A stretch of 64,000 bases of DNA from an uncultured virus (IMG/VR IMGVR_UViG_3300021400_003815) (taxonomy: Duplodnaviria > Heunggongvirae > Uroviricota > Caudoviricetes). The stretch lies in IMG/VR virus record IMGVR_UViG_3300021400_003815; one strand, 5' to 3'. Numbering within the stretch: the first letter of the stretch is position 1; every line of letters begins with the position of its first letter. Made by a program: the position numbers and the translations under genes. The notes beneath the pieces are model-generated. The model was not told where the DNA came from and searched no databases. It worked only from the letters and a program-made list of their open reading frames with translations. This document shows positions 1 to 64,000 of this stretch, piece after piece.

Positions 1-9
1 CTTAACTAA

Positions 10-1359
10 TTATCTTACAAGTTCAAAATAGCTTATGTCCTTATGATAATACTCATCTATATTCTTTATATATCTATAAACTCTAGAGTCATAATTATCA
101 TCTAATGCTACATTATTTAATACACTTTGCATTGATAATATATGAGGTGTATACTTTACATTCTTATTAGCTTTATCATATATTCTACACTTCATATTAT
201 TAACTGCACAATTTGCAAAGAATATGCTTTCATTTCCATACCTACTGACTACACTTAAGTTATCTAATCTTACATTGCCAAATCCTATGCTTGTTCTCAT
301 TCCTTTACTCTTACTACCAAAATCACTAAGCATTATTTTATCATATATTGGTTGTTCTTTCTTTTCTCCATCAATGCTTAAACTTAAGTTATGAGTATTA
401 TTAAATGTTGTATTTACTCCAATTATAAATTTACTGAATATTAACTTTTCTGCATTGACTATATCAAGTCTCACACCATTTAAATGATGCACCCTGTCAA
501 AGTAAAAGTCACCTCTTATATCAATCTCAGCCTTACACTTTAAGCTTTCAGGAAGAATAATCTGTGTTCCAAGTATATCAGAATAGACATTAAATCTTCC
601 ACTATGTATCTTGAACATTTCAGCATCTTTCATACCTCTAAAATCCAATGTCCTATACCTATAAACATAATCTGATATATCTATGTCCAAATACTTACCA
701 GTAAATCTTATAGTTGTTACATCTCTATTATATCTGTCAATATCGACACCAGTTACAACTTCTATATAATCATCACCCTTTTTATACAGCTCAGTTTTAA
801 AAGAATATGGTAACCCTAAGGCACTAGCTAATGCATTTTCATCTAGCATCTTGTTATACATCTTTGATACTTGCTGATTGTGCCTACTCATATATGCTGT
901 ATTAAGCATACTAAATATCTTTTTCTTACCATAGAAGCTTATATATCCAGTATACAAATTATAATTTCCTAGCTCATCTAACTCAATATCATCATCATTA
1001 CCATATCTTAACTTGCCATTCTCATCTAATATGACGTATCTCCCTGGCTCTAATACTGATACTATCATCTTCTTACCAGTCTTTATCATATTATGATAGT
1101 AATAATCCCATACAGGAAGCCTATCCATATTAAGTATTGTATAATCCTTACTAATTTTATTATATACAATTCCGAAAAGCCTATATTTTACTCTATGCTC
1201 TAAAACTTCACCTAACTGAAGCTCATTTAAAACATACTCTCCTTTCCAGCTAACATTTATTTTAGGTGAAAAAGTATATTCAAATTCATGTACCTTATAG
1301 GTTCTAGCACCAGCATCACTCATGCTTAAACCTGTTAAAACCAAATAATGACTGTCCAT
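10..1359 (-). CDS. Hypothetical protein, possible beta-solenoid/LRR-like C-terminal half
   Basis: 449-aa ORF with AAGGAG RBS; no signal peptide; loosely resembles the neighbouring LRR protein. Confidence 0.6.
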   Translation of the reverse strand: MDSHYLVLTGLSMSDAGARTYKVHEFEYTFSPKINVSWKGEYVLNELQLGEVLEHRVKYRLFGIVYNKISKDYTILNMDRLPVWDYYYHNMIKTGKKMIVSVLEPGRYVILDENGKLRYGNDDDIELDELGNYNLYTGYISFYGKKKIFSMLNTAYMSRHNQQVSKMYNKMLDENALASALGLPYSFKTELYKKGDDYIEVVTGVDIDRYNRDVTTIRFTGKYLDIDISDYVYRYRTLDFRGMKDAEMFKIHSGRFNVYSDILGTQIILPESLKCKAEIDIRGDFYFDRVHHLNGVRLDIVNAEKLIFSKFIIGVNTTFNNTHNLSLSIDGEKKEQPIYDKIMLSDFGSKSKGMRTSIGFGNVRLDNLSVVSRYGNESIFFANCAVNNMKCRIYDKANKNVKYTPHILSMQSVLNNVALDDNYDSRVYRYIKNIDEYYHKDISYFELVR

Positions 1360-1371
1360 AAATGTATCTCC

Positions 1372-3783
1372 TTATACATTAAGTATTGTATCTAATGACT
1401 TAATTGCTCTAATCTTATCCATATTAATGTTCTTAAAACTATAAAGTGTAGAAGCTGCACTAGTTGAATTATTGCTAGAATCATAATGTCTATGTATATA
1501 TTCCATAGCCCTAATGCATCTGTTAAGAACTTCCTCTTCACCTATTTTATTAGCTTTTGCCTTTAAATATTTATAACATGATACTTCAGCTTTAATAAGT
1601 GTATATAAATTTGCATTATGCTTATCAACCTTACTTAAAACATCACTCATTTCTGCTGAATAATCCTGATATATACTTGTAGTATTCAATGTATAAACTA
1701 ATGCTATGCATGTGAACCTAAAGGAAAGTTTTAAATTCTTACTTACACAATCTTCATAAGTTTCTATTCTGTCTTTAAGCTTATTCAACTTAGTAGTATG
1801 CATATCTCGTGCTCTAAATCTGAATAATGGATCAATCTTAAGTCTTTCCCTATCATAACTTCCACTAATTCCTATTTTCTTACAGTTAAATAAACTTCCT
1901 ATACGTATTTCTCTAAGACTCTCATTAAGTACAAGATTCTCAAGATTATTACACCCAGCAAATGCAAATCCATCTATTACATATAACTTATCTCCGCATA
2001 CAAATTTAGTAATGTCTTTATTATCAGCGAATGCAAATTTACCAATACTTGAAACATACTCACTGTTCTGTATATCAAGACCTTCAAGTCTTATTACTTT
2101 ACAATAGTTATTTAACCTTATACTATGTACACCAATAGATTTCAGAGTGTTAACATCCTCATTTATAATGTCTATGTTAGATACATCACTAGGTACATCA
2201 AGTATTCCTTCTTTTATAGAACTTAAATACTGATTTTCAACTCCATCTGCAATTAAGTTACGAACTCTGTCTACATTTAATCCATATATAGTTATACCTG
2301 AATAATCTAAGTTCACTGTTGGATAAGATAATGCATAAATTCCTAATTTGTCTATCTTATTTATTTTATAGTTATTAGCACCTATTAATGCTTTTATGTA
2401 CTGCTCATCTGTCTTTCCATTAACAATAATATCTCCTGTAAAATATGTAAGACTTGTATTTATTACACTTCTTCTTGATTCAGTATATAAATCAGGATTA
2501 AACTCTTTCAAATTTACCTTAAATGATTCAATAGCTTCACAATGCTGTATAACAAACTTTCCTGTTTCTACCTTTGTTACGTCTATATTCAAATCCTTTA
2601 TACTTTTACAACCATTTAAGTATAACCCACCTAATTTACCTGCCTTTATATTTATCTTTGATAATTCCTTACATCTAAATATGCTTATATCTTTAAAGTC
2701 ACTGACATCTAAATTTTCTATACAAGATGCATCACTTAAATAAAATCTTCCATTTTCGTAGCCACAATTACTATCATAGTAATTAATCTTAATATCACAT
2801 GGAAGATATCCACTTGTGAATTTAAACTTTGATACTTTATCTAAATCATTTATTTTAAATATGTCAGTATCTTTAGACTCTATTGAATATGCACAATTCT
2901 GAGTGCTTGTTATTTTAAACTCATCTATCTTAGAATTTTTAAACTCTATTTTTACTCCATTGTATGTACCATCTCCAGTAAAAGAACCACAGAGTTGTAA
3001 ATCTATCTTACCTACATATCCATTAGTATACAAAAGGAACTTATGTCTAATGTCTCCAACTTTAATCTGTATGTTATGATTTCCTGATAATGATATCTCA
3101 GCAATTTTTAATTTGCAATTTGTAAGGTCTATTAATCTTGTCTTATACCTACCATCTACAATAAACTTCACAGCTTCAAATACTTTGTCAACCTTCACAA
3201 TAGCAGCATTTTCATTTAGACTAGTTGCCATTAAGCAACTGTATGTATCATTTTTACCTGTCTTATATAATTCTTCATTAAAGGCTGCTCCAATATTATT
3301 GTCACTAAACTCCTTGTATTCATCACTGTGTAACTTGTTAAATATCTCTTTTCTTGAAAGATATTTGCTTATCTCAGTGCTAGGTATATTTATCTTATCT
3401 TTAGCCATTAATGTATCTATATCTTTATAATTGTCTACAATACCCTTTCCAGGAACACTCACTAAAGTATTGTGAGCATCTGCATAAACTATAACTGGAT
3501 TTCCCTCTCTTATTAAATTGCAATAAAGGTCCTCACTTCTGATATCTTCCCAAGAGAAGTTATCATCAGTAAACTTAAATGTCTTATCTATTGCATTAAA
3601 TCTAATTCCAGCTACTAATCCTTTAGCTACAAGGTCAACAAAATTTTTCCATGATGCTAATTTTATCTTTGAACGTCTACCTCTTTTATACATGCCGCCA
3701 TCATAGTCATTATCTACCCAATGTAATTCTACTTCCGATATTTTCCCTGACTTTCCAATTACAGTCTTAACAATTCTATACAT
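1372..3783 (-). CDS. Leucine-rich repeat protein (BspA/LRR_5-like)
   Basis: 803 aa; repeats SSIGKFAFADNKDITK, VIDGFAFAGCNNLENLVLNESLREI; GAGG RBS. Confidence 0.75.
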   Translation of the reverse strand: MYRIVKTVIGKSGKISEVELHWVDNDYDGGMYKRGRRSKIKLASWKNFVDLVAKGLVAGIRFNAIDKTFKFTDDNFSWEDIRSEDLYCNLIREGNPVIVYADAHNTLVSVPGKGIVDNYKDIDTLMAKDKINIPSTEISKYLSRKEIFNKLHSDEYKEFSDNNIGAAFNEELYKTGKNDTYSCLMATSLNENAAIVKVDKVFEAVKFIVDGRYKTRLIDLTNCKLKIAEISLSGNHNIQIKVGDIRHKFLLYTNGYVGKIDLQLCGSFTGDGTYNGVKIEFKNSKIDEFKITSTQNCAYSIESKDTDIFKINDLDKVSKFKFTSGYLPCDIKINYYDSNCGYENGRFYLSDASCIENLDVSDFKDISIFRCKELSKINIKAGKLGGLYLNGCKSIKDLNIDVTKVETGKFVIQHCEAIESFKVNLKEFNPDLYTESRRSVINTSLTYFTGDIIVNGKTDEQYIKALIGANNYKINKIDKLGIYALSYPTVNLDYSGITIYGLNVDRVRNLIADGVENQYLSSIKEGILDVPSDVSNIDIINEDVNTLKSIGVHSIRLNNYCKVIRLEGLDIQNSEYVSSIGKFAFADNKDITKFVCGDKLYVIDGFAFAGCNNLENLVLNESLREIRIGSLFNCKKIGISGSYDRERLKIDPLFRFRARDMHTTKLNKLKDRIETYEDCVSKNLKLSFRFTCIALVYTLNTTSIYQDYSAEMSDVLSKVDKHNANLYTLIKAEVSCYKYLKAKANKIGEEEVLNRCIRAMEYIHRHYDSSNNSTSAASTLYSFKNINMDKIRAIKSLDTILNV

Positions 3784-3845
3784 TTCAATATCCTCTTAAA
3801 AAATTCCACAATTTTAATAACACTTACTATACTTTTTAAAGCATT

Positions 3846-3874
3846 AAAAAAGGACTGATGTCAACCAGCCCCTT
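3846..3874 (-). terminator. Rho-independent terminator
   Basis: Minus strand AAGGGGCTG-loop-CAGTCCTT followed by a T-run, just after the stop at 3879. Confidence 0.75.
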
Positions 3875-3878
3875 CTCA

Positions 3879-4820
3879 TCATATTATTTTAGGTATAGTA
3901 TTAAACACTCCGAACAACCCTGTCTTTGCAATTACAAATCCTAGTAGTAATACTAGTCCAACTGCTACAACCAAAATTGATATTTTAAGTGCATTTGTTG
4001 GAATGTTTATTTTACCAATATTAAGCTTTAGCTTTTTCTTACCATCTGTATCACTTAAATCATCAATTAAAGAGTTATAGACTTCATTACTATCTGAATT
4101 GTCCTTATCTTTATCATCAGAATCATCATTCATCATTGATTGTCTCAGTTCATCATTAAGTTCATCATCCTCAAACTTGATTATCTTATCAGAATCATCT
4201 GTCTTTACTCCCATTACATCTGAGACACTCTCTTTAACATAGGTTGATTTATATTCTTTCTCATCAAGAACTTTTTTAGCTTCATCATCTTCATTTGATG
4301 CTTCTGAATCTTTATTTAATGTTTCTGATTCTTCATCTGATGTCTCAGCATCTCCACCAAACATACTATTTAAACTATCCTCATGTTCCTCTCCAATCTC
4401 ATTTTCATTATCATCTGTCTCTTCTTCATAATCATCTGATTTATCTTGTTCTTCTGTATCCTCAGTTATTTCTTCCTCAGTACCACCAGCTTCTTCAGTG
4501 TCATTTCCTACACTCTCTTCAGCTTCTTCATTATCCTCAGCTGCACTTTCACTGCTTTCTTCAATGCCTTCAGCTTTCTCATCAGCTGTATTCTCTTCTA
4601 TACTCTCAGCCTCATTACTCTCTTCTGTAAATCCTTCATTCACTGAAGTCTCTACTCTATCAACTCCGAGCAACTCTAATTTAGCTTTAGTCTCTTCACT
4701 TATTTCATTGCCACATATTGGACATTTTCCATCAGGTGCTTGACTTAAATCAAACTCACTTCCGCATAACTCACAGGTTATCTTTGTATTATAATTTAAT
4801 TTCTCCGCCTGCATTTTCAT
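3879..4820 (-). CDS. Zn-ribbon, acidic, C-terminally membrane-anchored protein (start uncertain, 4814-4862)
   Basis: CELC...CPIC at the N-terminus, long D/E-rich middle, hydrophobic C-terminal helix. Confidence 0.7.
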   Translation of the reverse strand: MKMQAEKLNYNTKITCELCGSEFDLSQAPDGKCPICGNEISEETKAKLELLGVDRVETSVNEGFTEESNEAESIEENTADEKAEGIEESSESAAEDNEEAEESVGNDTEEAGGTEEEITEDTEEQDKSDDYEEETDDNENEIGEEHEDSLNSMFGGDAETSDEESETLNKDSEASNEDDEAKKVLDEKEYKSTYVKESVSDVMGVKTDDSDKIIKFEDDELNDELRQSMMNDDSDDKDKDNSDSNEVYNSLIDDLSDTDGKKKLKLNIGKINIPTNALKISILVVAVGLVLLLGFVIAKTGLFGVFNTIPKII

Positions 4821-5826
4821 CATACCCCTTAATCTTAATTGTAAATTCAGTGTATCTATCAACTGGAACTTTAGTAATTATATAACCTTCTCTGTAACTT
4901 ACATTTTTAACTGTATATAATATAGTTATCTTAGGTATTAACTTACCACCCTTAAAGTCTATATAATCTTTTAACTGATAACCTATGAACATTTGAGGTT
5001 CTAACTTTTCATCCCCAGAGTTCATTTCCTTTGTATACTTGATTTTATAAGGAATTACTAAATTCTCTAAACCATCATCACAGCTAATCTTGTATTTAAC
5101 TCTGCTAGCTGAATTTATACCTTGTAACCACTCGTCAGCCTTAGCTCCAACTATTAAACCATCTCTATATATCCCAACTTCACAGTCATATACACCATTT
5201 TCTCTGTCTATACCTATCTTAGTATAGTCATACATATCATCATCCACATCCATTCTGAATGAATCCAAGCTATATTCTGATTGTGTATCTGTATGTTCTG
5301 TTACAATACCTTTATTAGATGATTCAACATATCTATCAAAGTCTGTTATTCTTGAGCTACCGTCATCAACTGAAGTATCTTCAACATTTACTACATTCTC
5401 TTCAGTTACTTCTGTCTCAACTATGTTTTCTGACTGTGTTTCATTTCCAAATATAAATGGTTTAGACTCAGCTTCTTTTGTCTGAAATAAATTTCCCAAG
5501 TCATTAAACTCTTCAGCTCCACCATCTTCTGTATTACCTATGCTTACTATGTTTCCACTTGAGTCTACATATACCTCTTCTCCAGCTTCATTTGTTGTTT
5601 TTATTAACTCACCTGAACCCGAGTCTGAACTTTCATTTTTATCTTCAGCCTCTGAACTTTCAGCCTCTGAACTTTCATTCACAACTTCTGCTTCTATGCT
5701 CTCTTTAGCTGCATTTCTTTCTTTTGTAGTACTTATTACAGTAATTATTAATAGAATTACTATAATCAGTAAAGCTACAAAGGCTATTTTATATCTGTTC
5801 TCATATATCTTATTCTCTGTACCCAT
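4789..5826 (-). CDS. Membrane-anchored exported hypothetical protein
   Basis: N-terminal TM helix IAFVALLIIVILLIITVI followed by an acidic linker. Confidence 0.7.
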   Translation of the reverse strand: MGTENKIYENRYKIAFVALLIIVILLIITVISTTKERNAAKESIEAEVVNESSEAESSEAEDKNESSDSGSGELIKTTNEAGEEVYVDSSGNIVSIGNTEDGGAEEFNDLGNLFQTKEAESKPFIFGNETQSENIVETEVTEENVVNVEDTSVDDGSSRITDFDRYVESSNKGIVTEHTDTQSEYSLDSFRMDVDDDMYDYTKIGIDRENGVYDCEVGIYRDGLIVGAKADEWLQGINSASRVKYKISCDDGLENLVIPYKIKYTKEMNSGDEKLEPQMFIGYQLKDYIDFKGGKLIPKITILYTVKNVSYREGYIITKVPVDRYTEFTIKIKGYDENAGGEIKL

Positions 5827-5839
5827 AAATTACTCTTTC

Positions 5840-6985
5840 TTATTTATCAAGATATTTTATAGCTACACTCTTAAAGAAGTCTGTACTTGTCATTGTATTA
5901 CTAGGAACTCTAAAGTAACTTGCAACATCCTCATCTGATATTTTCTTTCCTCCATGGAATAAAAGTTCAATACCATTGGTTCCATTAGAAGAAATCTTTA
6001 CATAAACTCCAGTTTCCTTGTTCAGTGCTCCACCATCTGCTACTCTAAATTCTACTATTGCATCATCAGTAGCTTCAGCAAGTACATTAGTAAGATAATC
6101 ATTAAGTCCACTATTTAACTTACTGTTTGACTTCTCTAATATGTATGCACCAAAGTCAGTATCAAAGAAACCATTAAATACAGTTTGTACTAGCATCTCA
6201 TCAGATGCAAGTGACTGTAAATCACTTATGTAACTTATAGCATCCTGACCTGCTAACTTTGTTTCCTGTGTACCTAACATATAACTCTCAGATGCTCCCT
6301 TATTTATAGCCATGTCATATAATGTACTAAAGCTATTAGCTATATCACTTCTTGCATCGTTATTAACAAAACTTGTCATATCACTCAATCTTGAAAGTTC
6401 ATCAGCATTGCTTGTCAGCTTTGATTGAGTTCTTAAGGATGCACCATCTTTTACTCCATATGCTGTCTCTTTTTCAGTGATTATCCTAGGCTTAGATGCA
6501 TTACTTAAATTAGGATTATTATCTAAATAAGTCTCAAACGTACTCTTTATATAATCATTATTGTATATAACAACATCTTTCTCAACTTCATTAAACAAAT
6601 CCACATAATCTGAAAGCTCTTCAATATTTGCAAGTCTATTTGTTAAAGCCCTCATATTTATATACTTGTCATCTTTATAACTATCAAGTGTTGTTAGATG
6701 CTCATACTCAGCATCTGCACTATTCTTAGTGTATACTTCTGTATGTGTATGATTAGGTTCATCCTCACTGTCTCTAAAATCAAACCCATCAAATTTAATA
6801 TATCTATCAGAGCCATTTGAATTTAGCTTTACAGTTAAATCATATTTCTTTATTGTATCATGCTTAAGTCTATCTATAGTGCTTTCTGACTCAGCCTTAC
6901 CACAAGCGCTCAAACTTATCAGTCCAGCTGCTAACACTAATGACAATCCTGTTCTTAACCCTGTTCTAAATTTTCTACTTTTCAT
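5840..6985 (-). CDS. Putative lipoprotein
   Basis: Basic N-terminus, hydrophobic stretch and lipobox LSAC. Confidence 0.75.
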   Translation of the reverse strand: MKSRKFRTGLRTGLSLVLAAGLISLSACGKAESESTIDRLKHDTIKKYDLTVKLNSNGSDRYIKFDGFDFRDSEDEPNHTHTEVYTKNSADAEYEHLTTLDSYKDDKYINMRALTNRLANIEELSDYVDLFNEVEKDVVIYNNDYIKSTFETYLDNNPNLSNASKPRIITEKETAYGVKDGASLRTQSKLTSNADELSRLSDMTSFVNNDARSDIANSFSTLYDMAINKGASESYMLGTQETKLAGQDAISYISDLQSLASDEMLVQTVFNGFFDTDFGAYILEKSNSKLNSGLNDYLTNVLAEATDDAIVEFRVADGGALNKETGVYVKISSNGTNGIELLFHGGKKISDEDVASYFRVPSNTMTSTDFFKSVAIKYLDK

Positions 6986-6998
6986 ATTTCTCCCAACT

Positions 6999-7358
6999 TT
7001 ATATGCTATAGTCTCTAACTAACTGCTTAACAAAAGATGTATCATAGTGTTCTACTACTTCAACTGTAATATCTCTTTTATCACAGTCACTCATAATTGA
7101 CTCAATCAACTCTTTATTTTTACTCTTATATCTATTATACCAACCAATAGATGTATTAACATATACTCTAACTGAATCATGGTTTCTACAGCTAGCTAAT
7201 CCTTTCTTTAAACCCTTTAATAAAACTTCATTTACAGACTTAGCTATACACTCACCATGTATTACTTCTTTATCACCTTCATCATCAAAAACTACACTGT
7301 ATTCACCATTCTTCGTGTTAGTATTACAACTTCCAATAATGAACATTTCCATATTCAA
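6999..7358 (-). CDS. RNase H-like protein with degenerate active site
   Basis: Pattern FIIGSC...GEYSVV...SVNEVLLKGLKKGL...VRVYVNT...KNKELI resembles RNase HI, but the acidic catalytic positions are substituted. Confidence 0.55.
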   Translation of the reverse strand: MNMEMFIIGSCNTNTKNGEYSVVFDDEGDKEVIHGECIAKSVNEVLLKGLKKGLASCRNHDSVRVYVNTSIGWYNRYKSKNKELIESIMSDCDKRDITVEVVEHYDTSFVKQLVRDYSI

Positions 7359-7440
7359 CTATGCTAACTCCTTATAACAACTTGATTTATATATTTATAA
7401 CTTATTTCAAATATAAGCTATTATTTATTTAACCTATCTT

Positions 7441-8025
7441 TTAAACATCTGAAATAAAATTCTTAATGCTCATACAACATTTATCTAAGTTATCATTGAT
7501 AAATGTATTATGCTCATCTATTCCAATACTATATAACTCAGATGTACTATAATCAACCTCATCTGCTAAAAATCTTCTTACAAGCTCTCTATAATTTGGC
7601 TTAGAGTTCTTTTCCTCACGACTTACTGCTCTTTCAATTCTTACATTATTATCTACATCTACATATATTGGTTTTATCTTACTTCCATATAAACTCTGCA
7701 TTTTTCTTACAGACTCTATAGTTCCTATACATATATAATCTTTATTATCTATGTCAATATTATCTTTAAGTGTTAAATACCTCCATACGCAATGCTCTTT
7801 ATCAGTAATAACATTGTAACTTCTTTCTTCTATAATTCTATCTTTATCAATCTTACTGTACTCATCTTCTGATATAAAGTTATATTCAACACCATCTTTT
7901 TCACCAGTACGCATTGGTCTAGTTGTATATGTTACAATCTTATTTAACTTAAGACCATCTTTAAATAACTTCTTGAATATAGTATCTTTTCCACTGCCAC
8001 TCTTTCCAATTATAATGTAAATCAT
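7441..8025 (-). CDS. gmk: Guanylate kinase
   Basis: P-loop GKSGSGKDT and TYTTRPMRTGEKDGVEYNF signature; ATG at 8025 has a GGAG RBS. Confidence 0.9.
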   Translation of the reverse strand: MIYIIIGKSGSGKDTIFKKLFKDGLKLNKIVTYTTRPMRTGEKDGVEYNFISEDEYSKIDKDRIIEERSYNVITDKEHCVWRYLTLKDNIDIDNKDYICIGTIESVRKMQSLYGSKIKPIYVDVDNNVRIERAVSREEKNSKPNYRELVRRFLADEVDYSTSELYSIGIDEHNTFINDNLDKCCMSIKNFISDV

Positions 8026-8051
8026 TTCAATTCTCCATAAACTCACTTTTT

Positions 8052-8084
8052 AAAATAAAAGCCTCACAATAAAATTGTGAGGCT
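8052..8084 (-). terminator. Rho-independent terminator
   Basis: AGCCTCACAAT/ATTGTGAGGCT stem with a T-rich tail on the minus strand. Confidence 0.8.
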
Positions 8085-8097
8085 CATACTTTAATCT

Positions 8098-9183
8098 TTA
8101 ATCTTCTATATACCTTCTTATAGAACAAGGCTGTCTGTAATAAGCATTAGAAATAATAATACCATCTGTATGATTTGAAGCATGTATAACCATATTGTTA
8201 CCAATATACATTGTTACATGTCCAATCTTACCTCTACCTGAATCCCAGTAGAATAATAAGTCACCAGGTCTTAACTCACTCTGGTCTATCTCTCTACCTA
8301 CAGTTGCTTGCTCAGCCGCTGTTCTAGGTAATGCATATCCGTATTGTCTATAAATGTTCTGTGTAAATGCCGAACAGTCAACACCATTTGTCATACTTGT
8401 TCCACCATAAACATAAGGATTACCTAAGAACTGCATACTATAGTCAATCATGGACTTTCTAATCTCTGTCTCATCATTAGGTGTATATCCATTAGTTGTA
8501 TCAGTATTATAAGGCAACATCTGATATGTCTTGTAATTAAAGTTGCTTACTTCATTTACTTCAGCTGCTTCCTCAACTGTTTCATCAACTATGTTTTCTG
8601 CCTCTGTAAAATCTATATCATTTTCAGAAACTGTTTGCTTACTTAAATAACCGGTACTCTTATCAGCCTTAACATAAAAATAATCTTCTGTTTCAGATAC
8701 AATAGTAACTTCATCATTTTCTTTAAGAATAGCAACTACATCACCTGTTCCGTTCTCATTCTCAATAGTTACATTCTCACAATTTACAGTAGCTGTTCTA
8801 TTAAACAACTCACTGTTATTTACTATGTAAGCCTCCATTTCATATCCAGTGACTACATCAGAAGTCTTTACCCAACCTTCAATGTCACCAGATTTTACTT
8901 TAGTCCAGTCATCTTCCTTTCTAGTTATCTCAACCGCTGAACCCAAGCTCATCTTACCAATAGCTTTGGAATCATCTAAAGGATTCTCTTTTATCAATAG
9001 ATTTCCTTCACTGTCCACAACTACTGGAGTTGCTACACTACCATATTCAGATGTCGTATTAAAATCTATAGTTGCATTTGACTCTATATTAGCTGCCATA
9101 GCTGGCATTGTAAATGTCATACTTGCTAACATTCCAATGCCTAACGACACTGAAAACAGTAGTTTACTGTTTTTCAACTGCAT
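8098..9183 (-). CDS. SH3 + NlpC/P60 peptidoglycan endopeptidase
   Basis: Signal peptide, two SH3b-like segments, LGNPYVYGG...GVDCSAF...GHVTMYIG...HAS with catalytic Cys/His intact; ATG at 9183 has AAGGAG. Confidence 0.92.
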   Translation of the reverse strand: MQLKNSKLLFSVSLGIGMLASMTFTMPAMAANIESNATIDFNTTSEYGSVATPVVVDSEGNLLIKENPLDDSKAIGKMSLGSAVEITRKEDDWTKVKSGDIEGWVKTSDVVTGYEMEAYIVNNSELFNRTATVNCENVTIENENGTGDVVAILKENDEVTIVSETEDYFYVKADKSTGYLSKQTVSENDIDFTEAENIVDETVEEAAEVNEVSNFNYKTYQMLPYNTDTTNGYTPNDETEIRKSMIDYSMQFLGNPYVYGGTSMTNGVDCSAFTQNIYRQYGYALPRTAAEQATVGREIDQSELRPGDLLFYWDSGRGKIGHVTMYIGNNMVIHASNHTDGIIISNAYYRQPCSIRRYIED

Positions 9184-9285
9184 TTGATACTCCTTTACTT
9201 GAATTATTTTTAATACCATATTTCAAAATATTTCATAAACAATTACATACTAAAACTAATACAAGTAACTCGGTAAGTATATCAC

Positions 9286-10206
9286 TTAGTCAACAGCCAA
9301 TAAGCTCAATTCAGTAATAAATTTATTATATAACTCTTCAGCCTCCTTATCAATAGTATTTTTCATTTCAGAATCTAAATTCTCTCTTTTAGACTCATTA
9401 TAAATATTTATAGTCTCATTTAAAATACCAGCTAACTCTTTATACTTTGTCTTTGTTCTTATATACTCTGCTAAAACAGATGCATTAGCTGTATTTATCC
9501 CATGCTCTTCATTCTCCTCTATTATATCTTCATGCTCATGCTCTCCTGCATCAGCCTCGTTCTCACTTGTCTCTACTTCACTCTCTTCTCCTTGAACTCT
9601 TACTCTTACTTCCTCAAGTAAACCATTAACTAAATCAGTGTAACCTTTATTTAGTATTGTATCTTCTTCTTTATATTTATTACCATTATAGGTATCAATC
9701 TCAGCTCCATCTATCTTAAACTTGAATGTATTTGTACTTCCATCTGTATATAAGTATTCACATTCAACGTTATTATCTTTTATTAACTGCTTCTTTTCTT
9801 CTGTTAATTTATCCTTCTCAATGTAACCTTCTTCACCATCAATGCTTACTTTCAATATATCATAGTCATTCTCATTAGCTTTCTTAAGCTTTCCTCTTAC
9901 TTCTACAAGACCACTGTAATAACCATATGATTCATCTAAATAAACACCTATTGTTTTATCTGATACTTCATAATCATAAGGCTTACTCTGCATATATAAG
10001 AAGGTAAAATCCTCTTTCATTATAGGACTCATATATCCTACAATGTTTACTACTTTATTAACATCTGTATCTAGCTCGCTAAATCTAGTAACTTTATTTT
10101 TAATATACACAGCAGCTGCTACACTCAATATAGCAACTGCTGTAATAACTATCCATGCAAGCTTCTCAAAACTATTAACTGTCCTGACTTTCAACTTGTC
10201 CTTCAT
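9286..10206 (-). CDS. Membrane-anchored hypothetical protein
   Basis: 306 aa with an N-terminal TM helix. Confidence 0.65.
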   Translation of the reverse strand: MKDKLKVRTVNSFEKLAWIVITAVAILSVAAAVYIKNKVTRFSELDTDVNKVVNIVGYMSPIMKEDFTFLYMQSKPYDYEVSDKTIGVYLDESYGYYSGLVEVRGKLKKANENDYDILKVSIDGEEGYIEKDKLTEEKKQLIKDNNVECEYLYTDGSTNTFKFKIDGAEIDTYNGNKYKEEDTILNKGYTDLVNGLLEEVRVRVQGEESEVETSENEADAGEHEHEDIIEENEEHGINTANASVLAEYIRTKTKYKELAGILNETINIYNESKRENLDSEMKNTIDKEAEELYNKFITELSLLAVD

Positions 10207-12370
10207 TATTGCTTAAACTTTCCTCATTTTGTTCAGTTTCTATATTCTCATTTGATTTTACTACTGCTTTATCATACCATAATACATAGTATCCTAATCC
10301 GTCACCAAAGTGTAGTTTTCCAAGTAACTTTTCTTTTCCTGCATCTTTAAATACTCCAGAAATACCAGAAACTATATCACTTGATTTTATTTCATTTCCA
10401 GTGTATCTAATACATATTGGATTAGCACCACTCTTTAACTCATCTGATACTAACTTAATATACTCATCATAATTGCTAGCTTCTAACTTGTTTTTATTAT
10501 AGTATTCATACTTATCATCAGAGGAACTTCCAACATCAATAATGTTATTCTTCTTGACATATCCATATTTTTCAGCAGTATCTACACTCATATCAAAGCA
10601 TATCTTAGTAATGCCAATGTTATTAGTGTTATTAGTACAGTCTATATAAACATATTCATTATCTTTCTTCATAATGTTCCAAGTATGCTCTACACCATTC
10701 AAATATCCATCAACAGTATATACATCCTCTGTCACAAGATTCCTTGCTAATATCTCAAATAACTTTGCATGAGCTACAGCACTTCCCTTTCCATCATGTA
10801 ACATACTATAAATACTATTGCCCTTAGAATAAGTATAATTGCTACTTATATATTCATATATAGTACTTTCATCAACTACTTTGTTATTTTTCAATAACTC
10901 TTTGCATATGTTGCTAATCTTATTATTTAATACATTGTATCTTTCGCTATCATTAGCATCATTATCAACATATTCTATGTATACTTTATTAGTACTCTCA
11001 TCTAGCTTAACACTCTTAATGCTAGGTACAAATGAGTTATAAGATATATCAGTTACAACATCTGTTAAACCTTCTAATGATTGAACATAACCATAATTGT
11101 TTAAGTCTATCTCAGATTTACCACTGTATAACTCATTCTTTATGTACTCTAAAGCTCTGCTTCTACTTCCCTTATAAACTACTCCATCTTTATTTCCAAC
11201 AGCTTCTTTTACTTTTTCATTTGACTCTATCCAATCCCTTAGGTCAACCTCAGAAATACCATCTGTCTTGGCATGTACTACCTCAAATTCTATATGGTTA
11301 CAATCTCTGTATATTTCAACACCATTAAGAACCTTAGAAGGCAATGACACTGTATTCTTAACTTTTACTTCAGTATATCCCTTTAACTCAGTACCATTAA
11401 TAACATAACCATAGTATATGTTATCACTATACCTTGTATGTTCATCAAGTTCATAGTCTATACTACATTTAATAGTGTTTCCATTAAGAGTTTCAACATC
11501 AACCGTTCTAGGTAAATCCTTGGTATCATTAATGTACTCCCCAGGGTCTAACTGCTTATTATCTTTAACCTTTGTTATTATAACTCCAGCATAATCTTTT
11601 ACATTTATACTATTACTATTACTACTTTCACCATTGTCATTATAAGCTGTTATAAAGTAAATATCATCTGCATTTAATCCATCATTCTGGCTTAATACAA
11701 CGCTATTAAGTGTATCATTTCCAACTTGACTGTTATCCCAATCATTCCACTCAGTAACATCAGAATCAACATCTGTCACCAATACAACTCTTGATGAATC
11801 ATTAGAATATTTATAAATCTTATAACCATCAGCGCCATCTACTTTATTCCAGTATAATTTAAAGTTACACTTATCATCAATACCTGCATTAAGTACTGGC
11901 ACTTCAACTTTACTAACTGTATTGAACTGAACCACTAATGGTTCTTCAAGTTCAACTAAATCAGCACTATCTATATCATAATAGATATACATTTTATATT
12001 CAGACCATCTTCCATAATTCCCATTTAAAGCTGAAATCTCAACAGTCTGTCCATCTTCATTCAATGTATCATATCTAAGTATATCTACTTTATTTCCATT
12101 TTCATCATATACCTCAATAGCATTATCTGGAAGTGGAATAGCCGTTTTGAAACTCAGCTTAAACTTTCCATCACTCTTAAGACCATAAATCTTATTAGTG
12201 TATCCCTCATAAGCTCCATTTATGTTTCTGTCTATTTCACTCCCAGATGCTATCTTAGGCATATTTAAGACATTTGCTGTCTCTGTTTCTTCGCCACAAG
12301 CTACAGTCATAATCACTGTAGCTCCAACTATACAACATACAGCCAATCTTCTTAAATATTGTTTCTTCAT
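10175..12370 (-). CDS. Lipoprotein with Fn3-like and transglutaminase-like domains; catalytic Cys missing
   Basis: Lipobox TVAC; LYWNKVDGADGYKIY...YFITAYNDNGES (Fn3); GKGSAVAHAK...HTWN...YIDCT (transglutaminase-like). Confidence 0.75.
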   Translation of the reverse strand: MKKQYLRRLAVCCIVGATVIMTVACGEETETANVLNMPKIASGSEIDRNINGAYEGYTNKIYGLKSDGKFKLSFKTAIPLPDNAIEVYDENGNKVDILRYDTLNEDGQTVEISALNGNYGRWSEYKMYIYYDIDSADLVELEEPLVVQFNTVSKVEVPVLNAGIDDKCNFKLYWNKVDGADGYKIYKYSNDSSRVVLVTDVDSDVTEWNDWDNSQVGNDTLNSVVLSQNDGLNADDIYFITAYNDNGESSNSNSINVKDYAGVIITKVKDNKQLDPGEYINDTKDLPRTVDVETLNGNTIKCSIDYELDEHTRYSDNIYYGYVINGTELKGYTEVKVKNTVSLPSKVLNGVEIYRDCNHIEFEVVHAKTDGISEVDLRDWIESNEKVKEAVGNKDGVVYKGSRSRALEYIKNELYSGKSEIDLNNYGYVQSLEGLTDVVTDISYNSFVPSIKSVKLDESTNKVYIEYVDNDANDSERYNVLNNKISNICKELLKNNKVVDESTIYEYISSNYTYSKGNSIYSMLHDGKGSAVAHAKLFEILARNLVTEDVYTVDGYLNGVEHTWNIMKKDNEYVYIDCTNNTNNIGITKICFDMSVDTAEKYGYVKKNNIIDVGSSSDDKYEYYNKNKLEASNYDEYIKLVSDELKSGANPICIRYTGNEIKSSDIVSGISGVFKDAGKEKLLGKLHFGDGLGYYVLWYDKAVVKSNENIETEQNEESLSNNEGQVESQDS

Positions 12371-12391
12371 TTCAATTTCCTTGGTTCTTAA

Positions 12392-12592
12392 TTACTCTTC
12401 TTCGTCGTCATCATCGTCAAAGTCGTCGTCATCGAAATCACTGTCAAAATCAACAGCGTCAGGATCCTCATAATCATCATCGTCGATATCTTCATCAAAA
12501 TCAGACAGATCTACATTGTCAAAATCATCATAGTCTGCATTCTCAAGATTCTCGATGTCAACTTCATCATTAGGTCCAAGATACTTACTCAT
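12392..12592 (-). CDS. Small hyper-acidic protein (66 aa)
   Basis: ATG at 12592 with GGAGG RBS; 36 of 66 residues are D/E. Confidence 0.75.
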   Translation of the reverse strand: MSKYLGPNDEVDIENLENADYDDFDNVDLSDFDEDIDDDDYEDPDAVDFDSDFDDDDFDDDDDEEE

Positions 12593-12700
12593 ATTAATGT
12601 CCTCCGTATATGGTAATATAAAACTAAAGTGCCCCATGCACCTTAAACACAATATATTTAAAATTATATTAAATATATACCTTATACTATATAACTGCAT

Positions 12701-12729
12701 AAAAAATCTCACAATTCTTGATTGTGAGA
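12701..12729 (-). terminator. Rho-independent terminator
   Basis: TCTCACAAT/ATTGTGAGA stem followed by T6 on the minus strand. Confidence 0.75.
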
Positions 12730-12759
12730 CTAAAAATTTATAATTCAATATAAAAATTT

Positions 12760-14085
12760 TTATTTTAGTAGTACGTCTTTATATATAAGTATAAACTTAT
12801 ATAACCCTTCTCTAGTACATGGTAACTTATATTCAATATTGTTTGTTATACCATCTCCTATGATAGTCAGTACAAAACAATATTCATCATCTCTTTTCTC
12901 AAGAGATACTATACCACCTATAACTTTTCCAGTAAAGTATTGACTGTTACTCATATTATAACACTCAAACTCTTTCTTCTTAATTACATTGCTATCTTCA
13001 TTATACTTATAGCTCATATAATTAATCTTATGCTTTTTATCTAACTTAATAAGCTCATTAACTAATGCATCAAAATGTTTCTTAACTTTATCCACATAAT
13101 TATTAATGCTCTTATCAATATGCTTAGACTTCTGCACTATTTCAATAGTGTTATTTATAAAACTCTTAATGCTTTCAAAACCAGCTGCACTGAATTTACT
13201 CTTATTATTAAGTATTTTACCACTATTAAGTCTTAATATACAGTTTAACTCTCTATTCCTACTGAGTATTATCTTTCCTGTTATGCCATATTCATTGAAC
13301 ATGAAGAATTTAGTATCTATTTCACCATGGTCATCCATCTTATATCCTCTGTTCTGATAACCATACTTCTGAAACTCATTCAACATATTCTCTGTATATT
13401 TTCTAAAAGTTATGCTAGCTCCTATATCATAGGAAGCATCTAATAAACTCTTTGGCTTTACAGGTTGAAAATCTTGTTCTACACTTCTTGGTATTTTATC
13501 AAAAGCTCTAGTTCTATGATACATTAAGTCAAAAGCTGACCCATTTATAAATCTTTTAGTATCAAAATTAGGTCCACCATAATGACTATTGCATACTATA
13601 AATATACCAGCCCTAGTAAACTTATTAGTTGTTTCACCTAATGCATCAAAACACATATCCACAGGAACAAATTGAGTCCAATAGACTGTATTTAATAATT
13701 CTTCTGATGGTTCAATCTCCACCCAGTTCATTATTGGTATATTATTTACAATCTGAGTTTTCTTCTTGAGCAACTCTTTATTTAGCTTAAGCCCACTTTC
13801 CCCTTTACCTACTACTCTCTGTTTTACAACTGTTCCATTATCTAATTTTACCTGAGCTTCATATCCATATATAAGTCTTATTATTAATTCTTGATTGCAT
13901 ATCATTTCACCAGATGGTAAACACAAAATCAATCTATTCTTTTCATCAGTTCTTATTATTTTATCATAGTTTTTAATAACTGTACCTATCTTTGGCATAC
14001 CAAGATACAACTTATGTAACTTAGGACTAACTTTTATATACTCAGATACATTAGATAATTTTCTACGCATACTATTTATGTCCAT
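12760..14085 (-). CDS. Hypothetical protein
   Basis: 441-aa ORF with GGAGG RBS. Confidence 0.7.
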   Translation of the reverse strand: MDINSMRRKLSNVSEYIKVSPKLHKLYLGMPKIGTVIKNYDKIIRTDEKNRLILCLPSGEMICNQELIIRLIYGYEAQVKLDNGTVVKQRVVGKGESGLKLNKELLKKKTQIVNNIPIMNWVEIEPSEELLNTVYWTQFVPVDMCFDALGETTNKFTRAGIFIVCNSHYGGPNFDTKRFINGSAFDLMYHRTRAFDKIPRSVEQDFQPVKPKSLLDASYDIGASITFRKYTENMLNEFQKYGYQNRGYKMDDHGEIDTKFFMFNEYGITGKIILSRNRELNCILRLNSGKILNNKSKFSAAGFESIKSFINNTIEIVQKSKHIDKSINNYVDKVKKHFDALVNELIKLDKKHKINYMSYKYNEDSNVIKKKEFECYNMSNSQYFTGKVIGGIVSLEKRDDEYCFVLTIIGDGITNNIEYKLPCTREGLYKFILIYKDVLLK

Positions 14086-14177
14086 ATCTACAGTATCCTC
14101 CTAATAATTAAATTTATTTAACTTTATACTTCAAACTGTATATAAACTTAATAAACTAAGACAATATCTATGAACAT

Positions 14178-14226
14178 AAAAATAGGGATACATGCATACC
14201 TCATCAGTATACATGTATCCCTATTT
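14178..14226 (-). terminator. Long terminator hairpin
   Basis: AATAGGGATACATG...CATGTATCCCTATT inverted repeat with T-run, after the HPr-like gene. Confidence 0.8.
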
Positions 14227-14248
14227 ACTGTATAAGCCCTCTTAACTC

Positions 14249-14488
14249 TTATGCGAACTTACAATCAAACTGCTCTCTAAGTTCCATTTCAGCCTTTGTA
14301 ACATCAGCACTAGCCCCATGCACAATCATGTCAAGCTCGCTTGATGTATCAAGGGATAATACCCCGAGATAACTTGCTGCATCTACAACATAAGAGCCCT
14401 TAGCAATATCAAAATTGCACTCACTATGCTTTGTTGTAAACTTAACAAGCCTCTCAATATCCTCTGTTGAATGTAACCTTATCTTCAT
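14249..14488 (-). CDS. HPr-family (PTS phosphocarrier-like) protein
   Basis: VDAASYLGVLSL matches the HPr Ser46 motif; 79 aa; GGAGG RBS; canonical GLHARP His15 motif absent. Confidence 0.8.
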   Translation of the reverse strand: MKIRLHSTEDIERLVKFTTKHSECNFDIAKGSYVVDAASYLGVLSLDTSSELDMIVHGASADVTKAEMELREQFDCKFA

Positions 14489-14497
14489 TAATTCCTC

Positions 14498-14668
14498 CTA
14501 TGCTAACAACTGCTCCTGCTCCATCTCTTCAAGCTGCTTATTAACCTTTTTAAGCTTATCCTTAAGTTTTCTATACTCGCTGTCACCCTTGATGTCACCA
14601 TTGAAGTTCTTGATGTCCGACTCAAGCTTCTTCTTGAGTCCAATTAACTCTCTGTGATTCTTAAGCAT
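14498..14668 (-). CDS. Small coiled-coil protein (56 aa, not in the ORF track)
   Basis: MLKNHRELIGLKKKLESDIKNFNGDIKGDSEYRKLKDKLKKVNKQLEEMEQEQLLA; AAGGAG RBS; fills the gap between two co-oriented genes. Confidence 0.8.
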   Translation of the reverse strand: MLKNHRELIGLKKKLESDIKNFNGDIKGDSEYRKLKDKLKKVNKQLEEMEQEQLLA

Positions 14669-14671
14669 TCT

Positions 14672-15616
14672 TTACTCCTTAGTATCTGCTTTCCTTTCTG
14701 CCTCAGCTTCTAATCTCTCTTTCTCAGCTCTTTCCACCATGACCTGCTCAACTGTCATGCGTCTATTATATGCTTCATTCTTAATTGCTTCCATATCTGC
14801 TTCATCCTGCAGAGCCTTCATCTTTTCCTCATATGAAAGTAGAATTTCCTTATTGTCTCTCTGCTTCTTACCAATCTTCTCAAAGCTGGTTAAACACTTA
14901 ATGTTTACTGTCTTTACACCAGCCTCTTTGTATGCATCCTCAATATCAGCAATGATGTTATTTGTCTGTCTGATAATATCAATGTAACCCTCAGCCATAC
15001 CCTCTGTATCAACAACAAGTTCAACATTAACAGTTTCAGCATCATTAAACCAAGTTACATAATATCCAAGGTAATCTGTATTCCAAGCGTATGCACTATC
15101 TCTTCTAATAGCCCATACATGATACTCACCGTCTTTCCACTGATACTTGTCTGTATCAAGTTTCTTGTGCTCAGACTTCTCATAAATCTCAGCCATACTC
15201 TGAAGTGCTTTCTGAGCCACACTATCCATATTCAGTCTTACGCCACGGAACATAACGTCCTTTGCTTCACACATCTGGTCACCAACATACTGAAGCTCTC
15301 TACGCTTAATCCAGTGTGGCTCTGAATGAACCTTAATTGGTACATAAGCCGGATCCTTGCCAATAAGATTATCAGCAATCATGTATCTATAATCAGAGTG
15401 TCTATAGTCATAAGCATCTGCCTGAGCTGATACCTTCTTCTCAAACCTCTTAAGAGCTGCCTTAGATACCCTTTCATCACTGAAGTCTATTAATCTATAT
15501 CTCATAAGCTTCTGAAGTATAGAAAATACCCCTTCAATATTCTTAGATTCCTTAGCTATCATATACTGCAACTCCAAAGAATCTCTAACTGAATCTCTAA
15601 CCTCATTATAAGACAT
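14672..15616 (-). CDS. Hypothetical protein with C-terminal coiled coil
   Basis: 314 aa, GAGG RBS, has its own sigmaA-type promoter. Confidence 0.75.
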   Translation of the reverse strand: MSYNEVRDSVRDSLELQYMIAKESKNIEGVFSILQKLMRYRLIDFSDERVSKAALKRFEKKVSAQADAYDYRHSDYRYMIADNLIGKDPAYVPIKVHSEPHWIKRRELQYVGDQMCEAKDVMFRGVRLNMDSVAQKALQSMAEIYEKSEHKKLDTDKYQWKDGEYHVWAIRRDSAYAWNTDYLGYYVTWFNDAETVNVELVVDTEGMAEGYIDIIRQTNNIIADIEDAYKEAGVKTVNIKCLTSFEKIGKKQRDNKEILLSYEEKMKALQDEADMEAIKNEAYNRRMTVEQVMVERAEKERLEAEAERKADTKE

Positions 15617-15677
15617 TTTTTATACCTCGACTTTCAAACTTTAAACAAATTTTCTTACTCACTTAACTTACTCTTAT

Positions 15678-15706
15678 ATAATAATACTTTATCTTTATTT
15701 TGTCAA
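15678..15706 (-). promoter_or_regulatory. SigmaA/sigma70-type promoter
   Basis: TTGACA-17nt-TATTAT on the minus strand. Confidence 0.8.
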
Positions 15707-15718
15707 CAAAAATTTTAA

Positions 15719-17959
15719 TTATTTTAAAAAATATTTTTTAACCACCAAATCAACATCATCATTTTGCAAAGGATTTCCATTAGCTGTATATACTGGATAG
15801 TCTCCAAGTATATATTCTCTACCTAATAGACAATCTTTATCTATAAATGTTGCATCCTCATTTAATTTTAGTCTTAATCTAACTCCCCTAAAACATAAAG
15901 CTTCTTTTTCTATATGACTAGAGATTACTTCTATATCTACATTTACTTTATGTTCAAGGTCACAGATAATTGCACAATTTTTAAATGCACTCTTCAATAT
16001 CTTATCTGATTTTATTGATAATTCTGAAAACTCTTTCCACAGTATTGCACCTTCAAAAGCTGATACTCCTATTTGACTACATGCTAGTTCTATATCACTA
16101 TATGACCCATAAGATGAATACTCTGACACATATGCAAATGCCTCTTTATCTATTACAGAATCTTTACTTAAATGATTGTTCAACCACTCAAGTACAGATA
16201 GTTCAAAGTATTTAAACTCAGTCTTATAAAATGCTCTGCAAGGTATATAATTTATAACATCTGGTAAATCCAATCTTCTTAGGTATCCTATTTTACACCT
16301 TTCAAACATACTTTCTTGTAAAGTATTTATTCTTAGTATACCTGTACTTATACTAGCATCCCTAAAGCATCCTACTGCTTTACTTATGTTTTCCATCACA
16401 ACACTATCTGGTCCATCTATTTTACTACCCTTGAATATATCAGTTCCATTAAGATTTGCATTTACAACTAATGTATCACAACCATCATATTTGAAATTCT
16501 CACAGCTATTATCTCCAAGAATAACATTATCCATTCCAATTAACATGTATAATAAATCATTAGGTGTTCCAGCTCCATATACTATAATATTACCATTAGT
16601 TTTAACGTATGCTTCATTATCTATAGTGCAATCTCTTTTATTAAACAATTTACCATATAATTTATTACAGTTATCTCCTATACTTAAATTGTCTATTTCA
16701 CAATATCTAAATATATTACCATTCAACACTTCTATGTCACCATTTATAATTAGATTGTCTATATGACATCCATAAAATGCTGAATCACTAATCTTTAGTC
16801 CATTACCAAGTGTTAATGTGTCTATATGAGTATAACTAAATGCCATTGATTCTATTATACCAGGTGTATTATTAGAGTATAATTCAAAATTCTTAGCAAC
16901 AACAGCTGACTTAGTAAATGCCAACTCATGTATTCTATTCACATTAAATTTTACATTAAAATCAGACTTTATACCTTTTGCATTATAAAAAGCTTCAGTA
17001 TTAATCTCTATACAATCACAGTATACATCATTATCAAAATATAAACATCCACCGCGATTTGCAAGTGCATGTGTACTTATATATTTTACATTAAAACACT
17101 CAGATTTAATTATGTGTAACCCAACAGAATTAAGGTCACAATAATCATTCATAGATACTATATTCCTTATAGATGGCTTAAATTTAATTGATGTTGTTAT
17201 ATCAGTGTAGAAACCTTTATATCTTAAGACTAATGTTTTTATATTAGATGGAACATCATACTTAGCATCTAATTCCCCTAAAATTGCTAGTATGTCATCC
17301 CCAATGTACTTAACTGACTTACTATTAGTACCAAATGCCTCTTCAATACCTATATTCTGATATAAGCTATTTCTACTAGACTCTAGTTTATTTAAAGTGT
17401 TTATCTCATTATCACTTAAATGCTCTTTATCTAAAATAGGTGTTATAACTTTATCTCTAGTATATTCACCAATCCTATAAATATCTGTATTTTTTGTTAG
17501 CTCATTTATATCATTATCTGTTCTATAAATTACACTCTTAACTTCATAGCTATATAGCAGTGCTCCATCTTTATAATTAGCTATTCTATATGCTAATTTG
17601 TCTCCATCATAGACATATTTTACATGATTACTGTTATTATAATTTCTTATGACTACTTCTTCAGTATCCATATAATACTTAAGTCTATTTATAATATCTT
17701 TATAGGTTTGTTCTCTGTCTAACTTTTTTAAATCTGTATCAGCAATACTATAGGAATAATTATCATCTTTATTGTAACCCATAAACCCATGATCTATAGC
17801 TTCATATAGTCCATATATACTTTTATTCCCCTTAAGTATTTTGTCTAATACATCATTTATCTGTACACACTTAACTTCATTACTGTCTAAATCAAATAAT
17901 CTAAGCCCAACATATTTACAGTCATATATATCTTTTAACAGACTTATTATAATAATCAT
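15719..17959 (-). CDS. Leucine-rich repeat protein (BspA/LRR_5-like)
   Basis: Many I-x-x-x-A-F repeats (INTEAFYN, IHELAFTK, IESMAFSY, ISDSAFYG, IPCRAFYK, IGVSAFEG); no signal peptide. Confidence 0.8.
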   Translation of the reverse strand: MIIIISLLKDIYDCKYVGLRLFDLDSNEVKCVQINDVLDKILKGNKSIYGLYEAIDHGFMGYNKDDNYSYSIADTDLKKLDREQTYKDIINRLKYYMDTEEVVIRNYNNSNHVKYVYDGDKLAYRIANYKDGALLYSYEVKSVIYRTDNDINELTKNTDIYRIGEYTRDKVITPILDKEHLSDNEINTLNKLESSRNSLYQNIGIEEAFGTNSKSVKYIGDDILAILGELDAKYDVPSNIKTLVLRYKGFYTDITTSIKFKPSIRNIVSMNDYCDLNSVGLHIIKSECFNVKYISTHALANRGGCLYFDNDVYCDCIEINTEAFYNAKGIKSDFNVKFNVNRIHELAFTKSAVVAKNFELYSNNTPGIIESMAFSYTHIDTLTLGNGLKISDSAFYGCHIDNLIINGDIEVLNGNIFRYCEIDNLSIGDNCNKLYGKLFNKRDCTIDNEAYVKTNGNIIVYGAGTPNDLLYMLIGMDNVILGDNSCENFKYDGCDTLVVNANLNGTDIFKGSKIDGPDSVVMENISKAVGCFRDASISTGILRINTLQESMFERCKIGYLRRLDLPDVINYIPCRAFYKTEFKYFELSVLEWLNNHLSKDSVIDKEAFAYVSEYSSYGSYSDIELACSQIGVSAFEGAILWKEFSELSIKSDKILKSAFKNCAIICDLEHKVNVDIEVISSHIEKEALCFRGVRLRLKLNEDATFIDKDCLLGREYILGDYPVYTANGNPLQNDDVDLVVKKYFLK

Positions 17960-18030
17960 GATTAGTTCCTACTTTCATAAAAATTAACTTCATCACATTA
18001 CTATTTATAGTTAAATACAAAATAACAATT

Positions 18031-18065
18031 AAAAAGGTATAGCGTATTTAACACTATACCTTTTT
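18031..18065. terminator. Bidirectional-type terminator
   Basis: AAAAAGGTATAG-loop-CTATACCTTTTT. Confidence 0.8.
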
Positions 18066-18093
18066 ATCTCATAAACTATCAGTTATATCTTGT

Positions 18094-19605
18094 TTAAGAC
18101 CTAGGTTTTAACACTTTCTTAGCTGATTTAGACTCTTCTGTTGTATTATCTCCACTAATTACTGCTTTACTTTCACCCTCAGTAGCTTTGCTCTCAGTTA
18201 CTTCTGCTTTGCTCTCAGTTACTTCTGCTTTACTTTCACCTTCTGTCTTATTTTCAGCTTCTGCAACATTACTTTCATCATCTGCCTTACTCTCAGTATT
18301 CTCTGCCTTACTTTCACCCTCAGCAGTCTCACTTTCATCTTCTGAGCTAGCTCCAACACCAAAGTCAGAATCAACATTTAAACCTAATGACTCTTCTGAT
18401 GCTACCTTACTGATTTCCTCTAACTTTCTCTGACCATCATTAGCTATCATATCAGTAATCTCAGGATCCACTGTGATACTTACTTTACTCTTAGTATCTA
18501 TATCAAATGTTCCCTTACACCTAAGAACTTCAGCATTTATGTTAGGTTTTACTATAGCTCCTTCCTCAGCTACTGTTTCCTCTGTACTCTCAGATGTCTC
18601 TTTCTTCTTAGATGCCTTTGTTTCAGCTACTGTTTCCTCAACACCTTCAGATGTTTCTTCTGAACCCTCAGCTACTGTTTCCTCAACCTTGTTATACATA
18701 TCATCATAATAAGCTTTAAGAGCCTTAGTAGCAGATATATCATATCTTACTACTGAATAATCGCTTTCATCAATGTATAATTTGATTGTAGCTTTATAAT
18801 CAGCTGAGTCATCTGCAAACACATTATGTACATTACTTGGAACTCCAATTAAACTCATAGCATTATATAAGTTATAAAAAGCTGTAAGTGTATATCTTTC
18901 AGTTCCATCAAGTTTCTCAGTGCCAACCTTTACAACATCAAATGACATATTCTCAGCTATATTGCTAAGTGTTCTTTCTTCTGTTTCAAGGTCTCTATCT
19001 ACTACTGCACCTTGCCATTCAGCCTTAGAGTCCTTAATACCTTCATCATAAGACTTGAAATAACTTAATGTTCTATCACCAGTGTCAATCAAGTAATTTA
19101 TTGAATGTATATAACTCTTCACACCAGCTGCACTACTCTGTAAATCTACCCTAGAATAGCTTGCTTCTCTGCTCATCTTTCTCTCAGCCACTGAATCAGC
19201 TATATATCTTAATGACTGATTATTTGTTTCTTTGTCAAGAACAATAATTTCAACAGATGCACTAGCATTTACAGAATAATCATCAAAAGGCTCTAACATT
19301 TTAGCCTGCACACCTTCTATAATCTCCTGCTTCTTAGCTTCATCATCTATAGCTTTGTTCTCTACTGTTTCCTCTATAACTTCTTTTACCTTAGCTGCAT
19401 CTCCATATTTCTCACTGTCATTTGAAACTGTAACTGTGTTATCACTTGCAACTTCAGTTTCTTTCTCTTTGCTCTTATCAGTATTATTTATAATCTGGTC
19501 AGATTCAGACCTATTCTTCATAGAATCCTCAGTATAAGAAACTGTCTTACTACAACCAACCATTAAACAACTTGATGCCATCAGAGCTAAAATCAATCTC
19601 TTCAT
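18094..19605 (-). CDS. Lipoprotein with E/S/T/K-rich repeat tail
   Basis: Lipobox MVGC; beta-rich core; AEGESK/AEVTESK repeats. Confidence 0.8.
   Translation of the reverse strand: MKRLILALMASSCLMVGCSKTVSYTEDSMKNRSESDQIINNTDKSKEKETEVASDNTVTVSNDSEKYGDAAKVKEVIEETVENKAIDDEAKKQEIIEGVQAKMLEPFDDYSVNASASVEIIVLDKETNNQSLRYIADSVAERKMSREASYSRVDLQSSAAGVKSYIHSINYLIDTGDRTLSYFKSYDEGIKDSKAEWQGAVVDRDLETEERTLSNIAENMSFDVVKVGTEKLDGTERYTLTAFYNLYNAMSLIGVPSNVHNVFADDSADYKATIKLYIDESDYSVVRYDISATKALKAYYDDMYNKVEETVAEGSEETSEGVEETVAETKASKKKETSESTEETVAEEGAIVKPNINAEVLRCKGTFDIDTKSKVSITVDPEITDMIANDGQRKLEEISKVASEESLGLNVDSDFGVGASSEDESETAEGESKAENTESKADDESNVAEAENKTEGESKAEVTESKAEVTESKATEGESKAVISGDNTTEESKSAKKVLKPRS
18163..18322. 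repeat. Intragenic 21-bp-based tandem repeats
   Basis: GCTTTGCTCTCAGTTACTTCT twice in tandem (18185-18226) plus degenerate copies encoding 7-aa units. Confidence 0.8.
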
Positions 19606-19631
19606 AGTAACTTTTTCACCCTCATGCTCTA

Positions 19632-21542
19632 TTAAAATACATCTGAAATATCTTTACTTGAATTAACTTTTATGAACTGTCTAAACTCATTTACATTTTG
19701 TATATCATATTTCTCAATAAACTCTCCACACTCTGTTTGCTTTAACATATTGAATAAAGAGTCTCTATTTGCCAATACATTAGCAAATAAGTATAAATCC
19801 AATGTATCATTAAATAGCTTCTTTTCCTCAGGTGACCAATTAATATTCTTAGTAGCCATGAATCTATATCTTGAGTATCTAATTAGTTCATCACTATGAG
19901 TATATGCACATATCAGCTTCTTCTCTATATATCCATTATCTGCTAAACTTTCTATATCAAATGGCTTGCCTGTCAATCTACTCTGTTTCTCAATGTATTT
20001 TCTCATTGGTAATAGCTTACCATCTGAATCAACACAGCCAAAAGTAAAATTCTTTAATACTATCTTATCATTATTATTTGCTTCTTTAAATATTCCATGT
20101 AAACTTCTTCCATCAGTTATGCCAAGTTCTTTAAATTCAGCTCTGTATTTATCAAATGCTGCATTAAATGTTATGTATAACCCTGGAACTTTCTCTGCAA
20201 ATTCTGTTAATAATTTGTTTACTTTCTTCTTTACAGTGTCACTTACTTCTACACCTTGAGCAAATCCACCATCAGCAATAGTAAATCTTCTTTGTATAAA
20301 CAACTTATCATACCTACTGCCTGACTCATATACCCCTCTGCCCATCAGTATATTTATCTTAGCTGTTATATCTCCAATATTTGCACTATTGCTAACATAA
20401 TTGTTATAATACTTTTCAACTATGTATCTTAGTACTCTACTTCGTGTAATTCTTAAACCACTACTTGTTCTACCAAGAATTATGTAGTCACTCACAAAAC
20501 AGTTGTCTGTAAAACAGCTTAACAGGTCATCTACATTAACACTATCAGCCAAATCATTTTTAAGTATTATGTCTGCTATTTTATACTCTATATCTTCTCT
20601 TATAATATTAGTGTCAATTACTTTTTTAACATGGTCTATTACTAACTTTATCTTGTCCTTATCTTCAATTCCATTTATAAATCCATTGAGTCCATCAATT
20701 CTAAAATCTTTAAGTACATAATTAAACACATTTAAGTCTTTATTATTTAAGTACTGGCTATCCTCAAAATGCTTTGCAACCTCAGAATCACTTATAAATG
20801 CTCTATCTTTACATAGATATTTCAGCACATCTATACATATGTCTATATATTTTTCTTTAACTGATTTATCTTTAACTCCAACAGCCTGTTTGGAAATTCC
20901 CAAATCATTTGCTATATTCTCAAGTGTTTCACCATTAGCTCTGCGATGTACAACTTCTCTTCCTTTGATTCCCTTAAACTCAAAAATCATCTTTAATAGA
21001 TTATCTATTCCCTTACTGAGTACATCATCAAGATACTTACTTCTTATATGTTCATTATACCAATAAGACCGAGCCATTAACTCAATATTAATACATCCCT
21101 TATTAATCATAGTGCTAATATCTTTCTTAGCTAAGCCAGCATACTTTAGATACATAGGATTTAACCCTGCTATCTCTGGATTCAAATAATCACTCTCTAA
21201 TGAGCACTCACCAATCATAGCAGCTCTATTTATAATCGCTTGTGCTGCATTAATAAGAACACTTGGTTCTTTACAATTATACAAAGCATTTAGCTTTTCT
21301 TTATCTTCCTTTAGTGCTTGTACAAATCCATACTTGAACCTTGCCCTCTCTTTAGCTGCCTCAGATATACTCTTTGCACTCTGAATATTTTCTACACTAA
21401 GCTCTTTAGACTCAGAATCAAGCTCCTTAAGCAAATCTAGCTCAGCCTTATTCTCTCCAAAATAAGCCTTCATACTACTACCAGGAGTACTATAAACCTC
21501 TTTAACTAACCCTTTAACATCAACCCTGATCATTAACTCCAC
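19632..21542 (-). CDS. Large protein with sigma-70 region 4-like HTH
   Basis: GREVVHRRANGETLENIANDLGISKQAVGVKDK resembles a sigma r4 HTH. Confidence 0.65.
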   Translation of the reverse strand: MELMIRVDVKGLVKEVYSTPGSSMKAYFGENKAELDLLKELDSESKELSVENIQSAKSISEAAKERARFKYGFVQALKEDKEKLNALYNCKEPSVLINAAQAIINRAAMIGECSLESDYLNPEIAGLNPMYLKYAGLAKKDISTMINKGCINIELMARSYWYNEHIRSKYLDDVLSKGIDNLLKMIFEFKGIKGREVVHRRANGETLENIANDLGISKQAVGVKDKSVKEKYIDICIDVLKYLCKDRAFISDSEVAKHFEDSQYLNNKDLNVFNYVLKDFRIDGLNGFINGIEDKDKIKLVIDHVKKVIDTNIIREDIEYKIADIILKNDLADSVNVDDLLSCFTDNCFVSDYIILGRTSSGLRITRSRVLRYIVEKYYNNYVSNSANIGDITAKINILMGRGVYESGSRYDKLFIQRRFTIADGGFAQGVEVSDTVKKKVNKLLTEFAEKVPGLYITFNAAFDKYRAEFKELGITDGRSLHGIFKEANNNDKIVLKNFTFGCVDSDGKLLPMRKYIEKQSRLTGKPFDIESLADNGYIEKKLICAYTHSDELIRYSRYRFMATKNINWSPEEKKLFNDTLDLYLFANVLANRDSLFNMLKQTECGEFIEKYDIQNVNEFRQFIKVNSSKDISDVF

Positions 21543-21545
21543 CTA

Positions 21546-22091
21546 CTAATCAAACCATTTACTATATATTAGCATTTTATGCTCGTTACCAAATTCATAC
21601 TTGTCCATTTCCTTGTGCATAAGCCTCTTCCAATTATATTTAAAAACCTCAATGTTAGGACATATATTAGCCCTGATTACACAAAATAAGAATGATTCAT
21701 ACTCAACCCTAGATTGCTCACTCCCTATATACAAATACATTAAATATTTTTTATATAATGTATTCATATGAAAATATCTAGCATTAAACCATCTATCAAT
21801 TATAACCTCAGCTTTTCTTCCACTGTCACTATTATATATCAGCAGTCTACTCATTATACCTAATACTTGATACATATTCTCATTTGTATCTGTATCAACA
21901 AAAGGTACCCTGCACTGTTTCTTATCAAAATCAAACTCAATCTTCTTAGCTGGAACAATGTACCTATCATCACATATTATGTTTAAATTGGCATATGATG
22001 ATATAATAATAAATTCCCATAGACTAAGTTTTAATCTGTCAGATATTTCCAAATTTAATATCTGCTCTCTGTCGGCTACTATATCTTTCAT
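21546..22091 (-). CDS. Hypothetical protein
   Basis: 181-aa ORF co-oriented with its neighbours. Confidence 0.65.
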   Translation of the reverse strand: MKDIVADREQILNLEISDRLKLSLWEFIIISSYANLNIICDDRYIVPAKKIEFDFDKKQCRVPFVDTDTNENMYQVLGIMSRLLIYNSDSGRKAEVIIDRWFNARYFHMNTLYKKYLMYLYIGSEQSRVEYESFLFCVIRANICPNIEVFKYNWKRLMHKEMDKYEFGNEHKMLIYSKWFD

Positions 22092-22163
22092 AACCTTTTA
22101 CCCCAATTTTTATTCTTACATATTTTCTCATTGGAGTCAATACTTTAGCAACGCTATTTTTTA

Positions 22164-22703
22164 TCAGCTAGCTTCACTTCTTAAAGCCTTAGTCAAAGAC
22201 TTAAACACGTTATAATTCTTACCCGTCTTAGTCCAGTTATCATCGTGACTTAGGCTAACAATATTTCCACTGTCTACCATACATTCAAATGTACTATCCT
22301 CATTTATATGTACTACAATAGCTTTGCTTATACCATCCTCTAAGAGTATCTCATCATCTACCTTAAGTACATTATCCTCTTCACCAGACTCTGTTCTACT
22401 TATCTTTTCTTCATATTCCTTAATCTTCTTAATAGCACCATAAGGTGTATTATGCTTTAATATTGTATGCAAAGGGTATTCATTGAATACTTCATACTGC
22501 ATTCCTCTACTCATATCTGCTATCTCAGTAACAACAGTCCAAGCTTCTTTCATGCCCTTCTCAAACATATTCTTTTCTTGTTCATCTTTTCCTTTGAGTA
22601 ATCCATCTCTAAATCCGGCATTATATCCTTTGTCATATGCCCCAATCAAATTGCTTTTTGATCTTCCTATAACTTTATCTATTTCTTTATAATCCCTACT
22701 CAT
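22164..22703 (-). CDS. Hypothetical phage-like protein
   Basis: 179 aa; AYDKGYNAGFRDG...GMKEAW motif; AAGGGG RBS. Confidence 0.65.
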   Translation of the reverse strand: MSRDYKEIDKVIGRSKSNLIGAYDKGYNAGFRDGLLKGKDEQEKNMFEKGMKEAWTVVTEIADMSRGMQYEVFNEYPLHTILKHNTPYGAIKKIKEYEEKISRTESGEEDNVLKVDDEILLEDGISKAIVVHINEDSTFECMVDSGNIVSLSHDDNWTKTGKNYNVFKSLTKALRSEAS

Positions 22704-22724
22704 GTATATTTTCCCCTTAACAGA

Positions 22725-23171
22725 TTACTTCTTAATGCTTCGTTCTATCTCCCTAGCCATATCCTTTTTCTTCAATGATTCTCTCTTATCATATAAATGC
22801 TTTCCTTTACATACACCTATTTCCACCTTACACTTAGAGTCCTTAAAATAAACCCTTAGTGGTACTATAGTCACCCCTTTTTCTTTAATCTGCTCATTCA
22901 GTTTTACTATCTGTCCTTTATGAGCCAATAGTTTTTTAGTTCTATTTTCAGCAATCTCAAAATCCATTGCTTTATTATACTTTGTAATATGCATCCCATT
23001 AATAACAAGTTCATTGTTATTTTCAATGCTACACCAGGACTCTTTTATACTACACATCCCATCCCTTATGCTCTTTACCTCATGTCCTTTAAGCTCAATA
23101 CCACACTCAAGTGTATCTAGTATAAAATAGTCATGGCGTGCTTTTCTGTTCTCTATATTTATCATGCCCAT
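22725..23171 (-). CDS. smpB: SsrA-binding protein SmpB
   Basis: NRKARHDYFILDTLECGIELKGHEVKSIR...RTKKLLAHK...GKHLYDKRE. Confidence 0.95.
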   Translation of the reverse strand: MGMINIENRKARHDYFILDTLECGIELKGHEVKSIRDGMCSIKESWCSIENNNELVINGMHITKYNKAMDFEIAENRTKKLLAHKGQIVKLNEQIKEKGVTIVPLRVYFKDSKCKVEIGVCKGKHLYDKRESLKKKDMAREIERSIKK

Positions 23172-23214
23172 ATGTACTCCCAAACCTGAATAACTTAGTT
23201 TTTCTTTTATTTCT

Positions 23215-23243
23215 ATAATATCATATTTTATTCAGTTTGTCAA
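23215..23243 (-). promoter_or_regulatory. SigmaA-type promoter of smpB
   Basis: TTGACA-17nt-TATTAT with TG extension. Confidence 0.8.
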
Positions 23244-23261
23244 TACTTTATGTACATTATT

Positions 23262-23915
23262 TTAATTTTTACTTAAAAAAGAAATAGTTAATGCATCTCT
23301 GATAATACCATATTTTGCTTCTGAAAGCTTCATAGATATAATCTTTTCATCCTTAAGCTTAACTCCAATTGAACAGTTATCATTGTCTAACATAATAATT
23401 ACAACATCATCTCTAAGGAATCTATAATAAACCCCCACAATACCCTCTAACCAATCAAGTGCATCTAATCTCTTTATATGTTCAGTTCTAATATTGCTAT
23501 GGTCAACTATCATTAACTGTAACTTATATTTTCCACTAATAGCTTCTCTTCTTAGCTCTGTCTGCTTTAACATATCATTAACAGTTATATCATGTATCTG
23601 TAAAGGCTTGCTAACTGTATGACTAATAATATCACTGATATCAAACCATAACTTTAAGTTCTTAACTTGCATAAACTCAAAATTATCCTGTACATAGAGT
23701 ATACTCTCTTCATCATGACAGAGTATCAAATATTTATACTTGCTTATATTGCTAATTATAGACTCACAATTATCTGCTAAATCTGTATCCTGTGTGATTC
23801 TCTTATATAATCCACTAAGACTTAAATTTACTAATTCTGTTCTGCATTTGAACTTTCCTGCCTTACTAGCTATCTTAACAACATTAATTCTCAAACCCTC
23901 AAACTTATCTGCCAT
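23262..23915 (-). CDS. Hypothetical protein
   Basis: 217 aa, AAGGAG RBS. Confidence 0.7.
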   Translation of the reverse strand: MADKFEGLRINVVKIASKAGKFKCRTELVNLSLSGLYKRITQDTDLADNCESIISNISKYKYLILCHDEESILYVQDNFEFMQVKNLKLWFDISDIISHTVSKPLQIHDITVNDMLKQTELRREAISGKYKLQLMIVDHSNIRTEHIKRLDALDWLEGIVGVYYRFLRDDVVIIMLDNDNCSIGVKLKDEKIISMKLSEAKYGIIRDALTISFLSKN

Positions 23916-23940
23916 ATTATTGCTCCTTATTGCTAAACCC

Positions 23941-24294
23941 TTAAACCAATATGTGCATTGTACTCATAGCTAAAGCTAATATACACATAAAACTACCTAT
24001 TACTGCTATCTTACTTGTTCCACCTACAACTGCTCCTGCTATTGAATAAGGTACTATGAACAACAAAGCACTTCCATGATACTTCAGAACCATATCAGTC
24101 ATATCTGTGCTTTTGATAGCATGTATAAAAAACCCTGCGTATGACAACGCTAAATAAACTGAACTAGCCATTGAAAATAGATTTTTATCATTATAACTAG
24201 TCTCTTTTGTAACAAACATTAGTCTTGCTATAAATATAATGACTATATTTATCAACAACCACTGTAAAATACCACCTTGCATATTGCCATCCAT
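23941..24294 (-). CDS. Small multi-pass membrane protein
   Basis: 117 aa with about four hydrophobic helices. Confidence 0.7.
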   Translation of the reverse strand: MDGNMQGGILQWLLINIVIIFIARLMFVTKETSYNDKNLFSMASSVYLALSYAGFFIHAIKSTDMTDMVLKYHGSALLFIVPYSIAGAVVGGTSKIAVIGSFMCILALAMSTMHILV

Positions 24295-24394
24295 AAACTT
24301 CTTACTAGCTCCTTGTTTTTACCATTTTTTATACTAAATACTTAAATTATTTTAATTAAATCCCTTTAACTATCTAACCCTTTCTCACCCAACC

Positions 24395-24705
24395 TTGGAA
24401 TTTTTACTCCAAAATTTTCGAGAAATTTTTAATCAATTTTTTACCCTCACTGCTCCTCAAATTTTCACTTTCTGCTTCTTTAAAATTTTTCAACTGCTTT
24501 GCCTAAAAATTTCAAGTAATTCAATTTTATATTTCTTACCTTAACTTAACCATAAAGAAATTTTTCTTTCACTTAAGTTGGAAAATCACTTACTGTATCC
24601 TAATTTTTCACCCACTGTCCTTTCTTAATTTTATTCATAGCTTCTATCAATTTTTACTCTATGCTCCTTCAAATTTTTCTAAATGTCTTTATTGTAATTC
24701 TTAAA
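24395..24705. repeat. Non-coding array of degenerate ~23-24 bp repeats with phased A/T tracts
   Basis: Units such as CTGCTCCTCAAATTTTCAC, CTGCTTCTTTAAAATTTTTCAA, CTGCTTTGCCTAAAAATTTCAA, ATGCTCCTTCAAATTTTTCT; no ORF in the track. Confidence 0.6.
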
Positions 24706-24714
24706 CTCTATGCA

Positions 24715-24805
24715 AAAATAAAAGTACCTTATCTTTCGATAAGGTACTTCACAAAATAAGAAAAGAGTTAATTTTGGAGCATGATATTCTCAAACAATTT
24801 TTATT
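24715..24805 (-). ncRNA. Candidate ~90-nt small RNA
   Basis: Lies between a perfect promoter (24812-24840) and the terminator AAGTACCTTATC-GAAA-GATAAGGTACTT-TTATTTTT; contains only a 4-codon ORF. Confidence 0.55.
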
Positions 24806-24811
24806 ATCTTT

Positions 24812-24840
24812 ATTATAACAAAAAATGTTATAAATGTCAA
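24812..24840 (-). promoter_or_regulatory. Consensus sigmaA promoter
   Basis: TTGACA-17nt-TATAAT with TG extension. Confidence 0.85.
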
Positions 24841-24861
24841 GTTAACTGCTCATAAAATTTA

Positions 24862-25290
24862 TCACTTATTCACTATCAGTACCTTATGCTTATTTCCATT
24901 TTCATCTGTTCTTAAATAAGCTTTTATGTCCTGCACAGCACCATAAAATGCTAATTCCCAAACCTTATCTGCTTTTAACTTTACCTCCTTAGAGTTTTCT
25001 AATGTTTCTAGTATATAACCTACTACTTTACCATTATCCAATATCCTATCTTTAATTCTCAATGTACCAGGTAATGTATCAACTGGTAAATCATAAATCT
25101 GAATTTTATCACTCAGTATATACTCTTTACCATCATCATCCTCTTCAATCCTAAAGTCATAGACCTCTTTATTTTTAATAAGCTCTATAACTTCTTTCAA
25201 TGCTTTCTTACTTTTATTACCCTCATCATCTATAAGTCCAAATCCAATCAACTTGTACTTATCATATAATCTATGTGTCAATCTTAACAT
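24862..25290 (-). CDS. Hypothetical protein made of two copies of a recurring module
   Basis: LRLTHRLYDKYKLIGFGLID... and LRIKDRILDNGKVVGYILET... Confidence 0.75.
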   Translation of the reverse strand: MLRLTHRLYDKYKLIGFGLIDDEGNKSKKALKEVIELIKNKEVYDFRIEEDDDGKEYILSDKIQIYDLPVDTLPGTLRIKDRILDNGKVVGYILETLENSKEVKLKADKVWELAFYGAVQDIKAYLRTDENGNKHKVLIVNK

Positions 25291-25338
25291 CTTCTTAAAC
25301 CCTTAAAACATCACAATTTTATCTACATAATGCAACTC

Positions 25339-26088
25339 TCAACCACATAACATTTCATCATCAGCCATTACTTTACCCAACTTGATTGTTCTTTCACCAT
25401 TTAAGTATCTCTTATCTCTTTGCCACTGTTTTCTTGCTTTTCTATTTGACTTCCAACACCTATCTAAATGCTCTGTAGGCTCTATATCCCAAGCATCAAC
25501 AGCACTACGCTTATTTATCTTGATACCATATTCCTTAAACTCAGCTTTATACTCATCAGTTAAGTCTATATTTACAAGTGTATGCTTATAAGACATTTTC
25601 CTTAAGTAATGCCATGTACTCTTATGTATATTAGGTATAGGTCCATTTCTAAATCCAAGATAGTTAGCTTTATAATGCTTTATATTCCAATCAGTTGAAT
25701 GCCATCTTATTATTATATTAGGCTTAGCATCAGGTATAAGATAATATCTTTTATTAGCTGGATTCTTCCTAAAACAATCAAGCTTATTTACGCTATATAT
25801 TCTGCCATAATTATCTAATATAATGACCATCTGCTTCATATAGTGCTTTATACCTAAGACTTCACTCCACTTCTTATATTGTACATCACTTAATTTCCAA
25901 GAGCCTGCTATAAGCTGATAATCGTCTAATACAAGGTCACATCTCTTTAAACCCTGCTCTTTTATATGCTTATTTATTAAATTAATAGCTGTATTATACA
26001 CATCCCTATGTGTATACTTCCAATCACTATATGTTCTATCAACAAAATCATATACCCTATACTTGACTTCTTCTTTCCAAATGTACAT
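25339..26088 (-). CDS. Basic, Trp-rich hypothetical protein
   Basis: Motifs FRNGPIPNIHK and DAWD...RCWKSNRKARKQWQ; ATG at 26088 preferred over TTG at 26094. Confidence 0.7.
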   Translation of the reverse strand: MYIWKEEVKYRVYDFVDRTYSDWKYTHRDVYNTAINLINKHIKEQGLKRCDLVLDDYQLIAGSWKLSDVQYKKWSEVLGIKHYMKQMVIILDNYGRIYSVNKLDCFRKNPANKRYYLIPDAKPNIIIRWHSTDWNIKHYKANYLGFRNGPIPNIHKSTWHYLRKMSYKHTLVNIDLTDEYKAEFKEYGIKINKRSAVDAWDIEPTEHLDRCWKSNRKARKQWQRDKRYLNGERTIKLGKVMADDEMLCG

Positions 26089-26103
26089 AATCAACCTACC
26101 TTA

Positions 26104-26200
26104 TGTTCATTAAATCTTATCATTGGCTGACGGGGAATCCTTAAAGGTACGTCATTTAATCAGCTCCCAACCTCTGAACCAATGAATATTTATGTTATTA
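26104..26200 (-). ncRNA. Candidate structured cis-acting RNA (multi-stem leader)
   Basis: GC-rich island: TCATTGGT/GCCAATGA encloses TCAG/CTGA and TGACG/CGTCA stems, with a possible GGGA/TCCC pseudoknot. Confidence 0.5.
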
Positions 26201-26269
26201 TGTGTCTTTTTCTTTTATTTTCCCATAGATTCTTTCCATTTTGGAAGTCATTTAATAAACTATACTTTA

Positions 26270-26500
26270 TTACAGAAACTCCTCCCAAGTGCATGTATTC
26301 ATTCTCTCGTCGTCCATATCATGATTAAATGACTCTAAACTCTCATGTAAATCCTTAAATAACATATGAGTATACAATGCTACATTATGCTCAGGTATAT
26401 TCTTAGCTGTATATTTTACAGTGTTCCCAAATTCATCAGAGATTGTCTTATTCTCTGTATCCATTATATATTTTTCATCCTTGTATATAACCTCTCTCAT
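26270..26500 (-). CDS. Small hypothetical protein
   Basis: 76 aa, GAGGT RBS. Confidence 0.7.
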   Translation of the reverse strand: MREVIYKDEKYIMDTENKTISDEFGNTVKYTAKNIPEHNVALYTHMLFKDLHESLESFNHDMDDERMNTCTWEEFL

Positions 26501-26514
26501 ATAAGACTACCTCA

Positions 26515-26677
26515 CTATTTATCCTTGTATATCCCAAATCTATAGAGTAACTCTTCGTCTATACATTGTTAAGGCTCTAACACCAGCCTTTATTAATCTT
26601 CCGCAAAATTTACAGTTATGAGCTACTTTAACCTTTGCTATATAGAAGTTCTTATTCAATCTCTTATGTCTATTCAT
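26515..26677 (-). pseudogene. Small Zn-finger-like ORF, possibly frameshifted
   Basis: MNRHKRLNKNFYIAKVKVAHNCKFCGRLIKAGVRALTMYRRRVTL stops at 26540; a second frame continues CIDEELLYRFGIYKDK to a stop at 26515. Confidence 0.4.
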
Positions 26678-26678
26678 A

Positions 26679-27122
26679 TTAAGCTCCAAGCTTATCTAGT
26701 TCTGCTATAAGTGCAGGAATATTATTATAATTGTATGTAACAATGTCAGTAATGAACCTCTTATTTCTGCTTCTGATTTTACTATAATCAAGAGGTACTA
26801 TATTAAACTCCTTTAAAAGCTTATCACTTGCACATTTGTCAACTAAGTATTCAGTTAAATACCTATGCCAACCTAATAGCCACAGACTGTATGAACTTGA
26901 CTCTGTATTACCCTTGCTTTTAATCTTCTCTATATGGTTATGTAATCTAGTATATACTCTAATCACCTGTACACACTCAGTATGCATCTTTTTATCATCA
27001 AGAACAACTGTCATATCATTATTTCCTATGCCCTTATTACAGAAATAGCAGACACACTTATTTCTTCCTAATGGTTTCACTGGTGTTTCAAATAATCTAA
27101 CCTTTGTTCTGTTCTTCATCAT
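26679..27122 (-). CDS. Zn-finger-containing hypothetical protein
   Basis: CYFC...HTEC motif; GAGG RBS. Confidence 0.7.
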   Translation of the reverse strand: MMKNRTKVRLFETPVKPLGRNKCVCYFCNKGIGNNDMTVVLDDKKMHTECVQVIRVYTRLHNHIEKIKSKGNTESSSYSLWLLGWHRYLTEYLVDKCASDKLLKEFNIVPLDYSKIRSRNKRFITDIVTYNYNNIPALIAELDKLGA

Positions 27123-27152
27123 TTAAACCTCAATTTTAATTAAATTTATTTT

Positions 27153-27181
27153 ATTATATCATATAATTATATATTTGTCAA
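27153..27181 (-). promoter_or_regulatory. Consensus sigmaA promoter
   Basis: TTGACA-17nt-TATAAT with TG extension. Confidence 0.85.
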
Positions 27182-27191
27182 TATAAACACT

Positions 27192-27221
27192 AAAAAATGG
27201 ATAGCTTTTAACTATCCATTT
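27192..27221 (-). terminator. Terminator after hflC
   Basis: AAATGGATAG/CTATCCATTT stem with T-run. Confidence 0.8.
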
Positions 27222-27240
27222 AATATCACTGCTTATTCTA

Positions 27241-28173
27241 TTATCTTAAACCTGCTCCATAAAGAATACGAGCAATCTCACTATCCTTATCAAGAATAAT
27301 TGTCTTTTCACCAGAACCCTTTAATGAAGTTTTAAGGCTATCAAGACTTCTTGTAAAGTTATAGAAATCAGCCTTAGATTCATCATTATAAGCATTAGCC
27401 AAAGTTTTCATATACTGAGCTTCACCATCAGCTTCAGCTATAGCCGCCTGCTTCTGAGCTTCAGCAGTCATAATCTTAACTTGCCTATCAGTATCATTCT
27501 TAATTTTCTGAGCCTCAGAATCACCCTTAGCCTTAAATGAAGCGGCAATGTTCTGTCTTTCTGAAATCATTCTCTCATAAACAGCTTGCTTATTTTCATC
27601 AGGCAGGTCTAAAGCTTTAATATTAGCCTTAACTATTGTAATTCCATACCCACCAACATCAGAGTTAGCATCTTCAGTAATTACAGGTCCTAAAGATTCA
27701 TTTCTAGCTTCAATCAGTTCTTCCTGACTCATAGATGAAATGTTAGTCTTTACTGAGTTATAAACTGCAACACCTACTCTATCCTCTGCATTTCTAGTGG
27801 ACGCACTCAATGTCTGAGTGAACTTTACAGGGTCAGTCACTCTCCATATAATGTAGTTGTCTGCTATCATTGACTTTTTGTCTCTAGTAATTACATCACT
27901 TGGCTTAATGTCATATATCTGCATATCCTTAGGCACATACTTAACATTATCAATGATTGGTATTCTCATATACAGACCTGGATTTTCAGCTACTGAACTA
28001 ATCTTACCAAGTCTTGTTACAACACCATACTGATGTGGTGCTACATTAAATGTTACCATACCAAACACAATCTTAGCTATTACAAGAAGTAAAGCTATCT
28101 TTAAAAAGCTTAACTTATTGAGTGCATTGTATGCATCTCTATACTCTTCATCCTTAATAGTTTCATTCTTCAT
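27241..28173 (-). CDS. hflC: FtsH protease modulator HflC (SPFH)
   Basis: TM helix; VITRDKKSMIADNYIIWRVTDP; DLPDENKQAVYERMISER. Confidence 0.93.
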   Translation of the reverse strand: MKNETIKDEEYRDAYNALNKLSFLKIALLLVIAKIVFGMVTFNVAPHQYGVVTRLGKISSVAENPGLYMRIPIIDNVKYVPKDMQIYDIKPSDVITRDKKSMIADNYIIWRVTDPVKFTQTLSASTRNAEDRVGVAVYNSVKTNISSMSQEELIEARNESLGPVITEDANSDVGGYGITIVKANIKALDLPDENKQAVYERMISERQNIAASFKAKGDSEAQKIKNDTDRQVKIMTAEAQKQAAIAEADGEAQYMKTLANAYNDESKADFYNFTRSLDSLKTSLKGSGEKTIILDKDSEIARILYGAGLR

Positions 28174-28190
28174 ACTTAATGCCCTCCAAA

Positions 28191-29201
28191 TTAATTAGAC
28201 TGACTTGCTTCTGTTTCTGCATTGTTTACTACACTTACATCAGAGAACTTCTCTAATGGAAGCATTGTCTGAGTTCCACCATCATTAATGATAACCTTAG
28301 AACCTGGAAGTACATCTTCCATAGTTTCGTAGAACATACGCTGTTTTGTAATGAGCGGATTTAACTTATACTGTTCATACATGCTATTAAACCTAGAAAC
28401 CTGTCCCTCAGCTTCAGCGATACGAGCATCTCTCTTTGCTTCAGCGTCTTTTACAATCTTATCTGCATTAGCTTCAGCTGCTGGAATATTTTCAGACTTG
28501 TATTTATTAGCATTGTTAAGAGCTGTTTCTGCTCCCTGCTTAGCATTTTCAACCTGTTTAAATGCATCCATGACCTCGTATGTAGGAGGTTCAACATCCT
28601 GAACTGACACATTTACAATCTCAATGCCAATATCATTTTTAGCAAGTTCCTTAATAAGTGTTTCCTTTACTTCTGACTGCACTTTATTCTTGCTAGTTGT
28701 CATTACATCATCAACAGTGTAATTCGTTACTGTTGACCTAATAGCCGCCTGAGCTTCATTTCTAAGTATTGTCACAGGGTCAAGTGAATTATACAGATAT
28801 TTAACAGGGTCTACCACTCTATACTCAAGATAAAAGTCAGTATTAATAATGTTAAAGTCAGATGTAATCATCATACTCTCTGACTCTACATAAGTACCAC
28901 TGCCATCTTCTCCTGAACCCTCATCAAGAACATATCCTATTGGCATACCCAATGTCATTGTAGATACTTTGTTTACCTTATCAAACATAGGCAACTTAAA
29001 GTATAACCCTGCTGTTTTTACATCCACAACCTGCCCAAATCTTGTGACTACAGCCTGTTCCTGCTCTGATACCTTAAACCATGAACCTAATAGTAGTGCT
29101 ATTAGTAGATATACAAAGCACGATGCACTCAATACAACTGCTATAGCTTTTTTAATAATTGCACCACCCAATTCGGCATCTTTCTGCTCTTTTGACTTCA
29201 T
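28191..29201 (-). CDS. hflK: FtsH protease modulator HflK (SPFH)
   Basis: EQAVVTRFG, ESMMITSDFNII, QDVEPP...AEAEGQVSRF...RMFYETMEDVL; ATG at 29201 has AAGGGGAG RBS, and the upstream TTG lies in the promoter. Confidence 0.93.
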   Translation of the reverse strand: MKSKEQKDAELGGAIIKKAIAVVLSASCFVYLLIALLLGSWFKVSEQEQAVVTRFGQVVDVKTAGLYFKLPMFDKVNKVSTMTLGMPIGYVLDEGSGEDGSGTYVESESMMITSDFNIINTDFYLEYRVVDPVKYLYNSLDPVTILRNEAQAAIRSTVTNYTVDDVMTTSKNKVQSEVKETLIKELAKNDIGIEIVNVSVQDVEPPTYEVMDAFKQVENAKQGAETALNNANKYKSENIPAAEANADKIVKDAEAKRDARIAEAEGQVSRFNSMYEQYKLNPLITKQRMFYETMEDVLPGSKVIINDGGTQTMLPLEKFSDVSVVNNAETEASQSN

Positions 29202-29235
29202 ATTGCAATCTCCCCTTAAATATTTATTTTTTATT

Positions 29236-29264
29236 ATTATATTACCTAACACCCTATTTGTCAA
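29236..29264 (-). promoter_or_regulatory. Consensus sigmaA promoter of hflKC
   Basis: TTGACA-17nt-TATAAT. Confidence 0.85.
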
Positions 29265-29289
29265 TATATTTTATTGAAATTTTTTCAAT

Positions 29290-29320
29290 AAAAAATGGGA
29301 CATTTTTAAATGCCCCATTT
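29290..29320 (-). terminator. Terminator
   Basis: Minus strand AAATGGGGCATTT...AAATGTCCCATTTTT. Confidence 0.75.
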
Positions 29321-29337
29321 AACTATAACTATTGTAT

Positions 29338-30219
29338 TTACTGCCCACCATACTTATTAGCAAGTATCTGTTTAAACTCTTTAGATGTCACAATCTGTAT
29401 ATCATAACCCTTTTCCTGCATTCTCAGAGCTTTCTTATACTTATTACTGCCTGTATCTCCATCAGCTATTAGATAACTAACTTCACCAGTAACACTATTT
29501 AATCTTACTATACTTACCTTGCCTTCATACATAAGATTAAGTTCATTTACAAATGCTGATTTATTACTATATCCTTCAACACTATCTGTTATAGCTATCT
29601 GTAATCTATCCCCAGACTTCTTTTTAATATTGAAGTATTGCTCTGCAAACTGCAATTCTGCTTTATAGTCCATCAGAGTATTATAGATGTTAACAGCCAT
29701 AACACCTGAACCACCACTTTTCTGTCCAAGCTTTTCAGCTATAAATGGAACCTGATACTTCTCAATATCAGCATAAGCATCAGTTATATTATCATACTCA
29801 CCAAATAACTTATATGCTATGGTATCAATTCCAGGTATACCACCATAGGCCACCATCTGCCACAATTCACAGTTAATAGCTGGACTATGTGTTATTCCAT
29901 AAACTTTCTTATCAAAGGCTGCTACACCCTCTGGAGCCGCTTTGCCCTCTAATAAAAATACTTGATATGGTGACTTCAACTTATATGCTGAACAAATAGC
30001 TTCACAGGTACTTTCACCAAATCCATCAGCCTGCATTGCTTTAGCCATGCCCTCTAATCTAAATGCAATCTTATGATAACATCTTGGATTAGAACACATA
30101 ATCTGTTTTAAACTGTCTGAGAATACTACTTCAGCTCCACACTCACAAGTTTCTGGTATAATATCTAGTATATCAGGGTCAATTAACTGATTGTTCTCAA
30201 CTTCTTCACGAGTAAACAT
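29338..30219 (-). CDS. ligA: NAD-dependent DNA ligase, C-terminal half (Zn finger, HhH, BRCT)
   Basis: IPETCECG...IMCSNPRC Zn finger; DGFGE and GIPGID HhH motifs; IAITDS...SVTGEVSYLI...GSNKYKKA...IQIVT BRCT; own GGAGG RBS. Confidence 0.8.
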   Translation of the reverse strand: MFTREEVENNQLIDPDILDIIPETCECGAEVVFSDSLKQIMCSNPRCYHKIAFRLEGMAKAMQADGFGESTCEAICSAYKLKSPYQVFLLEGKAAPEGVAAFDKKVYGITHSPAINCELWQMVAYGGIPGIDTIAYKLFGEYDNITDAYADIEKYQVPFIAEKLGQKSGGSGVMAVNIYNTLMDYKAELQFAEQYFNIKKKSGDRLQIAITDSVEGYSNKSAFVNELNLMYEGKVSIVRLNSVTGEVSYLIADGDTGSNKYKKALRMQEKGYDIQIVTSKEFKQILANKYGGQ

Positions 30220-30268
30220 TTATATCAACCTCCACAAAAATTTTAAATAATTCTTTTCCTATAAATAC

Positions 30269-30305
30269 ATAAGAGGTACACAATTTCATTATGTGTACCT
30301 CTTAT
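30269..30305 (-). terminator. Hairpin ending the pilin cluster
   Basis: TAAGAGGTACACA/TGTGTACCTCTTA inverted repeat. Confidence 0.75.
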
Positions 30306-30319
30306 AAACCCTACATTAT

Positions 30320-31402
30320 TTAATCACCAGGTACTAATTCCTCACCAAGGTCTGTATTAATTAAATTATAGATATATGTGTAATCAGGTGTATATCCAGA
30401 TTGAGCCGCATCTTCAATAGTTGCAAATTTTTCTCTTACGTCCAATGTACTAATTACAGTGCTTGGTATTTGACTCTCATAGCAATATAATTTTCTATCT
30501 ACACCATTTATCTTTCTAACATATCCTATAACTTCAACTCTTCTAGCAACCTTAAAACCACCAAGTGATACTTGTCTCCTTGTAACTTTTCCTGTAAAGT
30601 CACCACCATTAAATATAAACAACAAACTTGGATAATTTATGCTATTTATACCTGACTCAGTGTCCTTCATAGGAATATAAAAATTATATGTTACACCACC
30701 TTGCATCTGATATTTCTTTTCAATAGCATCTCTAAGATTATCAGTGATTGACTTACTTATTGCTCCTCTTACAAGTGTATCATTTATCTTATAACCTGTC
30801 AGCTTACTAGCATCTTCAGCTTTAGTATAGTCTGTAAAATATACTGGAGTTCCATTATTCTTTAGCAATATTCCTTGTCTATCTGCTAAATGCACACTAT
30901 AAACTCCTTTAATACCACTTGCTTTTTGTTCTGCTTCTGTCAATGCTTTTGAGTTATTATATACTGTTAAAGTATAAGGTCTTTTCAATGACCACATCAA
31001 AGGATGTATTGTATTCTTACTTTCATCCTGTATTGACTCAAAATCAGATATGTAATATCCATCATTACAAGCCATTAGAGCTGCTACTATATTATCTTCA
31101 ACAGCTTTCATATTTGCTTCACTAGTTGACATGTTATAATTTATACACATCATTCTTTCAAATATGTCTAATGAATTTTCAGGATTGAGTGTTATATTAT
31201 ACAAGTTGCTATAATCATTTTCAAGAGTTCCAGTATCTACAGCCTCAAGAAATGCTGCTTCAGTACAATAATCTAAAGCTGTGTCTAATCTCTTTGTATC
31301 AAATGCTTTATTTATCAAATCTGTTCTATTATAAGTTATTAACAATGTATAACTTAATATTACAAATGTTATTGTATTTAATATTGGTCCAAACCATTTC
31401 AT
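30320..31402 (-). CDS. Minor pilin-like protein (TadE/G-like)
   Basis: N-terminal hydrophobic helix then RLDTALDYCTEAA helix; last gene of the cluster. Confidence 0.55.
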   Translation of the reverse strand: MKWFGPILNTITFVILSYTLLITYNRTDLINKAFDTKRLDTALDYCTEAAFLEAVDTGTLENDYSNLYNITLNPENSLDIFERMMCINYNMSTSEANMKAVEDNIVAALMACNDGYYISDFESIQDESKNTIHPLMWSLKRPYTLTVYNNSKALTEAEQKASGIKGVYSVHLADRQGILLKNNGTPVYFTDYTKAEDASKLTGYKINDTLVRGAISKSITDNLRDAIEKKYQMQGGVTYNFYIPMKDTESGINSINYPSLLFIFNGGDFTGKVTRRQVSLGGFKVARRVEVIGYVRKINGVDRKLYCYESQIPSTVISTLDVREKFATIEDAAQSGYTPDYTYIYNLINTDLGEELVPGD

Positions 31403-31414
31403 ATTTAAACACCT

Positions 31415-31888
31415 TTAAGAAACTACCTTTGCAAATGTAAAATCTGTCTGCCTAAGCTCTATCTTTAATAATCCCCAATACAATTTACTAGCTGCATCTT
31501 TAGATATCTCCTTAACTGCAACTCTAACTGTATCACCCTTATTTAAGTTATGTACTACCTGACTCGGGTCAGTTGCTACATTAGCATCAGCAGATATATA
31601 CATTGTTTTCATTTTACCATCAGGAGTTACTACACTTGTTCTAACAAGTCTTGTTACTTCACAATCAATGGTTATTCCATGTGAGTTAAGATTCATATTA
31701 AGCTCATCTATATCAGCTTGTGTTATCTTACCCTTATCTGTGACCTTATCCAAAAACTCTGAAGTCTCATTCATTATTGATAGCTGAGCTGCACCTCTAT
31801 CATTCAAGAAACTTAAATTTATAGGACCTAACACTAATATTAAGAAAGCCAGCATTAAACTAAATATAGTATTCAAATAATTTGTCAT
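31415..31888 (-). CDS. Pilin-like protein
   Basis: 157 aa, N-terminal TM helix plus small alpha/beta domain; within the Tad-like locus. Confidence 0.55.
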   Translation of the reverse strand: MTNYLNTIFSLMLAFLILVLGPINLSFLNDRGAAQLSIMNETSEFLDKVTDKGKITQADIDELNMNLNSHGITIDCEVTRLVRTSVVTPDGKMKTMYISADANVATDPSQVVHNLNKGDTVRVAVKEISKDAASKLYWGLLKIELRQTDFTFAKVVS

Positions 31889-31907
31889 TTCATATCTCCA
31901 AATCTAC

Positions 31908-32450
31908 TCAGTCTACTTGTTTTATTTCAAATGTCTCTACATTAGATACATTTTTATTTATTACATTTACATCTCCCTCATCTGATTCACCAGTACCAAG
32001 CTTAATGCTACCATTTTCATTTAATAAGTATGCTCGTTCTTGCTTATATGTCTTTGTATAACTTACATCAAACTTAGTATTATCACCATTTGAACCTATA
32101 GCTTGCCACATAGCTTGCAAATAAGAATATTGAGCACTTCTACTTAAACTATTTATCTCTAACAGGTTACCGTTATAACCTAATGATTTAGGAGAAGGCA
32201 TCATACTGTCTTGTATTTGAGTCATTAGCACAACCTCATATTTATTAAGTGTACCTGCTTTCTCATTATGTAATGCAACTTTGCTACCTACTATATCATT
32301 TGTATTTTTATCTTCATATATGTAGCTAGAACTTGTTTTGCTTATATGATTTTCAGAATTAGCTAGTGTCATAACTCCAATTCCAAGAGACACACCCATA
32401 ATCAATATAAGTAGCATAGCCTCAAATATATCACTTGAGTTCTTATCCAT
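31908..32450 (-). CDS. Pilin-like protein
   Basis: MDKNSSDIFEAMLLILIMG N-terminus paralogous to neighbours. Confidence 0.6.
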   Translation of the reverse strand: MDKNSSDIFEAMLLILIMGVSLGIGVMTLANSENHISKTSSSYIYEDKNTNDIVGSKVALHNEKAGTLNKYEVVLMTQIQDSMMPSPKSLGYNGNLLEINSLSRSAQYSYLQAMWQAIGSNGDNTKFDVSYTKTYKQERAYLLNENGSIKLGTGESDEGDVNVINKNVSNVETFEIKQVD

Positions 32451-32470
32451 AAACTCTCACCACCCTATAT

Positions 32471-32884
32471 TTAATCTATGTTGTCTACAGTTATATTATA
32501 TAATGATGTTGAAGGGTCAAACTCAACACTCATTTTACACCTGCCTGTTAAGTGACTTCCTATACAAGTCTTTTCATTTGCCTTATATGTATGCTCTCTA
32601 CCATCAGAATGTAGATTTGTAATCTTACAGGTTATTGTTCCAATAACATTAGCATTTGTATTGATTATATTATAAGCTGTAGCCATACTCATTTCTTTAC
32701 TATCATCTCTCAAATCTATAAGAGCTGCTGAATCCATCTCCATTTGCATCTTGTCAACTTTATTAGCAAAGTTATTTTTATACCCGTTACCTATTACTAC
32801 TAGATACATAACTAATCCAATAGCTGCTCCAAGTAATACAAAGGTAGCTCCAGCCCATATAGCATCTCTAGCATTATTACCCAT
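32471..32884 (-). CDS. Pilin-like protein
   Basis: MGNNARDAIWAG N-terminus closely similar to 34793-35539. Confidence 0.65.
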   Translation of the reverse strand: MGNNARDAIWAGATFVLLGAAIGLVMYLVVIGNGYKNNFANKVDKMQMEMDSAALIDLRDDSKEMSMATAYNIINTNANVIGTITCKITNLHSDGREHTYKANEKTCIGSHLTGRCKMSVEFDPSTSLYNITVDNID

Positions 32885-32899
32885 ATCTTAATACTCCAA

Positions 32900-33700
32900 T
32901 CATAAATGTTCCCATACTGCATATAATGTAACTGTTGCTCCATCTACAGAAGTTAACATTGAACCATCAGCTTCATCTTCTAACTCCACAGGACCTCCAG
33001 CTTTTCTACTCCAACCTATAAACCTATATCCTGCTTTAGAAAATATATTCTCTAACAAAGGAGTTGCTGACTCATAAACCATTGTCTGCACAGGCATTTC
33101 AACTATAGCAGATATACCTGTATCATTTCCATTACCATTAAATTTTATCTTATAACTTACTGTATTATCAAATATAAACTTTAAATCTCTTACATCATAT
33201 CCCTCGATGTGACTATAATACACTGAATCAGTAATTCCAATATCACTGTTTAGTATTATATGGTCAGTAAGATATTTCAAAGTCCATATCTCATCTCCAT
33301 CTTTACCAGCATCAAATAGTTGTCTAGCTACATCACCACTATATTCTCTATATTTCTTTCCGTTGAGTTCTACAATACCAATTCCTGTCTCACTCTCATC
33401 TTTAACAGCTACATAGTACTTAAACTCATCATTATACTTTAATATAAGATTTACTATATCTGAACCAGATACTTTTCTTTTACTATGTAGCCCATCAACT
33501 TCTCCGCCATCTTGTGTTTTATTACTGAATTTATATATTAGCTGCTGTAATTCAAATTCTCTTACAGCTGCTTGATTCATTTCTCTACTCTTTATTATTC
33601 CTTTTCCAACACCATTTAAGTATATCAGAAATAACATTACAGTTGAGAATATCATAGCTAGTACTCCAACCTTCAGTAATGTACTTGAATTTTTCTCCAT
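32900..33700 (-). CDS. Pilin-like protein with C-terminal InlB B-repeat (Listeria-Bacteroides repeat)
   Basis: MEKNSSTLLKVG N-terminus; YKIKFNGNG...FSKAGYRFIGWS...GATVTLYAVWE. Confidence 0.7.
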   Translation of the reverse strand: MEKNSSTLLKVGVLAMIFSTVMLFLIYLNGVGKGIIKSREMNQAAVREFELQQLIYKFSNKTQDGGEVDGLHSKRKVSGSDIVNLILKYNDEFKYYVAVKDESETGIGIVELNGKKYREYSGDVARQLFDAGKDGDEIWTLKYLTDHIILNSDIGITDSVYYSHIEGYDVRDLKFIFDNTVSYKIKFNGNGNDTGISAIVEMPVQTMVYESATPLLENIFSKAGYRFIGWSRKAGGPVELEDEADGSMLTSVDGATVTLYAVWEHL

Positions 33701-33721
33701 ATCTTCTACCTAATAAACTTA

Positions 33722-34138
33722 TCAGTCTTTTATCTCTTTTATTACCGGAACTAATGTAACATTCTCAGCCCAGCATGTTTTATTCACTTTCTTTCTAATG
33801 TTATCATAATCTTCTATCTTGATTCCCCTAGCCTTTAATATGCTAGGTGTTGTATAAAATGTTCCATCTTTATTTAACTGTCTTAAATAACACTCTCTGT
33901 ATCCACTATATATTAACTTCATAGCTAATACAGTTTTCTTAAGTATCTTTCTGTTTTCCTCAGAGTCTATAATCCAAAGACCTGATATACACTCAGGACT
34001 TAACAGAAGCTTTCCACCATGCTTTATATATTCAAGTGCCGCCTCTTGGTCACAACTGAATACATTATAATTAGGATTAGCCTTTACTATCTTTAAACCT
34101 GTGCCCTTAAAATCTACTATTGATATACCTTGTACCAT
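33722..34138 (-). CDS. Hypothetical cytoplasmic protein within the pilin cluster
   Basis: 138 aa, no TM helix. Confidence 0.65.
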   Translation of the reverse strand: MVQGISIVDFKGTGLKIVKANPNYNVFSCDQEAALEYIKHGGKLLLSPECISGLWIIDSEENRKILKKTVLAMKLIYSGYRECYLRQLNKDGTFYTTPSILKARGIKIEDYDNIRKKVNKTCWAENVTLVPVIKEIKD

Positions 34139-34155
34139 ATTATATTACTTCCTTT

Positions 34156-34662
34156 TTAATTATTTCTTACAAACTTTACTGCTATACCTGTTACTTCTTT
34201 GTAACCATCTGAACTTTGATATGATGTAATTTTCTTTGGGTCAGCTCCATTATAACAAAGATATGTATGGAACTCTGCCTTAGGAGATATCAACTTTTGT
34301 AAATTCTCATAAGAATATAATGTCTTGTTCTTTACATATTCACTATGATTACATGTCAAACTTCTACCTGAACCAGACGTTTTATCAATGTAAATAGTAA
34401 AATCAGTGTTATAATACTTTCTTATAAGCTCTATTAATTCATCCCCATAGATATGGTCTTTAGCTGATGCATTATAATCTCCCATATCATATTTGTTAAA
34501 TTCTCTGAAATTAGCCATTTGCTGATTTACTAGAGTCTTGCTATTAATTATATTAGCATACTTATTTTTAAGCTGTACACCAAATAAAAATATTAACATT
34601 ATAGAACCTAGTATTGCTAAGCTAAATCCTAACATCAATGTATCTCTTGAGCTGTCAACCAT
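34156..34662 (-). CDS. Pilin-like protein
   Basis: MVDSSRDTLMLG N-terminus; FNKYD...IYGDELIELIRKY motif shared with paralogs. Confidence 0.65.
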   Translation of the reverse strand: MVDSSRDTLMLGFSLAILGSIMLIFLFGVQLKNKYANIINSKTLVNQQMANFREFNKYDMGDYNASAKDHIYGDELIELIRKYYNTDFTIYIDKTSGSGRSLTCNHSEYVKNKTLYSYENLQKLISPKAEFHTYLCYNGADPKKITSYQSSDGYKEVTGIAVKFVRNN

Positions 34663-34693
34663 TTTCTTTCATCTCCTTCCATCTCCTTTACAT

Positions 34694-34728
34694 AAAAGAA
34701 ACTCAGTACATAATATACTGAGTTTCTT
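34694..34728 (-). terminator. Terminator/attenuator after the putative major pilin
   Basis: AAGAAACTCAGTA/TACTGAGTTTCTT stem with T tail; second hairpin TATACTGAA/TTCAGTATA near 34734-34757. Confidence 0.75.
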
Positions 34729-34792
34729 CTTCATATACTGAAACTCCATTCAGTATATCATTATTCAATTTTTTAAAACTTTTAATTCTTAA

Positions 34793-35539
34793 TTACTTCT
34801 TCTCAGAAATCTGGATGAATACTACTCCACAATATGCTCCAGAAGCATCCTTAACAACATAGCTGTTAAATCTTGATGTAGGAGCGATGTACTCTAACAT
34901 ACCAGTCTTTGAGAAATTCTTAATAATTCTGTTCTTCTGAATTACTGAGTTCTCTACTGTGAAACCAGCCTGGCAATAGAACTGACCTTCTCTGAAAAGA
35001 AGCTTGTTACCATTTGAACCACTTGATGCTGCACCAGTATCAAGTAAGCTACCATAGTTGATTAAGTAACAATCAACACTATTGTTTATAGCACCATCAA
35101 CCTTAAATTTTCCGTCTAAACCAGTTATACCATTTGCACTGTCGTTATTAAATACGTATACCTTCTTAAGATATCCACCCTGTGAATCAGCTGTCTGAAG
35201 TCTACTATTCTTATCTCCATAAGCATCAGTAATTCCCTTGCCAGTAGATACACCGGAACCTTTGCTATCAATAAGCTGTGATGTTCCGATAAGAACTGCT
35301 ACATCACTATCTGAGAATGTGTTGTAAGCTGAAACAACCTGTGTACCTGTTACTACCTTCTGGTCGAAATCAGTAAAATCACTGTCCTGCAGTGCAGTTA
35401 CTGTTTTCTGAACTCTGTTTGTACCTGTATTCATAAGTGTCTTACCAATTACGAATACTAGAATAATAATTGCGATAATGGCTGCTGCCATTGTCAAGTT
35501 GGAACCGGTAAATATACCTTCTCTTGCATTGTCACCCAT
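34793..35539 (-). CDS. Putative major pilin-like subunit
   Basis: MGDNAREGIFTG plus hydrophobic helix; FTDFDQKVVTGTQVVSAY; strong AAAGGAG RBS; first of the cluster and followed by a terminator. Confidence 0.65.
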   Translation of the reverse strand: MGDNAREGIFTGSNLTMAAAIIAIIILVFVIGKTLMNTGTNRVQKTVTALQDSDFTDFDQKVVTGTQVVSAYNTFSDSDVAVLIGTSQLIDSKGSGVSTGKGITDAYGDKNSRLQTADSQGGYLKKVYVFNNDSANGITGLDGKFKVDGAINNSVDCYLINYGSLLDTGAASSGSNGNKLLFREGQFYCQAGFTVENSVIQKNRIIKNFSKTGMLEYIAPTSRFNSYVVKDASGAYCGVVFIQISEKK

Positions 35540-35692
35540 ACGTTAACTTCTCCTTTATAAATTTTTTGAGTGTATTTTTGTATAAATTCATATCTTCTTC
35601 TAATAATATAATCAATATTAATTTATACACACATTTACACCGTACAGCCTATTCTAAACACCCTCGTTTTATAAAGAAGATTATAACATTTA

Positions 35693-37705
35693 TTACAAAT
35701 TCGTCATTTGAGTTGCAAGCTTCTGAATCTCTGATATACCTAAAACAATTATAGGATATAGCACTGTACCAATTACTAAGCTATAATTAGGAATCTTTAT
35801 GTACATATCACATAAGTTCTTGTTCTCATCAATTGTTTTCAATGCTGTCATCTTTTTAATACTGTTTATGTATTCTCTTTCAATTATCATATCACTGAAA
35901 GCTTCTTTTAGACTCAAATCACTGATGGTTAACTTTAACTTATCTATGAATCTCTTAAACTCTACAATGTTAGTTTTACTTGATAACCTAGCCAATTCCA
36001 ATTCAGGATTAGAAGGAAATCCATGATAACAGTATGTCAGCATATCTTTATGTATCTTAGATATTTCAGTCATCTGTTCCAAAGCTTCAAGTGTATCACA
36101 GTTACTTGTCATAAGAATAGTCATCAATGTTTGAAGCTGCATGAAATCTTCTTCAGCCTCTGTCTTTACCAGCTTTGTTCTAAGATTAAGATGCTTATTA
36201 GGAATAAACCAGCCAAATAAAGCTACTACAAAGACAACTATTAAATAATAGAACTTCCAACCTATTGACTTAAGAGTCTCATATTTCTTTATAATTCTTG
36301 TTGCTTGGTCTCCTTGCTCCATACCTGTTAAACCAGATACATGATTTGCAACAAACTCTGTTGCTTCCTCAAGCTCCATTACCTTACCTCGTGCATCACA
36401 CTCAGCTATAAAGGCATTATCCATTGCTAATAGTTCTTCTTCTGAAGGTCCTTTTTCATTTACAGAAGAATCAGCTATCAAACCTATACTAGCTGTTGAA
36501 TTAACTAGTACATTATAGGAAATCTGAGGTGTACTTATAACAAGCATTAATGACAATGCACCAAGTGTAATAGCTAATACAAGCTTCTCTAAATAAAACT
36601 CAAGTATTGTTTTCTTACTAAGTGCTTTATCTAACTTCTGTTGAACTAATCTTCTCTTTGCGTTCTTAGGAGCATATCCTGCAACAAAGTTGTGTATCAC
36701 TCTATTTTTCAACAAGTTACTAACAAATTCGTTTCTGTCATTCTCTTGCATTGTTTGCATTGTGTTTATCTCACTAACAACGCTATAAACAATTATAGAT
36801 GATAACAATATAAATACTCTGATACCATAACCTATTAAACTTGAGTAAATTACAAATGTTCCTGGCATCATCTTAGTGATTGCCATTTCAATTATCTTGA
36901 TTAGGAACAACGGAGCTAATGCTAAATTCTCCATATTACCGAACTTAGACTTTTTATACTGTATTCTTTCAAGCTCTAAGTTTATATCGGTACTCATTAA
37001 TGTAAGTGCTTGTATGAAACTTGATTGTCCATGTGAATCAACTTCATCACCTATATTTGCTACGTTATAACATACACGAGCTAATGTCTGTACAGTTCTA
37101 AATGGTGTTCTCTGTATGAACTCTTGAAGTCTTATCTCACCATTACTGTTTGATAAAATATTTTGAATGTCATTAATAGATATCTTTAATCTATCTCCAA
37201 CTTCACACTCCTGTATAGCTTCTGTAACACTGTTCAGTCTTAAATACTCTTGTCTTAATGAAGATATTGTCACTCTTAACTCTTTATATACTTCAAAATA
37301 AACTCTGTCTATCTTCTTATATATCAAGTTATTACTTATAACAGCTGAGAATGCAAAACATACTAGTAAACTAACTATATCTCTATAGAGTGCTAATGTA
37401 ACACCTATTATGAATATCATAGCCGCCATAGATGTTAAATAATAACTAGCAGCTGTAGCATACATATCTCTAGTAGAATATGTACATGTCATTCTGAGCT
37501 GTTCTGTAATCTTTCTTAGCTTATTACCACTAAGAGGAAATGCATATAGCTTCTTATAAGCCCAGAGTAAAATCTTTATTTTTTTATTTTTTCCCTTTTT
37601 TCCTTTAAAGTTCTTCTTATAAACTCCAACCAGCATAAAGGCTGATAGTCCAACAGCTATTGCACAGCCAAGAAGAATTAAATCAGATACTTCTAAACCT
37701 AACAT
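35693..37705 (-). CDS. TadB/TadC-like (GspF-type) membrane platform protein, apparently fused
   Basis: 670-aa multi-pass protein with two cytoplasmic helical domains each followed by TM helices; downstream of the TadA-like ATPase. Confidence 0.7.
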   Translation of the reverse strand: MLGLEVSDLILLGCAIAVGLSAFMLVGVYKKNFKGKKGKNKKIKILLWAYKKLYAFPLSGNKLRKITEQLRMTCTYSTRDMYATAASYYLTSMAAMIFIIGVTLALYRDIVSLLVCFAFSAVISNNLIYKKIDRVYFEVYKELRVTISSLRQEYLRLNSVTEAIQECEVGDRLKISINDIQNILSNSNGEIRLQEFIQRTPFRTVQTLARVCYNVANIGDEVDSHGQSSFIQALTLMSTDINLELERIQYKKSKFGNMENLALAPLFLIKIIEMAITKMMPGTFVIYSSLIGYGIRVFILLSSIIVYSVVSEINTMQTMQENDRNEFVSNLLKNRVIHNFVAGYAPKNAKRRLVQQKLDKALSKKTILEFYLEKLVLAITLGALSLMLVISTPQISYNVLVNSTASIGLIADSSVNEKGPSEEELLAMDNAFIAECDARGKVMELEEATEFVANHVSGLTGMEQGDQATRIIKKYETLKSIGWKFYYLIVVFVVALFGWFIPNKHLNLRTKLVKTEAEEDFMQLQTLMTILMTSNCDTLEALEQMTEISKIHKDMLTYCYHGFPSNPELELARLSSKTNIVEFKRFIDKLKLTISDLSLKEAFSDMIIEREYINSIKKMTALKTIDENKNLCDMYIKIPNYSLVIGTVLYPIIVLGISEIQKLATQMTNL

Positions 37706-37716
37706 TTTGCTCTACC

Positions 37717-39510
37717 TTACTTATACCATACAAATTTGAAGTTTCCACAGTCATATATCCTAACATATCCAAGTCTGTTCATGGTTTCTTTTTCTGTCTC
37801 GCCGCTTATCTTAGAGTCACCAAGATTTTTTGCCTGTGCTTCATATCTAGATTTAACTTCATTTGTCTCTAGATTTACCCACTTATAATTAGGTTCTGTT
37901 ATACCCATCAGGTTAAATCCTAGCTTATTATAGATATTACCATCAAATTTTGTTATATCACAATAACTTAGTATGTTATTAGGTTTATATTCAGATAAGA
38001 ACTTAGCAAATAGTTTCTCTGTTCCACCAACAACAGCTACATCATATCTCCAACACAGTCTTATTAACTCCCACTCATAGCCACTATTAAATCTTGGTGC
38101 TCCAAATGACATTATACCTATTAAGTTATTTTTATAATAGCATCCATAAGTTACTGAAGCTTTTGCTCTGTTTTGAATATGATACTTGTCAGCAAATTCA
38201 TATCCAAGTGCATTTTCTATTCTCTGCACTGTGCACATTCTAGCATATATTTTAGTTAATTTGTCTCCATATATTTTATTGCTAAGTATATGCTTTATCT
38301 TTTCTCTAGTTAACTGATTATTCCACTCATACTCAAAGATATGAAACAATCTTACACCCTTACTCATTGCAAGTAGTGATTTATTTTTATGATAATCTTT
38401 ATCCTTTTTAAGTTCACTGTGCCAGTAGTTCCCATTAAACTCTATTCCGAACTTCAACTCAGGATAATATAAGTCTATTTCCTTTCCATCAAGCACATCC
38501 CTATCACCTACATGATTACAAGGATACATAGTCTGAAGTGCTTTTTCATAACCGCTCTCTTCTTGTATGCCTATCTTTACATAATCCGATATATCATACT
38601 TATTTATATAATCTTTAACAGTTCCCCTAGATATACCAAGCAATTCAGTAAGTTCATATATTGTAGGTTTTTCTTTAAATGTTTTCTTTATTTCAGCCAA
38701 AAGATTTTCTCTACTCTCTACAGCTTTCAACTGAGATTCTGTCCTTGTAGTTCCTATCTGTGAATGATGCCTAACTCCATATCTTATTAATTCAGTCTTT
38801 GCTCTATTGTCTCCCCTTTTGCACCCACATGACTTACTTAATCCATACTTTAAACTATGTGAATCTACCACACTGTACTTTCCACAAGTACATTTACATA
38901 CCCAGTATGTTCTTTTATCATCATTATTATCACTATGTGCTTGTTCGATTACCTGCCAATCTCCAAATGTCTGTCCTGTTAAATCAACAAGTCCTGTTGT
39001 ACTATGTCCACAGGACTTACTTAAACTATTTCTTAATTGATATCCAGTTAGCTCTCCTATATTACCGCATGAACATCTACATTTCCACTTAGCTTTATCT
39101 TTTAAATATTCAAGTACTGTCCACTCTCCAAATGTCTGTCCTTTTAAATCCTGAAATGCATTTGAATTACTATGTCCGCAACCCTTACTCTTTCCATTTC
39201 TTAAGTCTGAACCACTTACATCTCTGATTGTTCCACAAGAGCATCTGCACTTCCATTTTTTATTTCCTACATATTCAAGTACCGTCCATTCACCAAATGT
39301 CTGACCTGTTAAATCAATTCTTCCTTTAGGACTTTTACCTGTCTGACATACACATTTAGGAGCTTGTCTCTCTAAGAAATATTTATTAATAACTCTTTCT
39401 CTGTTACATAAGTTGCATACACAGTTATAATTACTTTTCCCTAAGTATTCTTTAACAAACCAGTTGTCTATTGTTTGATTTGTTAAGTCATTTTGTACTT
39501 TTCCACCCAT
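37717..39510 (-). mobile_element. Free-standing homing endonuclease-like gene (Cys-rich repeats, PD-(D/E)XK domain, GNAT/Mom-like C-terminus)
   Basis: Four DLxGQTFGxW...WKCRCSCG...SCG repeats, three spaced exactly 165 bp; EIDLYYPELKFGIEFNGNYWHS; IYARMC...WELIRL...SYCD...GNIYNKLGF. Confidence 0.8.
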
Positions 39511-39545
39511 ATTAATCCTTAAAACTCTTTCATTCTTTAAAATTT

Positions 39546-39575
39546 TAACAGCCTACACATTTATGTAGGCTGTTA
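39546..39575 (-). terminator. Hairpin between tadA-like gene and endonuclease
   Basis: TAACAGCCTACA/TGTAGGCTGTTA; U-tail is weak. Confidence 0.6.
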
Positions 39576-39597
39576 CTCATTAATTTTTCATCAAGCC

Positions 39598-41646
39598 TTA
39601 CATATCATCAAATAGTCCAATATTAAACTCATTTGAAAGTTCCTCATCAACCTGATTATTAACTAAGTCATTAAGACTTATATCTTCATCATCAATTTCA
39701 TTTCCAACAACATCAGAATAATCAGAAAGCTTAACTTTAATATCATCTGACTCAAAATGCTCTTTCACAGCCTCATCTACAAATACATTCTCTTTGTAAT
39801 CATCATCTGCTGGACGTACACCCCAATTATCATAGATAAACTTCTTAAACTCATCTCTTATCTCAGGGTCAACAGTGGCTAATATCTTATTCTCCATTGG
39901 AGCACTTATTCTTTGGTCACAAATATATGTATGTGTATCCAAATCATAGTGTAACAATCTTCTAGTCTTAAAGGCTATTCTATCAGTTCTTCTTTCATAA
40001 TAGTCTCTAGTTATCTTAGCAAATGAATTAAATCCATCATTTGAATCATATTCATCATAAGGAACATTGCTATCCAACTGAATAATCTCACTTATAGCTG
40101 CTATAAATCTCTCACCACTAGGTGTATAATCAAGATGTATATCAAACTTAACTACATCTGTTACCTGTTTTTCAGCTGTATCCATATTACTAAATCCACC
40201 ATCATTTACTAGGCTATTTCTTAAAGTTAAGACTAAATCCTTCGGGGTATTTGCATGATGAGAAAAAATCGTGAAGATACTCGCTGTCATTCCCATTTGT
40301 ATCATTCTTGCAGCGATTGCATCAGTTGCAACCTCACCTACAATAGAAACTGCTGCATCAGATTTCTTTAAAGCATCCTGTAACTCAGCTGCTGTAACAG
40401 TTGTTGTTTCCTGTACTGATAAAATATTTCTTGTTGGATATAACTCTCTTAAATACAACTCAGGAGCCATCTCCAAAACTCGAATTGTGTATCTAGGGTC
40501 AATGTAAGCCATCATAGCTGTCATTAGTGTTGTTTTACCTGAACCCTGTCTACCTGTAACAGCTGTTGTAACCTGTCCTCTCATTAGTAACTCAATGAGT
40601 TTAACTGCTACACCACCGTTAACCGTATAGTCCTTAATAATAAGAGACTCTGTTCTAACATCCTTTAGTGTAAACTTTCTAACAAATACTGCCCAATATT
40701 CTGAAGCAGGAGGTCTTAAAGCAAGTATTCTTGATTTATCATACATGGTATTTACTAAGTAACCACGCTTTGCTGTAAGAGCTCCAGGGTTATTAAACCT
40801 TATCAGAAGTCTTATAATTCTCTTTAACTCATCCTCAGTTCCAAAATTCATAAACCTCAGATGTATGTATTTACCTTCAAAGTATATCCAACAAGAACTA
40901 TTTGCTCTATATAGCACAGCGTTCTTACTAGTAGTAGCTGAAAGAATTGAACCAGATGTACCTAAGTTAAATCCGTTTATATTCATTTCTCTCAAGGTGT
41001 CTATAATACCAAATCCCTTGTATAACTGATATACTAATATTGCAAGTACATCTTTTTCTTCATCAATACTAAGCTTTATATCCTCTGTCAAATAAGACTG
41101 TTGTAAATCTTCAATGGTTATGTAGTAAGCTTTATCTTGCTCTCTATCACTTCCAGTTGCTATTCTTTCTCTAGCGAAGTTATTTTTTCTTATCCACTGA
41201 GTCATAGCATCTTTACCATAACGCTTCTTGTATTTATACATCAGTATCTCATACATTACATGGTCACTTGGCTCTGACTCAGCATCAAGTCCTAAAATCT
41301 TTTCAACATTCTCATTAGGAACATCTTCATCTATAAAGTCTCTTATTAAATCAATAACGATACTCTTATCTGCATCTATACCATAAACGCATTTCTTTAA
41401 AGCATTTTCAATTCTAGCTTTACGCTTATACATCTTTTCAAACTCATTATCATTGTAATTCAGCGTAAAATCTTCTTTAAGAATGTCTACCATATAGTTC
41501 TTAACAGCTTCAACTACATCATTTATGCTTCTATACTCTTCATCATAAACTAATTCCTTAGTTCCTTTAGCATGAAAATACATAAATAATAGTAATACTA
41601 CTGCTACAACAGATATCGTAATTGTCAGTATACTATTTATACTCAT
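39598..41646 (-). CDS. tadA: TadA/CpaF (VirB11-like) secretion ATPase with N-terminal TM helix
   Basis: Walker A GRQGSGKTT, LEMAPEL Asp box, SIVGEVA Walker B, FSHHAN His box. Confidence 0.85.
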   Translation of the reverse strand: MSINSILTITISVVAVVLLLFMYFHAKGTKELVYDEEYRSINDVVEAVKNYMVDILKEDFTLNYNDNEFEKMYKRKARIENALKKCVYGIDADKSIVIDLIRDFIDEDVPNENVEKILGLDAESEPSDHVMYEILMYKYKKRYGKDAMTQWIRKNNFARERIATGSDREQDKAYYITIEDLQQSYLTEDIKLSIDEEKDVLAILVYQLYKGFGIIDTLREMNINGFNLGTSGSILSATTSKNAVLYRANSSCWIYFEGKYIHLRFMNFGTEDELKRIIRLLIRFNNPGALTAKRGYLVNTMYDKSRILALRPPASEYWAVFVRKFTLKDVRTESLIIKDYTVNGGVAVKLIELLMRGQVTTAVTGRQGSGKTTLMTAMMAYIDPRYTIRVLEMAPELYLRELYPTRNILSVQETTTVTAAELQDALKKSDAAVSIVGEVATDAIAARMIQMGMTASIFTIFSHHANTPKDLVLTLRNSLVNDGGFSNMDTAEKQVTDVVKFDIHLDYTPSGERFIAAISEIIQLDSNVPYDEYDSNDGFNSFAKITRDYYERRTDRIAFKTRRLLHYDLDTHTYICDQRISAPMENKILATVDPEIRDEFKKFIYDNWGVRPADDDYKENVFVDEAVKEHFESDDIKVKLSDYSDVVGNEIDDEDISLNDLVNNQVDEELSNEFNIGLFDDM

Positions 41647-41667
41647 CCCTTAATTTCTCCATTGCTT

Positions 41668-42501
41668 TTACTTTTTATTCTTTTCCATAATTTCTATCTG
41701 CTTTTTATTGGACTCTGTACGCTTCATTACTTTAACCTTGAGTATCGCATTTGATATATTTGTTATATCACTTGCTACATCAATAACTCTCATGTCCTCA
41801 TTAGTTATAGCATCAAACACACCCTTTAGTGTTCCATGATTTGTTCCATACTGTATATAAGGATTATATCTAAGAGTTGTCCATCTATTAGGTGATTTAA
41901 CTCCCATATATGAACTTATATCTTTTAATGTCTCAACAACACCTGAATACTTATTCACACACATGATACAAGGTTTCTTACCAATGTATTTAATTATATC
42001 TTTACTTCTATCCTTAAACTTCTCAAGCTCTAATCTGTTAGGTTCAATAACCATAACAATTATATCAGCTCTTTTAAGTATTATCTGCTCAACCTCATTG
42101 TCTATATCCTTATAACTAGAGTCAAAATCATATACAACATAGTCATAAGGGAAATACTCTGTTATATACTCAGCTAAGAACTTTGTCTCATCACTACTGA
42201 ACTCTGCATCACCAGATGAGAATATACTAAATTTATCTGAAACTTCTCTACAGTAATCATTTATTTCCTCAGGCTTAACTGCTGACTCTCTAAGCATCTT
42301 TACTAATCTATGAGGATTACTTGTCTTATCACTTGTATTATTTAAACCAAAATAGCTATATAATGCTTTTGATAAGAATAATGAATTTGTTAAACAAGTT
42401 GACCTATTCTTAGCTGCAAGCTTCATTGCTATTAATGAAGCAACTGTAGTATTACCTGCTCTCCTTGTATGAGGAGACATAACCACTATGTTCATTCCCA
42501 T
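41668..42501 (-). CDS. CpaE/TadZ-like (MinD/ParA-family) protein
   Basis: Deviant Walker A SPHTRRAGNTT; YDYVVYD; ADIIVMV; CVNKY; start at 42501 by RBS. Confidence 0.7.
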   Translation of the reverse strand: MGMNIVVMSPHTRRAGNTTVASLIAMKLAAKNRSTCLTNSLFLSKALYSYFGLNNTSDKTSNPHRLVKMLRESAVKPEEINDYCREVSDKFSIFSSGDAEFSSDETKFLAEYITEYFPYDYVVYDFDSSYKDIDNEVEQIILKRADIIVMVIEPNRLELEKFKDRSKDIIKYIGKKPCIMCVNKYSGVVETLKDISSYMGVKSPNRWTTLRYNPYIQYGTNHGTLKGVFDAITNEDMRVIDVASDITNISNAILKVKVMKRTESNKKQIEIMEKNKK

Positions 42502-42523
42502 TTTTTCTACTTCCTTTTCTATC

Positions 42524-43189
42524 TTACTTTTTAAATAGTCCACCCAACATTGACTTCTTAGCCTCAGCCTTTAAATATTGGTCATGACTAAGTAAATCTG
42601 TAAACTTTGTAGCACTTACTTCTCCTATTGCTGAACCTATATAACCAAGTATGCCACCTAACTCTTTACTACTGAAAGGAATTATCTCTTTATATTCATC
42701 AACTTTCCATAACCAGATTAACTCATTACTTCCAATGTGAAATCTTTTAGTATCTTTCTTATCCTTTACAGTATTTGATGTTATTGATATGTCTACTATC
42801 TTAGCTTTCTGATCCTCTAATAAACTGTCTTTAATTTCATTAATTCTTTTATTAAGAGCATCCCCTAAGAATGACCTATCATCACCATGTACTACTACAA
42901 TCTTATCAGCTTTGTAATTTATATAAGTGTTACTTGCATATATTACAAACTTTGGTCTTTCTTTTGAGAACTCTATGAAATCACCATACTCATCATCTCC
43001 TGTAAGTTTCTCTTTATAACTAATTATGATTCCATGACAGTTACCAATGCTACTTCCAGTTTCAAGAAGTCTTGTAAACTCATTATTATCTGTAACAATA
43101 GCTGTTTTACCAAGCAACTGACATGCTCTTGCTATTGGTAAAGCTATTATTCTTTTATCAACATTTCCAACTATTGATAATATCTTCAT
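42524..43189 (-). CDS. Hypothetical protein of the Tad-like locus (possibly degenerate P-loop fold)
   Basis: 221 aa, AAGGAG RBS, between cpaB-like and cpaE-like genes. Confidence 0.6.
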   Translation of the reverse strand: MKILSIVGNVDKRIIALPIARACQLLGKTAIVTDNNEFTRLLETGSSIGNCHGIIISYKEKLTGDDEYGDFIEFSKERPKFVIYASNTYINYKADKIVVVHGDDRSFLGDALNKRINEIKDSLLEDQKAKIVDISITSNTVKDKKDTKRFHIGSNELIWLWKVDEYKEIIPFSSKELGGILGYIGSAIGEVSATKFTDLLSHDQYLKAEAKKSMLGGLFKK

Positions 43190-43213
43190 TATATGTCTAT
43201 CTCCTTAAATACT

Positions 43214-43301
43214 TGTGGATAACTCAAGTCTCAAGTAAGTCTCAAGTCTGTCTCAAGTCTTAAACTCTCTGCACTCTCAATCTGCCCTCAAGTTATCCGC
43301 A
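43214..43301. repeat. CTCAAGT direct-repeat array bracketed by inverted DnaA-box-like 9-mers
   Basis: CTCAAGT at 43223, 43230, 43241, 43252, 43287 (CTCAATC at 43276); TGTGGATAA at 43214 and TTATCCGCA at 43293. Confidence 0.8.
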
Positions 43302-43317
43302 TCTCCCTCATCCTACT

Positions 43318-44301
43318 TTAATTACTTGCCTCTTCTGCCTGTGCTTGCTCAGCAGCTGCTCTAGCTGCTATCTCAGCTTCTTCCTCAGCTCTCTTCTGCT
43401 TAATTCTCTGTTCCTCAAGCTCTCTTTCAATTACTCTGTCATACTCAAGTTTAGCACTTGTATATGTATTTTCCATCTGAGACTTAGCTGAAGCAACCTC
43501 ATTTATAAGGTCATTAATGTTTTCATCACTAGAATTTAGCTGTCTTTCAAGCAAATCTCTGTCAGCTGTACTTAAACTACTGAAATCCATTGTTACGTTA
43601 GGGTCCTGAACCAATGTTGTCATAGTCTGTAATCTAACAGGATAATAATCAGCACCTGCTAACTGTGCTCCACCCTCAATGTACTTTACAGCTGATATAA
43701 CAGTTCCCTTATAAATAGCTCTGTCTACCTTCATACTCTCATAAACATAAATGTCTTTAGGGTCAACTATTAATTTCAGTACATTACCATTAATAGCAGC
43801 TACTCTCTTATGAGTTATACCTGTAAATATCTGACCAAGTGTAAATGAAATATTTACATCAACATAATCACCAACCTCAAGTCCTATAGGTGAAACATCA
43901 ACGACTATATCTAACTCTCTCATGTTATCATCAACACTGAAGTCCATCATCTGATTATATGAAAGAACTTGACCTTGCTTAATATCATACAAATAGTACA
44001 TTCCATTATAATCATCTTCAACATGAGGACAGTTAGTTGTCATTGCTACTGGCATTTGAACTTCTCTTAACTGTTCAGGTGAAATCTTTGTTCCACCATG
44101 TACATCCTCAACCAGCTCATAAACTGTAGTCAGCTCTCCAGTATAATTTATCTGAGTCTGTAAATCATTTATCTGTGTCTGAGCATCTGCTATCTGAGTT
44201 TCATACTCATTCATCTGAACATCAACCTTATGTTTGTAAAACAAACCTCCACCTACAAGTGCTAGCACTACAACACCACCTGCTATGTATTTAACTTCCA
44301 T
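43318..44301 (-). CDS. CpaB/RcpC-like SAF-domain protein
   Basis: TM helix plus coiled coil; VYELVEDVHGGTKIS...DIKQGQVL (SAF); MRELDI...GLEVGDYVDVNI. Confidence 0.75.
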   Translation of the reverse strand: MEVKYIAGGVVVLALVGGGLFYKHKVDVQMNEYETQIADAQTQINDLQTQINYTGELTTVYELVEDVHGGTKISPEQLREVQMPVAMTTNCPHVEDDYNGMYYLYDIKQGQVLSYNQMMDFSVDDNMRELDIVVDVSPIGLEVGDYVDVNISFTLGQIFTGITHKRVAAINGNVLKLIVDPKDIYVYESMKVDRAIYKGTVISAVKYIEGGAQLAGADYYPVRLQTMTTLVQDPNVTMDFSSLSTADRDLLERQLNSSDENINDLINEVASAKSQMENTYTSAKLEYDRVIERELEEQRIKQKRAEEEAEIAARAAAEQAQAEEASN

Positions 44302-44317
44302 CTTTCCTCCAACCTTT

Positions 44318-44971
44318 TTATAATATGTATTCTATAATATCTCTTAATGTATCTATGTTATCTAACCTTCTTGTCATAGTTACCTCAGAGTTATTAACTA
44401 TTCTTAAATAGCTTCCATCAGCATCTTGTAAGTAACAATCAATAAACTTATCAGTTTCTATTAGTCTTACAAGTCTACTTCCACTATTCAAATTCTTACT
44501 TATATATTTATAAGTGCCTTCCCTATCTAATTCATATGTATTAGCTGAAATCAAGTAGTCACTCAATTTAAACTCATTAAAATCCAACTTCTCAATCTCA
44601 TTTACATCTTTATCATTGGCAAGCTCATTCTTGAAATTACATATTTTAGAAGACTGTATTTCTTTACCATTTTTATGTACTGAATATAATACATCAGTAC
44701 TAAAATTATACCTTATAACCTCATATTCATCATACTTGTCTTTATCATTTAATTCATATGCCTTTACAACTGTCATATGAGCTGTCTCTACTTCATTGTT
44801 CTCATTCTTTACTACTGTATTACTACTATTTCCTTTAGTATTAAACACTATTATAAACAATATCACTATTAAACCCACAATAGGTAATATCAGCTTATAA
44901 TGCTCTTTAATAAAATACTCTAAGTTTTCAATTAGCTCCTTCACTTTCTCCATTTGCCTCACCTTGCTCAT
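44318..44971 (-). CDS. Membrane-anchored hypothetical protein
   Basis: Single TM helix LILPIVGLIVILFIIVF. Confidence 0.65.
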   Translation of the reverse strand: MSKVRQMEKVKELIENLEYFIKEHYKLILPIVGLIVILFIIVFNTKGNSSNTVVKNENNEVETAHMTVVKAYELNDKDKYDEYEVIRYNFSTDVLYSVHKNGKEIQSSKICNFKNELANDKDVNEIEKLDFNEFKLSDYLISANTYELDREGTYKYISKNLNSGSRLVRLIETDKFIDCYLQDADGSYLRIVNNSEVTMTRRLDNIDTLRDIIEYIL

Positions 44972-46157
44972 CAGTCTCAGCCTTAGTTTCTAAAGATTTT
45001 TCATATTTCTCTGCCTCTATACTCTCCTGTATGCGTATCTCTTTAGGTACTAAGTCTAAATATCTACTTACTTGTGCATCTTCAGATGATTCATTCAGCT
45101 CCTTTATGTACTCACTCTTATTATAATCTGATAACTTATTATTATCTACTGTAGAATCATCTTCGCTATCAATGACTATATCATTATAATTTATATCATC
45201 AAAAATAATTCTTTCAGTACTTGTCATTACATTAGGATAATCAGCCATAAACCAATCATATAACTTCTGCCCTTCTTCTTGATAAAGAGTTAAAGGATTT
45301 ACATACTCAGTATCTAACAAAACATCAAAATAAACTTTATCTTTTTTATGAACTATTCCTATGCTATCATACTGATTTACACTATCACCTATGTTCACTA
45401 AAGGCTCATCTATATACCAATAGGTAACTTTCAAATAGTTTCCACTGTTTATTTCAATGACATATTGTCCATTGCTATCTGTATATATGTTATTTACTAT
45501 GCCTTTTAATACACTTATAATTGTATTATCTTTACCCTTATTGAGATTGAGATATAATCCATAGTTGTACTTATTCTCTCCATTATCATTGTAATAACCA
45601 AAAGGAAGTCTTATATCCATCTCCTTTTGACCTTCCACTATTGACTTAGTGTATTGACCTAAATCACCATAGTCATCTACATCATATGATGAACCTTTTA
45701 TATAATCTATATATGCTTTACTGTCTACAAATTTATTCTCTATTGTATCTACATCCTTTATATTTTCATACTTTTTTAATTTTAACTTGTAATCGCTCTC
45801 CAGCTCATCAAATTGGTCATAAATGTTAAATAGATTTTGTACACTGGCATTCTCAGTAAATGCCTTGTCAAGCTCTTTTACTTTATTATCATAAATTTCC
45901 TTACTTTGCTCATACTCATCTTTATACAGCTCTTTAAGATTCATACTCAAAGTATAATTAGCATATCTATTCTGATCTTCAACATCTTGGAAGTCTTTTT
46001 CTATCTTCTCTGCTTCCATCAAAAACTTACTGTTATCAGACCTCAATCTACCATACATCTGTCTTATATCATTCAAGTTTGCCCCGTACGATATATTAGA
46101 TATATTTAAGCTTATAAATACACTTAACAAGACACACAAATTTTTATATAATCTCAT
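44928..46157 (-). CDS. Secreted coiled-coil + M23 peptidase-like protein, Zn ligands absent
   Basis: Signal peptide; PFGY...YNYGLYL...ISVLKGIV...GQYVIEI...TYWYI...VNIGDSVNQYDSIG...VYFDV...YVNPL. Confidence 0.7.
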   Translation of the reverse strand: MRLYKNLCVLLSVFISLNISNISYGANLNDIRQMYGRLRSDNSKFLMEAEKIEKDFQDVEDQNRYANYTLSMNLKELYKDEYEQSKEIYDNKVKELDKAFTENASVQNLFNIYDQFDELESDYKLKLKKYENIKDVDTIENKFVDSKAYIDYIKGSSYDVDDYGDLGQYTKSIVEGQKEMDIRLPFGYYNDNGENKYNYGLYLNLNKGKDNTIISVLKGIVNNIYTDSNGQYVIEINSGNYLKVTYWYIDEPLVNIGDSVNQYDSIGIVHKKDKVYFDVLLDTEYVNPLTLYQEEGQKLYDWFMADYPNVMTSTERIIFDDINYNDIVIDSEDDSTVDNNKLSDYNKSEYIKELNESSEDAQVSRYLDLVPKEIRIQESIEAEKYEKSLETKAETDEQGEANGESEGAN

Positions 46158-46231
46158 AATAAAACCTCTTCGTTTTTATATCATATATAACTTCAAATAT
46201 AAGCATATTTAACACTACATTAAAATAAACT

Positions 46232-46262
46232 AAAAGGACTCATCATTTCTGATGAGTCCTTT
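46232..46262 (-). terminator. Terminator after the giant gene
   Basis: AAAGGACTCATCA/TGATGAGTCCTTT. Confidence 0.85.
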
Positions 46263-46279
46263 CATATCTCCTATTAAAT

Positions 46280-49200
46280 TTAGTGAGAACCTCTAATTGT
46301 TACGTCCAAATCAGATGAACCTTCAGCATCATAAACAGCCATTATAGTCCCCTTAATTTCCTGTCCGTTATAATTAGTTCCAAATGTGTATGTCTTATTT
46401 CCTATCTTAGCCTTACCATTGAGATTCTTCTGGTCATACTTGAGTGTATATGTATCACCGTAAGCATATATCTCAGCTGTCATTATAATAGCATATCTCT
46501 TATCTTGTAGCTCTTCAAATTTCAGCTTATGCTCTCCACCATCCTTTATTATAGGATTTCCACTCTCATCAACAAGTTCCTCAGTAGGAAGATGTCTTAT
46601 ACCATCCTTATTATACTTAATAAATACAGCCGTTGAAGGTAATCCTAGTTTCAGATGCCATCTCTGAGCATTTGTCCAGAATCTATCTCTATATATAATG
46701 TTATCTAAGTTTGTATAGTGTGTTCCACCACCTACACTTATAGGACTAAATACTCCAGTATTAGAATCATCTACTGCTGTAGCATTAAAGTTTTCTCCTC
46801 TTGTATATGTTGAACCTATAAAGGTTCTAGCATATTGGTCAGCATTTATCAACTGAATTGTTCCAAGAGCATGTCCTGTTCCTACTATAGTATCAGGACT
46901 ATTTAACTTATGCCTTGTACCACCATCATCAATAATATAATTGTAATGGTCAGTAATATAGTTGGTTATCAACTTTTCTTGAGTAGTATAATTTCTTCTC
47001 TCTTTTTCTTCAGCCCAATCAAGACTTAAAACATACTTATGTTCCTCATTAATTAACTTCTGCTTCTTAGCTTTTTCACTTGAAGAATCAGTAGTCTTAG
47101 GAAGTACATCATAATAATTTATTGGAACATACTCATCCTCTTCTTTCATATAAACATCTATTGGATACAACTTATTAGTCTTAGTATCTAATGCATAGAA
47201 GTAAGGAATTACTTGAAGATTATCACTATATGAACCTAATGTACTTATCTCATACAAGATGTTGTAACCAGGCTTAAACATATCTGCCAGCAACTGAGTT
47301 ACATTATTCTTATCTGATGTAAGAGGTAATGGAACATCCTTTGAGCCTATGATACTTCCATGACTGGCTGCCCAGTCCTTATCTTCAGCCCAATTCTCTG
47401 TCATCCATGTGTTATACATACCTCGTTCAGGAGTAACCTGAACTCCTCTTATGTCTAACCATCTACCATCAGAATTGTTATGCCATGATAAGTAATTATT
47501 CTGAATGCCACTATTTACACCCTTAACTACTCCATCTATCAACCATGTGCCTTCAACAGGAAGTTTAAACAGATTAGCAAATCTTATATCATCCGTATCA
47601 GTTATAAGTAAGTTTCCTATCCTACCTACAATGTCTGTAAAACCATGTTTACTAGCACTATGTTTAGCTGAAAGAGCATTATTTCTAGCTGAGTTACTTA
47701 ATGTACTTACATTGTCTATATTTCTTTCTTCTGTTCTATTAACCACCTTTCTATTGTATACAGCGCTCTTACCACCAGCCGAGTGTTCAGCATTGACAGC
47801 TTCTATTTCAAAGTCATATCTTGCTCCTGCTATATCTACATTACTCATTGTAACATAGAAATCATATACTTCAAGAGCATGCTGTTTAAACCACTCTGGA
47901 CTTGAGAACTCTGAATAATCAGTATCAAATTTAGATGAATCCTTCAATATAGGAAGAGGTATCCAAGTATTTGCTTTGTACTCTTCCCACTTACCAGTTG
48001 TAGGATTATAGAACAATACATCATAACCAAACTTTATACGCTTTTCTCTTAGCCACTTGGTTGTATCCATATTATTCTTATAACTCATACCCTTAACTTG
48101 AGTTACAGCTCCAATACCTCTTAAATCAGGGTCATCTTCAAAATCACCTGTATTAGGGAAATAAACTTGGAATCCATAATCAATATTAAGGAACTTACCT
48201 GCCTTCTTAGTTACTCCATCAACTACAATGTCCTTATCATGATGAGCATGAGGATTGTTAGGGTCATTAGGATCTGTGTAACCACAAGGCTCCCAACAAA
48301 TTGGATTAGAACCAGGATAATGCTCAGCAGGATTCTTATGATGAGGGTCACTACATGTTAAATGCTTTTCAACCTTACATCTTGAGTCACATACATGAGT
48401 ATTATATGTACCATCACATATAAATACTGGATTCTTTGCTCCATTTACAGTTGAAGGTAGTTTATTTACGTTCTTAGCTACTATATTAACTATAGCATTA
48501 TAAATCTTCTGAAGGTCAGCTTCTGATACATAAGTTATTATAACTTTACCATTTCCACTGTTTACTCCTGAATACTGAGCTGCAAGTGTTACTCCACTAC
48601 CTGTATAGTTAGAACCACCACCGGCTCCACCATTGTTATTATTGGTTGACTTACCACCATACCATCCGGCTCCGCCACCACCAGTGTCTGTGTTCTTAGT
48701 AGTAGACTCACCAGCACCTTGTCTATATGATGCATACAAACCACTTTGTCTAGCTCCATTTACTAAAGGATTACCAATGTTTCCATCAGAACCTCCAGCT
48801 CCGCCAGAACCATCATCATTTCCACCTTGAACTGTACCACTATAGTCTGTATTGTCGGCACCACCACCGCCTCCAGCAATTATAAGTGCCTTGCCAGGAG
48901 TAAATGTACCTGTAGTTGTATTCTCTAATACTTCTACATTTCCACCATTTATTGTGAATCCAGCTCCACAGGTACCAGTAAAGTTACTACAATCACTATG
49001 TACATATAATTCATATGTATGCCCAGCATTAAAATGTACATTTGTCATAGTTGCATCTACAGGGTCATAGCTTCCTGTATGAACATTTCCTGTATCAGCT
49101 ATTGTTGAACCATTGCTTGTATCAACAAGATAGAAGTTAGACATGTGTCCATTTGTACTATGAAATGTTAATGAAGGATAAGTAGCTTCAAGTTCTGAAT

Positions 49201-52200
49201 AGAACTCCAATACCTTATATGTTCCGTCGCCATAAACTGGTATTACCTGGTAATAGTTCTTAGCTGCTACATAAGTTGTTGTAAGTCTATTTCCAGACTT
49301 AATACTTTCATTAGGTGATGTACTTACTAATGTCATACCACCACCATCAAATCCACCAGGACCACCTTTACCTCCGCCCATGTATGGACCATAGTTCCAG
49401 TTGCTACCTATACTTCCTGAACCACCACCTGCTTGACCAGTGTAGATATATACTGACTCGCCGGCATTTAGATACTTTGATGCTGTAACTCTACCACCTA
49501 AGCCTCCAGCAGACTCATGACCTGCTGAATTACCACCACCAGATGCACCATAAACATCAAAGGTGTAGTTACCAGCTGACTTAGCTGTAAATTTCTGAGC
49601 ACTAGCTGAATATCCAAAGTCCACTCTACCTGTCAAGTCTGTCTGATTATAGCTGCTAGACTTATACAAGTTATAGACTGTGTTACCTAATAGTGCTTTC
49701 AATGCTGTACTATCATTCTGAGCATCTTGATAGAATGCTCCAATGAGTGCTGCATTTTGTTTATATGCCTCTGAAGTTCCAACAACACATGATTCTTTAT
49801 GAACATGCTTATTATTAATACTAGAGACTACCTTTCTCTCACTTGCAGGTGAATTTTCAGGGTCAAGAGCAGTTATAACAACCTGACCATCTCCCTTTCT
49901 AACACCATAGGTTGTGTATCCATTTCTTACACTACTTATGTAAGATGAACCACCACCACCTCCAGTGTTTCCATTTGTTCCTGCTTTACCACCAAAGTAG
50001 CCACCACCGCCTCCACCGGCATCTGTGTCTGTTCTACCTTGTCCACTTGCTAATGCATACCCACTATTCTGAGTTCCTACTAAACCTCCTACTCTAGCTC
50101 CGTCCTGTTTAGGATTGCCACCAGTTAAACCACCTCCGTATCCACCAGAACCATCATCAGTATTATTAAATACTCCACCAGCGTTATCAGCACCGCCTCC
50201 ACCACCGGCTACAATGATTCTATTATTTACATCACTAGAACTTACTTCAATTCTATCAAATCTATATGACCTACCATTATGGAATATTCTAAATTCAAGT
50301 CCAGCACCATCAGCACCTTCAGCTACATTCTTATTTATGTTAACTGAGTAACTTATCTTATTGTAGCTAACACTTAAATTATTAAGTCCAGTATTAGATC
50401 CATTAGAAGCTATATATCTTCCGTATGATACTCCATTGTTAGTCATAGTATCCAATACTATAGTACTATCATTCAACCCAGCACCATATATGGTTACATT
50501 ATATGTTCCTGAAGGAACAGTTATGTATGGTCCGTATGTTATATGTCCTCCCTTAACATAGGTGTCATTTCCGCCTTCTTTCATTTTATCATTAAGGGTA
50601 AATACACGTGTAGCTCTTACATCAGAAGCTCCACCGCCACCATATCCGGAACCTGCTGATGTTCCACCTCCATTCCATCCTGCTTTATTCAATCCACCTT
50701 GACCACCAACATTGATTGCTAATCTTTGACCTTTAAGTAAATAAGCTTCACCAGAAGCATATCCACCAAGACCACCAGCAGAAGGAGCTGCTATCTTAAC
50801 ACCAGAAAGGTTATCGCCACCTGATGCTCCATAAGCATCTATTCTGTAGTAACCAGTTTCAGGAACTGTATAATACTGAGTTCCACCAGTATAATTAAAC
50901 TTCTTTGGAATTGCTACATACTGTACTGTAGTACTGTGAACTTCTTCAGTTTTGTAACATGATGATACATGTGTTCCTCTAGCTGCTAACTTAGTTATCT
51001 TTAAGTCCTTAATTATAGCATTAGACTTTCCATAGTTATCATCTGCATTCCAACAACCAATATTGAAATAGTTTCCAACCATATTAGCACTGAGTTTATT
51101 TGAAGTACCTACAGTCTTGTAATCTACTTCCATATCATCTATATACAACTTAGATGACTCAGCAGTATCCATATTGAATATTACCTTATACTTGTGCCAT
51201 AAATTATCTCTATAATTGTTTGGTACTCCTCTCTCATTGCCTCGTCCAGTGTTTATTACAGTACCCCAATCTGTATTATACAAATCATATTGCTTAAACG
51301 AAACTAGCATGAATGTATTATTTACTTTCTTAGGTATCTTAGCACTAAACTCAACTTGTATATTACTTGAAGCATTGTATGCATAATTAAGTTCACTGAA
51401 TGGAATTGATAATCTAACTCCACCAAGTTTTACACCACCTTCACTAGTGCTAAATCCAGAAGGCATGCTATATGACCTACCAGTCTTTGTATTAACTAAC
51501 TTGCCTCCTGATACATTAAATGTTCCAAGTACAACATCATCAAAATACTTACAATTAAGATGTCTATATTCACAAAGAGCAGCTGTTCCAGGGCATACTT
51601 TTGATGCTTCCAAATCATTCATAAGCTTAACAGCTAAGTTAGCTCCACCGCTTCTTTGATCTCTTTCATCATCAAGTCCTATTAAGAAAGCTTCTTCCAA
51701 AGATACAGGGTCCTGAACAACAATATTATTTACCTTATCGTGTTCATCACTGTATACCGCTTTTATTGCTATACCACTCTTATTTCCAAGAGCTGCAATA
51801 TTAGAATTAGAATAGTCATACTGGAAATTAGTATTTCCATCTTCCATAGAAGGTCTTGTGTAATCAAGTATTTGTCTATAGAATACATAAGCATTACCTG
51901 TTACATACTCACCATTCTCATTAGTAGCATCCTGTCTAATTCCATGCTCGTAAGTTTTCTTATCATTCTCCCAGCCATTCTGAACAGGCCAAGGATGAAC
52001 TCTATCTGTGAATATCTTTAAACTCTCATTAGGTCTCTTAATTCTATACTCTGCATGTGTGCTTCCAACATCCTCATGAGCTCCATCAAGAGATTGACCT
52101 GAACTGCTTGTTGTATAAGGAGATGACTTATACTGAGTTACCTTGTATTGGTAATTCTTAGAGTCCATTCCTCCTATACTTCTACTCCACTTACCATTAT

Positions 52201-55200
52201 TATAACTAGCGCCATCAAAATCAGCATTTACATAATGTCCACTTTCATAATTAACTGTTCTATAACCATAGTTAATTACGTTCATAGGAGAACCACTACC
52301 TTGTGTTCCTATGAATCTTGATTCATGACCATCAGTAGGTTTAACAACAAGGTTGTTACCTGTCTTATCTATAAGTGAATCTCTTACAAATTCAGATGAA
52401 AATCTTCTAGTATTCAGTCCATTTAATTCCCGCACAGCACAATCATCAATTTCTGGTATCATCTTTATACATACTATACCATCACCCTGATCTCCATAGC
52501 TGCCATCATTATTATAATGTAATCCTATGAAATCATCTATAGGTTCATTATGCTTCCACTTGCCATTCATTTCATGAACTACTGTTGTATTACCACCTGC
52601 TGATAATGAAGAGAACTTTCTTAAAGGTGAGTTAAACTTTCCATTATAACCACTTACTGGAATTTCATCTGTTATATCCCACTTTGAAGCTACTACTCCA
52701 TCAGGCAGTTTAAAATCTGTCCACATCTGGTCAAATGTACGCTTCAGATAGTCATCACCATATCCATCACTAGAAAGATTCCTATTGTTAGATCTACTCC
52801 AATCATTATCCCTATAAGCCCCAGCGGCTGCATTATAACCATAAATGGTTAATTCATGAGGCTGATTACTATTTATTGATGCCCCAGTTGACTCTGCTAT
52901 AGCTCCACTTTCATTTAAGTTGTCATCCATCTTAGTTATTTGCTTCCATACGCCACCAAAGCTTGCTGTTCCACCAGGAGCTGCATCTCCATCTGTCCAG
53001 AAGTATACATGATGCCAATAAGGAGTTGTATCAGAACCTATATTCTTAACATTTTTAGAAGCTGCTGCATCTGCATCATAATCAAAGTTATTATCAGCAC
53101 TTCTCCACTGAACTGATGAATTATAATAAGCTACTTCATCACCTTGAGTTGTCTGCAATATCAAGAAATCAGATACTACAGTTATATAGTTCCAAAGTTC
53201 TCTTCTATGTTTAAACCTCAGAACCTCAGGTGTTTCCATATCATATCTGTCAATGGTGTTATTAGTAGTTGCACCACTAATCTTATCACCCCTTACATGA
53301 TGATACCACCAAGTTTCATCATTGGTAGTTCTATTAGTATTAGTATATAATGCACCACAAGACCATACTTGACCTTTCTGGTCATTCTTATTACAATTAC
53401 TTGTTCCTGAACTTCCCTTAGCTTCTGCTTGAGTATTCTTAATGTTCTTTCTACCACTTCCAGCTGCTACTCTAAATGGATTTGTAGAACATCTTGTAAA
53501 ACAGCCTTGGTCTCCGTTACATCTGTTCGACCTTGTACCCTCATTCCAACCAACACTGTCATATTGGTCAGGCTCAAGGCTATAAACTACTCTTCCTGCT
53601 CTAGCTACATGCTCAGCAAATGTTCTATCAGGTATTTCACCGTGACTCTGATAATAGTCTAACTGCTTCTTACTTTCATTATAGTAATCTTTATTTTCAT
53701 CACCAATGAAGTAATAAATGTTAGGGTCGCCCTGAACCATATCAGCTACAACATTATTTTGCTTAGTATATGTAATTTTATTCATTCCATCTACATAAGC
53801 TCTATCAATCTTCCATGTCTTTACACTATCTATTCTCATATAGCTATACTCAGCAATCTGAGTCCAGTTATCTTCAATAGCAGGTAAATCATGTTCGCAA
53901 CAAGGTCCACAAATTACATGAGCAGGTATTTTTACTGTAGCAGTTACTGTCCAAGTAACATCTGCACCCTTCTGAGCTTCAGCATGTGCAGGGTCAAGAA
54001 CTTCATGTGGAGGATCTCCTTCATCATGTGAGTTATGTCCATCTGATGCTGATGTATCAGCAGGTTCATTTGTAGGCATAGCAGGTAAACTTATACTACA
54101 TCCATTGCCACCTAACTTTATTTGTCTAGTTACATTATCACTAGAAGCTGTATAATATATACTGGTATTTGCTACTTCTTGTGTCCACTTGGTTAATGCT
54201 TGATATGCTGCTACTCTAGATTGCATATCAGCTGGTCTTGACTTATGTGGGTTATTAGCTGTAACGTCACCCATTCCATCAGCTGCTACAGTATCAGGGG
54301 CATCATTATGAATTGTTCCGCCTATTGTTATACTCATCTGTCCACCAGTATGAACATTAAATGTATAACTTTCACTCTGAACGCTAGCTTCTCCACTACC
54401 AAAGTTCTTATTAATAGTAGGAATTACATTAGCTCCACCACCACCAGAGTTACCCTGATTTGCTATCCAGCCTAAATCATTACCACCAGTGTATCCGCTC
54501 TCGCTATATGTTCCAGCCTTATCAGCTTCTTTATATTCACAAGCTGTACCTGAGAACTGGCTATGATAGTATCTTCTTGAACGCTCCTTAGGTATATAAC
54601 TCATATGAAGTTCAAGAATAAACTCACTACCACCAGCTGCAAAATACAAAGTCTCTGTACTAGGAACACCAGCCATAGCTTCCCAAGTTTCATTAGAGCT
54701 TGTTCCACTACCTGTCTGAACTGTACCTTCCTTTATTTCAGCATATGCTTTTGGCTTACTGTGGAAAGAAGTATGCTGAATGCCCTCAGCCTTTACAGGA
54801 TAGTCTATTCTCTTAGCAGTAATATTATTACTCTGACCACCTATTCTTATCTCAGACATTCCACTGTCTTTAGTTCCATAATATACAGTCACATAAACCT
54901 TATAATTTAAAGTTGTAGTACTTCCATTAGAAATTTTCTGGTCTTGTGTACTATCATCTTCTATTAAATTAAATGGTTGCTGTCCTAATAAAAATCTTCT
55001 AAGATTATCCTTGTTCCATCCTAAGTAACTTAAATCAACAACACTGTTATTTGTATAACCCTTACCATTAATAAGATAATTAACAGTGTTCATTGCAATA
55101 CCAGCACTGTTATTAGCTGTTCTTGAAAGCTCTATCTTAACCTTAAACTTATCATTATTATCAATAATATTGCTTACATCAACATTATTATTTAATTTAC

Positions 55201-56806
55201 CATTTATACTAACAGTAACCTCATTTCCAATAGTTGCAAGTAAGTCAGAACCCTCATGCCAGTTACCAAGTCCATTTGTATAATATCTAAGGGTTTCACT
55301 CTCATTGCTGTTGCCCTTATTGAACATCTTGTTATTATCAGTTTCATGCCAGACATTACCTATAACTCTAGTAGTATCTGTCATTAGACCATCAACACTG
55401 TTGCCCCAATAAGCTGTAACAACAGCATTTTGAGACTTTTTATATGTCTCCATAGGTAATCCCATGATTACCTCTAAGCCCTGATGTGTTCCTTTACTTG
55501 TGCTAATTGAAATATCTTCAAGAGCCTTAAAGGTACCACTAGTGATTGTCTTATCTTCAGGATCTTTTGTTACTAAATAACCTAAAAGTTCATTCCAATA
55601 TTTATTGTCTCTCCAATAGCCTTCCCTAAGTCCATTTTCTCTACTCTTATTAAACGCATTTTTCAGAATGTCTCTAGTATTTATTACTGACTGCTTAAAA
55701 TAATAAGAAGCTGCACTCTTATTTCTAACATCATTGCTTGCATCAATTCTATACAGATAACTAATAAGGTCTGCTGCATTTATAACAGTTAAGAAATCCT
55801 GATTTGAAACAGCCTCTGTCTTTTTAGTTCCCCAAATGAGACCTCTTGATAATACAACGTTAGTTTTGTTATTTGACTGTAATCCTAACTTTCCACCACC
55901 GTCAGAGTTCAAATAAAGAATAATAGCATTTCTCCACTCTGACTCTGCTGCTGTTCCCTTAGATACACTATATAAACTCATCAGCATATCTAAATAATGT
56001 ATAGACTGTATCTGCTTATCCTTAACTGACATACTAGCTGTATTTCTAATTGTACTTATGCTAGTCTTAAACCATTTGCTATACATTACATCTTGTAATG
56101 AACCCTCATTATACATATCAGATAATGTACACCAAATCTCAGTATTATTAGCTTGAGATACCTTGTCTACAACACTCTCAAAACCGTATCTACCACTTGA
56201 ATCTTTTTCTAATAGTTTCTCAGTAGCTATACCACTTTTAATTTCTGTTGAACTATCAGATGTAGACCAATAAGCTGACCAATAAGGGTCTTTAATTTCT
56301 ACTCTAGAACCCTTAGTTGACCTTACAAGTCTCTTATTATTAGCAATGTTAGATGTGGAAAGAGTATTATTGCTATAAATACCCCAAAACTGATTCTTAT
56401 ATTTAGTAAATATATTATTATTTGAATAACTAGAACCAACAATAGCTAAAGAGCTATCGTTAGAACCCATTAATCTACTACCATAAAAATCATAAATTCC
56501 ATCAACTCCACTATTGCTTGAGTTTAAATCCAAAAATGGTGCCCCTTCATCATCATTGTCCAAAGACACAATAAGTGGAGCTCCTTTCTGAGTTCCACTT
56601 GGATTTAAAACTTCTGGATTTGTTAAATCTGCTCCACCACCAATGTATGGATTGAACCCATCAGGAGTTTTACTGATATTATCTGCACTAACAGTTACTC
56701 CAAAAATTGAAAGTGTTAGATATATCATTAGTGTCAGTAACCAAACAGACGAAGCTACTAACCCATTTTTAACTAAGTCTCTTGTACTTAATCTAGCACT
56801 TAGCAT
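46280..56806 (-). CDS. Giant exported protein (3508 aa) with LamG-like and two glycine-rich domains; putative adhesin or substrate
   Basis: AAGGAGG RBS; N-terminal signal/TM; FNYTGGTQYYTVPETGYYRIDAYGASGG...IIVAGGGGG...GGGGSSY-type domain twice; Cys/His-rich motifs. Confidence 0.8.
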   Translation of the reverse strand: MLSARLSTRDLVKNGLVASSVWLLTLMIYLTLSIFGVTVSADNISKTPDGFNPYIGGGADLTNPEVLNPSGTQKGAPLIVSLDNDDEGAPFLDLNSSNSGVDGIYDFYGSRLMGSNDSSLAIVGSSYSNNNIFTKYKNQFWGIYSNNTLSTSNIANNKRLVRSTKGSRVEIKDPYWSAYWSTSDSSTEIKSGIATEKLLEKDSSGRYGFESVVDKVSQANNTEIWCTLSDMYNEGSLQDVMYSKWFKTSISTIRNTASMSVKDKQIQSIHYLDMLMSLYSVSKGTAAESEWRNAIILYLNSDGGGKLGLQSNNKTNVVLSRGLIWGTKKTEAVSNQDFLTVINAADLISYLYRIDASNDVRNKSAASYYFKQSVINTRDILKNAFNKSRENGLREGYWRDNKYWNELLGYLVTKDPEDKTITSGTFKALEDISISTSKGTHQGLEVIMGLPMETYKKSQNAVVTAYWGNSVDGLMTDTTRVIGNVWHETDNNKMFNKGNSNESETLRYYTNGLGNWHEGSDLLATIGNEVTVSINGKLNNNVDVSNIIDNNDKFKVKIELSRTANNSAGIAMNTVNYLINGKGYTNNSVVDLSYLGWNKDNLRRFLLGQQPFNLIEDDSTQDQKISNGSTTTLNYKVYVTVYYGTKDSGMSEIRIGGQSNNITAKRIDYPVKAEGIQHTSFHSKPKAYAEIKEGTVQTGSGTSSNETWEAMAGVPSTETLYFAAGGSEFILELHMSYIPKERSRRYYHSQFSGTACEYKEADKAGTYSESGYTGGNDLGWIANQGNSGGGGANVIPTINKNFGSGEASVQSESYTFNVHTGGQMSITIGGTIHNDAPDTVAADGMGDVTANNPHKSRPADMQSRVAAYQALTKWTQEVANTSIYYTASSDNVTRQIKLGGNGCSISLPAMPTNEPADTSASDGHNSHDEGDPPHEVLDPAHAEAQKGADVTWTVTATVKIPAHVICGPCCEHDLPAIEDNWTQIAEYSYMRIDSVKTWKIDRAYVDGMNKITYTKQNNVVADMVQGDPNIYYFIGDENKDYYNESKKQLDYYQSHGEIPDRTFAEHVARAGRVVYSLEPDQYDSVGWNEGTRSNRCNGDQGCFTRCSTNPFRVAAGSGRKNIKNTQAEAKGSSGTSNCNKNDQKGQVWSCGALYTNTNRTTNDETWWYHHVRGDKISGATTNNTIDRYDMETPEVLRFKHRRELWNYITVVSDFLILQTTQGDEVAYYNSSVQWRSADNNFDYDADAAASKNVKNIGSDTTPYWHHVYFWTDGDAAPGGTASFGGVWKQITKMDDNLNESGAIAESTGASINSNQPHELTIYGYNAAAGAYRDNDWSRSNNRNLSSDGYGDDYLKRTFDQMWTDFKLPDGVVASKWDITDEIPVSGYNGKFNSPLRKFSSLSAGGNTTVVHEMNGKWKHNEPIDDFIGLHYNNDGSYGDQGDGIVCIKMIPEIDDCAVRELNGLNTRRFSSEFVRDSLIDKTGNNLVVKPTDGHESRFIGTQGSGSPMNVINYGYRTVNYESGHYVNADFDGASYNNGKWSRSIGGMDSKNYQYKVTQYKSSPYTTSSSGQSLDGAHEDVGSTHAEYRIKRPNESLKIFTDRVHPWPVQNGWENDKKTYEHGIRQDATNENGEYVTGNAYVFYRQILDYTRPSMEDGNTNFQYDYSNSNIAALGNKSGIAIKAVYSDEHDKVNNIVVQDPVSLEEAFLIGLDDERDQRSGGANLAVKLMNDLEASKVCPGTAALCEYRHLNCKYFDDVVLGTFNVSGGKLVNTKTGRSYSMPSGFSTSEGGVKLGGVRLSIPFSELNYAYNASSNIQVEFSAKIPKKVNNTFMLVSFKQYDLYNTDWGTVINTGRGNERGVPNNYRDNLWHKYKVIFNMDTAESSKLYIDDMEVDYKTVGTSNKLSANMVGNYFNIGCWNADDNYGKSNAIIKDLKITKLAARGTHVSSCYKTEEVHSTTVQYVAIPKKFNYTGGTQYYTVPETGYYRIDAYGASGGDNLSGVKIAAPSAGGLGGYASGEAYLLKGQRLAINVGGQGGLNKAGWNGGGTSAGSGYGGGGASDVRATRVFTLNDKMKEGGNDTYVKGGHITYGPYITVPSGTYNVTIYGAGLNDSTIVLDTMTNNGVSYGRYIASNGSNTGLNNLSVSYNKISYSVNINKNVAEGADGAGLEFRIFHNGRSYRFDRIEVSSSDVNNRIIVAGGGGGADNAGGVFNNTDDGSGGYGGGLTGGNPKQDGARVGGLVGTQNSGYALASGQGRTDTDAGGGGGGYFGGKAGTNGNTGGGGGSSYISSVRNGYTTYGVRKGDGQVVITALDPENSPASERKVVSSINNKHVHKESCVVGTSEAYKQNAALIGAFYQDAQNDSTALKALLGNTVYNLYKSSSYNQTDLTGRVDFGYSASAQKFTAKSAGNYTFDVYGASGGGNSAGHESAGGLGGRVTASKYLNAGESVYIYTGQAGGGSGSIGSNWNYGPYMGGGKGGPGGFDGGGMTLVSTSPNESIKSGNRLTTTYVAAKNYYQVIPVYGDGTYKVLEFYSELEATYPSLTFHSTNGHMSNFYLVDTSNGSTIADTGNVHTGSYDPVDATMTNVHFNAGHTYELYVHSDCSNFTGTCGAGFTINGGNVEVLENTTTGTFTPGKALIIAGGGGGADNTDYSGTVQGGNDDGSGGAGGSDGNIGNPLVNGARQSGLYASYRQGAGESTTKNTDTGGGGAGWYGGKSTNNNNGGAGGGSNYTGSGVTLAAQYSGVNSGNGKVIITYVSEADLQKIYNAIVNIVAKNVNKLPSTVNGAKNPVFICDGTYNTHVCDSRCKVEKHLTCSDPHHKNPAEHYPGSNPICWEPCGYTDPNDPNNPHAHHDKDIVVDGVTKKAGKFLNIDYGFQVYFPNTGDFEDDPDLRGIGAVTQVKGMSYKNNMDTTKWLREKRIKFGYDVLFYNPTTGKWEEYKANTWIPLPILKDSSKFDTDYSEFSSPEWFKQHALEVYDFYVTMSNVDIAGARYDFEIEAVNAEHSAGGKSAVYNRKVVNRTEERNIDNVSTLSNSARNNALSAKHSASKHGFTDIVGRIGNLLITDTDDIRFANLFKLPVEGTWLIDGVVKGVNSGIQNNYLSWHNNSDGRWLDIRGVQVTPERGMYNTWMTENWAEDKDWAASHGSIIGSKDVPLPLTSDKNNVTQLLADMFKPGYNILYEISTLGSYSDNLQVIPYFYALDTKTNKLYPIDVYMKEEDEYVPINYYDVLPKTTDSSSEKAKKQKLINEEHKYVLSLDWAEEKERRNYTTQEKLITNYITDHYNYIIDDGGTRHKLNSPDTIVGTGHALGTIQLINADQYARTFIGSTYTRGENFNATAVDDSNTGVFSPISVGGGTHYTNLDNIIYRDRFWTNAQRWHLKLGLPSTAVFIKYNKDGIRHLPTEELVDESGNPIIKDGGEHKLKFEELQDKRYAIIMTAEIYAYGDTYTLKYDQKNLNGKAKIGNKTYTFGTNYNGQEIKGTIMAVYDAEGSSDLDVTIRGSH

Positions 56807-56824
56807 ACGCCCTCCTTATAAACT

Positions 56825-57097
56825 CTAAAATATACTATATACTACATATAAGCCAATTCCACCAGCTAACAGCAATATCAAAAGTAATAGCATATATTTT
56901 CCATTACTTTGTCCTAGTTCCTTGTTGCTTTCACCCTTACTCTTATCTTCTGCATCAAAATCATCAAATAGTGTTATCTCTCTAACAGAACCAGTCTTAT
57001 TAGGTTTATATAGTATAGTTTGGTCATCCCTCACATCCTGTATATTGTCTATCTTTACCCAAACATTTGATTCACCTTCTAATATATGTTTCGACAT
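56825..57097 (-). CDS. Small C-terminally anchored membrane protein
   Basis: 90 aa with hydrophobic C-terminal helix. Confidence 0.7.
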   Translation of the reverse strand: MSKHILEGESNVWVKIDNIQDVRDDQTILYKPNKTGSVREITLFDDFDAEDKSKGESNKELGQSNGKYMLLLLILLLAGGIGLYVVYSIF

Positions 57098-57102
57098 CCC
57101 CT

Positions 57103-57969
57103 TTAACTATTCTCCTTGTTTAATTTTAGTGTATATCTAGCTAGTAATTGATTTGTATTGTTATATGTTGATATGCTTAACTTATCAGTATTAATGTCAA
57201 ACTTAGCTACTCCATTAAGTATTAGCTTAACTATATCAGTTCTTCCCATTGAATACAGATTATCTTTATATCTTATATCAAATATCTGTGAAGTGTTATA
57301 TATCCTTATACGATGTTTTGTTAAATTTAACAGCTGCATATCTCCATATGTAAAGCTGCTTAATTCAAGCTTTATATCTTTATTTAACATGTATATATCT
57401 TTTTCGTAAGCAACTATATCTAATTGACCAATGGCAGTCAATTCAGTATTAACATCATATATACATTCACTACTGTCCAAAAATAAACTTATTCTGCGTA
57501 TACTTTTCTTAGTTCTTATATCAGAAACATCTATATTGTATATATCTTCTGTATTATTGAATATAACAGTATTATCAGTAGTATCTATTTTTACACCCTG
57601 CACAAAACCCTTATTAATATACTCAATTACTCTTCTGTTATCAATGTCTACTCTCTTTCCATTAGTATGCTCTAATATATAACCAACAGTTTCATACCTA
57701 TCTATTAATTCTCCTACTATTTTAAACTTACCTTTATACTTATCAGCACTTACGTCTATAGTTTTTATAGGTATGTTAGACCTATTTGTTATTATGCTTT
57801 GACCTCTAAATGTAGTGATAGAATAATCATTTACCATACCTTTAGAAACTAGTTCATATAGTTTCTTCTCTGATATTCTATATATTTTACCGTCATTAGA
57901 CCTCACAGCATAAGCATATATATTCTTTCCGTTAGAGTATTGAGCTACAACATTAAATTTCTTCTCCAT
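57103..57969 (-). CDS. Hypothetical protein with two copies of the recurring module
   Basis: FNVVAQYSNGKNIYAYAVRSNDG...LYELVSKGMVND and FKIVGELIDRYETVGYILEHTNG...VIEYINKGFVQG. Confidence 0.7.
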   Translation of the reverse strand: MEKKFNVVAQYSNGKNIYAYAVRSNDGKIYRISEKKLYELVSKGMVNDYSITTFRGQSIITNRSNIPIKTIDVSADKYKGKFKIVGELIDRYETVGYILEHTNGKRVDIDNRRVIEYINKGFVQGVKIDTTDNTVIFNNTEDIYNIDVSDIRTKKSIRRISLFLDSSECIYDVNTELTAIGQLDIVAYEKDIYMLNKDIKLELSSFTYGDMQLLNLTKHRIRIYNTSQIFDIRYKDNLYSMGRTDIVKLILNGVAKFDINTDKLSISTYNNTNQLLARYTLKLNKENS

Positions 57970-58040
57970 AACTCATACCTACTTCTATTATAAAATTTTT
58001 TATTATAAAATACAACTTAATGTATACGAAAATTATACAT

Positions 58041-58075
58041 AAAAAGTACCACTAAGGCTTATCCTTAGTGGTACT
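58041..58075 (-). terminator. Terminator
   Basis: AGTACCACTAAGG/CCTTAGTGGTACT with T-run. Confidence 0.85.
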
Positions 58076-58079
58076 GCAC

Positions 58080-58868
58080 TTACATATTACTAAGTTTGCA
58101 TCCGTTTAATACTATTACATTCCCATCTGCAAGACTTACATGTTGAGGACTGTCCTGTTCTACAGGTAAAGCTGCTATACAATCAGCATAATCATAATCT
58201 TCATATATTTCAACAGTTCCGTCTAAACTATTGTCAGTCTCAACTACATATTCCCCAGCTGGTACATGTGTTCCAACTAGAAATACTCCGCTTCCAGTTG
58301 TATCTAACTCAGTATCTAAGCTGACTATCTTGCAACCATGCTGTCTTATTCTATCATTTTCATCAACACTTATAATAGTATTATACTTAACATCACTGTT
58401 ATACTTTATACCTAAGATGTTTTCTTCATTACCTGACTCAATAGTTATATTGGCATCATCTTCAGTAGCCATAACTATGTAAACTCCAGGAGCTATTGTT
58501 CCATCTATATCTGTCTCATCATCATATTTCTCAGCTACAATATAAAGTTCATTGTAATACTCTTTAGTATTAGACTCAACTCCTATTATGAATGTCTTTT
58601 CAAACTCTTTATTGTCTGTGAAGGTTATCTTTGACTGCCCATTAGATAGGCCTGTTATATTTCCATGTTCATCCACTCTTGCTACATCTGTATTATCTGA
58701 TGTCCAGCTGCCTGTCACTTCATTTCCGTCATCATCAGTAATAAGTATCTTAGTTGTTTCACCAGCTTTAATAACTTCACCATCTGATGAAATATTGTAT
58801 GCTAATGAATAAACACTGCTATACACAACACCTATGCTTACAATCAATGTAAAAATTAATCTTTTCAT
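58080..58868 (-). CDS. Secreted protein with Ig-like (Big_2) domain
   Basis: Signal peptide; WTSDNTDVARVDEHGNITGLSNGQSKIT; IAPGVY and VPAGEY repeats. Confidence 0.75.
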   Translation of the reverse strand: MKRLIFTLIVSIGVVYSSVYSLAYNISSDGEVIKAGETTKILITDDDGNEVTGSWTSDNTDVARVDEHGNITGLSNGQSKITFTDNKEFEKTFIIGVESNTKEYYNELYIVAEKYDDETDIDGTIAPGVYIVMATEDDANITIESGNEENILGIKYNSDVKYNTIISVDENDRIRQHGCKIVSLDTELDTTGSGVFLVGTHVPAGEYVVETDNSLDGTVEIYEDYDYADCIAALPVEQDSPQHVSLADGNVIVLNGCKLSNM

Positions 58869-59560
58869 TTATTACCTGCTTCATACATATGTATATACTT
58901 ATTTACCAAATCTGTATCTTTCAAATCTTCTGATGTATGTTTTCTATTTTCATCCATATTATTCATAAATTTTATAGCCACACTTGTTTTTGTGAATGAA
59001 CTATCATCTTCCACATCAGAATAATATTCTTTATCATCTTTTATACAATTTAATATATTGTATATATTATTTTCTGTAGTGTCTACCTCATTTAGTTCTA
59101 ACAGTATATTATCTATAGTTCTAGTGTTAAGTAATTGATCTGAAGACTCCAACACACTTGTTGCCTTACTATCATTATATAGCTTTACACTTTTTACTAT
59201 ATAGCCAGTATTAAGTAAACCAGCAATTATATTTAATGCTATAAGACTTATTAATACACACTCAGCTGTATTCCTCTTAATAACATTGCTCTGTACAACC
59301 ATTATATAAGCTAATGTAGCAAGTATACAACATATAGCTGTATTTATATAGTTTGTTACATTGTTTATCATAATCATACTTGTTATAGCAGATATAAAAG
59401 CTGCTATAACAAAGTATTTTTGATTTACTTCATATAAATAACTTGCTTTATACAATATTACTATAGCTATCATAAGAAATGTTAGCTTATTTACAAATAC
59501 AGCTGGTATCAAAACTGACAATACTGTTAAAAAATTAATCTTATTATATCTAGTACTCAT
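58865..59560 (-). CDS. Multi-pass membrane protein
   Basis: Several N-terminal TM helices and a soluble C-terminus. Confidence 0.7.
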   Translation of the reverse strand: MSTRYNKINFLTVLSVLIPAVFVNKLTFLMIAIVILYKASYLYEVNQKYFVIAAFISAITSMIMINNVTNYINTAICCILATLAYIMVVQSNVIKRNTAECVLISLIALNIIAGLLNTGYIVKSVKLYNDSKATSVLESSDQLLNTRTIDNILLELNEVDTTENNIYNILNCIKDDKEYYSDVEDDSSFTKTSVAIKFMNNMDENRKHTSEDLKDTDLVNKYIHMYEAGNK

Positions 59561-59612
59561 TTATATTATCTTCCTAAAGCCATTATTTTAAATCTTGATT
59601 GCTCTCTTTATA

Positions 59613-61604
59613 CTAAGCCTGCTCTTGAGGTGCATTCTTACCTGGCTTTCTTCTGCCTATACCAGTGTTAGGATGTTCTTTCTTAAACTTCTCTCTGTTC
59701 ATTCCCTTCATAGCTGCACCATTACGAATTACAGAACCTAGATGAATAATTCTCTTAAATCTTCTCTGTTCATCCTTAAATAACTCTTCACTCTTATATA
59801 ACTCTTTAGCCTTATCACTAATATCGTCATAATTATCTTTTAACAGCTCAGGGTCTATATGTAAATCTCCAGTTCCATGTAAATGAACAAGTCTATGACA
59901 AGCTACACATAGCATAATTCCATTCTCTACAGTGTCTTTACCACCAAGATAAACTGGTAATATGTGATGATAGTCAAGAATATCTACAAACTGACTTCCA
60001 CCCTTCTTACAACACTGACATACTGAACCATCTCTAGCCATAACAGCTTTCTTAATAGCCGGGTCAATATATTCTCGCTCTCCAACTTTCTGCTTGTGAG
60101 CTTCATAACCAGGAGTATCATCAGCTTCTTTAGCTGCATCTGCAAGTGAAATATTGTCTGAATCACTATCCAACTGTGTAGGATCTATTGCTAAACTCTG
60201 TATCTGTTCATCAGTAAGAGCACTTCCTTCATCACCAGTCTCACCTGTTTCTTCAATAGCATCTGCACCGCTCTCTTCTGTATCCCCATAAACCTTAGCT
60301 GCTTTCTTAAGGTCTTTTTCTTCCTTACTCTCTTTAGAACGACGCTTTTCCAACTGTTTAAACGCTTGACCTATTGTCATTTGACCATTCATCATCTTAG
60401 TTACAATGTCCTCATCATCATCACTAAGAATATCCTTAAGTTTATTATAGTCACCATTATCTAACTCCATAAGGAACTCTATCAAACTAGGATTGGTTAT
60501 GTTTTTCTCTTTCTCAAGATACTCAATGTAATCAACAATATCTCTCATGGTATATTGCTTTTTATGATTGTACATTGCTTCAACAATAGGAATCTCAGCT
60601 GTTTTAATCTTATTATTAACTATAGCAGGCACATCAGTTATTCCAGCCTTAGCACAAGCAATAATTCTTCTGTATCCATCTATTAAAACATACATACCCT
60701 CAGTAGCAGTAGGAGCTACTACAATAGGATTCAGAAGACCAGTACTCTTAATACTCTGTAATAAATCTTCTACATTTACTCCAGACCTTACTCTCTTAGA
60801 TACACTTATTCTATCAAAAGGAAGTATCTTTAAATCAAAAGTATCTTCTACACTTCCTTTATTCATAACACTAAGGTTACCATCACTATCTAAGAATGAA
60901 CTATTACTCTCATCAGCTATATTATTTACATCATCTGATTCATCACTTTCACTCTCAGAACTCTCAGTCTCAGCTTCAGCATCTTCTGAAACTTCATTCT
61001 CTATATTAGAGTATCCTTCATCATCTACTTCTGACTCATTAAACCCTTCATCAGTTCCAGCTTCAAGTCCATCAGACTCGCTTAGCTCATCAGATTCCAA
61101 ATCACTACCACTTTCTGATTCACCAAGTCCATTAAAGTTCCAATCTTTATCTTCATAAGATTCACTTAACTCATCTTCTGACTCCAAGCCTTCACTGTCT
61201 GACTCACCCTCACTCTCATCTGCTTCTTCAAGTTCATCTAAATAGTAAGGATTTCCATTATCATCAAAACCTACTTCTCTACCTGATGTATCAAAGGTTC
61301 TACCATTATCATCTGTAAAATAATCAGTTGGTACACTATAATCTCCAGTGCCCTCTTCTTCACTATTTACATCTATATTAGCTGACCTAGCTAAATTATC
61401 TATGTCATCTATATCACCTAAGGAGTCAGACTCAATATTATCTAAGTCAATCTCTTCATCTTCAATAGCATCCCCATCATCAATATCTGCACCTTCATCT
61501 AGCTCATCTGAATCACCAAATCCAAATATTGAGCTATCATCTTCATCATCATTGAGTCTTAAACTTGTGCTATTGATATCTTCATTACTTACTTTCTTGT
61601 CCAT
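59613..61604 (-). CDS. ParB-like protein with acidic N-terminal tail and C-terminal HNH domain
   Basis: LLQSIKSTGLLNPIVV...LIDGYRRIIAC (ParB/Srx); RDGSVCQCC...DYHHILPVYLGGKDTVENGIMLCVACHRLVH (HNH). Confidence 0.85.
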   Translation of the reverse strand: MDKKVSNEDINSTSLRLNDDEDDSSIFGFGDSDELDEGADIDDGDAIEDEEIDLDNIESDSLGDIDDIDNLARSANIDVNSEEEGTGDYSVPTDYFTDDNGRTFDTSGREVGFDDNGNPYYLDELEEADESEGESDSEGLESEDELSESYEDKDWNFNGLGESESGSDLESDELSESDGLEAGTDEGFNESEVDDEGYSNIENEVSEDAEAETESSESESDESDDVNNIADESNSSFLDSDGNLSVMNKGSVEDTFDLKILPFDRISVSKRVRSGVNVEDLLQSIKSTGLLNPIVVAPTATEGMYVLIDGYRRIIACAKAGITDVPAIVNNKIKTAEIPIVEAMYNHKKQYTMRDIVDYIEYLEKEKNITNPSLIEFLMELDNGDYNKLKDILSDDDEDIVTKMMNGQMTIGQAFKQLEKRRSKESKEEKDLKKAAKVYGDTEESGADAIEETGETGDEGSALTDEQIQSLAIDPTQLDSDSDNISLADAAKEADDTPGYEAHKQKVGEREYIDPAIKKAVMARDGSVCQCCKKGGSQFVDILDYHHILPVYLGGKDTVENGIMLCVACHRLVHLHGTGDLHIDPELLKDNYDDISDKAKELYKSEELFKDEQRRFKRIIHLGSVIRNGAAMKGMNREKFKKEHPNTGIGRRKPGKNAPQEQA

Positions 61605-61721
61605 GTAACAATCTCCATATAACTAGATTAAAATTTTTTATTAAATACTATATCATTTACTACTAAAAGCTAACAATATAGACAATCTTTTAATCAAGTC
61701 TGACCTTACTACTCAAAATCC

Positions 61722-62939
61722 TTATCTATCCATCTCTGTTACTTTGTTACCATATCTGTCACAAAGACTTACACCTGTTTCACCACCAAATAAGAAGTAC
61801 ACTGTAGAACCAGGAAGTATATGTAATCTCTCCATTACTCCTACATTATACAATGGAACATTCTTTACTTCTGCTCCGTTACTTGTTCTCACTGGTGTTA
61901 CTATAGCCTTAGGAGTTATATACTTCTTACCATATATCCACTGTATTCTCTCTACAACTGATGTATAGACCTTTGTTCCCCACTTGGTTCCCATCTTCAA
62001 TGCGAAGTTACCTAACCAAGTATTACCATTTGGTCCTAATCCATAGAACTCAGCATCATTATTGATACCAACTACAATACCATCTGTATCATATGGAATT
62101 AACCCCTGCCTCTGTACATCCTCAAAGTACTCAATAATCTCATAGATTTTATCCTCGAAGTTATCAGCCCCTAAATCATCAAACTTCTTATAAATAGGAG
62201 TCTTAAATCCACACTCCTTGAGCTCTATAAACTCATCTTCAAGGCTATTGAAATGAAGATTGTCCAAATCATCACCAATGATAATCTTATAGCATACAAC
62301 ATCTAATAGCTGCATCTCAGCTTCACTAGCTGACTCTCTAATTAATGATGTTACTGCACTTAAAGGATTCTTAAGTATATGCTTAACCTTTTCAAAGTTT
62401 TCAAAACTTACAAGAGCCTCACCTCTAACCTCAAGAAGTTCTATATCTTTCCACTTGTCAACATATTCTGGCATAATGTTCTTAAGTGTTTTAGTTATGT
62501 CTCTACCCTTCTTAGTTCTGCCTCTTGTACTTCCACCTACAAGCTTTCCATACCTATATACAGCTCTAATGGCATGCCCATTAAGCTTTGTGCTAGCCAT
62601 CATAGTGTATCTCTTACCTGTTTTAACAAGAACATCCTTAAAATAATTAAGATCCTCAATATCCTTTATGGTATTTATACTCTTCATACCATAAACCTTT
62701 AGAATATCATCATATTCTGTAAAGTCCTCATCTTCAACTTCCCAGTTTCTTGTAAGTATCAAACTATCTGGCTTAAGTTCACTAAGAAGTTTTCTGTACA
62801 TATCATAAACTTCATCAGTTACTTCAGCATCTCCCATGCCAGCTGCATCCTGCAAATGTGCTACATAATTTTCCAGTGCATCCACATCAGTTCCAAATCC
62901 AAGCTCATTCAGTTTATCCATAAGATTCTCATTAATCAT
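61722..62939 (-). CDS. ligA: NAD-dependent DNA ligase, N-terminal half (Ia, adenylation and OB domains)
   Basis: VTDEVYD; MKSI; TKLNG...STRGR..GRDIT; LEVRGE; NP; YDTDGIVV; ALK; ITPKAIVTPV; LYN; ends after the OB domain. Confidence 0.85.
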   Translation of the reverse strand: MINENLMDKLNELGFGTDVDALENYVAHLQDAAGMGDAEVTDEVYDMYRKLLSELKPDSLILTRNWEVEDEDFTEYDDILKVYGMKSINTIKDIEDLNYFKDVLVKTGKRYTMMASTKLNGHAIRAVYRYGKLVGGSTRGRTKKGRDITKTLKNIMPEYVDKWKDIELLEVRGEALVSFENFEKVKHILKNPLSAVTSLIRESASEAEMQLLDVVCYKIIIGDDLDNLHFNSLEDEFIELKECGFKTPIYKKFDDLGADNFEDKIYEIIEYFEDVQRQGLIPYDTDGIVVGINNDAEFYGLGPNGNTWLGNFALKMGTKWGTKVYTSVVERIQWIYGKKYITPKAIVTPVRTSNGAEVKNVPLYNVGVMERLHILPGSTVYFLFGGETGVSLCDRYGNKVTEMDR

Positions 62940-62989
62940 TTCAGTATTTCCTCAATCTTCCAAATAATAAATTTATTTTACACCATATT

Positions 62990-63442
62990 CTACTTAAGAG
63001 CTTCAGATTTAACCACAACTAACCCTCTTGAAGCATCAATAATTGCATCATTAGGTACATTACTTACAAAGGTAGCCTTAGCAATTCTGTACTTATGTGT
63101 CCTAATTTCATCTCTGTATTTACTGTACAGTCTATTAAAATCATCCTTGAATATCATTCTATCCTGAGGAGTAATACCAGCATTCTTAATAAGCATTTCA
63201 TTTCTCTTTGCAAGTGCTGAAAGCTTAGCTGAAGCAGCAAGGTCACTTATATCAAGATCCTTCTGTCCTACTCTAGGTACAGTAGCCATATCCCTTTCTT
63301 CTTCATCAGCCTCTTCTGACTCTACATCAGTATCATCATCCAATTCATTTTCTATATACATAGATAGTGTTAAACAATCAGGACACATATTGTTTACTAA
63401 AACAACATCATCTTTACCACATACCTTACATTTACCTTTCAT
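62990..63442 (-). CDS. Zn-finger hypothetical protein
   Basis: CKVC...CPDC at the N-terminus; GAGGT RBS. Confidence 0.7.
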   Translation of the reverse strand: MKGKCKVCGKDDVVLVNNMCPDCLTLSMYIENELDDDTDVESEEADEEERDMATVPRVGQKDLDISDLAASAKLSALAKRNEMLIKNAGITPQDRMIFKDDFNRLYSKYRDEIRTHKYRIAKATFVSNVPNDAIIDASRGLVVVKSEALK

Positions 63443-63487
63443 AACAGTACCTCTTTATAAATCTATTTTTGTCTTAAGCTCTTAAAC

Positions 63488-63979
63488 TTACTTCTTTCTG
63501 GATTTTCTCCATATTATAGCATATATGTAATCATTACTATCTGCTATACTTGATATCATATGCTCTATAAGTACATTTGCATGAGATGTTGATTTAAACT
63601 TAAGTATTAATAATTTATCATCCTCACCCATATAATTGTATACATAGTTCTCAAATATTCCTCTTGAACCTATACTATAGAAAATAGCATCCTGCTTTCT
63701 AAGTACCTCAGGAACCTTAAATGAATCTATACACTCATAATACTGGTCTAAGAACTCATCATCAGTATCAGCTCCTATAAACTCTATGTTATATTTAAAA
63801 GGTTTAGCCTTTTTATGTGACTTTAATGCATCTTCATTATGCTCATTAGCTGCTAATCTTCCAACCCATGTCAATCCAAATGCATCCATTTCATCCTGAG
63901 TTAAAACCTCTAAGAAAGGAAGCATACTAAGTACTTTCTCACGTATAGCTTTCTTTTCTAACTCAGTATTACCTAACAA
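63488..63979 (-). CDS. Hypothetical protein (start uncertain, near window edge)
   Basis: 163-aa ORF. Confidence 0.6.
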   Translation of the reverse strand: MLGNTELEKKAIREKVLSMLPFLEVLTQDEMDAFGLTWVGRLAANEHNEDALKSHKKAKPFKYNIEFIGADTDDEFLDQYYECIDSFKVPEVLRKQDAIFYSIGSRGIFENYVYNYMGEDDKLLILKFKSTSHANVLIEHMISSIADSNDYIYAIIWRKSRKK

Positions 63980-64000
63980 TTTCTCATCAACAAACTTGCT

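Follow-up and report, generated by a model that had tools for sequence, protein, structure and literature searches.

A putative two-subunit NAD-dependent DNA ligase encoded by separate genes in a family of giant gut mobile elements

The window, i.e. the whole stretch of 64,000 nucleotides from an uncultured virus (IMGVR_UViG_3300021400_003815) that was analysed here, carries two open reading frames (ORFs) that correspond to the front and the rear part of a bacterial NAD-dependent DNA ligase (LigA). They are called N-half and C-half in the following. Both lie on one strand, and the distance from the stop of the N-half to the start of the C-half is 31,502 bp. The locus contains the following features:

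29293..29320, minus strand: terminator-like hairpin (12-pair stem) plus T-run directly 3' of the C-half stop, the sole such site in 28000-32000; shuffled sequences hold a mean of 1.0 such sites, so that finding one is no more than chance would give
29338..30219, minus strand: ligase C-half, 293 aa, with a conserved leader of ~20 aa, a Cys4 Zn finger, HhH and BRCT (PHROG, family alignment, structure model, Foldseek)
30268..30306, minus strand: strong RNA hairpin in the stretch from the upstream gene to the C-half ribosome-binding site (MFE -23.6 kcal/mol, z -6.61)
30320..59560, minus strand: variable 29-kb block of ~22 genes between the ParB-HNH gene and the C-half (gene calls, Pfam, relatives)
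46280..56806, minus strand: gene for a giant 3,508-aa protein, by which the block was recognised in relatives (ALK_LTK_GRD in 4 stretches, E 5.8e-19)
59613..61604, minus strand: ParB-N + HNH nuclease gene (ParB-HNH), 663 aa, directly downstream of the N-half (Pfam ParB_N E 5.1e-10, HNH E 2.4e-8)
61722..62939, minus strand: ligase N-half, 405 aa, with domain Ia, a nucleotidyltransferase (NTase) domain (motif I K118-L-N120-G121) and an OB fold (ORF, Pfam, PHROG, E. coli chain)
62990..63979, minus strand: pair of short conserved ORFs 5' of the N-half that connects it with the replication module (relatives have homologs likewise 5' of the N-half)

The N-half starts with an ATG that is preceded by the ribosome-binding site GAGGAAA. 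Pfam places DNA_ligase_aden at residues 84-296 (E 2.3e-20) and gives an OB domain with E 0.0012 and 19.1 bits, which is below its cut-off of 32.9 bits. The PHROG family phrog_3869 ('NAD-dependent DNA ligase', E 2.3e-47) is matched at profile positions 27-366 of 656. Residues 24-386 align to residues 19-381 of the E. coli LigA chain 4glx_A (E 1.6e-12), i.e. from domain Ia through OB. That an OB fold follows the NTase domain is seen from the alignment, which reaches E. coli residue 381-386, and from phrog_3869, which is followed to position 366. Only 19 residues lie beyond the last one aligned to the E. coli OB domain.

The C-half also begins with an ATG, with a GGAGG ribosome-binding site 8 nt before it. 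A Pfam search of its 293-aa ORF gave no match. Its best PHROG was phrog_3498 (E 2.5e-14, positions 5-255 of 256), and phrog_3869 was matched as well at positions 391-653 of 656 (E 7.6e-7). The AlphaFold2 model has a mean pLDDT of 89.6. Its top Foldseek matches were LigA in 9a6z_B (E 2.4e-8), 9hu3_B, 'PR1 phage heterodimeric DNA ligase' (E 3.6e-8), and E. coli LigA (2owo_A, E 3.5e-4); its C-terminal part was matched by BRCT domains. The Zn-finger cysteines C25, C27, C42 and C47 are invariant in 26/26 aligned family members and occur in all 120 C-half relatives listed. Ahead of the first of them stand 24 residues, and the start M1 is invariant across the family.

These results bear out what the first-pass annotation had read from the window. 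It had placed the two minus-strand ORFs, each with a ribosome-binding site of its own, at the coordinates given above, 31.5 kb apart and in N-to-C order. Its division into Ia, adenylation and OB domains on the one side and Zn, HhH and BRCT domains on the other agrees with Pfam, PHROG, 4glx_A and Foldseek. It had also seen no intein signature, in line with the Pfam search, which returned no Hint or intein family for either half.

K118 aligns with E. coli K115, and K118, N120, G121, R139, E174, D286, G287 and K315 as well as D42/Y45/D46 are invariant in 29/29 aligned N-halves. Among the 120 N-halves listed, TRGR is present in all and RGE and D-x-x-Y-D in 117 each; the family also keeps D-G in motif IV and Lys in motif V. 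Three positions depart from the canonical enzyme. Motif I reads K-x-N-G in 119/120 N-halves listed, compared to K-x-D-G in 14/14 canonical LigAs and an Asp also in T5; the one remaining listed member has K-x-D-G, such that Asn and Asp interchange. The position of E. coli Arg200 is Leu or Met in 117/120 N-halves listed. In domain Ia of E. coli LigA, Y22, H23, D32, Y35 and D36 are the residues that we take to contact NMN. Of 12 family rows, 10 have Ala-Gly or Ala-Ala in place of the Tyr-His pair, and the other two have Ser-Ala and Tyr-Ala. D117 is among the essential residues of E. coli LigA (PMC5052709, Table 1), and since it is an Asn here, activity or cofactor could differ.

The arrangement as two genes is conserved across giant mobile elements of the gut that make up a large family. 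All 120 N-half relatives listed measure 397-424 aa (identity 51-99%) and all 120 C-half relatives listed 287-353 aa. A search for longer proteins returned nothing but full-length LigAs of the ordinary kind (26, at 23-30% identity) and no close fused form. An exhaustive profile search with the C-half gave 920 cluster representatives at E <= 0.001, 129 of them at <= 1e-30. The 150 listed of these 920 all have 84-534 aa, and the longest among them carry N-terminal extensions without a match to the N-half. Among the matches listed, sequence and profile searches thus contained no fused relative above 30% identity. Both halves persist in every element in which both could be sought. The two complete relatives (G001 and G002) have one N-half match each, and the ATP-ligase domain PF01068 was found in neither (0/2). 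Just upstream, G001 encodes topoisomerase II subunits and DnaB, and so does the window's own contig L029 beyond the window end.

The spacing between the halves is variable while their order is not. In 20 related loci (L013, which duplicates L048, was excluded) the C-half is located 1,590-3,726 bp downstream of the N-half on the same strand, and the order is always N-half, ParB-HNH, 0-2 small ORFs, C-half. Of the 27 loci from relatives that extend 1.1 kb or more beyond the N-half, 26 have a ParB-HNH homolog (485-677 aa long in the family) as the next gene. Only this gene separates the halves in L032; in L056 a guanylate kinase follows the N-half instead. The window additionally holds the 29-kb block, whose genes include those for an Ig-domain protein, the glycine-rich giant protein, an M23 peptidase, a SAF-domain protein, a T2SSE-like ATPase and a 597-aa HNH-type protein. 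The complete relative G001 has no counterpart of this block (30.3-59.6 kb of the window) at the same place. Homologs of the giant protein were found by tblastn after ParB-HNH in L030, L037 and L057, whose sequences end before any C-half, such that these elements could lack it. The block is present in 4/24 informative elements, which are scattered on the tree, and its presence on the N-half tree corresponds to 3 changes, of which at least 2 are forced by supported branches. It was inserted later, and more than once, between ParB-HNH and the C-half; the 31.5-kb distance results from this insertion and did not bring about the split.

The distance matrices of N-half and C-half from 19 elements gave a Mantel r of 0.958, reached in 0/2,000 permutations; such a correlation is expected for any gene pair of one element and indicates co-inheritance rather than specific co-evolution. 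The ParB-HNH matrix likewise gave r 0.92-0.95. Within the clade of G002 and G003 the two halves have diverged jointly (0.61-0.64 vs 0.48-0.49 for ParB-HNH). In G002 the motifs TRG and RGE are no longer present in the N-half, and the C-halves of G002 and G003 have 195 aa and are without BRCT. Complex prediction for N-half plus C-half gave a value of 0.65 vs 0.11 for the best of 3 controls, passing a mark that was reached by 116/157 solved complexes and 2/215 mismatched pairs. Contact agreement between runs was at least 94%, and partner pLDDT was at least 85. The predicted interface joins N-half residues 332-376 with C-half residues 13-54, places OB onto the Zn finger and includes V361-G367, the most conserved N-half stretch. 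A like complex (9hu3) is already solved, so the pass may stem from this likeness: it may reflect the memory of the model for LigA and 9hu3 and not real affinity.

A split NAD-dependent ligase is already known from T5-like phages, a precedent absent from the first-pass annotation. There the two genes are divided at the same OB/Zn boundary and lie, as in the window, on the same strand in N-to-C order: LigA (323 aa) comprises adenylation and OB domains, LigB (259 aa) starts with a Zn finger and ends with BRCT. The PDB entries 9hu3/9i5i show the PR1 phage heterodimeric DNA ligase on nicked DNA, and 9hu3_B was the sole solved structure matched in sequence by the C-half family profile (E 3.9e-12); a literature search found no paper on the PR1 enzyme of 9HU3. 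Given the T5-like two-gene ligase and the solved heterodimer, the window family is a divergent version of a known ligase type. The identity between T5 ligases and window halves is only 22-23%. T5 ligA and ligB are adjacent with a spacer of ~200 bp, and a Vibrio relative has one 98-aa ORF between them, whereas the window family has the ParB-HNH gene between its halves and a gap of up to 31.5 kb. Furthermore, T5 retains K-L-D-G and the Arg200 equivalent where the window family has K-x-N-G and Leu, and T5 LigB is without the conserved C-half leader. The intercalated HNH gene, the almost invariant K-x-N-G and the gap of variable length set the family apart. In the N-region tree the window family (100) and the T5-type ligases (99) are separate clades and not sisters, and in the C-region tree they belong to an unresolved trichotomy; the branches are very long, and the trees neither unite the T5-type split ligases with the window family nor exclude them from it.

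Single-chain bacterial LigA (E. coli, 2owo/4glx) has the same domain order, Ia-NTase-OB-Zn-HhH-BRCT, as the window halves combined. LigA and the N-half have the lysine nucleophile, TRG, RGE, motif IV D-G and motif V Lys in common. In contrast, the window ligase consists of two polypeptides, with Asp changed to Asn in motif I, Arg200 to Leu and the Tyr-His pair lost. The four annotated full-length ligases of large phages that we inspected are single genes of 639-680 aa.

We assign a probability of roughly 0.78 to the reading that the two ORFs encode one heterodimeric NAD-dependent DNA ligase, a subunit each, which would be part of the replication module of an extrachromosomal element of giant size (~170-480 kb). 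The chemistry would reside in the N-half, with domain Ia for NMN binding, the nucleophilic lysine and the OB fold; Zn finger, HhH as DNA clamp and BRCT would come from the C-half. The subunits would join non-covalently, the OB domain packing on the Zn finger and on the family-specific C-half leader, and the assembled pair would encircle nicked DNA like single-chain LigA. The two-subunit ligase put forward in the first-pass annotation is supported by the length-conserved halves, the lack of a close fused form, co-inheritance, the predicted OB-to-Zn docking and the T5 parallel. The annotation's further idea, that the intervening block entered an intact ligA at the OB/Zn boundary and created the two genes, did not hold. 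The window by itself invites it, as the block there has the N-half on one side and the C-half on the other, both on one strand and in N-to-C order. However, 20 related loci are already split with a 1.6-3.7 kb gap and no block, and the block is missing at this site in G001. The constant intervening gene is ParB-HNH and not the block, whose presence requires 3 tree changes, and no fused relative was among the matches listed. This makes such an origin very improbable.

It is unlikely, yet the most serious of the competing readings, that the halves are no longer a ligase: the N-half would be a nucleotidyltransferase that is inactive or has taken on another role, the C-half would bind DNA or act as a scaffold on its own, and the distance between them in the window would be a sign of functional uncoupling. 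The nearly fixed active-site departures (K-x-N-G, no Arg200, altered domain Ia), the decay in G002/G003, the resemblance of the C-half to a transcription unit of its own in the window and L056, with its N-half followed by guanylate kinase and without ParB-HNH, fit this picture. Against it, the lysine, TRGR, RGE, motif IV D-G, motif V Lys and D-x-x-Y-D are under strong constraint, one member has K-x-D-G, the halves are kept together wherever both could be sought, the predicted interface falls on the most conserved N-half stretch, and there is no other ligase in G001 or G002. A chimeric metagenome contig that put the C-half 31.5 kb from the N-half is still less probable than the block origin. 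The window does come from a short-read metagenome contig, and the only sequencing run with a full match (X1) is possibly from the same sample. But L030, L037 and L057, also metagenome contigs, show ParB-HNH followed by the giant-protein module as well, and strand, GC and skew are uniform over the window. Moreover, a separately assembled 56,994-bp contig of X1 covers 29246-43900 with 0 differences and even depth (18.3), which puts the C-half and block genes on one piece; since X1 is possibly the sample from which the window itself came, this contig counts as a second assembly rather than as independent data. Least credible of all is that a split intein or trans-splicing joins the halves into single-chain LigA. 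Nothing beyond the shared strand and order speaks for it, whereas the missing intein and Hint families, the short stretches beyond OB (19 residues) and before the first Zn cysteine (24 residues), the separate ATG and ribosome-binding site of each half and the invariant M1 of the C-half speak against it.

For the heterodimeric ligase, the split would be ancient in the lineage, with N-half, ParB-HNH nuclease, 0-2 small ORFs and C-half as the ancestral order. As to its origin we tentatively prefer, by analogy, that a free-standing HNH endonuclease gene entered the OB/Zn linker and split ligA. In T4-like phages, free-standing homing endonuclease genes split Aeh1 nrdA (mobE), the T4 topoisomerase gene 39-60 (mobA) and phage 25 gene 43 (seg), and as in the window a nuclease ORF, here HNH, stands between replication-enzyme halves that are separate polypeptides. 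The split products of these phage genes come together again as an enzyme, and full function was demonstrated for the split nrdA (review PMC2988022). Unlike in these cases, the nuclease is a large ParB-N + HNH fusion with 41-57% identity across relatives; as it diverges in step with the ligase halves, it looks long-resident and not like a recent invader. Among the matches listed there was no uninterrupted ligA above 30% identity that would document such an insertion. About equally likely is an older split, perhaps common with T5-type LigA/LigB, with the nuclease gene having moved into the spacer later.

The slot between ParB-HNH and the C-half would then have become a hot spot of gene flux, which in the window lineage holds the 29-kb Tad-like/giant-protein module. 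This module would leave the C-half as a small expression unit of its own, consisting of hairpin, ribosome-binding site, gene and terminator. The hairpin at 30268..30306 was equalled in stability in 0/200 shuffles.

The two halves of the NAD-dependent DNA ligase were recovered as separate open reading frames on the minus strand, at the positions reported in the first-pass annotation:

61722-62939, minus strand: N-half (domain Ia, adenylation and OB domains), 405 aa, ATG start, good ribosome-binding site
29338-30219, minus strand: C-half (Zn finger, HhH and BRCT), 293 aa, ATG start, good ribosome-binding site

In the window 31,502 bp lie between them. The N-half matched the Pfam adenylation domain of NAD-dependent ligases (E 2.3e-20) and, more weakly, the Pfam OB domain (19.1 bits, below the cut-off of 32.9). 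It aligned to residues 19-381 of E. coli LigA (E 3.3e-20 when the family profile was used) and to positions 27-366 of the 656 positions of the full-length ligase profile phrog_3869 (E 2.3e-47). For the C-half no Pfam match was found. This half matched phrog_3498 from end to end (E 2.5e-14) as well as the C-terminal positions 391-653 of phrog_3869, and carries four cysteines that are invariant in the family. The best fold matches of its AlphaFold2 model (pLDDT 89.6) were LigA chains and 9hu3_B, with the C-terminus being matched by BRCT domains. In agreement with the earlier remark that no intein signature was seen, no intein family was found in either ORF, and the ends at the break leave no room for one. 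The split of the ligase is confirmed.

In X1, a sequencing run matched to the window, a separately assembled contig of 56,994 bp covers positions 29246-43900 without differences and at even depth. The C-half and the adjoining genes of the block, i.e. the ~29-kb Tad-like/giant-protein module at 30320-59560 (minus strand), are thus found on one piece, with the reservation that X1 is possibly the source sample of the window and would then provide a second assembly rather than second data. A second X1 contig covers 24000-29275. The X1 assembly breaks at 29246-29275, a 30-nt overlap between the terminator hairpin of the C-half and an SPFH gene, and the depth across this break is equal (18.7 and 18.3). 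From another study, X2, low-depth fragments (90-99% alike) were obtained on the C-half and on block genes.

A strong hairpin is located upstream of the C-half (30268-30306; -23.6 kcal/mol, z -6.6) and a terminator-like hairpin downstream of it, which suggests that the C-half is a small expression unit of its own. A scan for sigma-70-like promoters around the C-half provided 22 matches, which is not above the shuffled sequences (mean 20.8). One perfect match (12/12) lies at 29264-29236, by the SPFH/Band 7 genes. Two RNA runs of the X1 sample gave 0 and 1 matching contigs, none on either ligase half.

The window is part of the 167-kb metagenome contig L029. All of its real genes are on the minus strand, the GC content is about 31% and the GC skew stays at -0.2 to -0.44 throughout. 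Neither tRNAs nor a tmRNA were found in its 64 kb. Besides the ligase it encodes:

7441-8046: guanylate kinase
22725-23183, minus strand: SmpB, full gene (Pfam E 6.5e-54), conserved at 54% identity in the related element G001
27241-29264, minus strand: tandem pair of SPFH/Band 7 genes, immediately downstream of the C-half
37717-39510, minus strand: ~600-aa protein, phrog_3339/559 'homing/HNH endonuclease' (E 5e-85)
46280-56806, minus strand: 3,508-aa glycine-rich protein with four ALK/LTK glycine-rich domain stretches
59613-61604, minus strand: nuclease with ParB-N and HNH domains (ParB-HNH), directly after the N-half
elsewhere in the window: NlpC/P60 hydrolase, T2SSE-like ATPase, SAF-domain protein, M23 peptidase

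Upstream of the N-half, L029 encodes two topoisomerase II subunits and a DnaB-like helicase. Since the same arrangement is found in G001 (250 kb; L016-L028), the ligase belongs to a replication module. Carriers of the split ligase are giant mobile elements of up to several hundred kb, among them G002, a 264.6-kb record with terminal repeats, and contigs of up to 483 kb. In G001, 109 of the 112 ORFs of at least 260 aa are on one strand. This element encodes a complete replisome, FtsK-like and ParA-like proteins, a transposase and numerous proteins resembling GIY-YIG and HNH homing endonucleases. Although G001 is a viral-collection record, a scan of 100 of its large ORFs gave no match to capsid, terminase or portal PHROGs at E <= 1e-8. 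G001 could represent either a giant element of plasmid-like nature or a phage whose structural genes escape recognition.

Insertion of the block at a domain boundary had been proposed as the origin of the split. The related loci contradict this idea. In 20 of them (L013, a duplicate of L048, being omitted, and several being near-identical to one another) the C-half lies on the same strand only 1,590-3,726 bp downstream of the N-half. ParB-HNH follows the N-half in 26 of the 27 loci for which 1.1 kb or more of downstream sequence is available. The sole exception is L056 (9489-11775), where a guanylate kinase homolog takes this place and the contig ends soon after. ParB-HNH alone separates the halves in L032, while in the other loci it is followed by 1-2 small ORFs (153-469 aa) for which no Pfam or PHROG family was found. 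Whole-record synteny with G001 revealed a common order of upstream ORF, N-half, ParB-HNH, C-half and, further on, SmpB, and no counterpart of the window's 30.3-59.6 kb block at that place. With the halves already split at a short distance in 20 loci and the block absent there in G001, the block did not create the split. The distance of 31.5 kb arose secondarily, when an old gap of ~2-4 kb expanded in the window's lineage.

In three further loci (L030, L037 and L057) a homolog of the giant protein is found a few genes after ParB-HNH, the same relative place as in the window; no C-half was found within the 9.8-10 kb of sequence available there. The four lineages with the block are dispersed over the tree of the N-halves, a pattern that takes 3 changes, with supported branches forcing at least 2 of these. 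A large module has thus been gained or lost recurrently between ParB-HNH and the C-half. A search for direct repeats over 29300-61700 gave no convincing pair at the block borders. The nearest candidate for an insertion scar, D16 (36 nt, 72% identity), was at chance level and was rejected.

In T4-like phages some replication genes are split by free-standing homing endonuclease genes, a situation that the order N-half, HNH gene, C-half resembles. The available text of PMC2988022 describes that the halves of such genes reassemble into the enzyme and that split nrdA is fully functional. In contrast to the T4-like cases, the divergence of the nuclease here equals that of the ligase halves, and a relative with an unsplit gene was not found. 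For these reasons an HNH-driven split, as suggested by the analogy, would have slightly less than even odds, and an older split with the nuclease gene entering later is about as likely. With a conserved nuclease gene exactly at the split, ideas on how replication genes become split can be tested beyond T4-like phages.

The two-gene form appears to be general in the family. Relatives of the N-half numbered 1,058 at E <= 0.001, of which the best 120 are 51-99% identical and all 397-424 aa long; for the C-half 170 relatives were found, with lengths of 287-353 aa among the 120 listed. A fused form of ~700 aa was absent from the 120 listed N-half matches, though inside the length range of that search, and the only hits among longer proteins were 26 full-length LigAs of the ordinary type (23-30% identity). 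An exhaustive search with the C-half family profile yielded 920 cluster representatives. The 150 listed of these are all 84-534 aa long, and the N-terminal extensions of the longest had no match to the N-half. G001 and G002, both complete, each carry a single N-half, and a search of them for an ATP-dependent ligase domain gave no match. No relative was found in a single-protein scan of viral contigs, nor in a genome-contig scan with the family alignment, hence no isolate genome or host was identified. A two-subunit NAD-dependent ligase is thus not a quirk of T5-like phages; this form is fixed in a family that is both large and diverse, with 129 clusters at 50% identity matching the C-half profile at E <= 1e-30. 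For annotation this means that the same enzyme can be encoded by a 'truncated LigA' together with an unannotated 290-aa ORF at a distance of tens of kb.

The pairwise distances of N-half and C-half over 19 elements correlate with r = 0.958, a value reached in 0 of 2,000 permutations, which rules out discordant phylogenies of the halves. As the ParB-HNH distances correlate likewise (0.92-0.95), this demonstrates co-inheritance rather than a specific co-evolution. More telling is the clade of G002 and G003, in which both halves have diverged faster (0.61-0.64) than the well conserved ParB-HNH between them (0.48-0.49). The N-half of G002 (L014, 3907-5046), the only one aligned from this clade, has lost TRG and RGE and has K-I-V-G as motif I. 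The C-halves of G002 (L014, 7518-8105) and G003 (L015) stop at 195 aa and lack the BRCT domain. From its sequence, the ligase pair of this clade looks like it is jointly decaying or being repurposed.

Complex prediction for N-half plus C-half gave a score of 0.65, compared to 0.11 for the best of three controls, and passed a mark that 116 of 157 solved complexes and 2 of 215 mismatched pairs attain. The runs shared at least 94% of the contacts, with a partner pLDDT of at least 85. In the predicted interface, OB residues 332-376, including the most conserved stretch of the family (V361-G367), contact C-half residues 13-54. Besides the Zn finger, the latter comprise a conserved ~20-aa leader that is absent from T5 LigB. 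The prediction supports binding of the halves, though the pass may stem from the likeness to LigA and to a heterodimeric phage ligase already solved. LigA fragments without the C-terminal domains self-adenylate but are not known to seal nicks, such that the N-half is expected to need the C-half. In the available text of PMC5052709 the Zn finger of LigA positions OB and HhH, HhH binds both strands and BRCT is dispensable. Conservation as two genes, co-inheritance, predicted docking and a T5-type counterpart together leave the earlier proposal of a two-subunit ligase well supported. The split ligase represents a natural test of a clamp-shaped multi-domain enzyme whose DNA-binding half is supplied in trans.

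The active site departs from canonical LigA at several positions. Motif I reads K-x-N-G in 119 of the 120 listed family members, while its Asp is present in all 14 aligned canonical LigAs and in T5 LigA. The single listed member with K-x-D-G indicates that the Asn/Asp state is not absolutely fixed. At the position of E. coli Arg200, Leu or Met is found in 117 of the 120. In 10 of 12 family rows Ala-Gly or Ala-Ala takes the place of the Tyr-His pair of domain Ia, and in the other two Ser-Ala and Tyr-Ala. A substitution at Lys290 was dropped as a departure, since this position varies among canonical LigAs too. Retained are D-x-x-Y-D of domain Ia (117 of the 120 listed), the lysine, TRGR (120 of 120 listed), RGE (117 of 120 listed), D-G of motif IV and the motif V Lys. 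K-x-N-G also occurs in active tRNA ligases. Judged from sequence, this pattern fits better to a working but remodelled enzyme than to a dead one, and the family offers a natural test of whether the motif I Asp is replaceable by Asn.

According to the available text of PMC3632103, the annotation of phage T5 includes subunits A and B of an NAD-dependent ligase. In the T5 record a spacer of ~200 bp separates ligA (323 aa, adenylation and OB) from the adjacent ligB (259 aa, from the Zn finger to BRCT); a T5-like Vibrio phage has one 98-aa ORF in between. PDB entry 9hu3 is titled 'PR1 phage heterodimeric DNA ligase in complex with 21-mer nicked DNA containing phage nick sequence'; a literature search found no paper on this ligase. 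The split point of the T5 type is that of the window's family, while the identity to the T5 subunits is only 22-23%. The stem of the family is very long in the trees (2.71 changes per column), and these neither group it with the T5 type nor rule out a common origin. The four large-phage ligases with the best matches to the N-half among annotated phages are each encoded by one gene (639-680 aa). The window's ligase is a divergent new variant of the heterodimeric NAD-dependent ligase known from T5-like phages, distinguished by its family size, the nuclease gene fixed at the split and the altered motif I.

T5 genomes carry site-specific nicks. N-half, ParB-HNH and C-half might accordingly be imagined as one conserved 'nick-and-seal' module of giant single-strand-coded gut elements that form a large and undescribed group, a proposal to which we assign a probability of roughly one in eight. 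Here the HNH nuclease would make site-specific nicks, and their controlled sealing would fall to the heterodimeric ligase, whose active site is remodelled (K-x-N-G, lack of Arg200, altered NMN pocket). The C-half, on its own hairpin-gated transcription unit and up to 31 kb away, could by this separation time ligase assembly relative to replication or transfer.

Residues 1-230 of ParB-HNH, about its N-terminal third, are extremely acidic and of low complexity (Asp/Glu/Ser-rich). This region is the least conserved in relatives, as tblastn matches begin at residues 94-237. The gene of the 3,508-aa protein contains Gly/Pro-rich internal DNA repeats at 48.6-50.3 kb. The family of the ~600-aa endonuclease-like protein is present in several copies per element (in G001, for example, L025:10465-12447 and L026:18066-19892), and the window's gene contains three 57-nt repeats 165 nt apart (38929-39315).

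Follow-up and report, generated by a model that had tools for sequence, protein, structure and literature searches.

A probable divergent Tad-type filament operon with a membrane-tethered ATPase, a fused platform and a giant exported protein as neighbour

Tad pili have been well covered by studies in diderms and in Bifidobacterium. Their subunit, the Flp pilin, is a protein of about 50-80 aa with a processing site of the G/xxxxEY type. Garrett and Palmer (2024, PMC11217815) mention in passing 'Tad pilus components' beside the T7SSg/h loci and leave the link open; the passages concerned caution that a neighbourhood with a secretion system may be coincidental, and they give no architecture, no distribution outside T7SS, no linkage to giant proteins and no copies on giant elements. 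The T7SSh example in those passages, Paenibacillus sp. HW567, corresponds to locus L034 of the present analysis, in which an EssC-like gene lies about 5 kb upstream of homologues of the ATPase and platform genes described below. The 'Tad pilus' genes of Garrett and Palmer very probably belong to the same gene family as the divergent operon described here. The ATPase of pBsph was flagged by Xu et al. (2015, PMC4363355) as a 'pilus assembly ATPase'. No dedicated description was found in the literature on Tad-like or conjugative Bacillota megaplasmids, on huge- and jumbo-phage pilins or on Firmicutes TFF and CpaF; the searchable literature yielded no experimental description of this sister lineage, including any filament, adhesion or transfer phenotype, and a search on DUF5704 found no paper. 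The 'undescribed system' of an earlier note on this DNA has therefore not gone entirely unnoticed.

The stretch of DNA analysed here, referred to as the window, is 64 kb long with a GC content of about 31%. All ORFs named in the earlier note are present on the minus strand, at the positions listed in Table 1. The operon genes are closely packed, with gaps of mostly 5-21 bp and two overlapping pairs. Along the operon strand, the gene for the giant 3508-aa protein is followed by those for the M23-like protein, the TM protein, the SAF protein, the 221-aa protein and the TadZ/CpaE-like protein of 291 aa; the second half consists of the 682-aa ATPase, the 597-aa endonuclease, the 670-aa polytopic protein and eight small ORFs. 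This co-oriented order, claimed before for positions 30320..56806, is kept across other loci, and the synteny search that had been proposed along with it recovers a conserved operon in 34 loci from genomes and a further 79 from metagenomes. Because the synteny is conserved across these 113 other loci, the arrangement is more than chance. Peptidase_A24 (PF01478) has zero matches among the 52 scanned window ORFs, in agreement with the reported absence of a visible prepilin peptidase, and the gaps of the cluster contain no Flp-sized hydrophobic ORF. The region probably codes for a type IV filament machine of the Tad (type IVc) branch that has diverged and is adapted to monoderms. Such an assignment accords with the distinct type IV filament subfamily suggested earlier, in that it combines a Tad lineage with an anchored ATPase, a fused platform, large pilin-like proteins and a peptidase-free locus.

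Table 1 Features of the gene cluster, listed by position in the window.
Feature	Coordinates	Strand	Remarks
Four pilin-like proteins, 137/180/157/360 aa	30320..32884	-	single N-terminal helix each
Pilin-like protein, 266 aa	32900..33700	-	N-terminal helix; C-terminal Listeria-Bacteroides repeat (Flg_new)
ORF, 138 aa, no TM helix	33722..34138	-	no hydrophobic segment; window's own contig only
Pilin-like protein g168, 168 aa	34156..34662	-	N-terminal hydrophobic helix
Candidate major pilin g248, 248 aa	34793..35539	-	directly after platform gene
Fused TadB-TadC-like polytopic inner-membrane platform, 670 aa	35693..37705	-	about 8 hydrophobic segments
Homing endonuclease, 597 aa	37717..39510	-	between ATPase and platform genes
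TadA/CpaF-like secretion ATPase, 682 aa	39598..41646	-	N-terminal TM helix and ~240-aa N-terminal extension
TadZ/CpaE-like MinD/ParA-fold protein, 291 aa	41668..42543	-	degenerate P-loop (GNTT, no lysine)
Cytoplasmic protein, 221 aa, no recognised fold	42524..43189	-	in most loci
CpaB/RcpC-like bitopic SAF-domain protein	43318..44301	-	C-terminal coiled-coil/charged tail; synteny conserved
Bitopic membrane protein, 217 aa, poorly conserved	44318..44971	-	one hydrophobic segment, 27-45
M23-like (LytM-like) protein	44928..46157	-	Pfam M23 E 4.7e-6, below curated cut-off
Giant exported protein, 3508 aa	46280..56806	-	N-terminal hydrophobic signal in translation

The best PDB match of the ATPase is CpaF (E 7e-11), as against 1e-5 for archaeal GspE and 3e-3 for PilT. 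Its top NCBIfam model carries the name 'TadA family conjugal transfer-associated ATPase', and the match to TIGR03819 has an E value of 2e-10 but lies far under the curated cut-off. An alignment of 21 homologues shows no variation in the Walker A motif (GRQGSGKTT), the acidic boxes or the HHAN His box, so that the Walker A/B and Asp/His boxes are intact as had been stated. An N-terminal TM helix, likewise noticed before, is found in 41 of 42 family members and in none of 11 canonical TadA, PilB and PilT sequences. With its 682 aa and its hydrophobic N-terminal helix, the window protein departs from the soluble ATPase of about 400-500 aa that is characteristic of Tad. In a quick tree of 53 rows, built with a midpoint root, showing long branches and leaving out archaeal, GspE and VirB11 references, the 42 family rows group together in a single clade (SH-aLRT 99, stem 2.73), next to 7 rows of canonical TadA/CpaF and with PilB and PilT outside. 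This quick tree, a phylogeny that had been proposed as a check, suggests that the ATPase belongs to the CpaF/TadA lineage as a sister to canonical TadA and is not nested within it.

The platform protein shows a similar relation to Tad. In hhalign comparisons its N-terminal half matches TadB at 96.3% (P 1.9e-9) and its C-terminal half TadC at a weak 44.5%, with reversed controls reaching at most 2.1%. By this homology the protein, described before as a single 670-aa platform, appears to be a TadB-TadC fusion, and a fused platform is typical of the family, measuring 640-700 aa in most of the best 150 representatives. In the structural model (pLDDT 84), residues 514-630 match the cytoplasmic domains of PilC (Z 9.0), EpsF (Z 7.6) and SpoIIIAB (Z 6.7), scores which, for a helical bundle, fall within the range that the tool flags as a possible common arrangement. 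Pfam T2SSF is undetected in the platform protein, and a Foldseek search with the full-length model returns nothing. The 291-aa protein, which had been called CpaE/TadZ-like, matches the canonical TadZ profile at 97.4% (P 1.4e-11, 181 columns; reversed control 0.9%). The alignment covers only profile positions 126-318, the MinD-like domain, and in the PDB weak MinD/ArsA matches are obtained. No match to the receiver-like part of TadZ is obtained with the adjoining 221-aa protein (4.1%), and nothing among the PDB profiles matches its family. The SAF protein matches Pfam SAF (E 2.2e-4, 22.1 bits; cut-off 21) and falls below the cut-off of 71 for the CpaB model TIGR03177 (E 0.003, 16.8 bits); its family profile also matches the SAF domain of FlgA (E 0.001).

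The endonuclease encoded between the ATPase and platform genes, which the earlier note had listed in the gene order of the system, does not belong to it. It is of phage type (phrog_3339, E 5e-85), with homologues in 506 phage records, and elsewhere it is present in 5 of the 79 other metagenome loci and in none of the 34 genome loci, and its position differs among loci. In locus L008, the gap between the ATPase and platform genes is 24 bp. The 597-aa protein is a mobile homing endonuclease, an intruder and not a component of the machine.

Downstream of the platform gene, seven of the eight small ORFs carry one N-terminal hydrophobic helix each. The earlier count of seven pilin-like genes holds for these seven, and their sizes lie in the range of 137-360 aa given with it, but the eighth ORF (33722-34138) has no helix. 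This 138-aa ORF has no homologue in any other locus and is probably an insertion rather than a component. The seven proteins share a short acidic leader, then G/A, then about 20 hydrophobic residues. The motifs G-x4-E-Y/F and G-F-T-L-I-E are found in 0 of 267 pilin-like family members; at the helix start of the 168-aa protein, all nine genome-locus homologues bear [GA][IV]E[YF], which resembles the Flp leaders of the hosts. Homologues of g248 are present in several copies in L063, L070, L076 and L080. In the type IV filament superfamily at large, a pilin has a class III signal peptide and a helix of ~50 residues at its N terminus, with a globular domain behind it. The g248 model (pLDDT 74) consists of a 54-residue helix (3-56) followed by a beta-rich domain. 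Its profile has no sequence match in the PDB, Foldseek returns no match for the model, and a wide structural search matches the long helix alone and no pilin fold. In the ESM Atlas, g248 and g360 fall into unnamed clusters only; one g248-like cluster is labelled mostly viral, on the basis of 5 members with known phylum. The repeat domain of the 266-aa protein (Pfam PF09479, E 1.6e-6) is also present in its L008 counterpart. Among the four proteins encoded at the end of the operon, g157 and g360 are the most widely conserved, with homologues even in the distant IMG/VR locus L154. Judged by this architecture, the seven proteins would be pilins, with g248 as the major subunit and the others as minor ones.

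At the opposite end, the middle of the giant protein contains glycine-rich ALK_LTK_GRD-type modules (Pfam PF12810, E 5.8e-19; phrog_7388, E 8e-36). Residues ~2800-3508 have homologues in 25 loci and form a conserved C-terminal module of about 700 aa, and the N-terminal 500 residues have no homologue among the loci. The similarity to the DUF5704 protein of pBsph is weak (24%, E 1.4e-8). A homologue of the giant protein lies within 10 kb in 5 of the 34 genome loci and in 25 of the 79 from metagenomes, and the protein is missing from many loci with full flanks, such as L008 and L004. The linkage proposed earlier is thus seen again in about 30 loci elsewhere, but the giant protein is a frequent and not a universal neighbour. 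For the M23-like protein, the best NCBIfam match is SpoIIQ (E 2.4e-5, far under the cut-off). The HxxxD and HxH motifs are both missing in the window domain and in 11 other homologues, and both are retained in 8 of 21. The 217-aa TM protein has a BLAST homologue in L004 only.

In the mechanism proposed here, a hexameric-type ATPase of the CpaF/TadA lineage is anchored in the membrane through an N-terminal helix of its own. Together with the platform, it would draw the pilin-like proteins out of the membrane and assemble them into a filament crossing the thick wall. The LytM-like protein may bind peptidoglycan, as in the window copy, or cut it, as in the copies with catalytic motifs, and the processing of pilins, if any, would depend on an A24 peptidase of the host. 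The filament would serve cell-to-cell or cell-to-surface contact. Its adhesin or cargo would be the giant protein, which is exported by Sec and has a conserved C-terminal part of ~700 aa that accompanies the locus. The contact role is suggested by the neighbours, because the same module lies beside contact-dependent systems elsewhere (T7SS variants and Gram-positive T4SS). A cell-contact pilus is the leading inference from sequence for the function.

The giant neighbour also lends itself to a less likely explanation, a T2SS-like monoderm piston in which a short pseudopilus pushes the Sec-exported giant protein, perhaps with other cargo, through the peptidoglycan. The giant protein bears its own N-terminal signal, its C-terminal module accompanies the locus in the 25 loci mentioned, and a LytM-like, wall-directed protein is encoded between the giant gene and the machine. 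The minor-pilin-like genes are numerous relative to one major candidate, and T2SS and Tad are placed in one superfamily in the relevant passage of Denise et al. (2019, PMC6668835). However, the giant neighbour is missing within 10 kb at many loci, the ATPase lineage is that of Tad and not of GspE, and the multicopy g248 paralogues are more in keeping with a major pilin that is exposed at the surface and diversifies than with a hidden pseudopilus.

The distribution of the operon extends beyond giant mobile elements, to which the earlier note had tied it. Complete chromosomes of Anaerocolumna and Paenibacillus carry it, as do many plasmids of 100-540 kb, and it occurs in roughly 8-9% of the sampled Bacillota species genomes (Clostridia 31/400, Bacilli 37/401). 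A24 peptidase genes are present in 5 of 5 carrier genomes, at canonical Tad/T4P loci distant from the divergent operon. These canonical Tad loci of the hosts encode an A24 peptidase, a TadA of 404-423 aa, separate TadB and TadC and a Flp of 57-62 aa. Canonical Tad loci reside in the same host genomes, and the divergent operon is therefore a distinct paralogous system.

The window copy, which lies on a contig of 167 kb, is carried by a large, co-oriented, low-GC element, which may be a huge phage or a megaplasmid. A scan of IMG/VR with the platform alignment yields one record of 185 kb (L154/G806), in which a sub-threshold Terminase_6N match lies inside a RecD-like helicase, FtsK-domain proteins and a weak VirB4-like match are present, and no HK97 capsid is matched. 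Nothing was found in IMG/VR with the ATPase sequence, with the ATPase alignment or with the ligase N-part. Among GenBank phages, no platform homologue was found, and the ATPase has a single match, at 24%, in a faecal contig that is unverified. It is doubtful that the element is a huge phage or phage-like giant of Clostridia, complete with a Tad-like pilus machine and a 3508-aa adhesin of its own by which the carrier cell would grip its neighbours and aid spread of the element. Were this so, transmission would make use of a type IV filament encoded by a virus or element, and the Tad-like module would, on a wider view, supply the 'grappling' device missing from contact-dependent systems of Gram-positives, in T7SS toxin delivery as well as in conjugation. 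Among giant co-oriented conjugative plasmids, the model is pXO16; its tip locus was rejected as a model, with the window ATPase unmatched across the 349,600-bp pXO16-type record NZ_CP013277.

The plasmid copies raise the question of a DNA-transfer organelle, either a mating pilus or DNA conduit acting with the conjugation genes of the carrier element or a pseudopilus for competence-type uptake, which is improbable. The cluster resides on many large plasmids; the VirD4, PrgI and VirB4 genes of pCY360 directly adjoin it, and a VirD4-like protein is encoded near the operon in L020 and L021. The pBsph-like p1593 is conjugative, MOB-suite nonetheless typing pBsph as non-mobilizable, and 'conjugal transfer-associated' is part of the best NCBIfam name of the ATPase. 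Against this, VirB4, VirD4, FtsK and relaxase are all unmatched within the 64-kb window, most chromosomal loci have no T4SS gene within 10 kb, the ATPase homologue is missing from pXO16, and the separate VirB4/VirD4/VirB6-like genes of pBsph could explain its transfer.

SpoIIIA combines a GspF-like protein and a secretion ATPase and builds no pilus. A machine without a filament, in which the ATPase and platform would energise a fixed complex of bitopic proteins accessory to T7SS-like or other secretion, is highly improbable: the unrecovered pilin fold and motif, the SpoIIIAB match of the platform's C-terminal domain, the SpoIIQ match of the M23-like protein and the EssC-like ATPase encoded within 10 kb in 19 loci are consistent with it, but the ATPase, platform, TadZ-like and SAF proteins jointly form a Tad core in Tad gene order, the SpoIIIAA model is absent among the 23 NCBIfam matches of the ATPase, and the long helix and beta domain of g248, together with Flp-like leaders, have the appearance of pilins. 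The SpoIIIA-SpoIIQ reading counts as no more than a minor rival.

The fixed differences of the family (tethered motor, fused platform, large pilin-like proteins and LytM-like partner) bear on how a type IV filament may be assembled across a thick wall when no dedicated peptidase is present. The repeated placement beside T7SS variants, Gram-positive T4SS genes and giant surface proteins makes it testable, in culturable Paenibacillus, Anaerocolumna and Lysinibacillus, whether monoderm contact-dependent killing and conjugation use a retractile or adhesive filament. The window copy, on a giant, co-oriented element of phage-like kind, makes the system relevant to mobile elements as well.

Several described systems bear comparison. 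The Hodor conjugative megaplasmids, Bacillota elements of >300 kb originally filed among huge phages, have a conserved surface module, thought to aid spread, that includes giant secreted proteins, according to the available passages of that account (PMC12934698). As given there, they differ from the window in their GC content of 44-47% and their sortase and Sec genes, the window having ~31% GC and no sortase match. The words Tad, pilus, pili, CpaF, VirB11 and T2SS are all absent from the text of that paper. The Tad-like Kil apparatus of Myxococcus serves contact-dependent cell interaction, as described in the passages available from Seef et al. (2021, PMC8460266). Compared by description and not by sequence, its role is of the kind proposed for the divergent operon; in those passages, Kil differs as a diderm system with a secretin and no giant-protein partner.

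The closest resemblance is to the Tad/Flp systems (type IVc), such as Aggregatibacter tad, Caulobacter cpa and Bifidobacterium breve tad. Shared with them are an ATPase of the CpaF/TadA lineage, a platform homologous to TadB and TadC, probably a TadZ/CpaE-like MinD-fold protein and a CpaB-like SAF protein, a gene order running from accessory genes through ATPase and platform to pilin-like genes, and a single ATPase with no PilT-like partner at the locus. In contrast to Tad/Flp, the window-family ATPase has a membrane anchor and exceeds theirs by ~200 aa, TadB and TadC appear as one protein of ~670 aa instead of two separate T2SSF proteins, the TadZ-like protein is without a receiver-like part at its N terminus, and the pilin-like proteins measure 137-360 aa as against ~60 aa. 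The divergent locus is without TadV, and a secretin is also absent, as expected in monoderms. It carries additional conserved genes, those for the 221-aa protein, the LytM-like protein and g360, and its ATPases form a clade separate from the canonical TadA of the same genomes.

All genes in the 64-kb window lie on the minus strand, with a GC content of ~31% and a strong G-over-C skew on the coding strand. The ORFs named in an earlier note as a Tad-like system are all found between 30320 and 56806, where intergenic gaps are mostly 5-21 bp and two gene pairs overlap, as expected for an operon. Direct family scans of the cluster proteins were weak overall: the 682-aa ATPase fell slightly below the cut-off for Pfam T2SSE (E 1.9e-5), the SAF protein lay slightly above cut-off and the M23-like protein below it, and the 670-aa membrane protein (the platform) and all small proteins had no match. 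The labels therefore required testing.

BLAST of the window proteins against all ORFs of homologous genome and metagenome loci yields a single conserved gene order: (giant protein), LytM-like protein, (TM protein), SAF protein, 221-aa protein, TadZ-like protein, ATPase, ~670-aa membrane protein, then the small pilin-like proteins, named by length, g248, g168, (g266, g137, g180), g157 and g360. A one-genome-per-species scan returned 34 loci, from Lachnospiraceae (Anaerocolumna, Mobilisporobacter), Vallitalea, Acetivibrio, Paenibacillus and Cohnella; scanning metagenomes gave 80, one of which is the window's own 167-kb contig. ATPase homologues in public metagenomes exceed 1275, at 59-73% identity; their contigs reach 447 kb, several being near 337-350 kb. 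The spread of the system was measured with a platform profile searched against representatives of 50%-identity clusters, of which 1081 matched at E <=1e-3 and 635 at <=1e-30; the homologues are mostly 640-700 aa among the best 150 representatives. The proposed tie to giant mobile elements does not hold, since the system also occurs in complete chromosomes and the profile is positive in 31/400 Clostridia genomes sampled (one more was unscored) and in 37/401 Bacilli genomes. Many plasmids of 100-540 kb carry the platform as well, namely Lysinibacillus pBsph, Butyrivibrio pCY360 and pCY186, and others from Paenibacillus, Cohnella, Thermobacillus, Alkalihalophilus and Clostridium. Some genomes hold two copies from two deep subclades (the Anaerocolumna chromosome G001, several Bacilli genomes). 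Among the 31 Clostridia genomes with a match, about 12 measure only 1.1-1.5 Mb and score alike for the platform (E 1e-113 to 1e-131), which suggests either one small-genome lineage where the system is common or bins that include such elements.

Two genes within the cluster are foreign to the machine. The 597-aa gene between ATPase and platform was rejected as a component: it encodes a homing endonuclease (phrog_3339, E 5e-85) with homologues in 506 phage records, and it recurs, at variable positions, in 5/79 other metagenome loci and 0/34 genome loci. At locus L008, 24 bp separate the ATPase and platform genes. The 138-aa ORF occurs in the window's contig alone and was set aside as a probable insertion. 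In the 362-kb relative L077, BLAST splits the ATPase match into 463-aa and 290-aa pieces beside a homologue of the homing endonuclease; this gene is probably interrupted by the mobile endonuclease or an intein-like insert.

The closest solved relative of the ATPase is CpaF (E 7e-11), with an archaeal GspE-like protein, PilT, FlaI and VirB11 ranking behind, and its top NCBIfam model is the TadA-family TIGR03819. In a 53-row maximum-likelihood tree from a quick search, 42 family ATPases form a single clade (SH-aLRT 99; stem 2.73 changes per column) beside, not inside, seven canonical TadA/CpaF proteins, with PilB/PilT outside; five of the seven come from genomes that also carry the new system. 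As the search was quick, the branches long, and archaeal, GspE and VirB11 references absent, the claim is restricted to this sample, in which the family is separate from canonical TadA. The N-terminal hydrophobic helix noted earlier is kept in 41/42 family ATPases and found in 0/11 canonical ones.

The AlphaFold model of the platform is confident (pLDDT 84) and all-helical, with ~8 hydrophobic segments and no Foldseek match. In a wide structural search the top match was the N-terminal domain of PilC (Z 9.0; 101/103 residues; model 514-617), followed by a PilC model (Z 8.4), EpsF (Z 7.6) and SpoIIIAB (Z 6.7), scores that helical bundles can reach by chance according to the search tool; sequence evidence was therefore sought. 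Against profiles built from canonical loci of carrier genomes plus Alkaliphilus and Rhizobium, hhalign matched the N half (60-330) to TadB at 96.3% (P 1.9e-9; 226 columns) and the C half (360-670) to TadC at 44.5% (P 2.3e-4; 179 columns), with reversed-profile controls at <=2.1% and the TadB-TadC positive control at 97.6%. By these alignments, the single platform protein that the earlier note had called TadB/C-like is a TadB-TadC fusion. The 291-aa family, labelled CpaE/TadZ-like in the earlier note, aligns with a canonical TadZ/CpaE profile over the MinD-like domain alone (97.4%, P 1.4e-11, against 0.9% for the reversed control), and its P-loop has no lysine. The adjoining 221-aa protein matched nothing in PDB and TadZ profile comparisons. 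The SAF domain of the CpaB/SAF-like protein is genuine, but its CpaB-model score is weak. Both catalytic motifs of the LytM-like protein are present in 8/21 homologues and neither in 12/21, the window copy included.

Eight ORFs follow the platform, and seven of them carry a single N-terminal hydrophobic helix, preceded by a short, usually acidic leader ending in G or A that resembles, by eye, the leaders of Flp pilins (57 and 62 aa) from the carriers' canonical Tad loci. The helix starts with [GA][IV]E[YF] in 9/9 genome-locus members of the g168 family. The g248 gene, right after the platform, is duplicated or triplicated in some loci; its model comprises a 54-residue N-terminal helix and a beta-rich domain (pLDDT 74; residues 102-154 unmodelled). 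No solved pilin matched g248 by PDB sequence profile, Foldseek or wide structural search, and no member of the pilin-like families has the classical pilin motifs tested. The pilin-like architecture stands, and pilin identity is accordingly taken as a well-founded inference; a membrane complex without a filament is a rival reading. The window has no A24 peptidase by direct scan, in agreement with the earlier note; A24 genes occur at other sites in each of the five carrier genomes tested, beside canonical Tad or T4P genes.

A homologue of the 3508-aa giant protein adjoins the cluster in 5/34 genome loci and 25/79 other metagenome loci, mostly upstream and at times downstream; the linkage recurs but is not universal, and many loci are too short to judge. 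Its C-terminal ~700 residues are conserved, the N-terminal 500 have no homologue, and it weakly matches a DUF5704 protein located after the cluster on pBsph. A T2SS-like piston moving this protein is a rival reading. In 19 loci an EssC-like multi-FtsK ATPase is encoded within 10 kb of the cluster, accompanied by a WXG100-like gene in L027. L020 and L021 have a VirD4-like gene nearby, and on pCY360 the cluster is directly followed by VirD4, PrgI and VirB4 genes; a DNA-transfer organelle is another rival. Published work agrees with these neighbourhoods. Garrett and Palmer 2024 (PMC11217815) noted Tad pilus components next to T7SSg and T7SSh, and their T7SSh example strain corresponds to locus L034. 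For pBsph, Xu et al. 2015 (PMC4363355) recorded a 'pilus assembly ATPase' next to VirB4/VirD4/VirB6-like genes, and a 2026 paper reports a pBsph-like plasmid to be conjugative. T7SS toxin delivery and conjugation both require cell contact, and giant proteins at the cell surface typically serve as adhesins; the favoured reading is therefore a filament for contact or adhesion, in which the giant protein would act as adhesin or cargo.

Other window products include SmpB, guanylate kinase, a ParB-HNH nuclease and an NlpC/P60-SH3 hydrolase.

Features of the window and of related loci
Feature	Coordinates	Strand	Detail
Two large BspA-type leucine-rich-repeat proteins	1372-3783, 15719-17959	-	803 + 746 aa
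SmpB	22725-23183	-	Pfam E 6.5e-54
Two tandem SPFH/Band-7 membrane proteins	27241-29264	-	310 + 357 aa; directly downstream of ligase C-part
NAD-dependent DNA ligase, C-terminal part	29338-30219	-	phrog_3869 positions 391-653
138-aa ORF	33722-34138	-	
ParB N-terminal (nuclease-like) domain + HNH endonuclease fusion	59613-61604	-	663 aa; upstream module edge, beside ligase N-part
NAD-dependent DNA ligase, N-part	61722-62939	-	adenylation + OB domains
IF-3, flank of relative	L058:21314-21733		
ATPase match, 362-kb relative	L077:10001-12848		2848 bases
Two ATPases, Anaerocolumna chromosome	G001:2,643,799-2,646,771		679 and 608 aa, each with platform

With SmpB in the window and IF-3 in L058, the element family carries translation-related genes; a search of the window for tRNA and tmRNA genes was negative. 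The BspA-type proteins, similar to an LRR protein in the L077 flank, are candidate additions to the element's surface or adhesion proteins. The co-oriented ligase halves, ~31.5 kb apart, flank the entire module from the ParB-HNH gene through g360. In six relatives (L039, L058, L059, L063, L066, L077) g360 is likewise followed by the C-terminal part; in the more distant L083, an 801-aa ORF after the cluster matches the N-part and might encode the entire ligase. The split could reflect insertion of the module into ligA or a natural phage-style split. No capsid, portal, terminase, Rep, relaxase, VirB4 or VirD4 gene was detected within the 64 kb, the last three having been proposed as a check. The element may be a huge phage or a megaplasmid, types that do get mixed up, as the Hodor preprint (PMC12934698) shows. 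Giant-element ATPase copies are interspersed with Lachnospiraceae chromosomal copies in the quick tree, which suggests that the host belongs to the Clostridia and that copies are exchanged between elements and chromosomes.

In conclusion, the earlier observation is confirmed overall, with corrections to the endonuclease, the 138-aa ORF and the LytM-like motifs. Its interpretation is supported in part. The claim of an undescribed system holds for experiment, but the system has been glimpsed in print, solely as 'Tad pilus genes'. It is a variant of the Tad machine, distinct and widespread though experimentally uncharacterised, and does not amount to a machine of a new kind.
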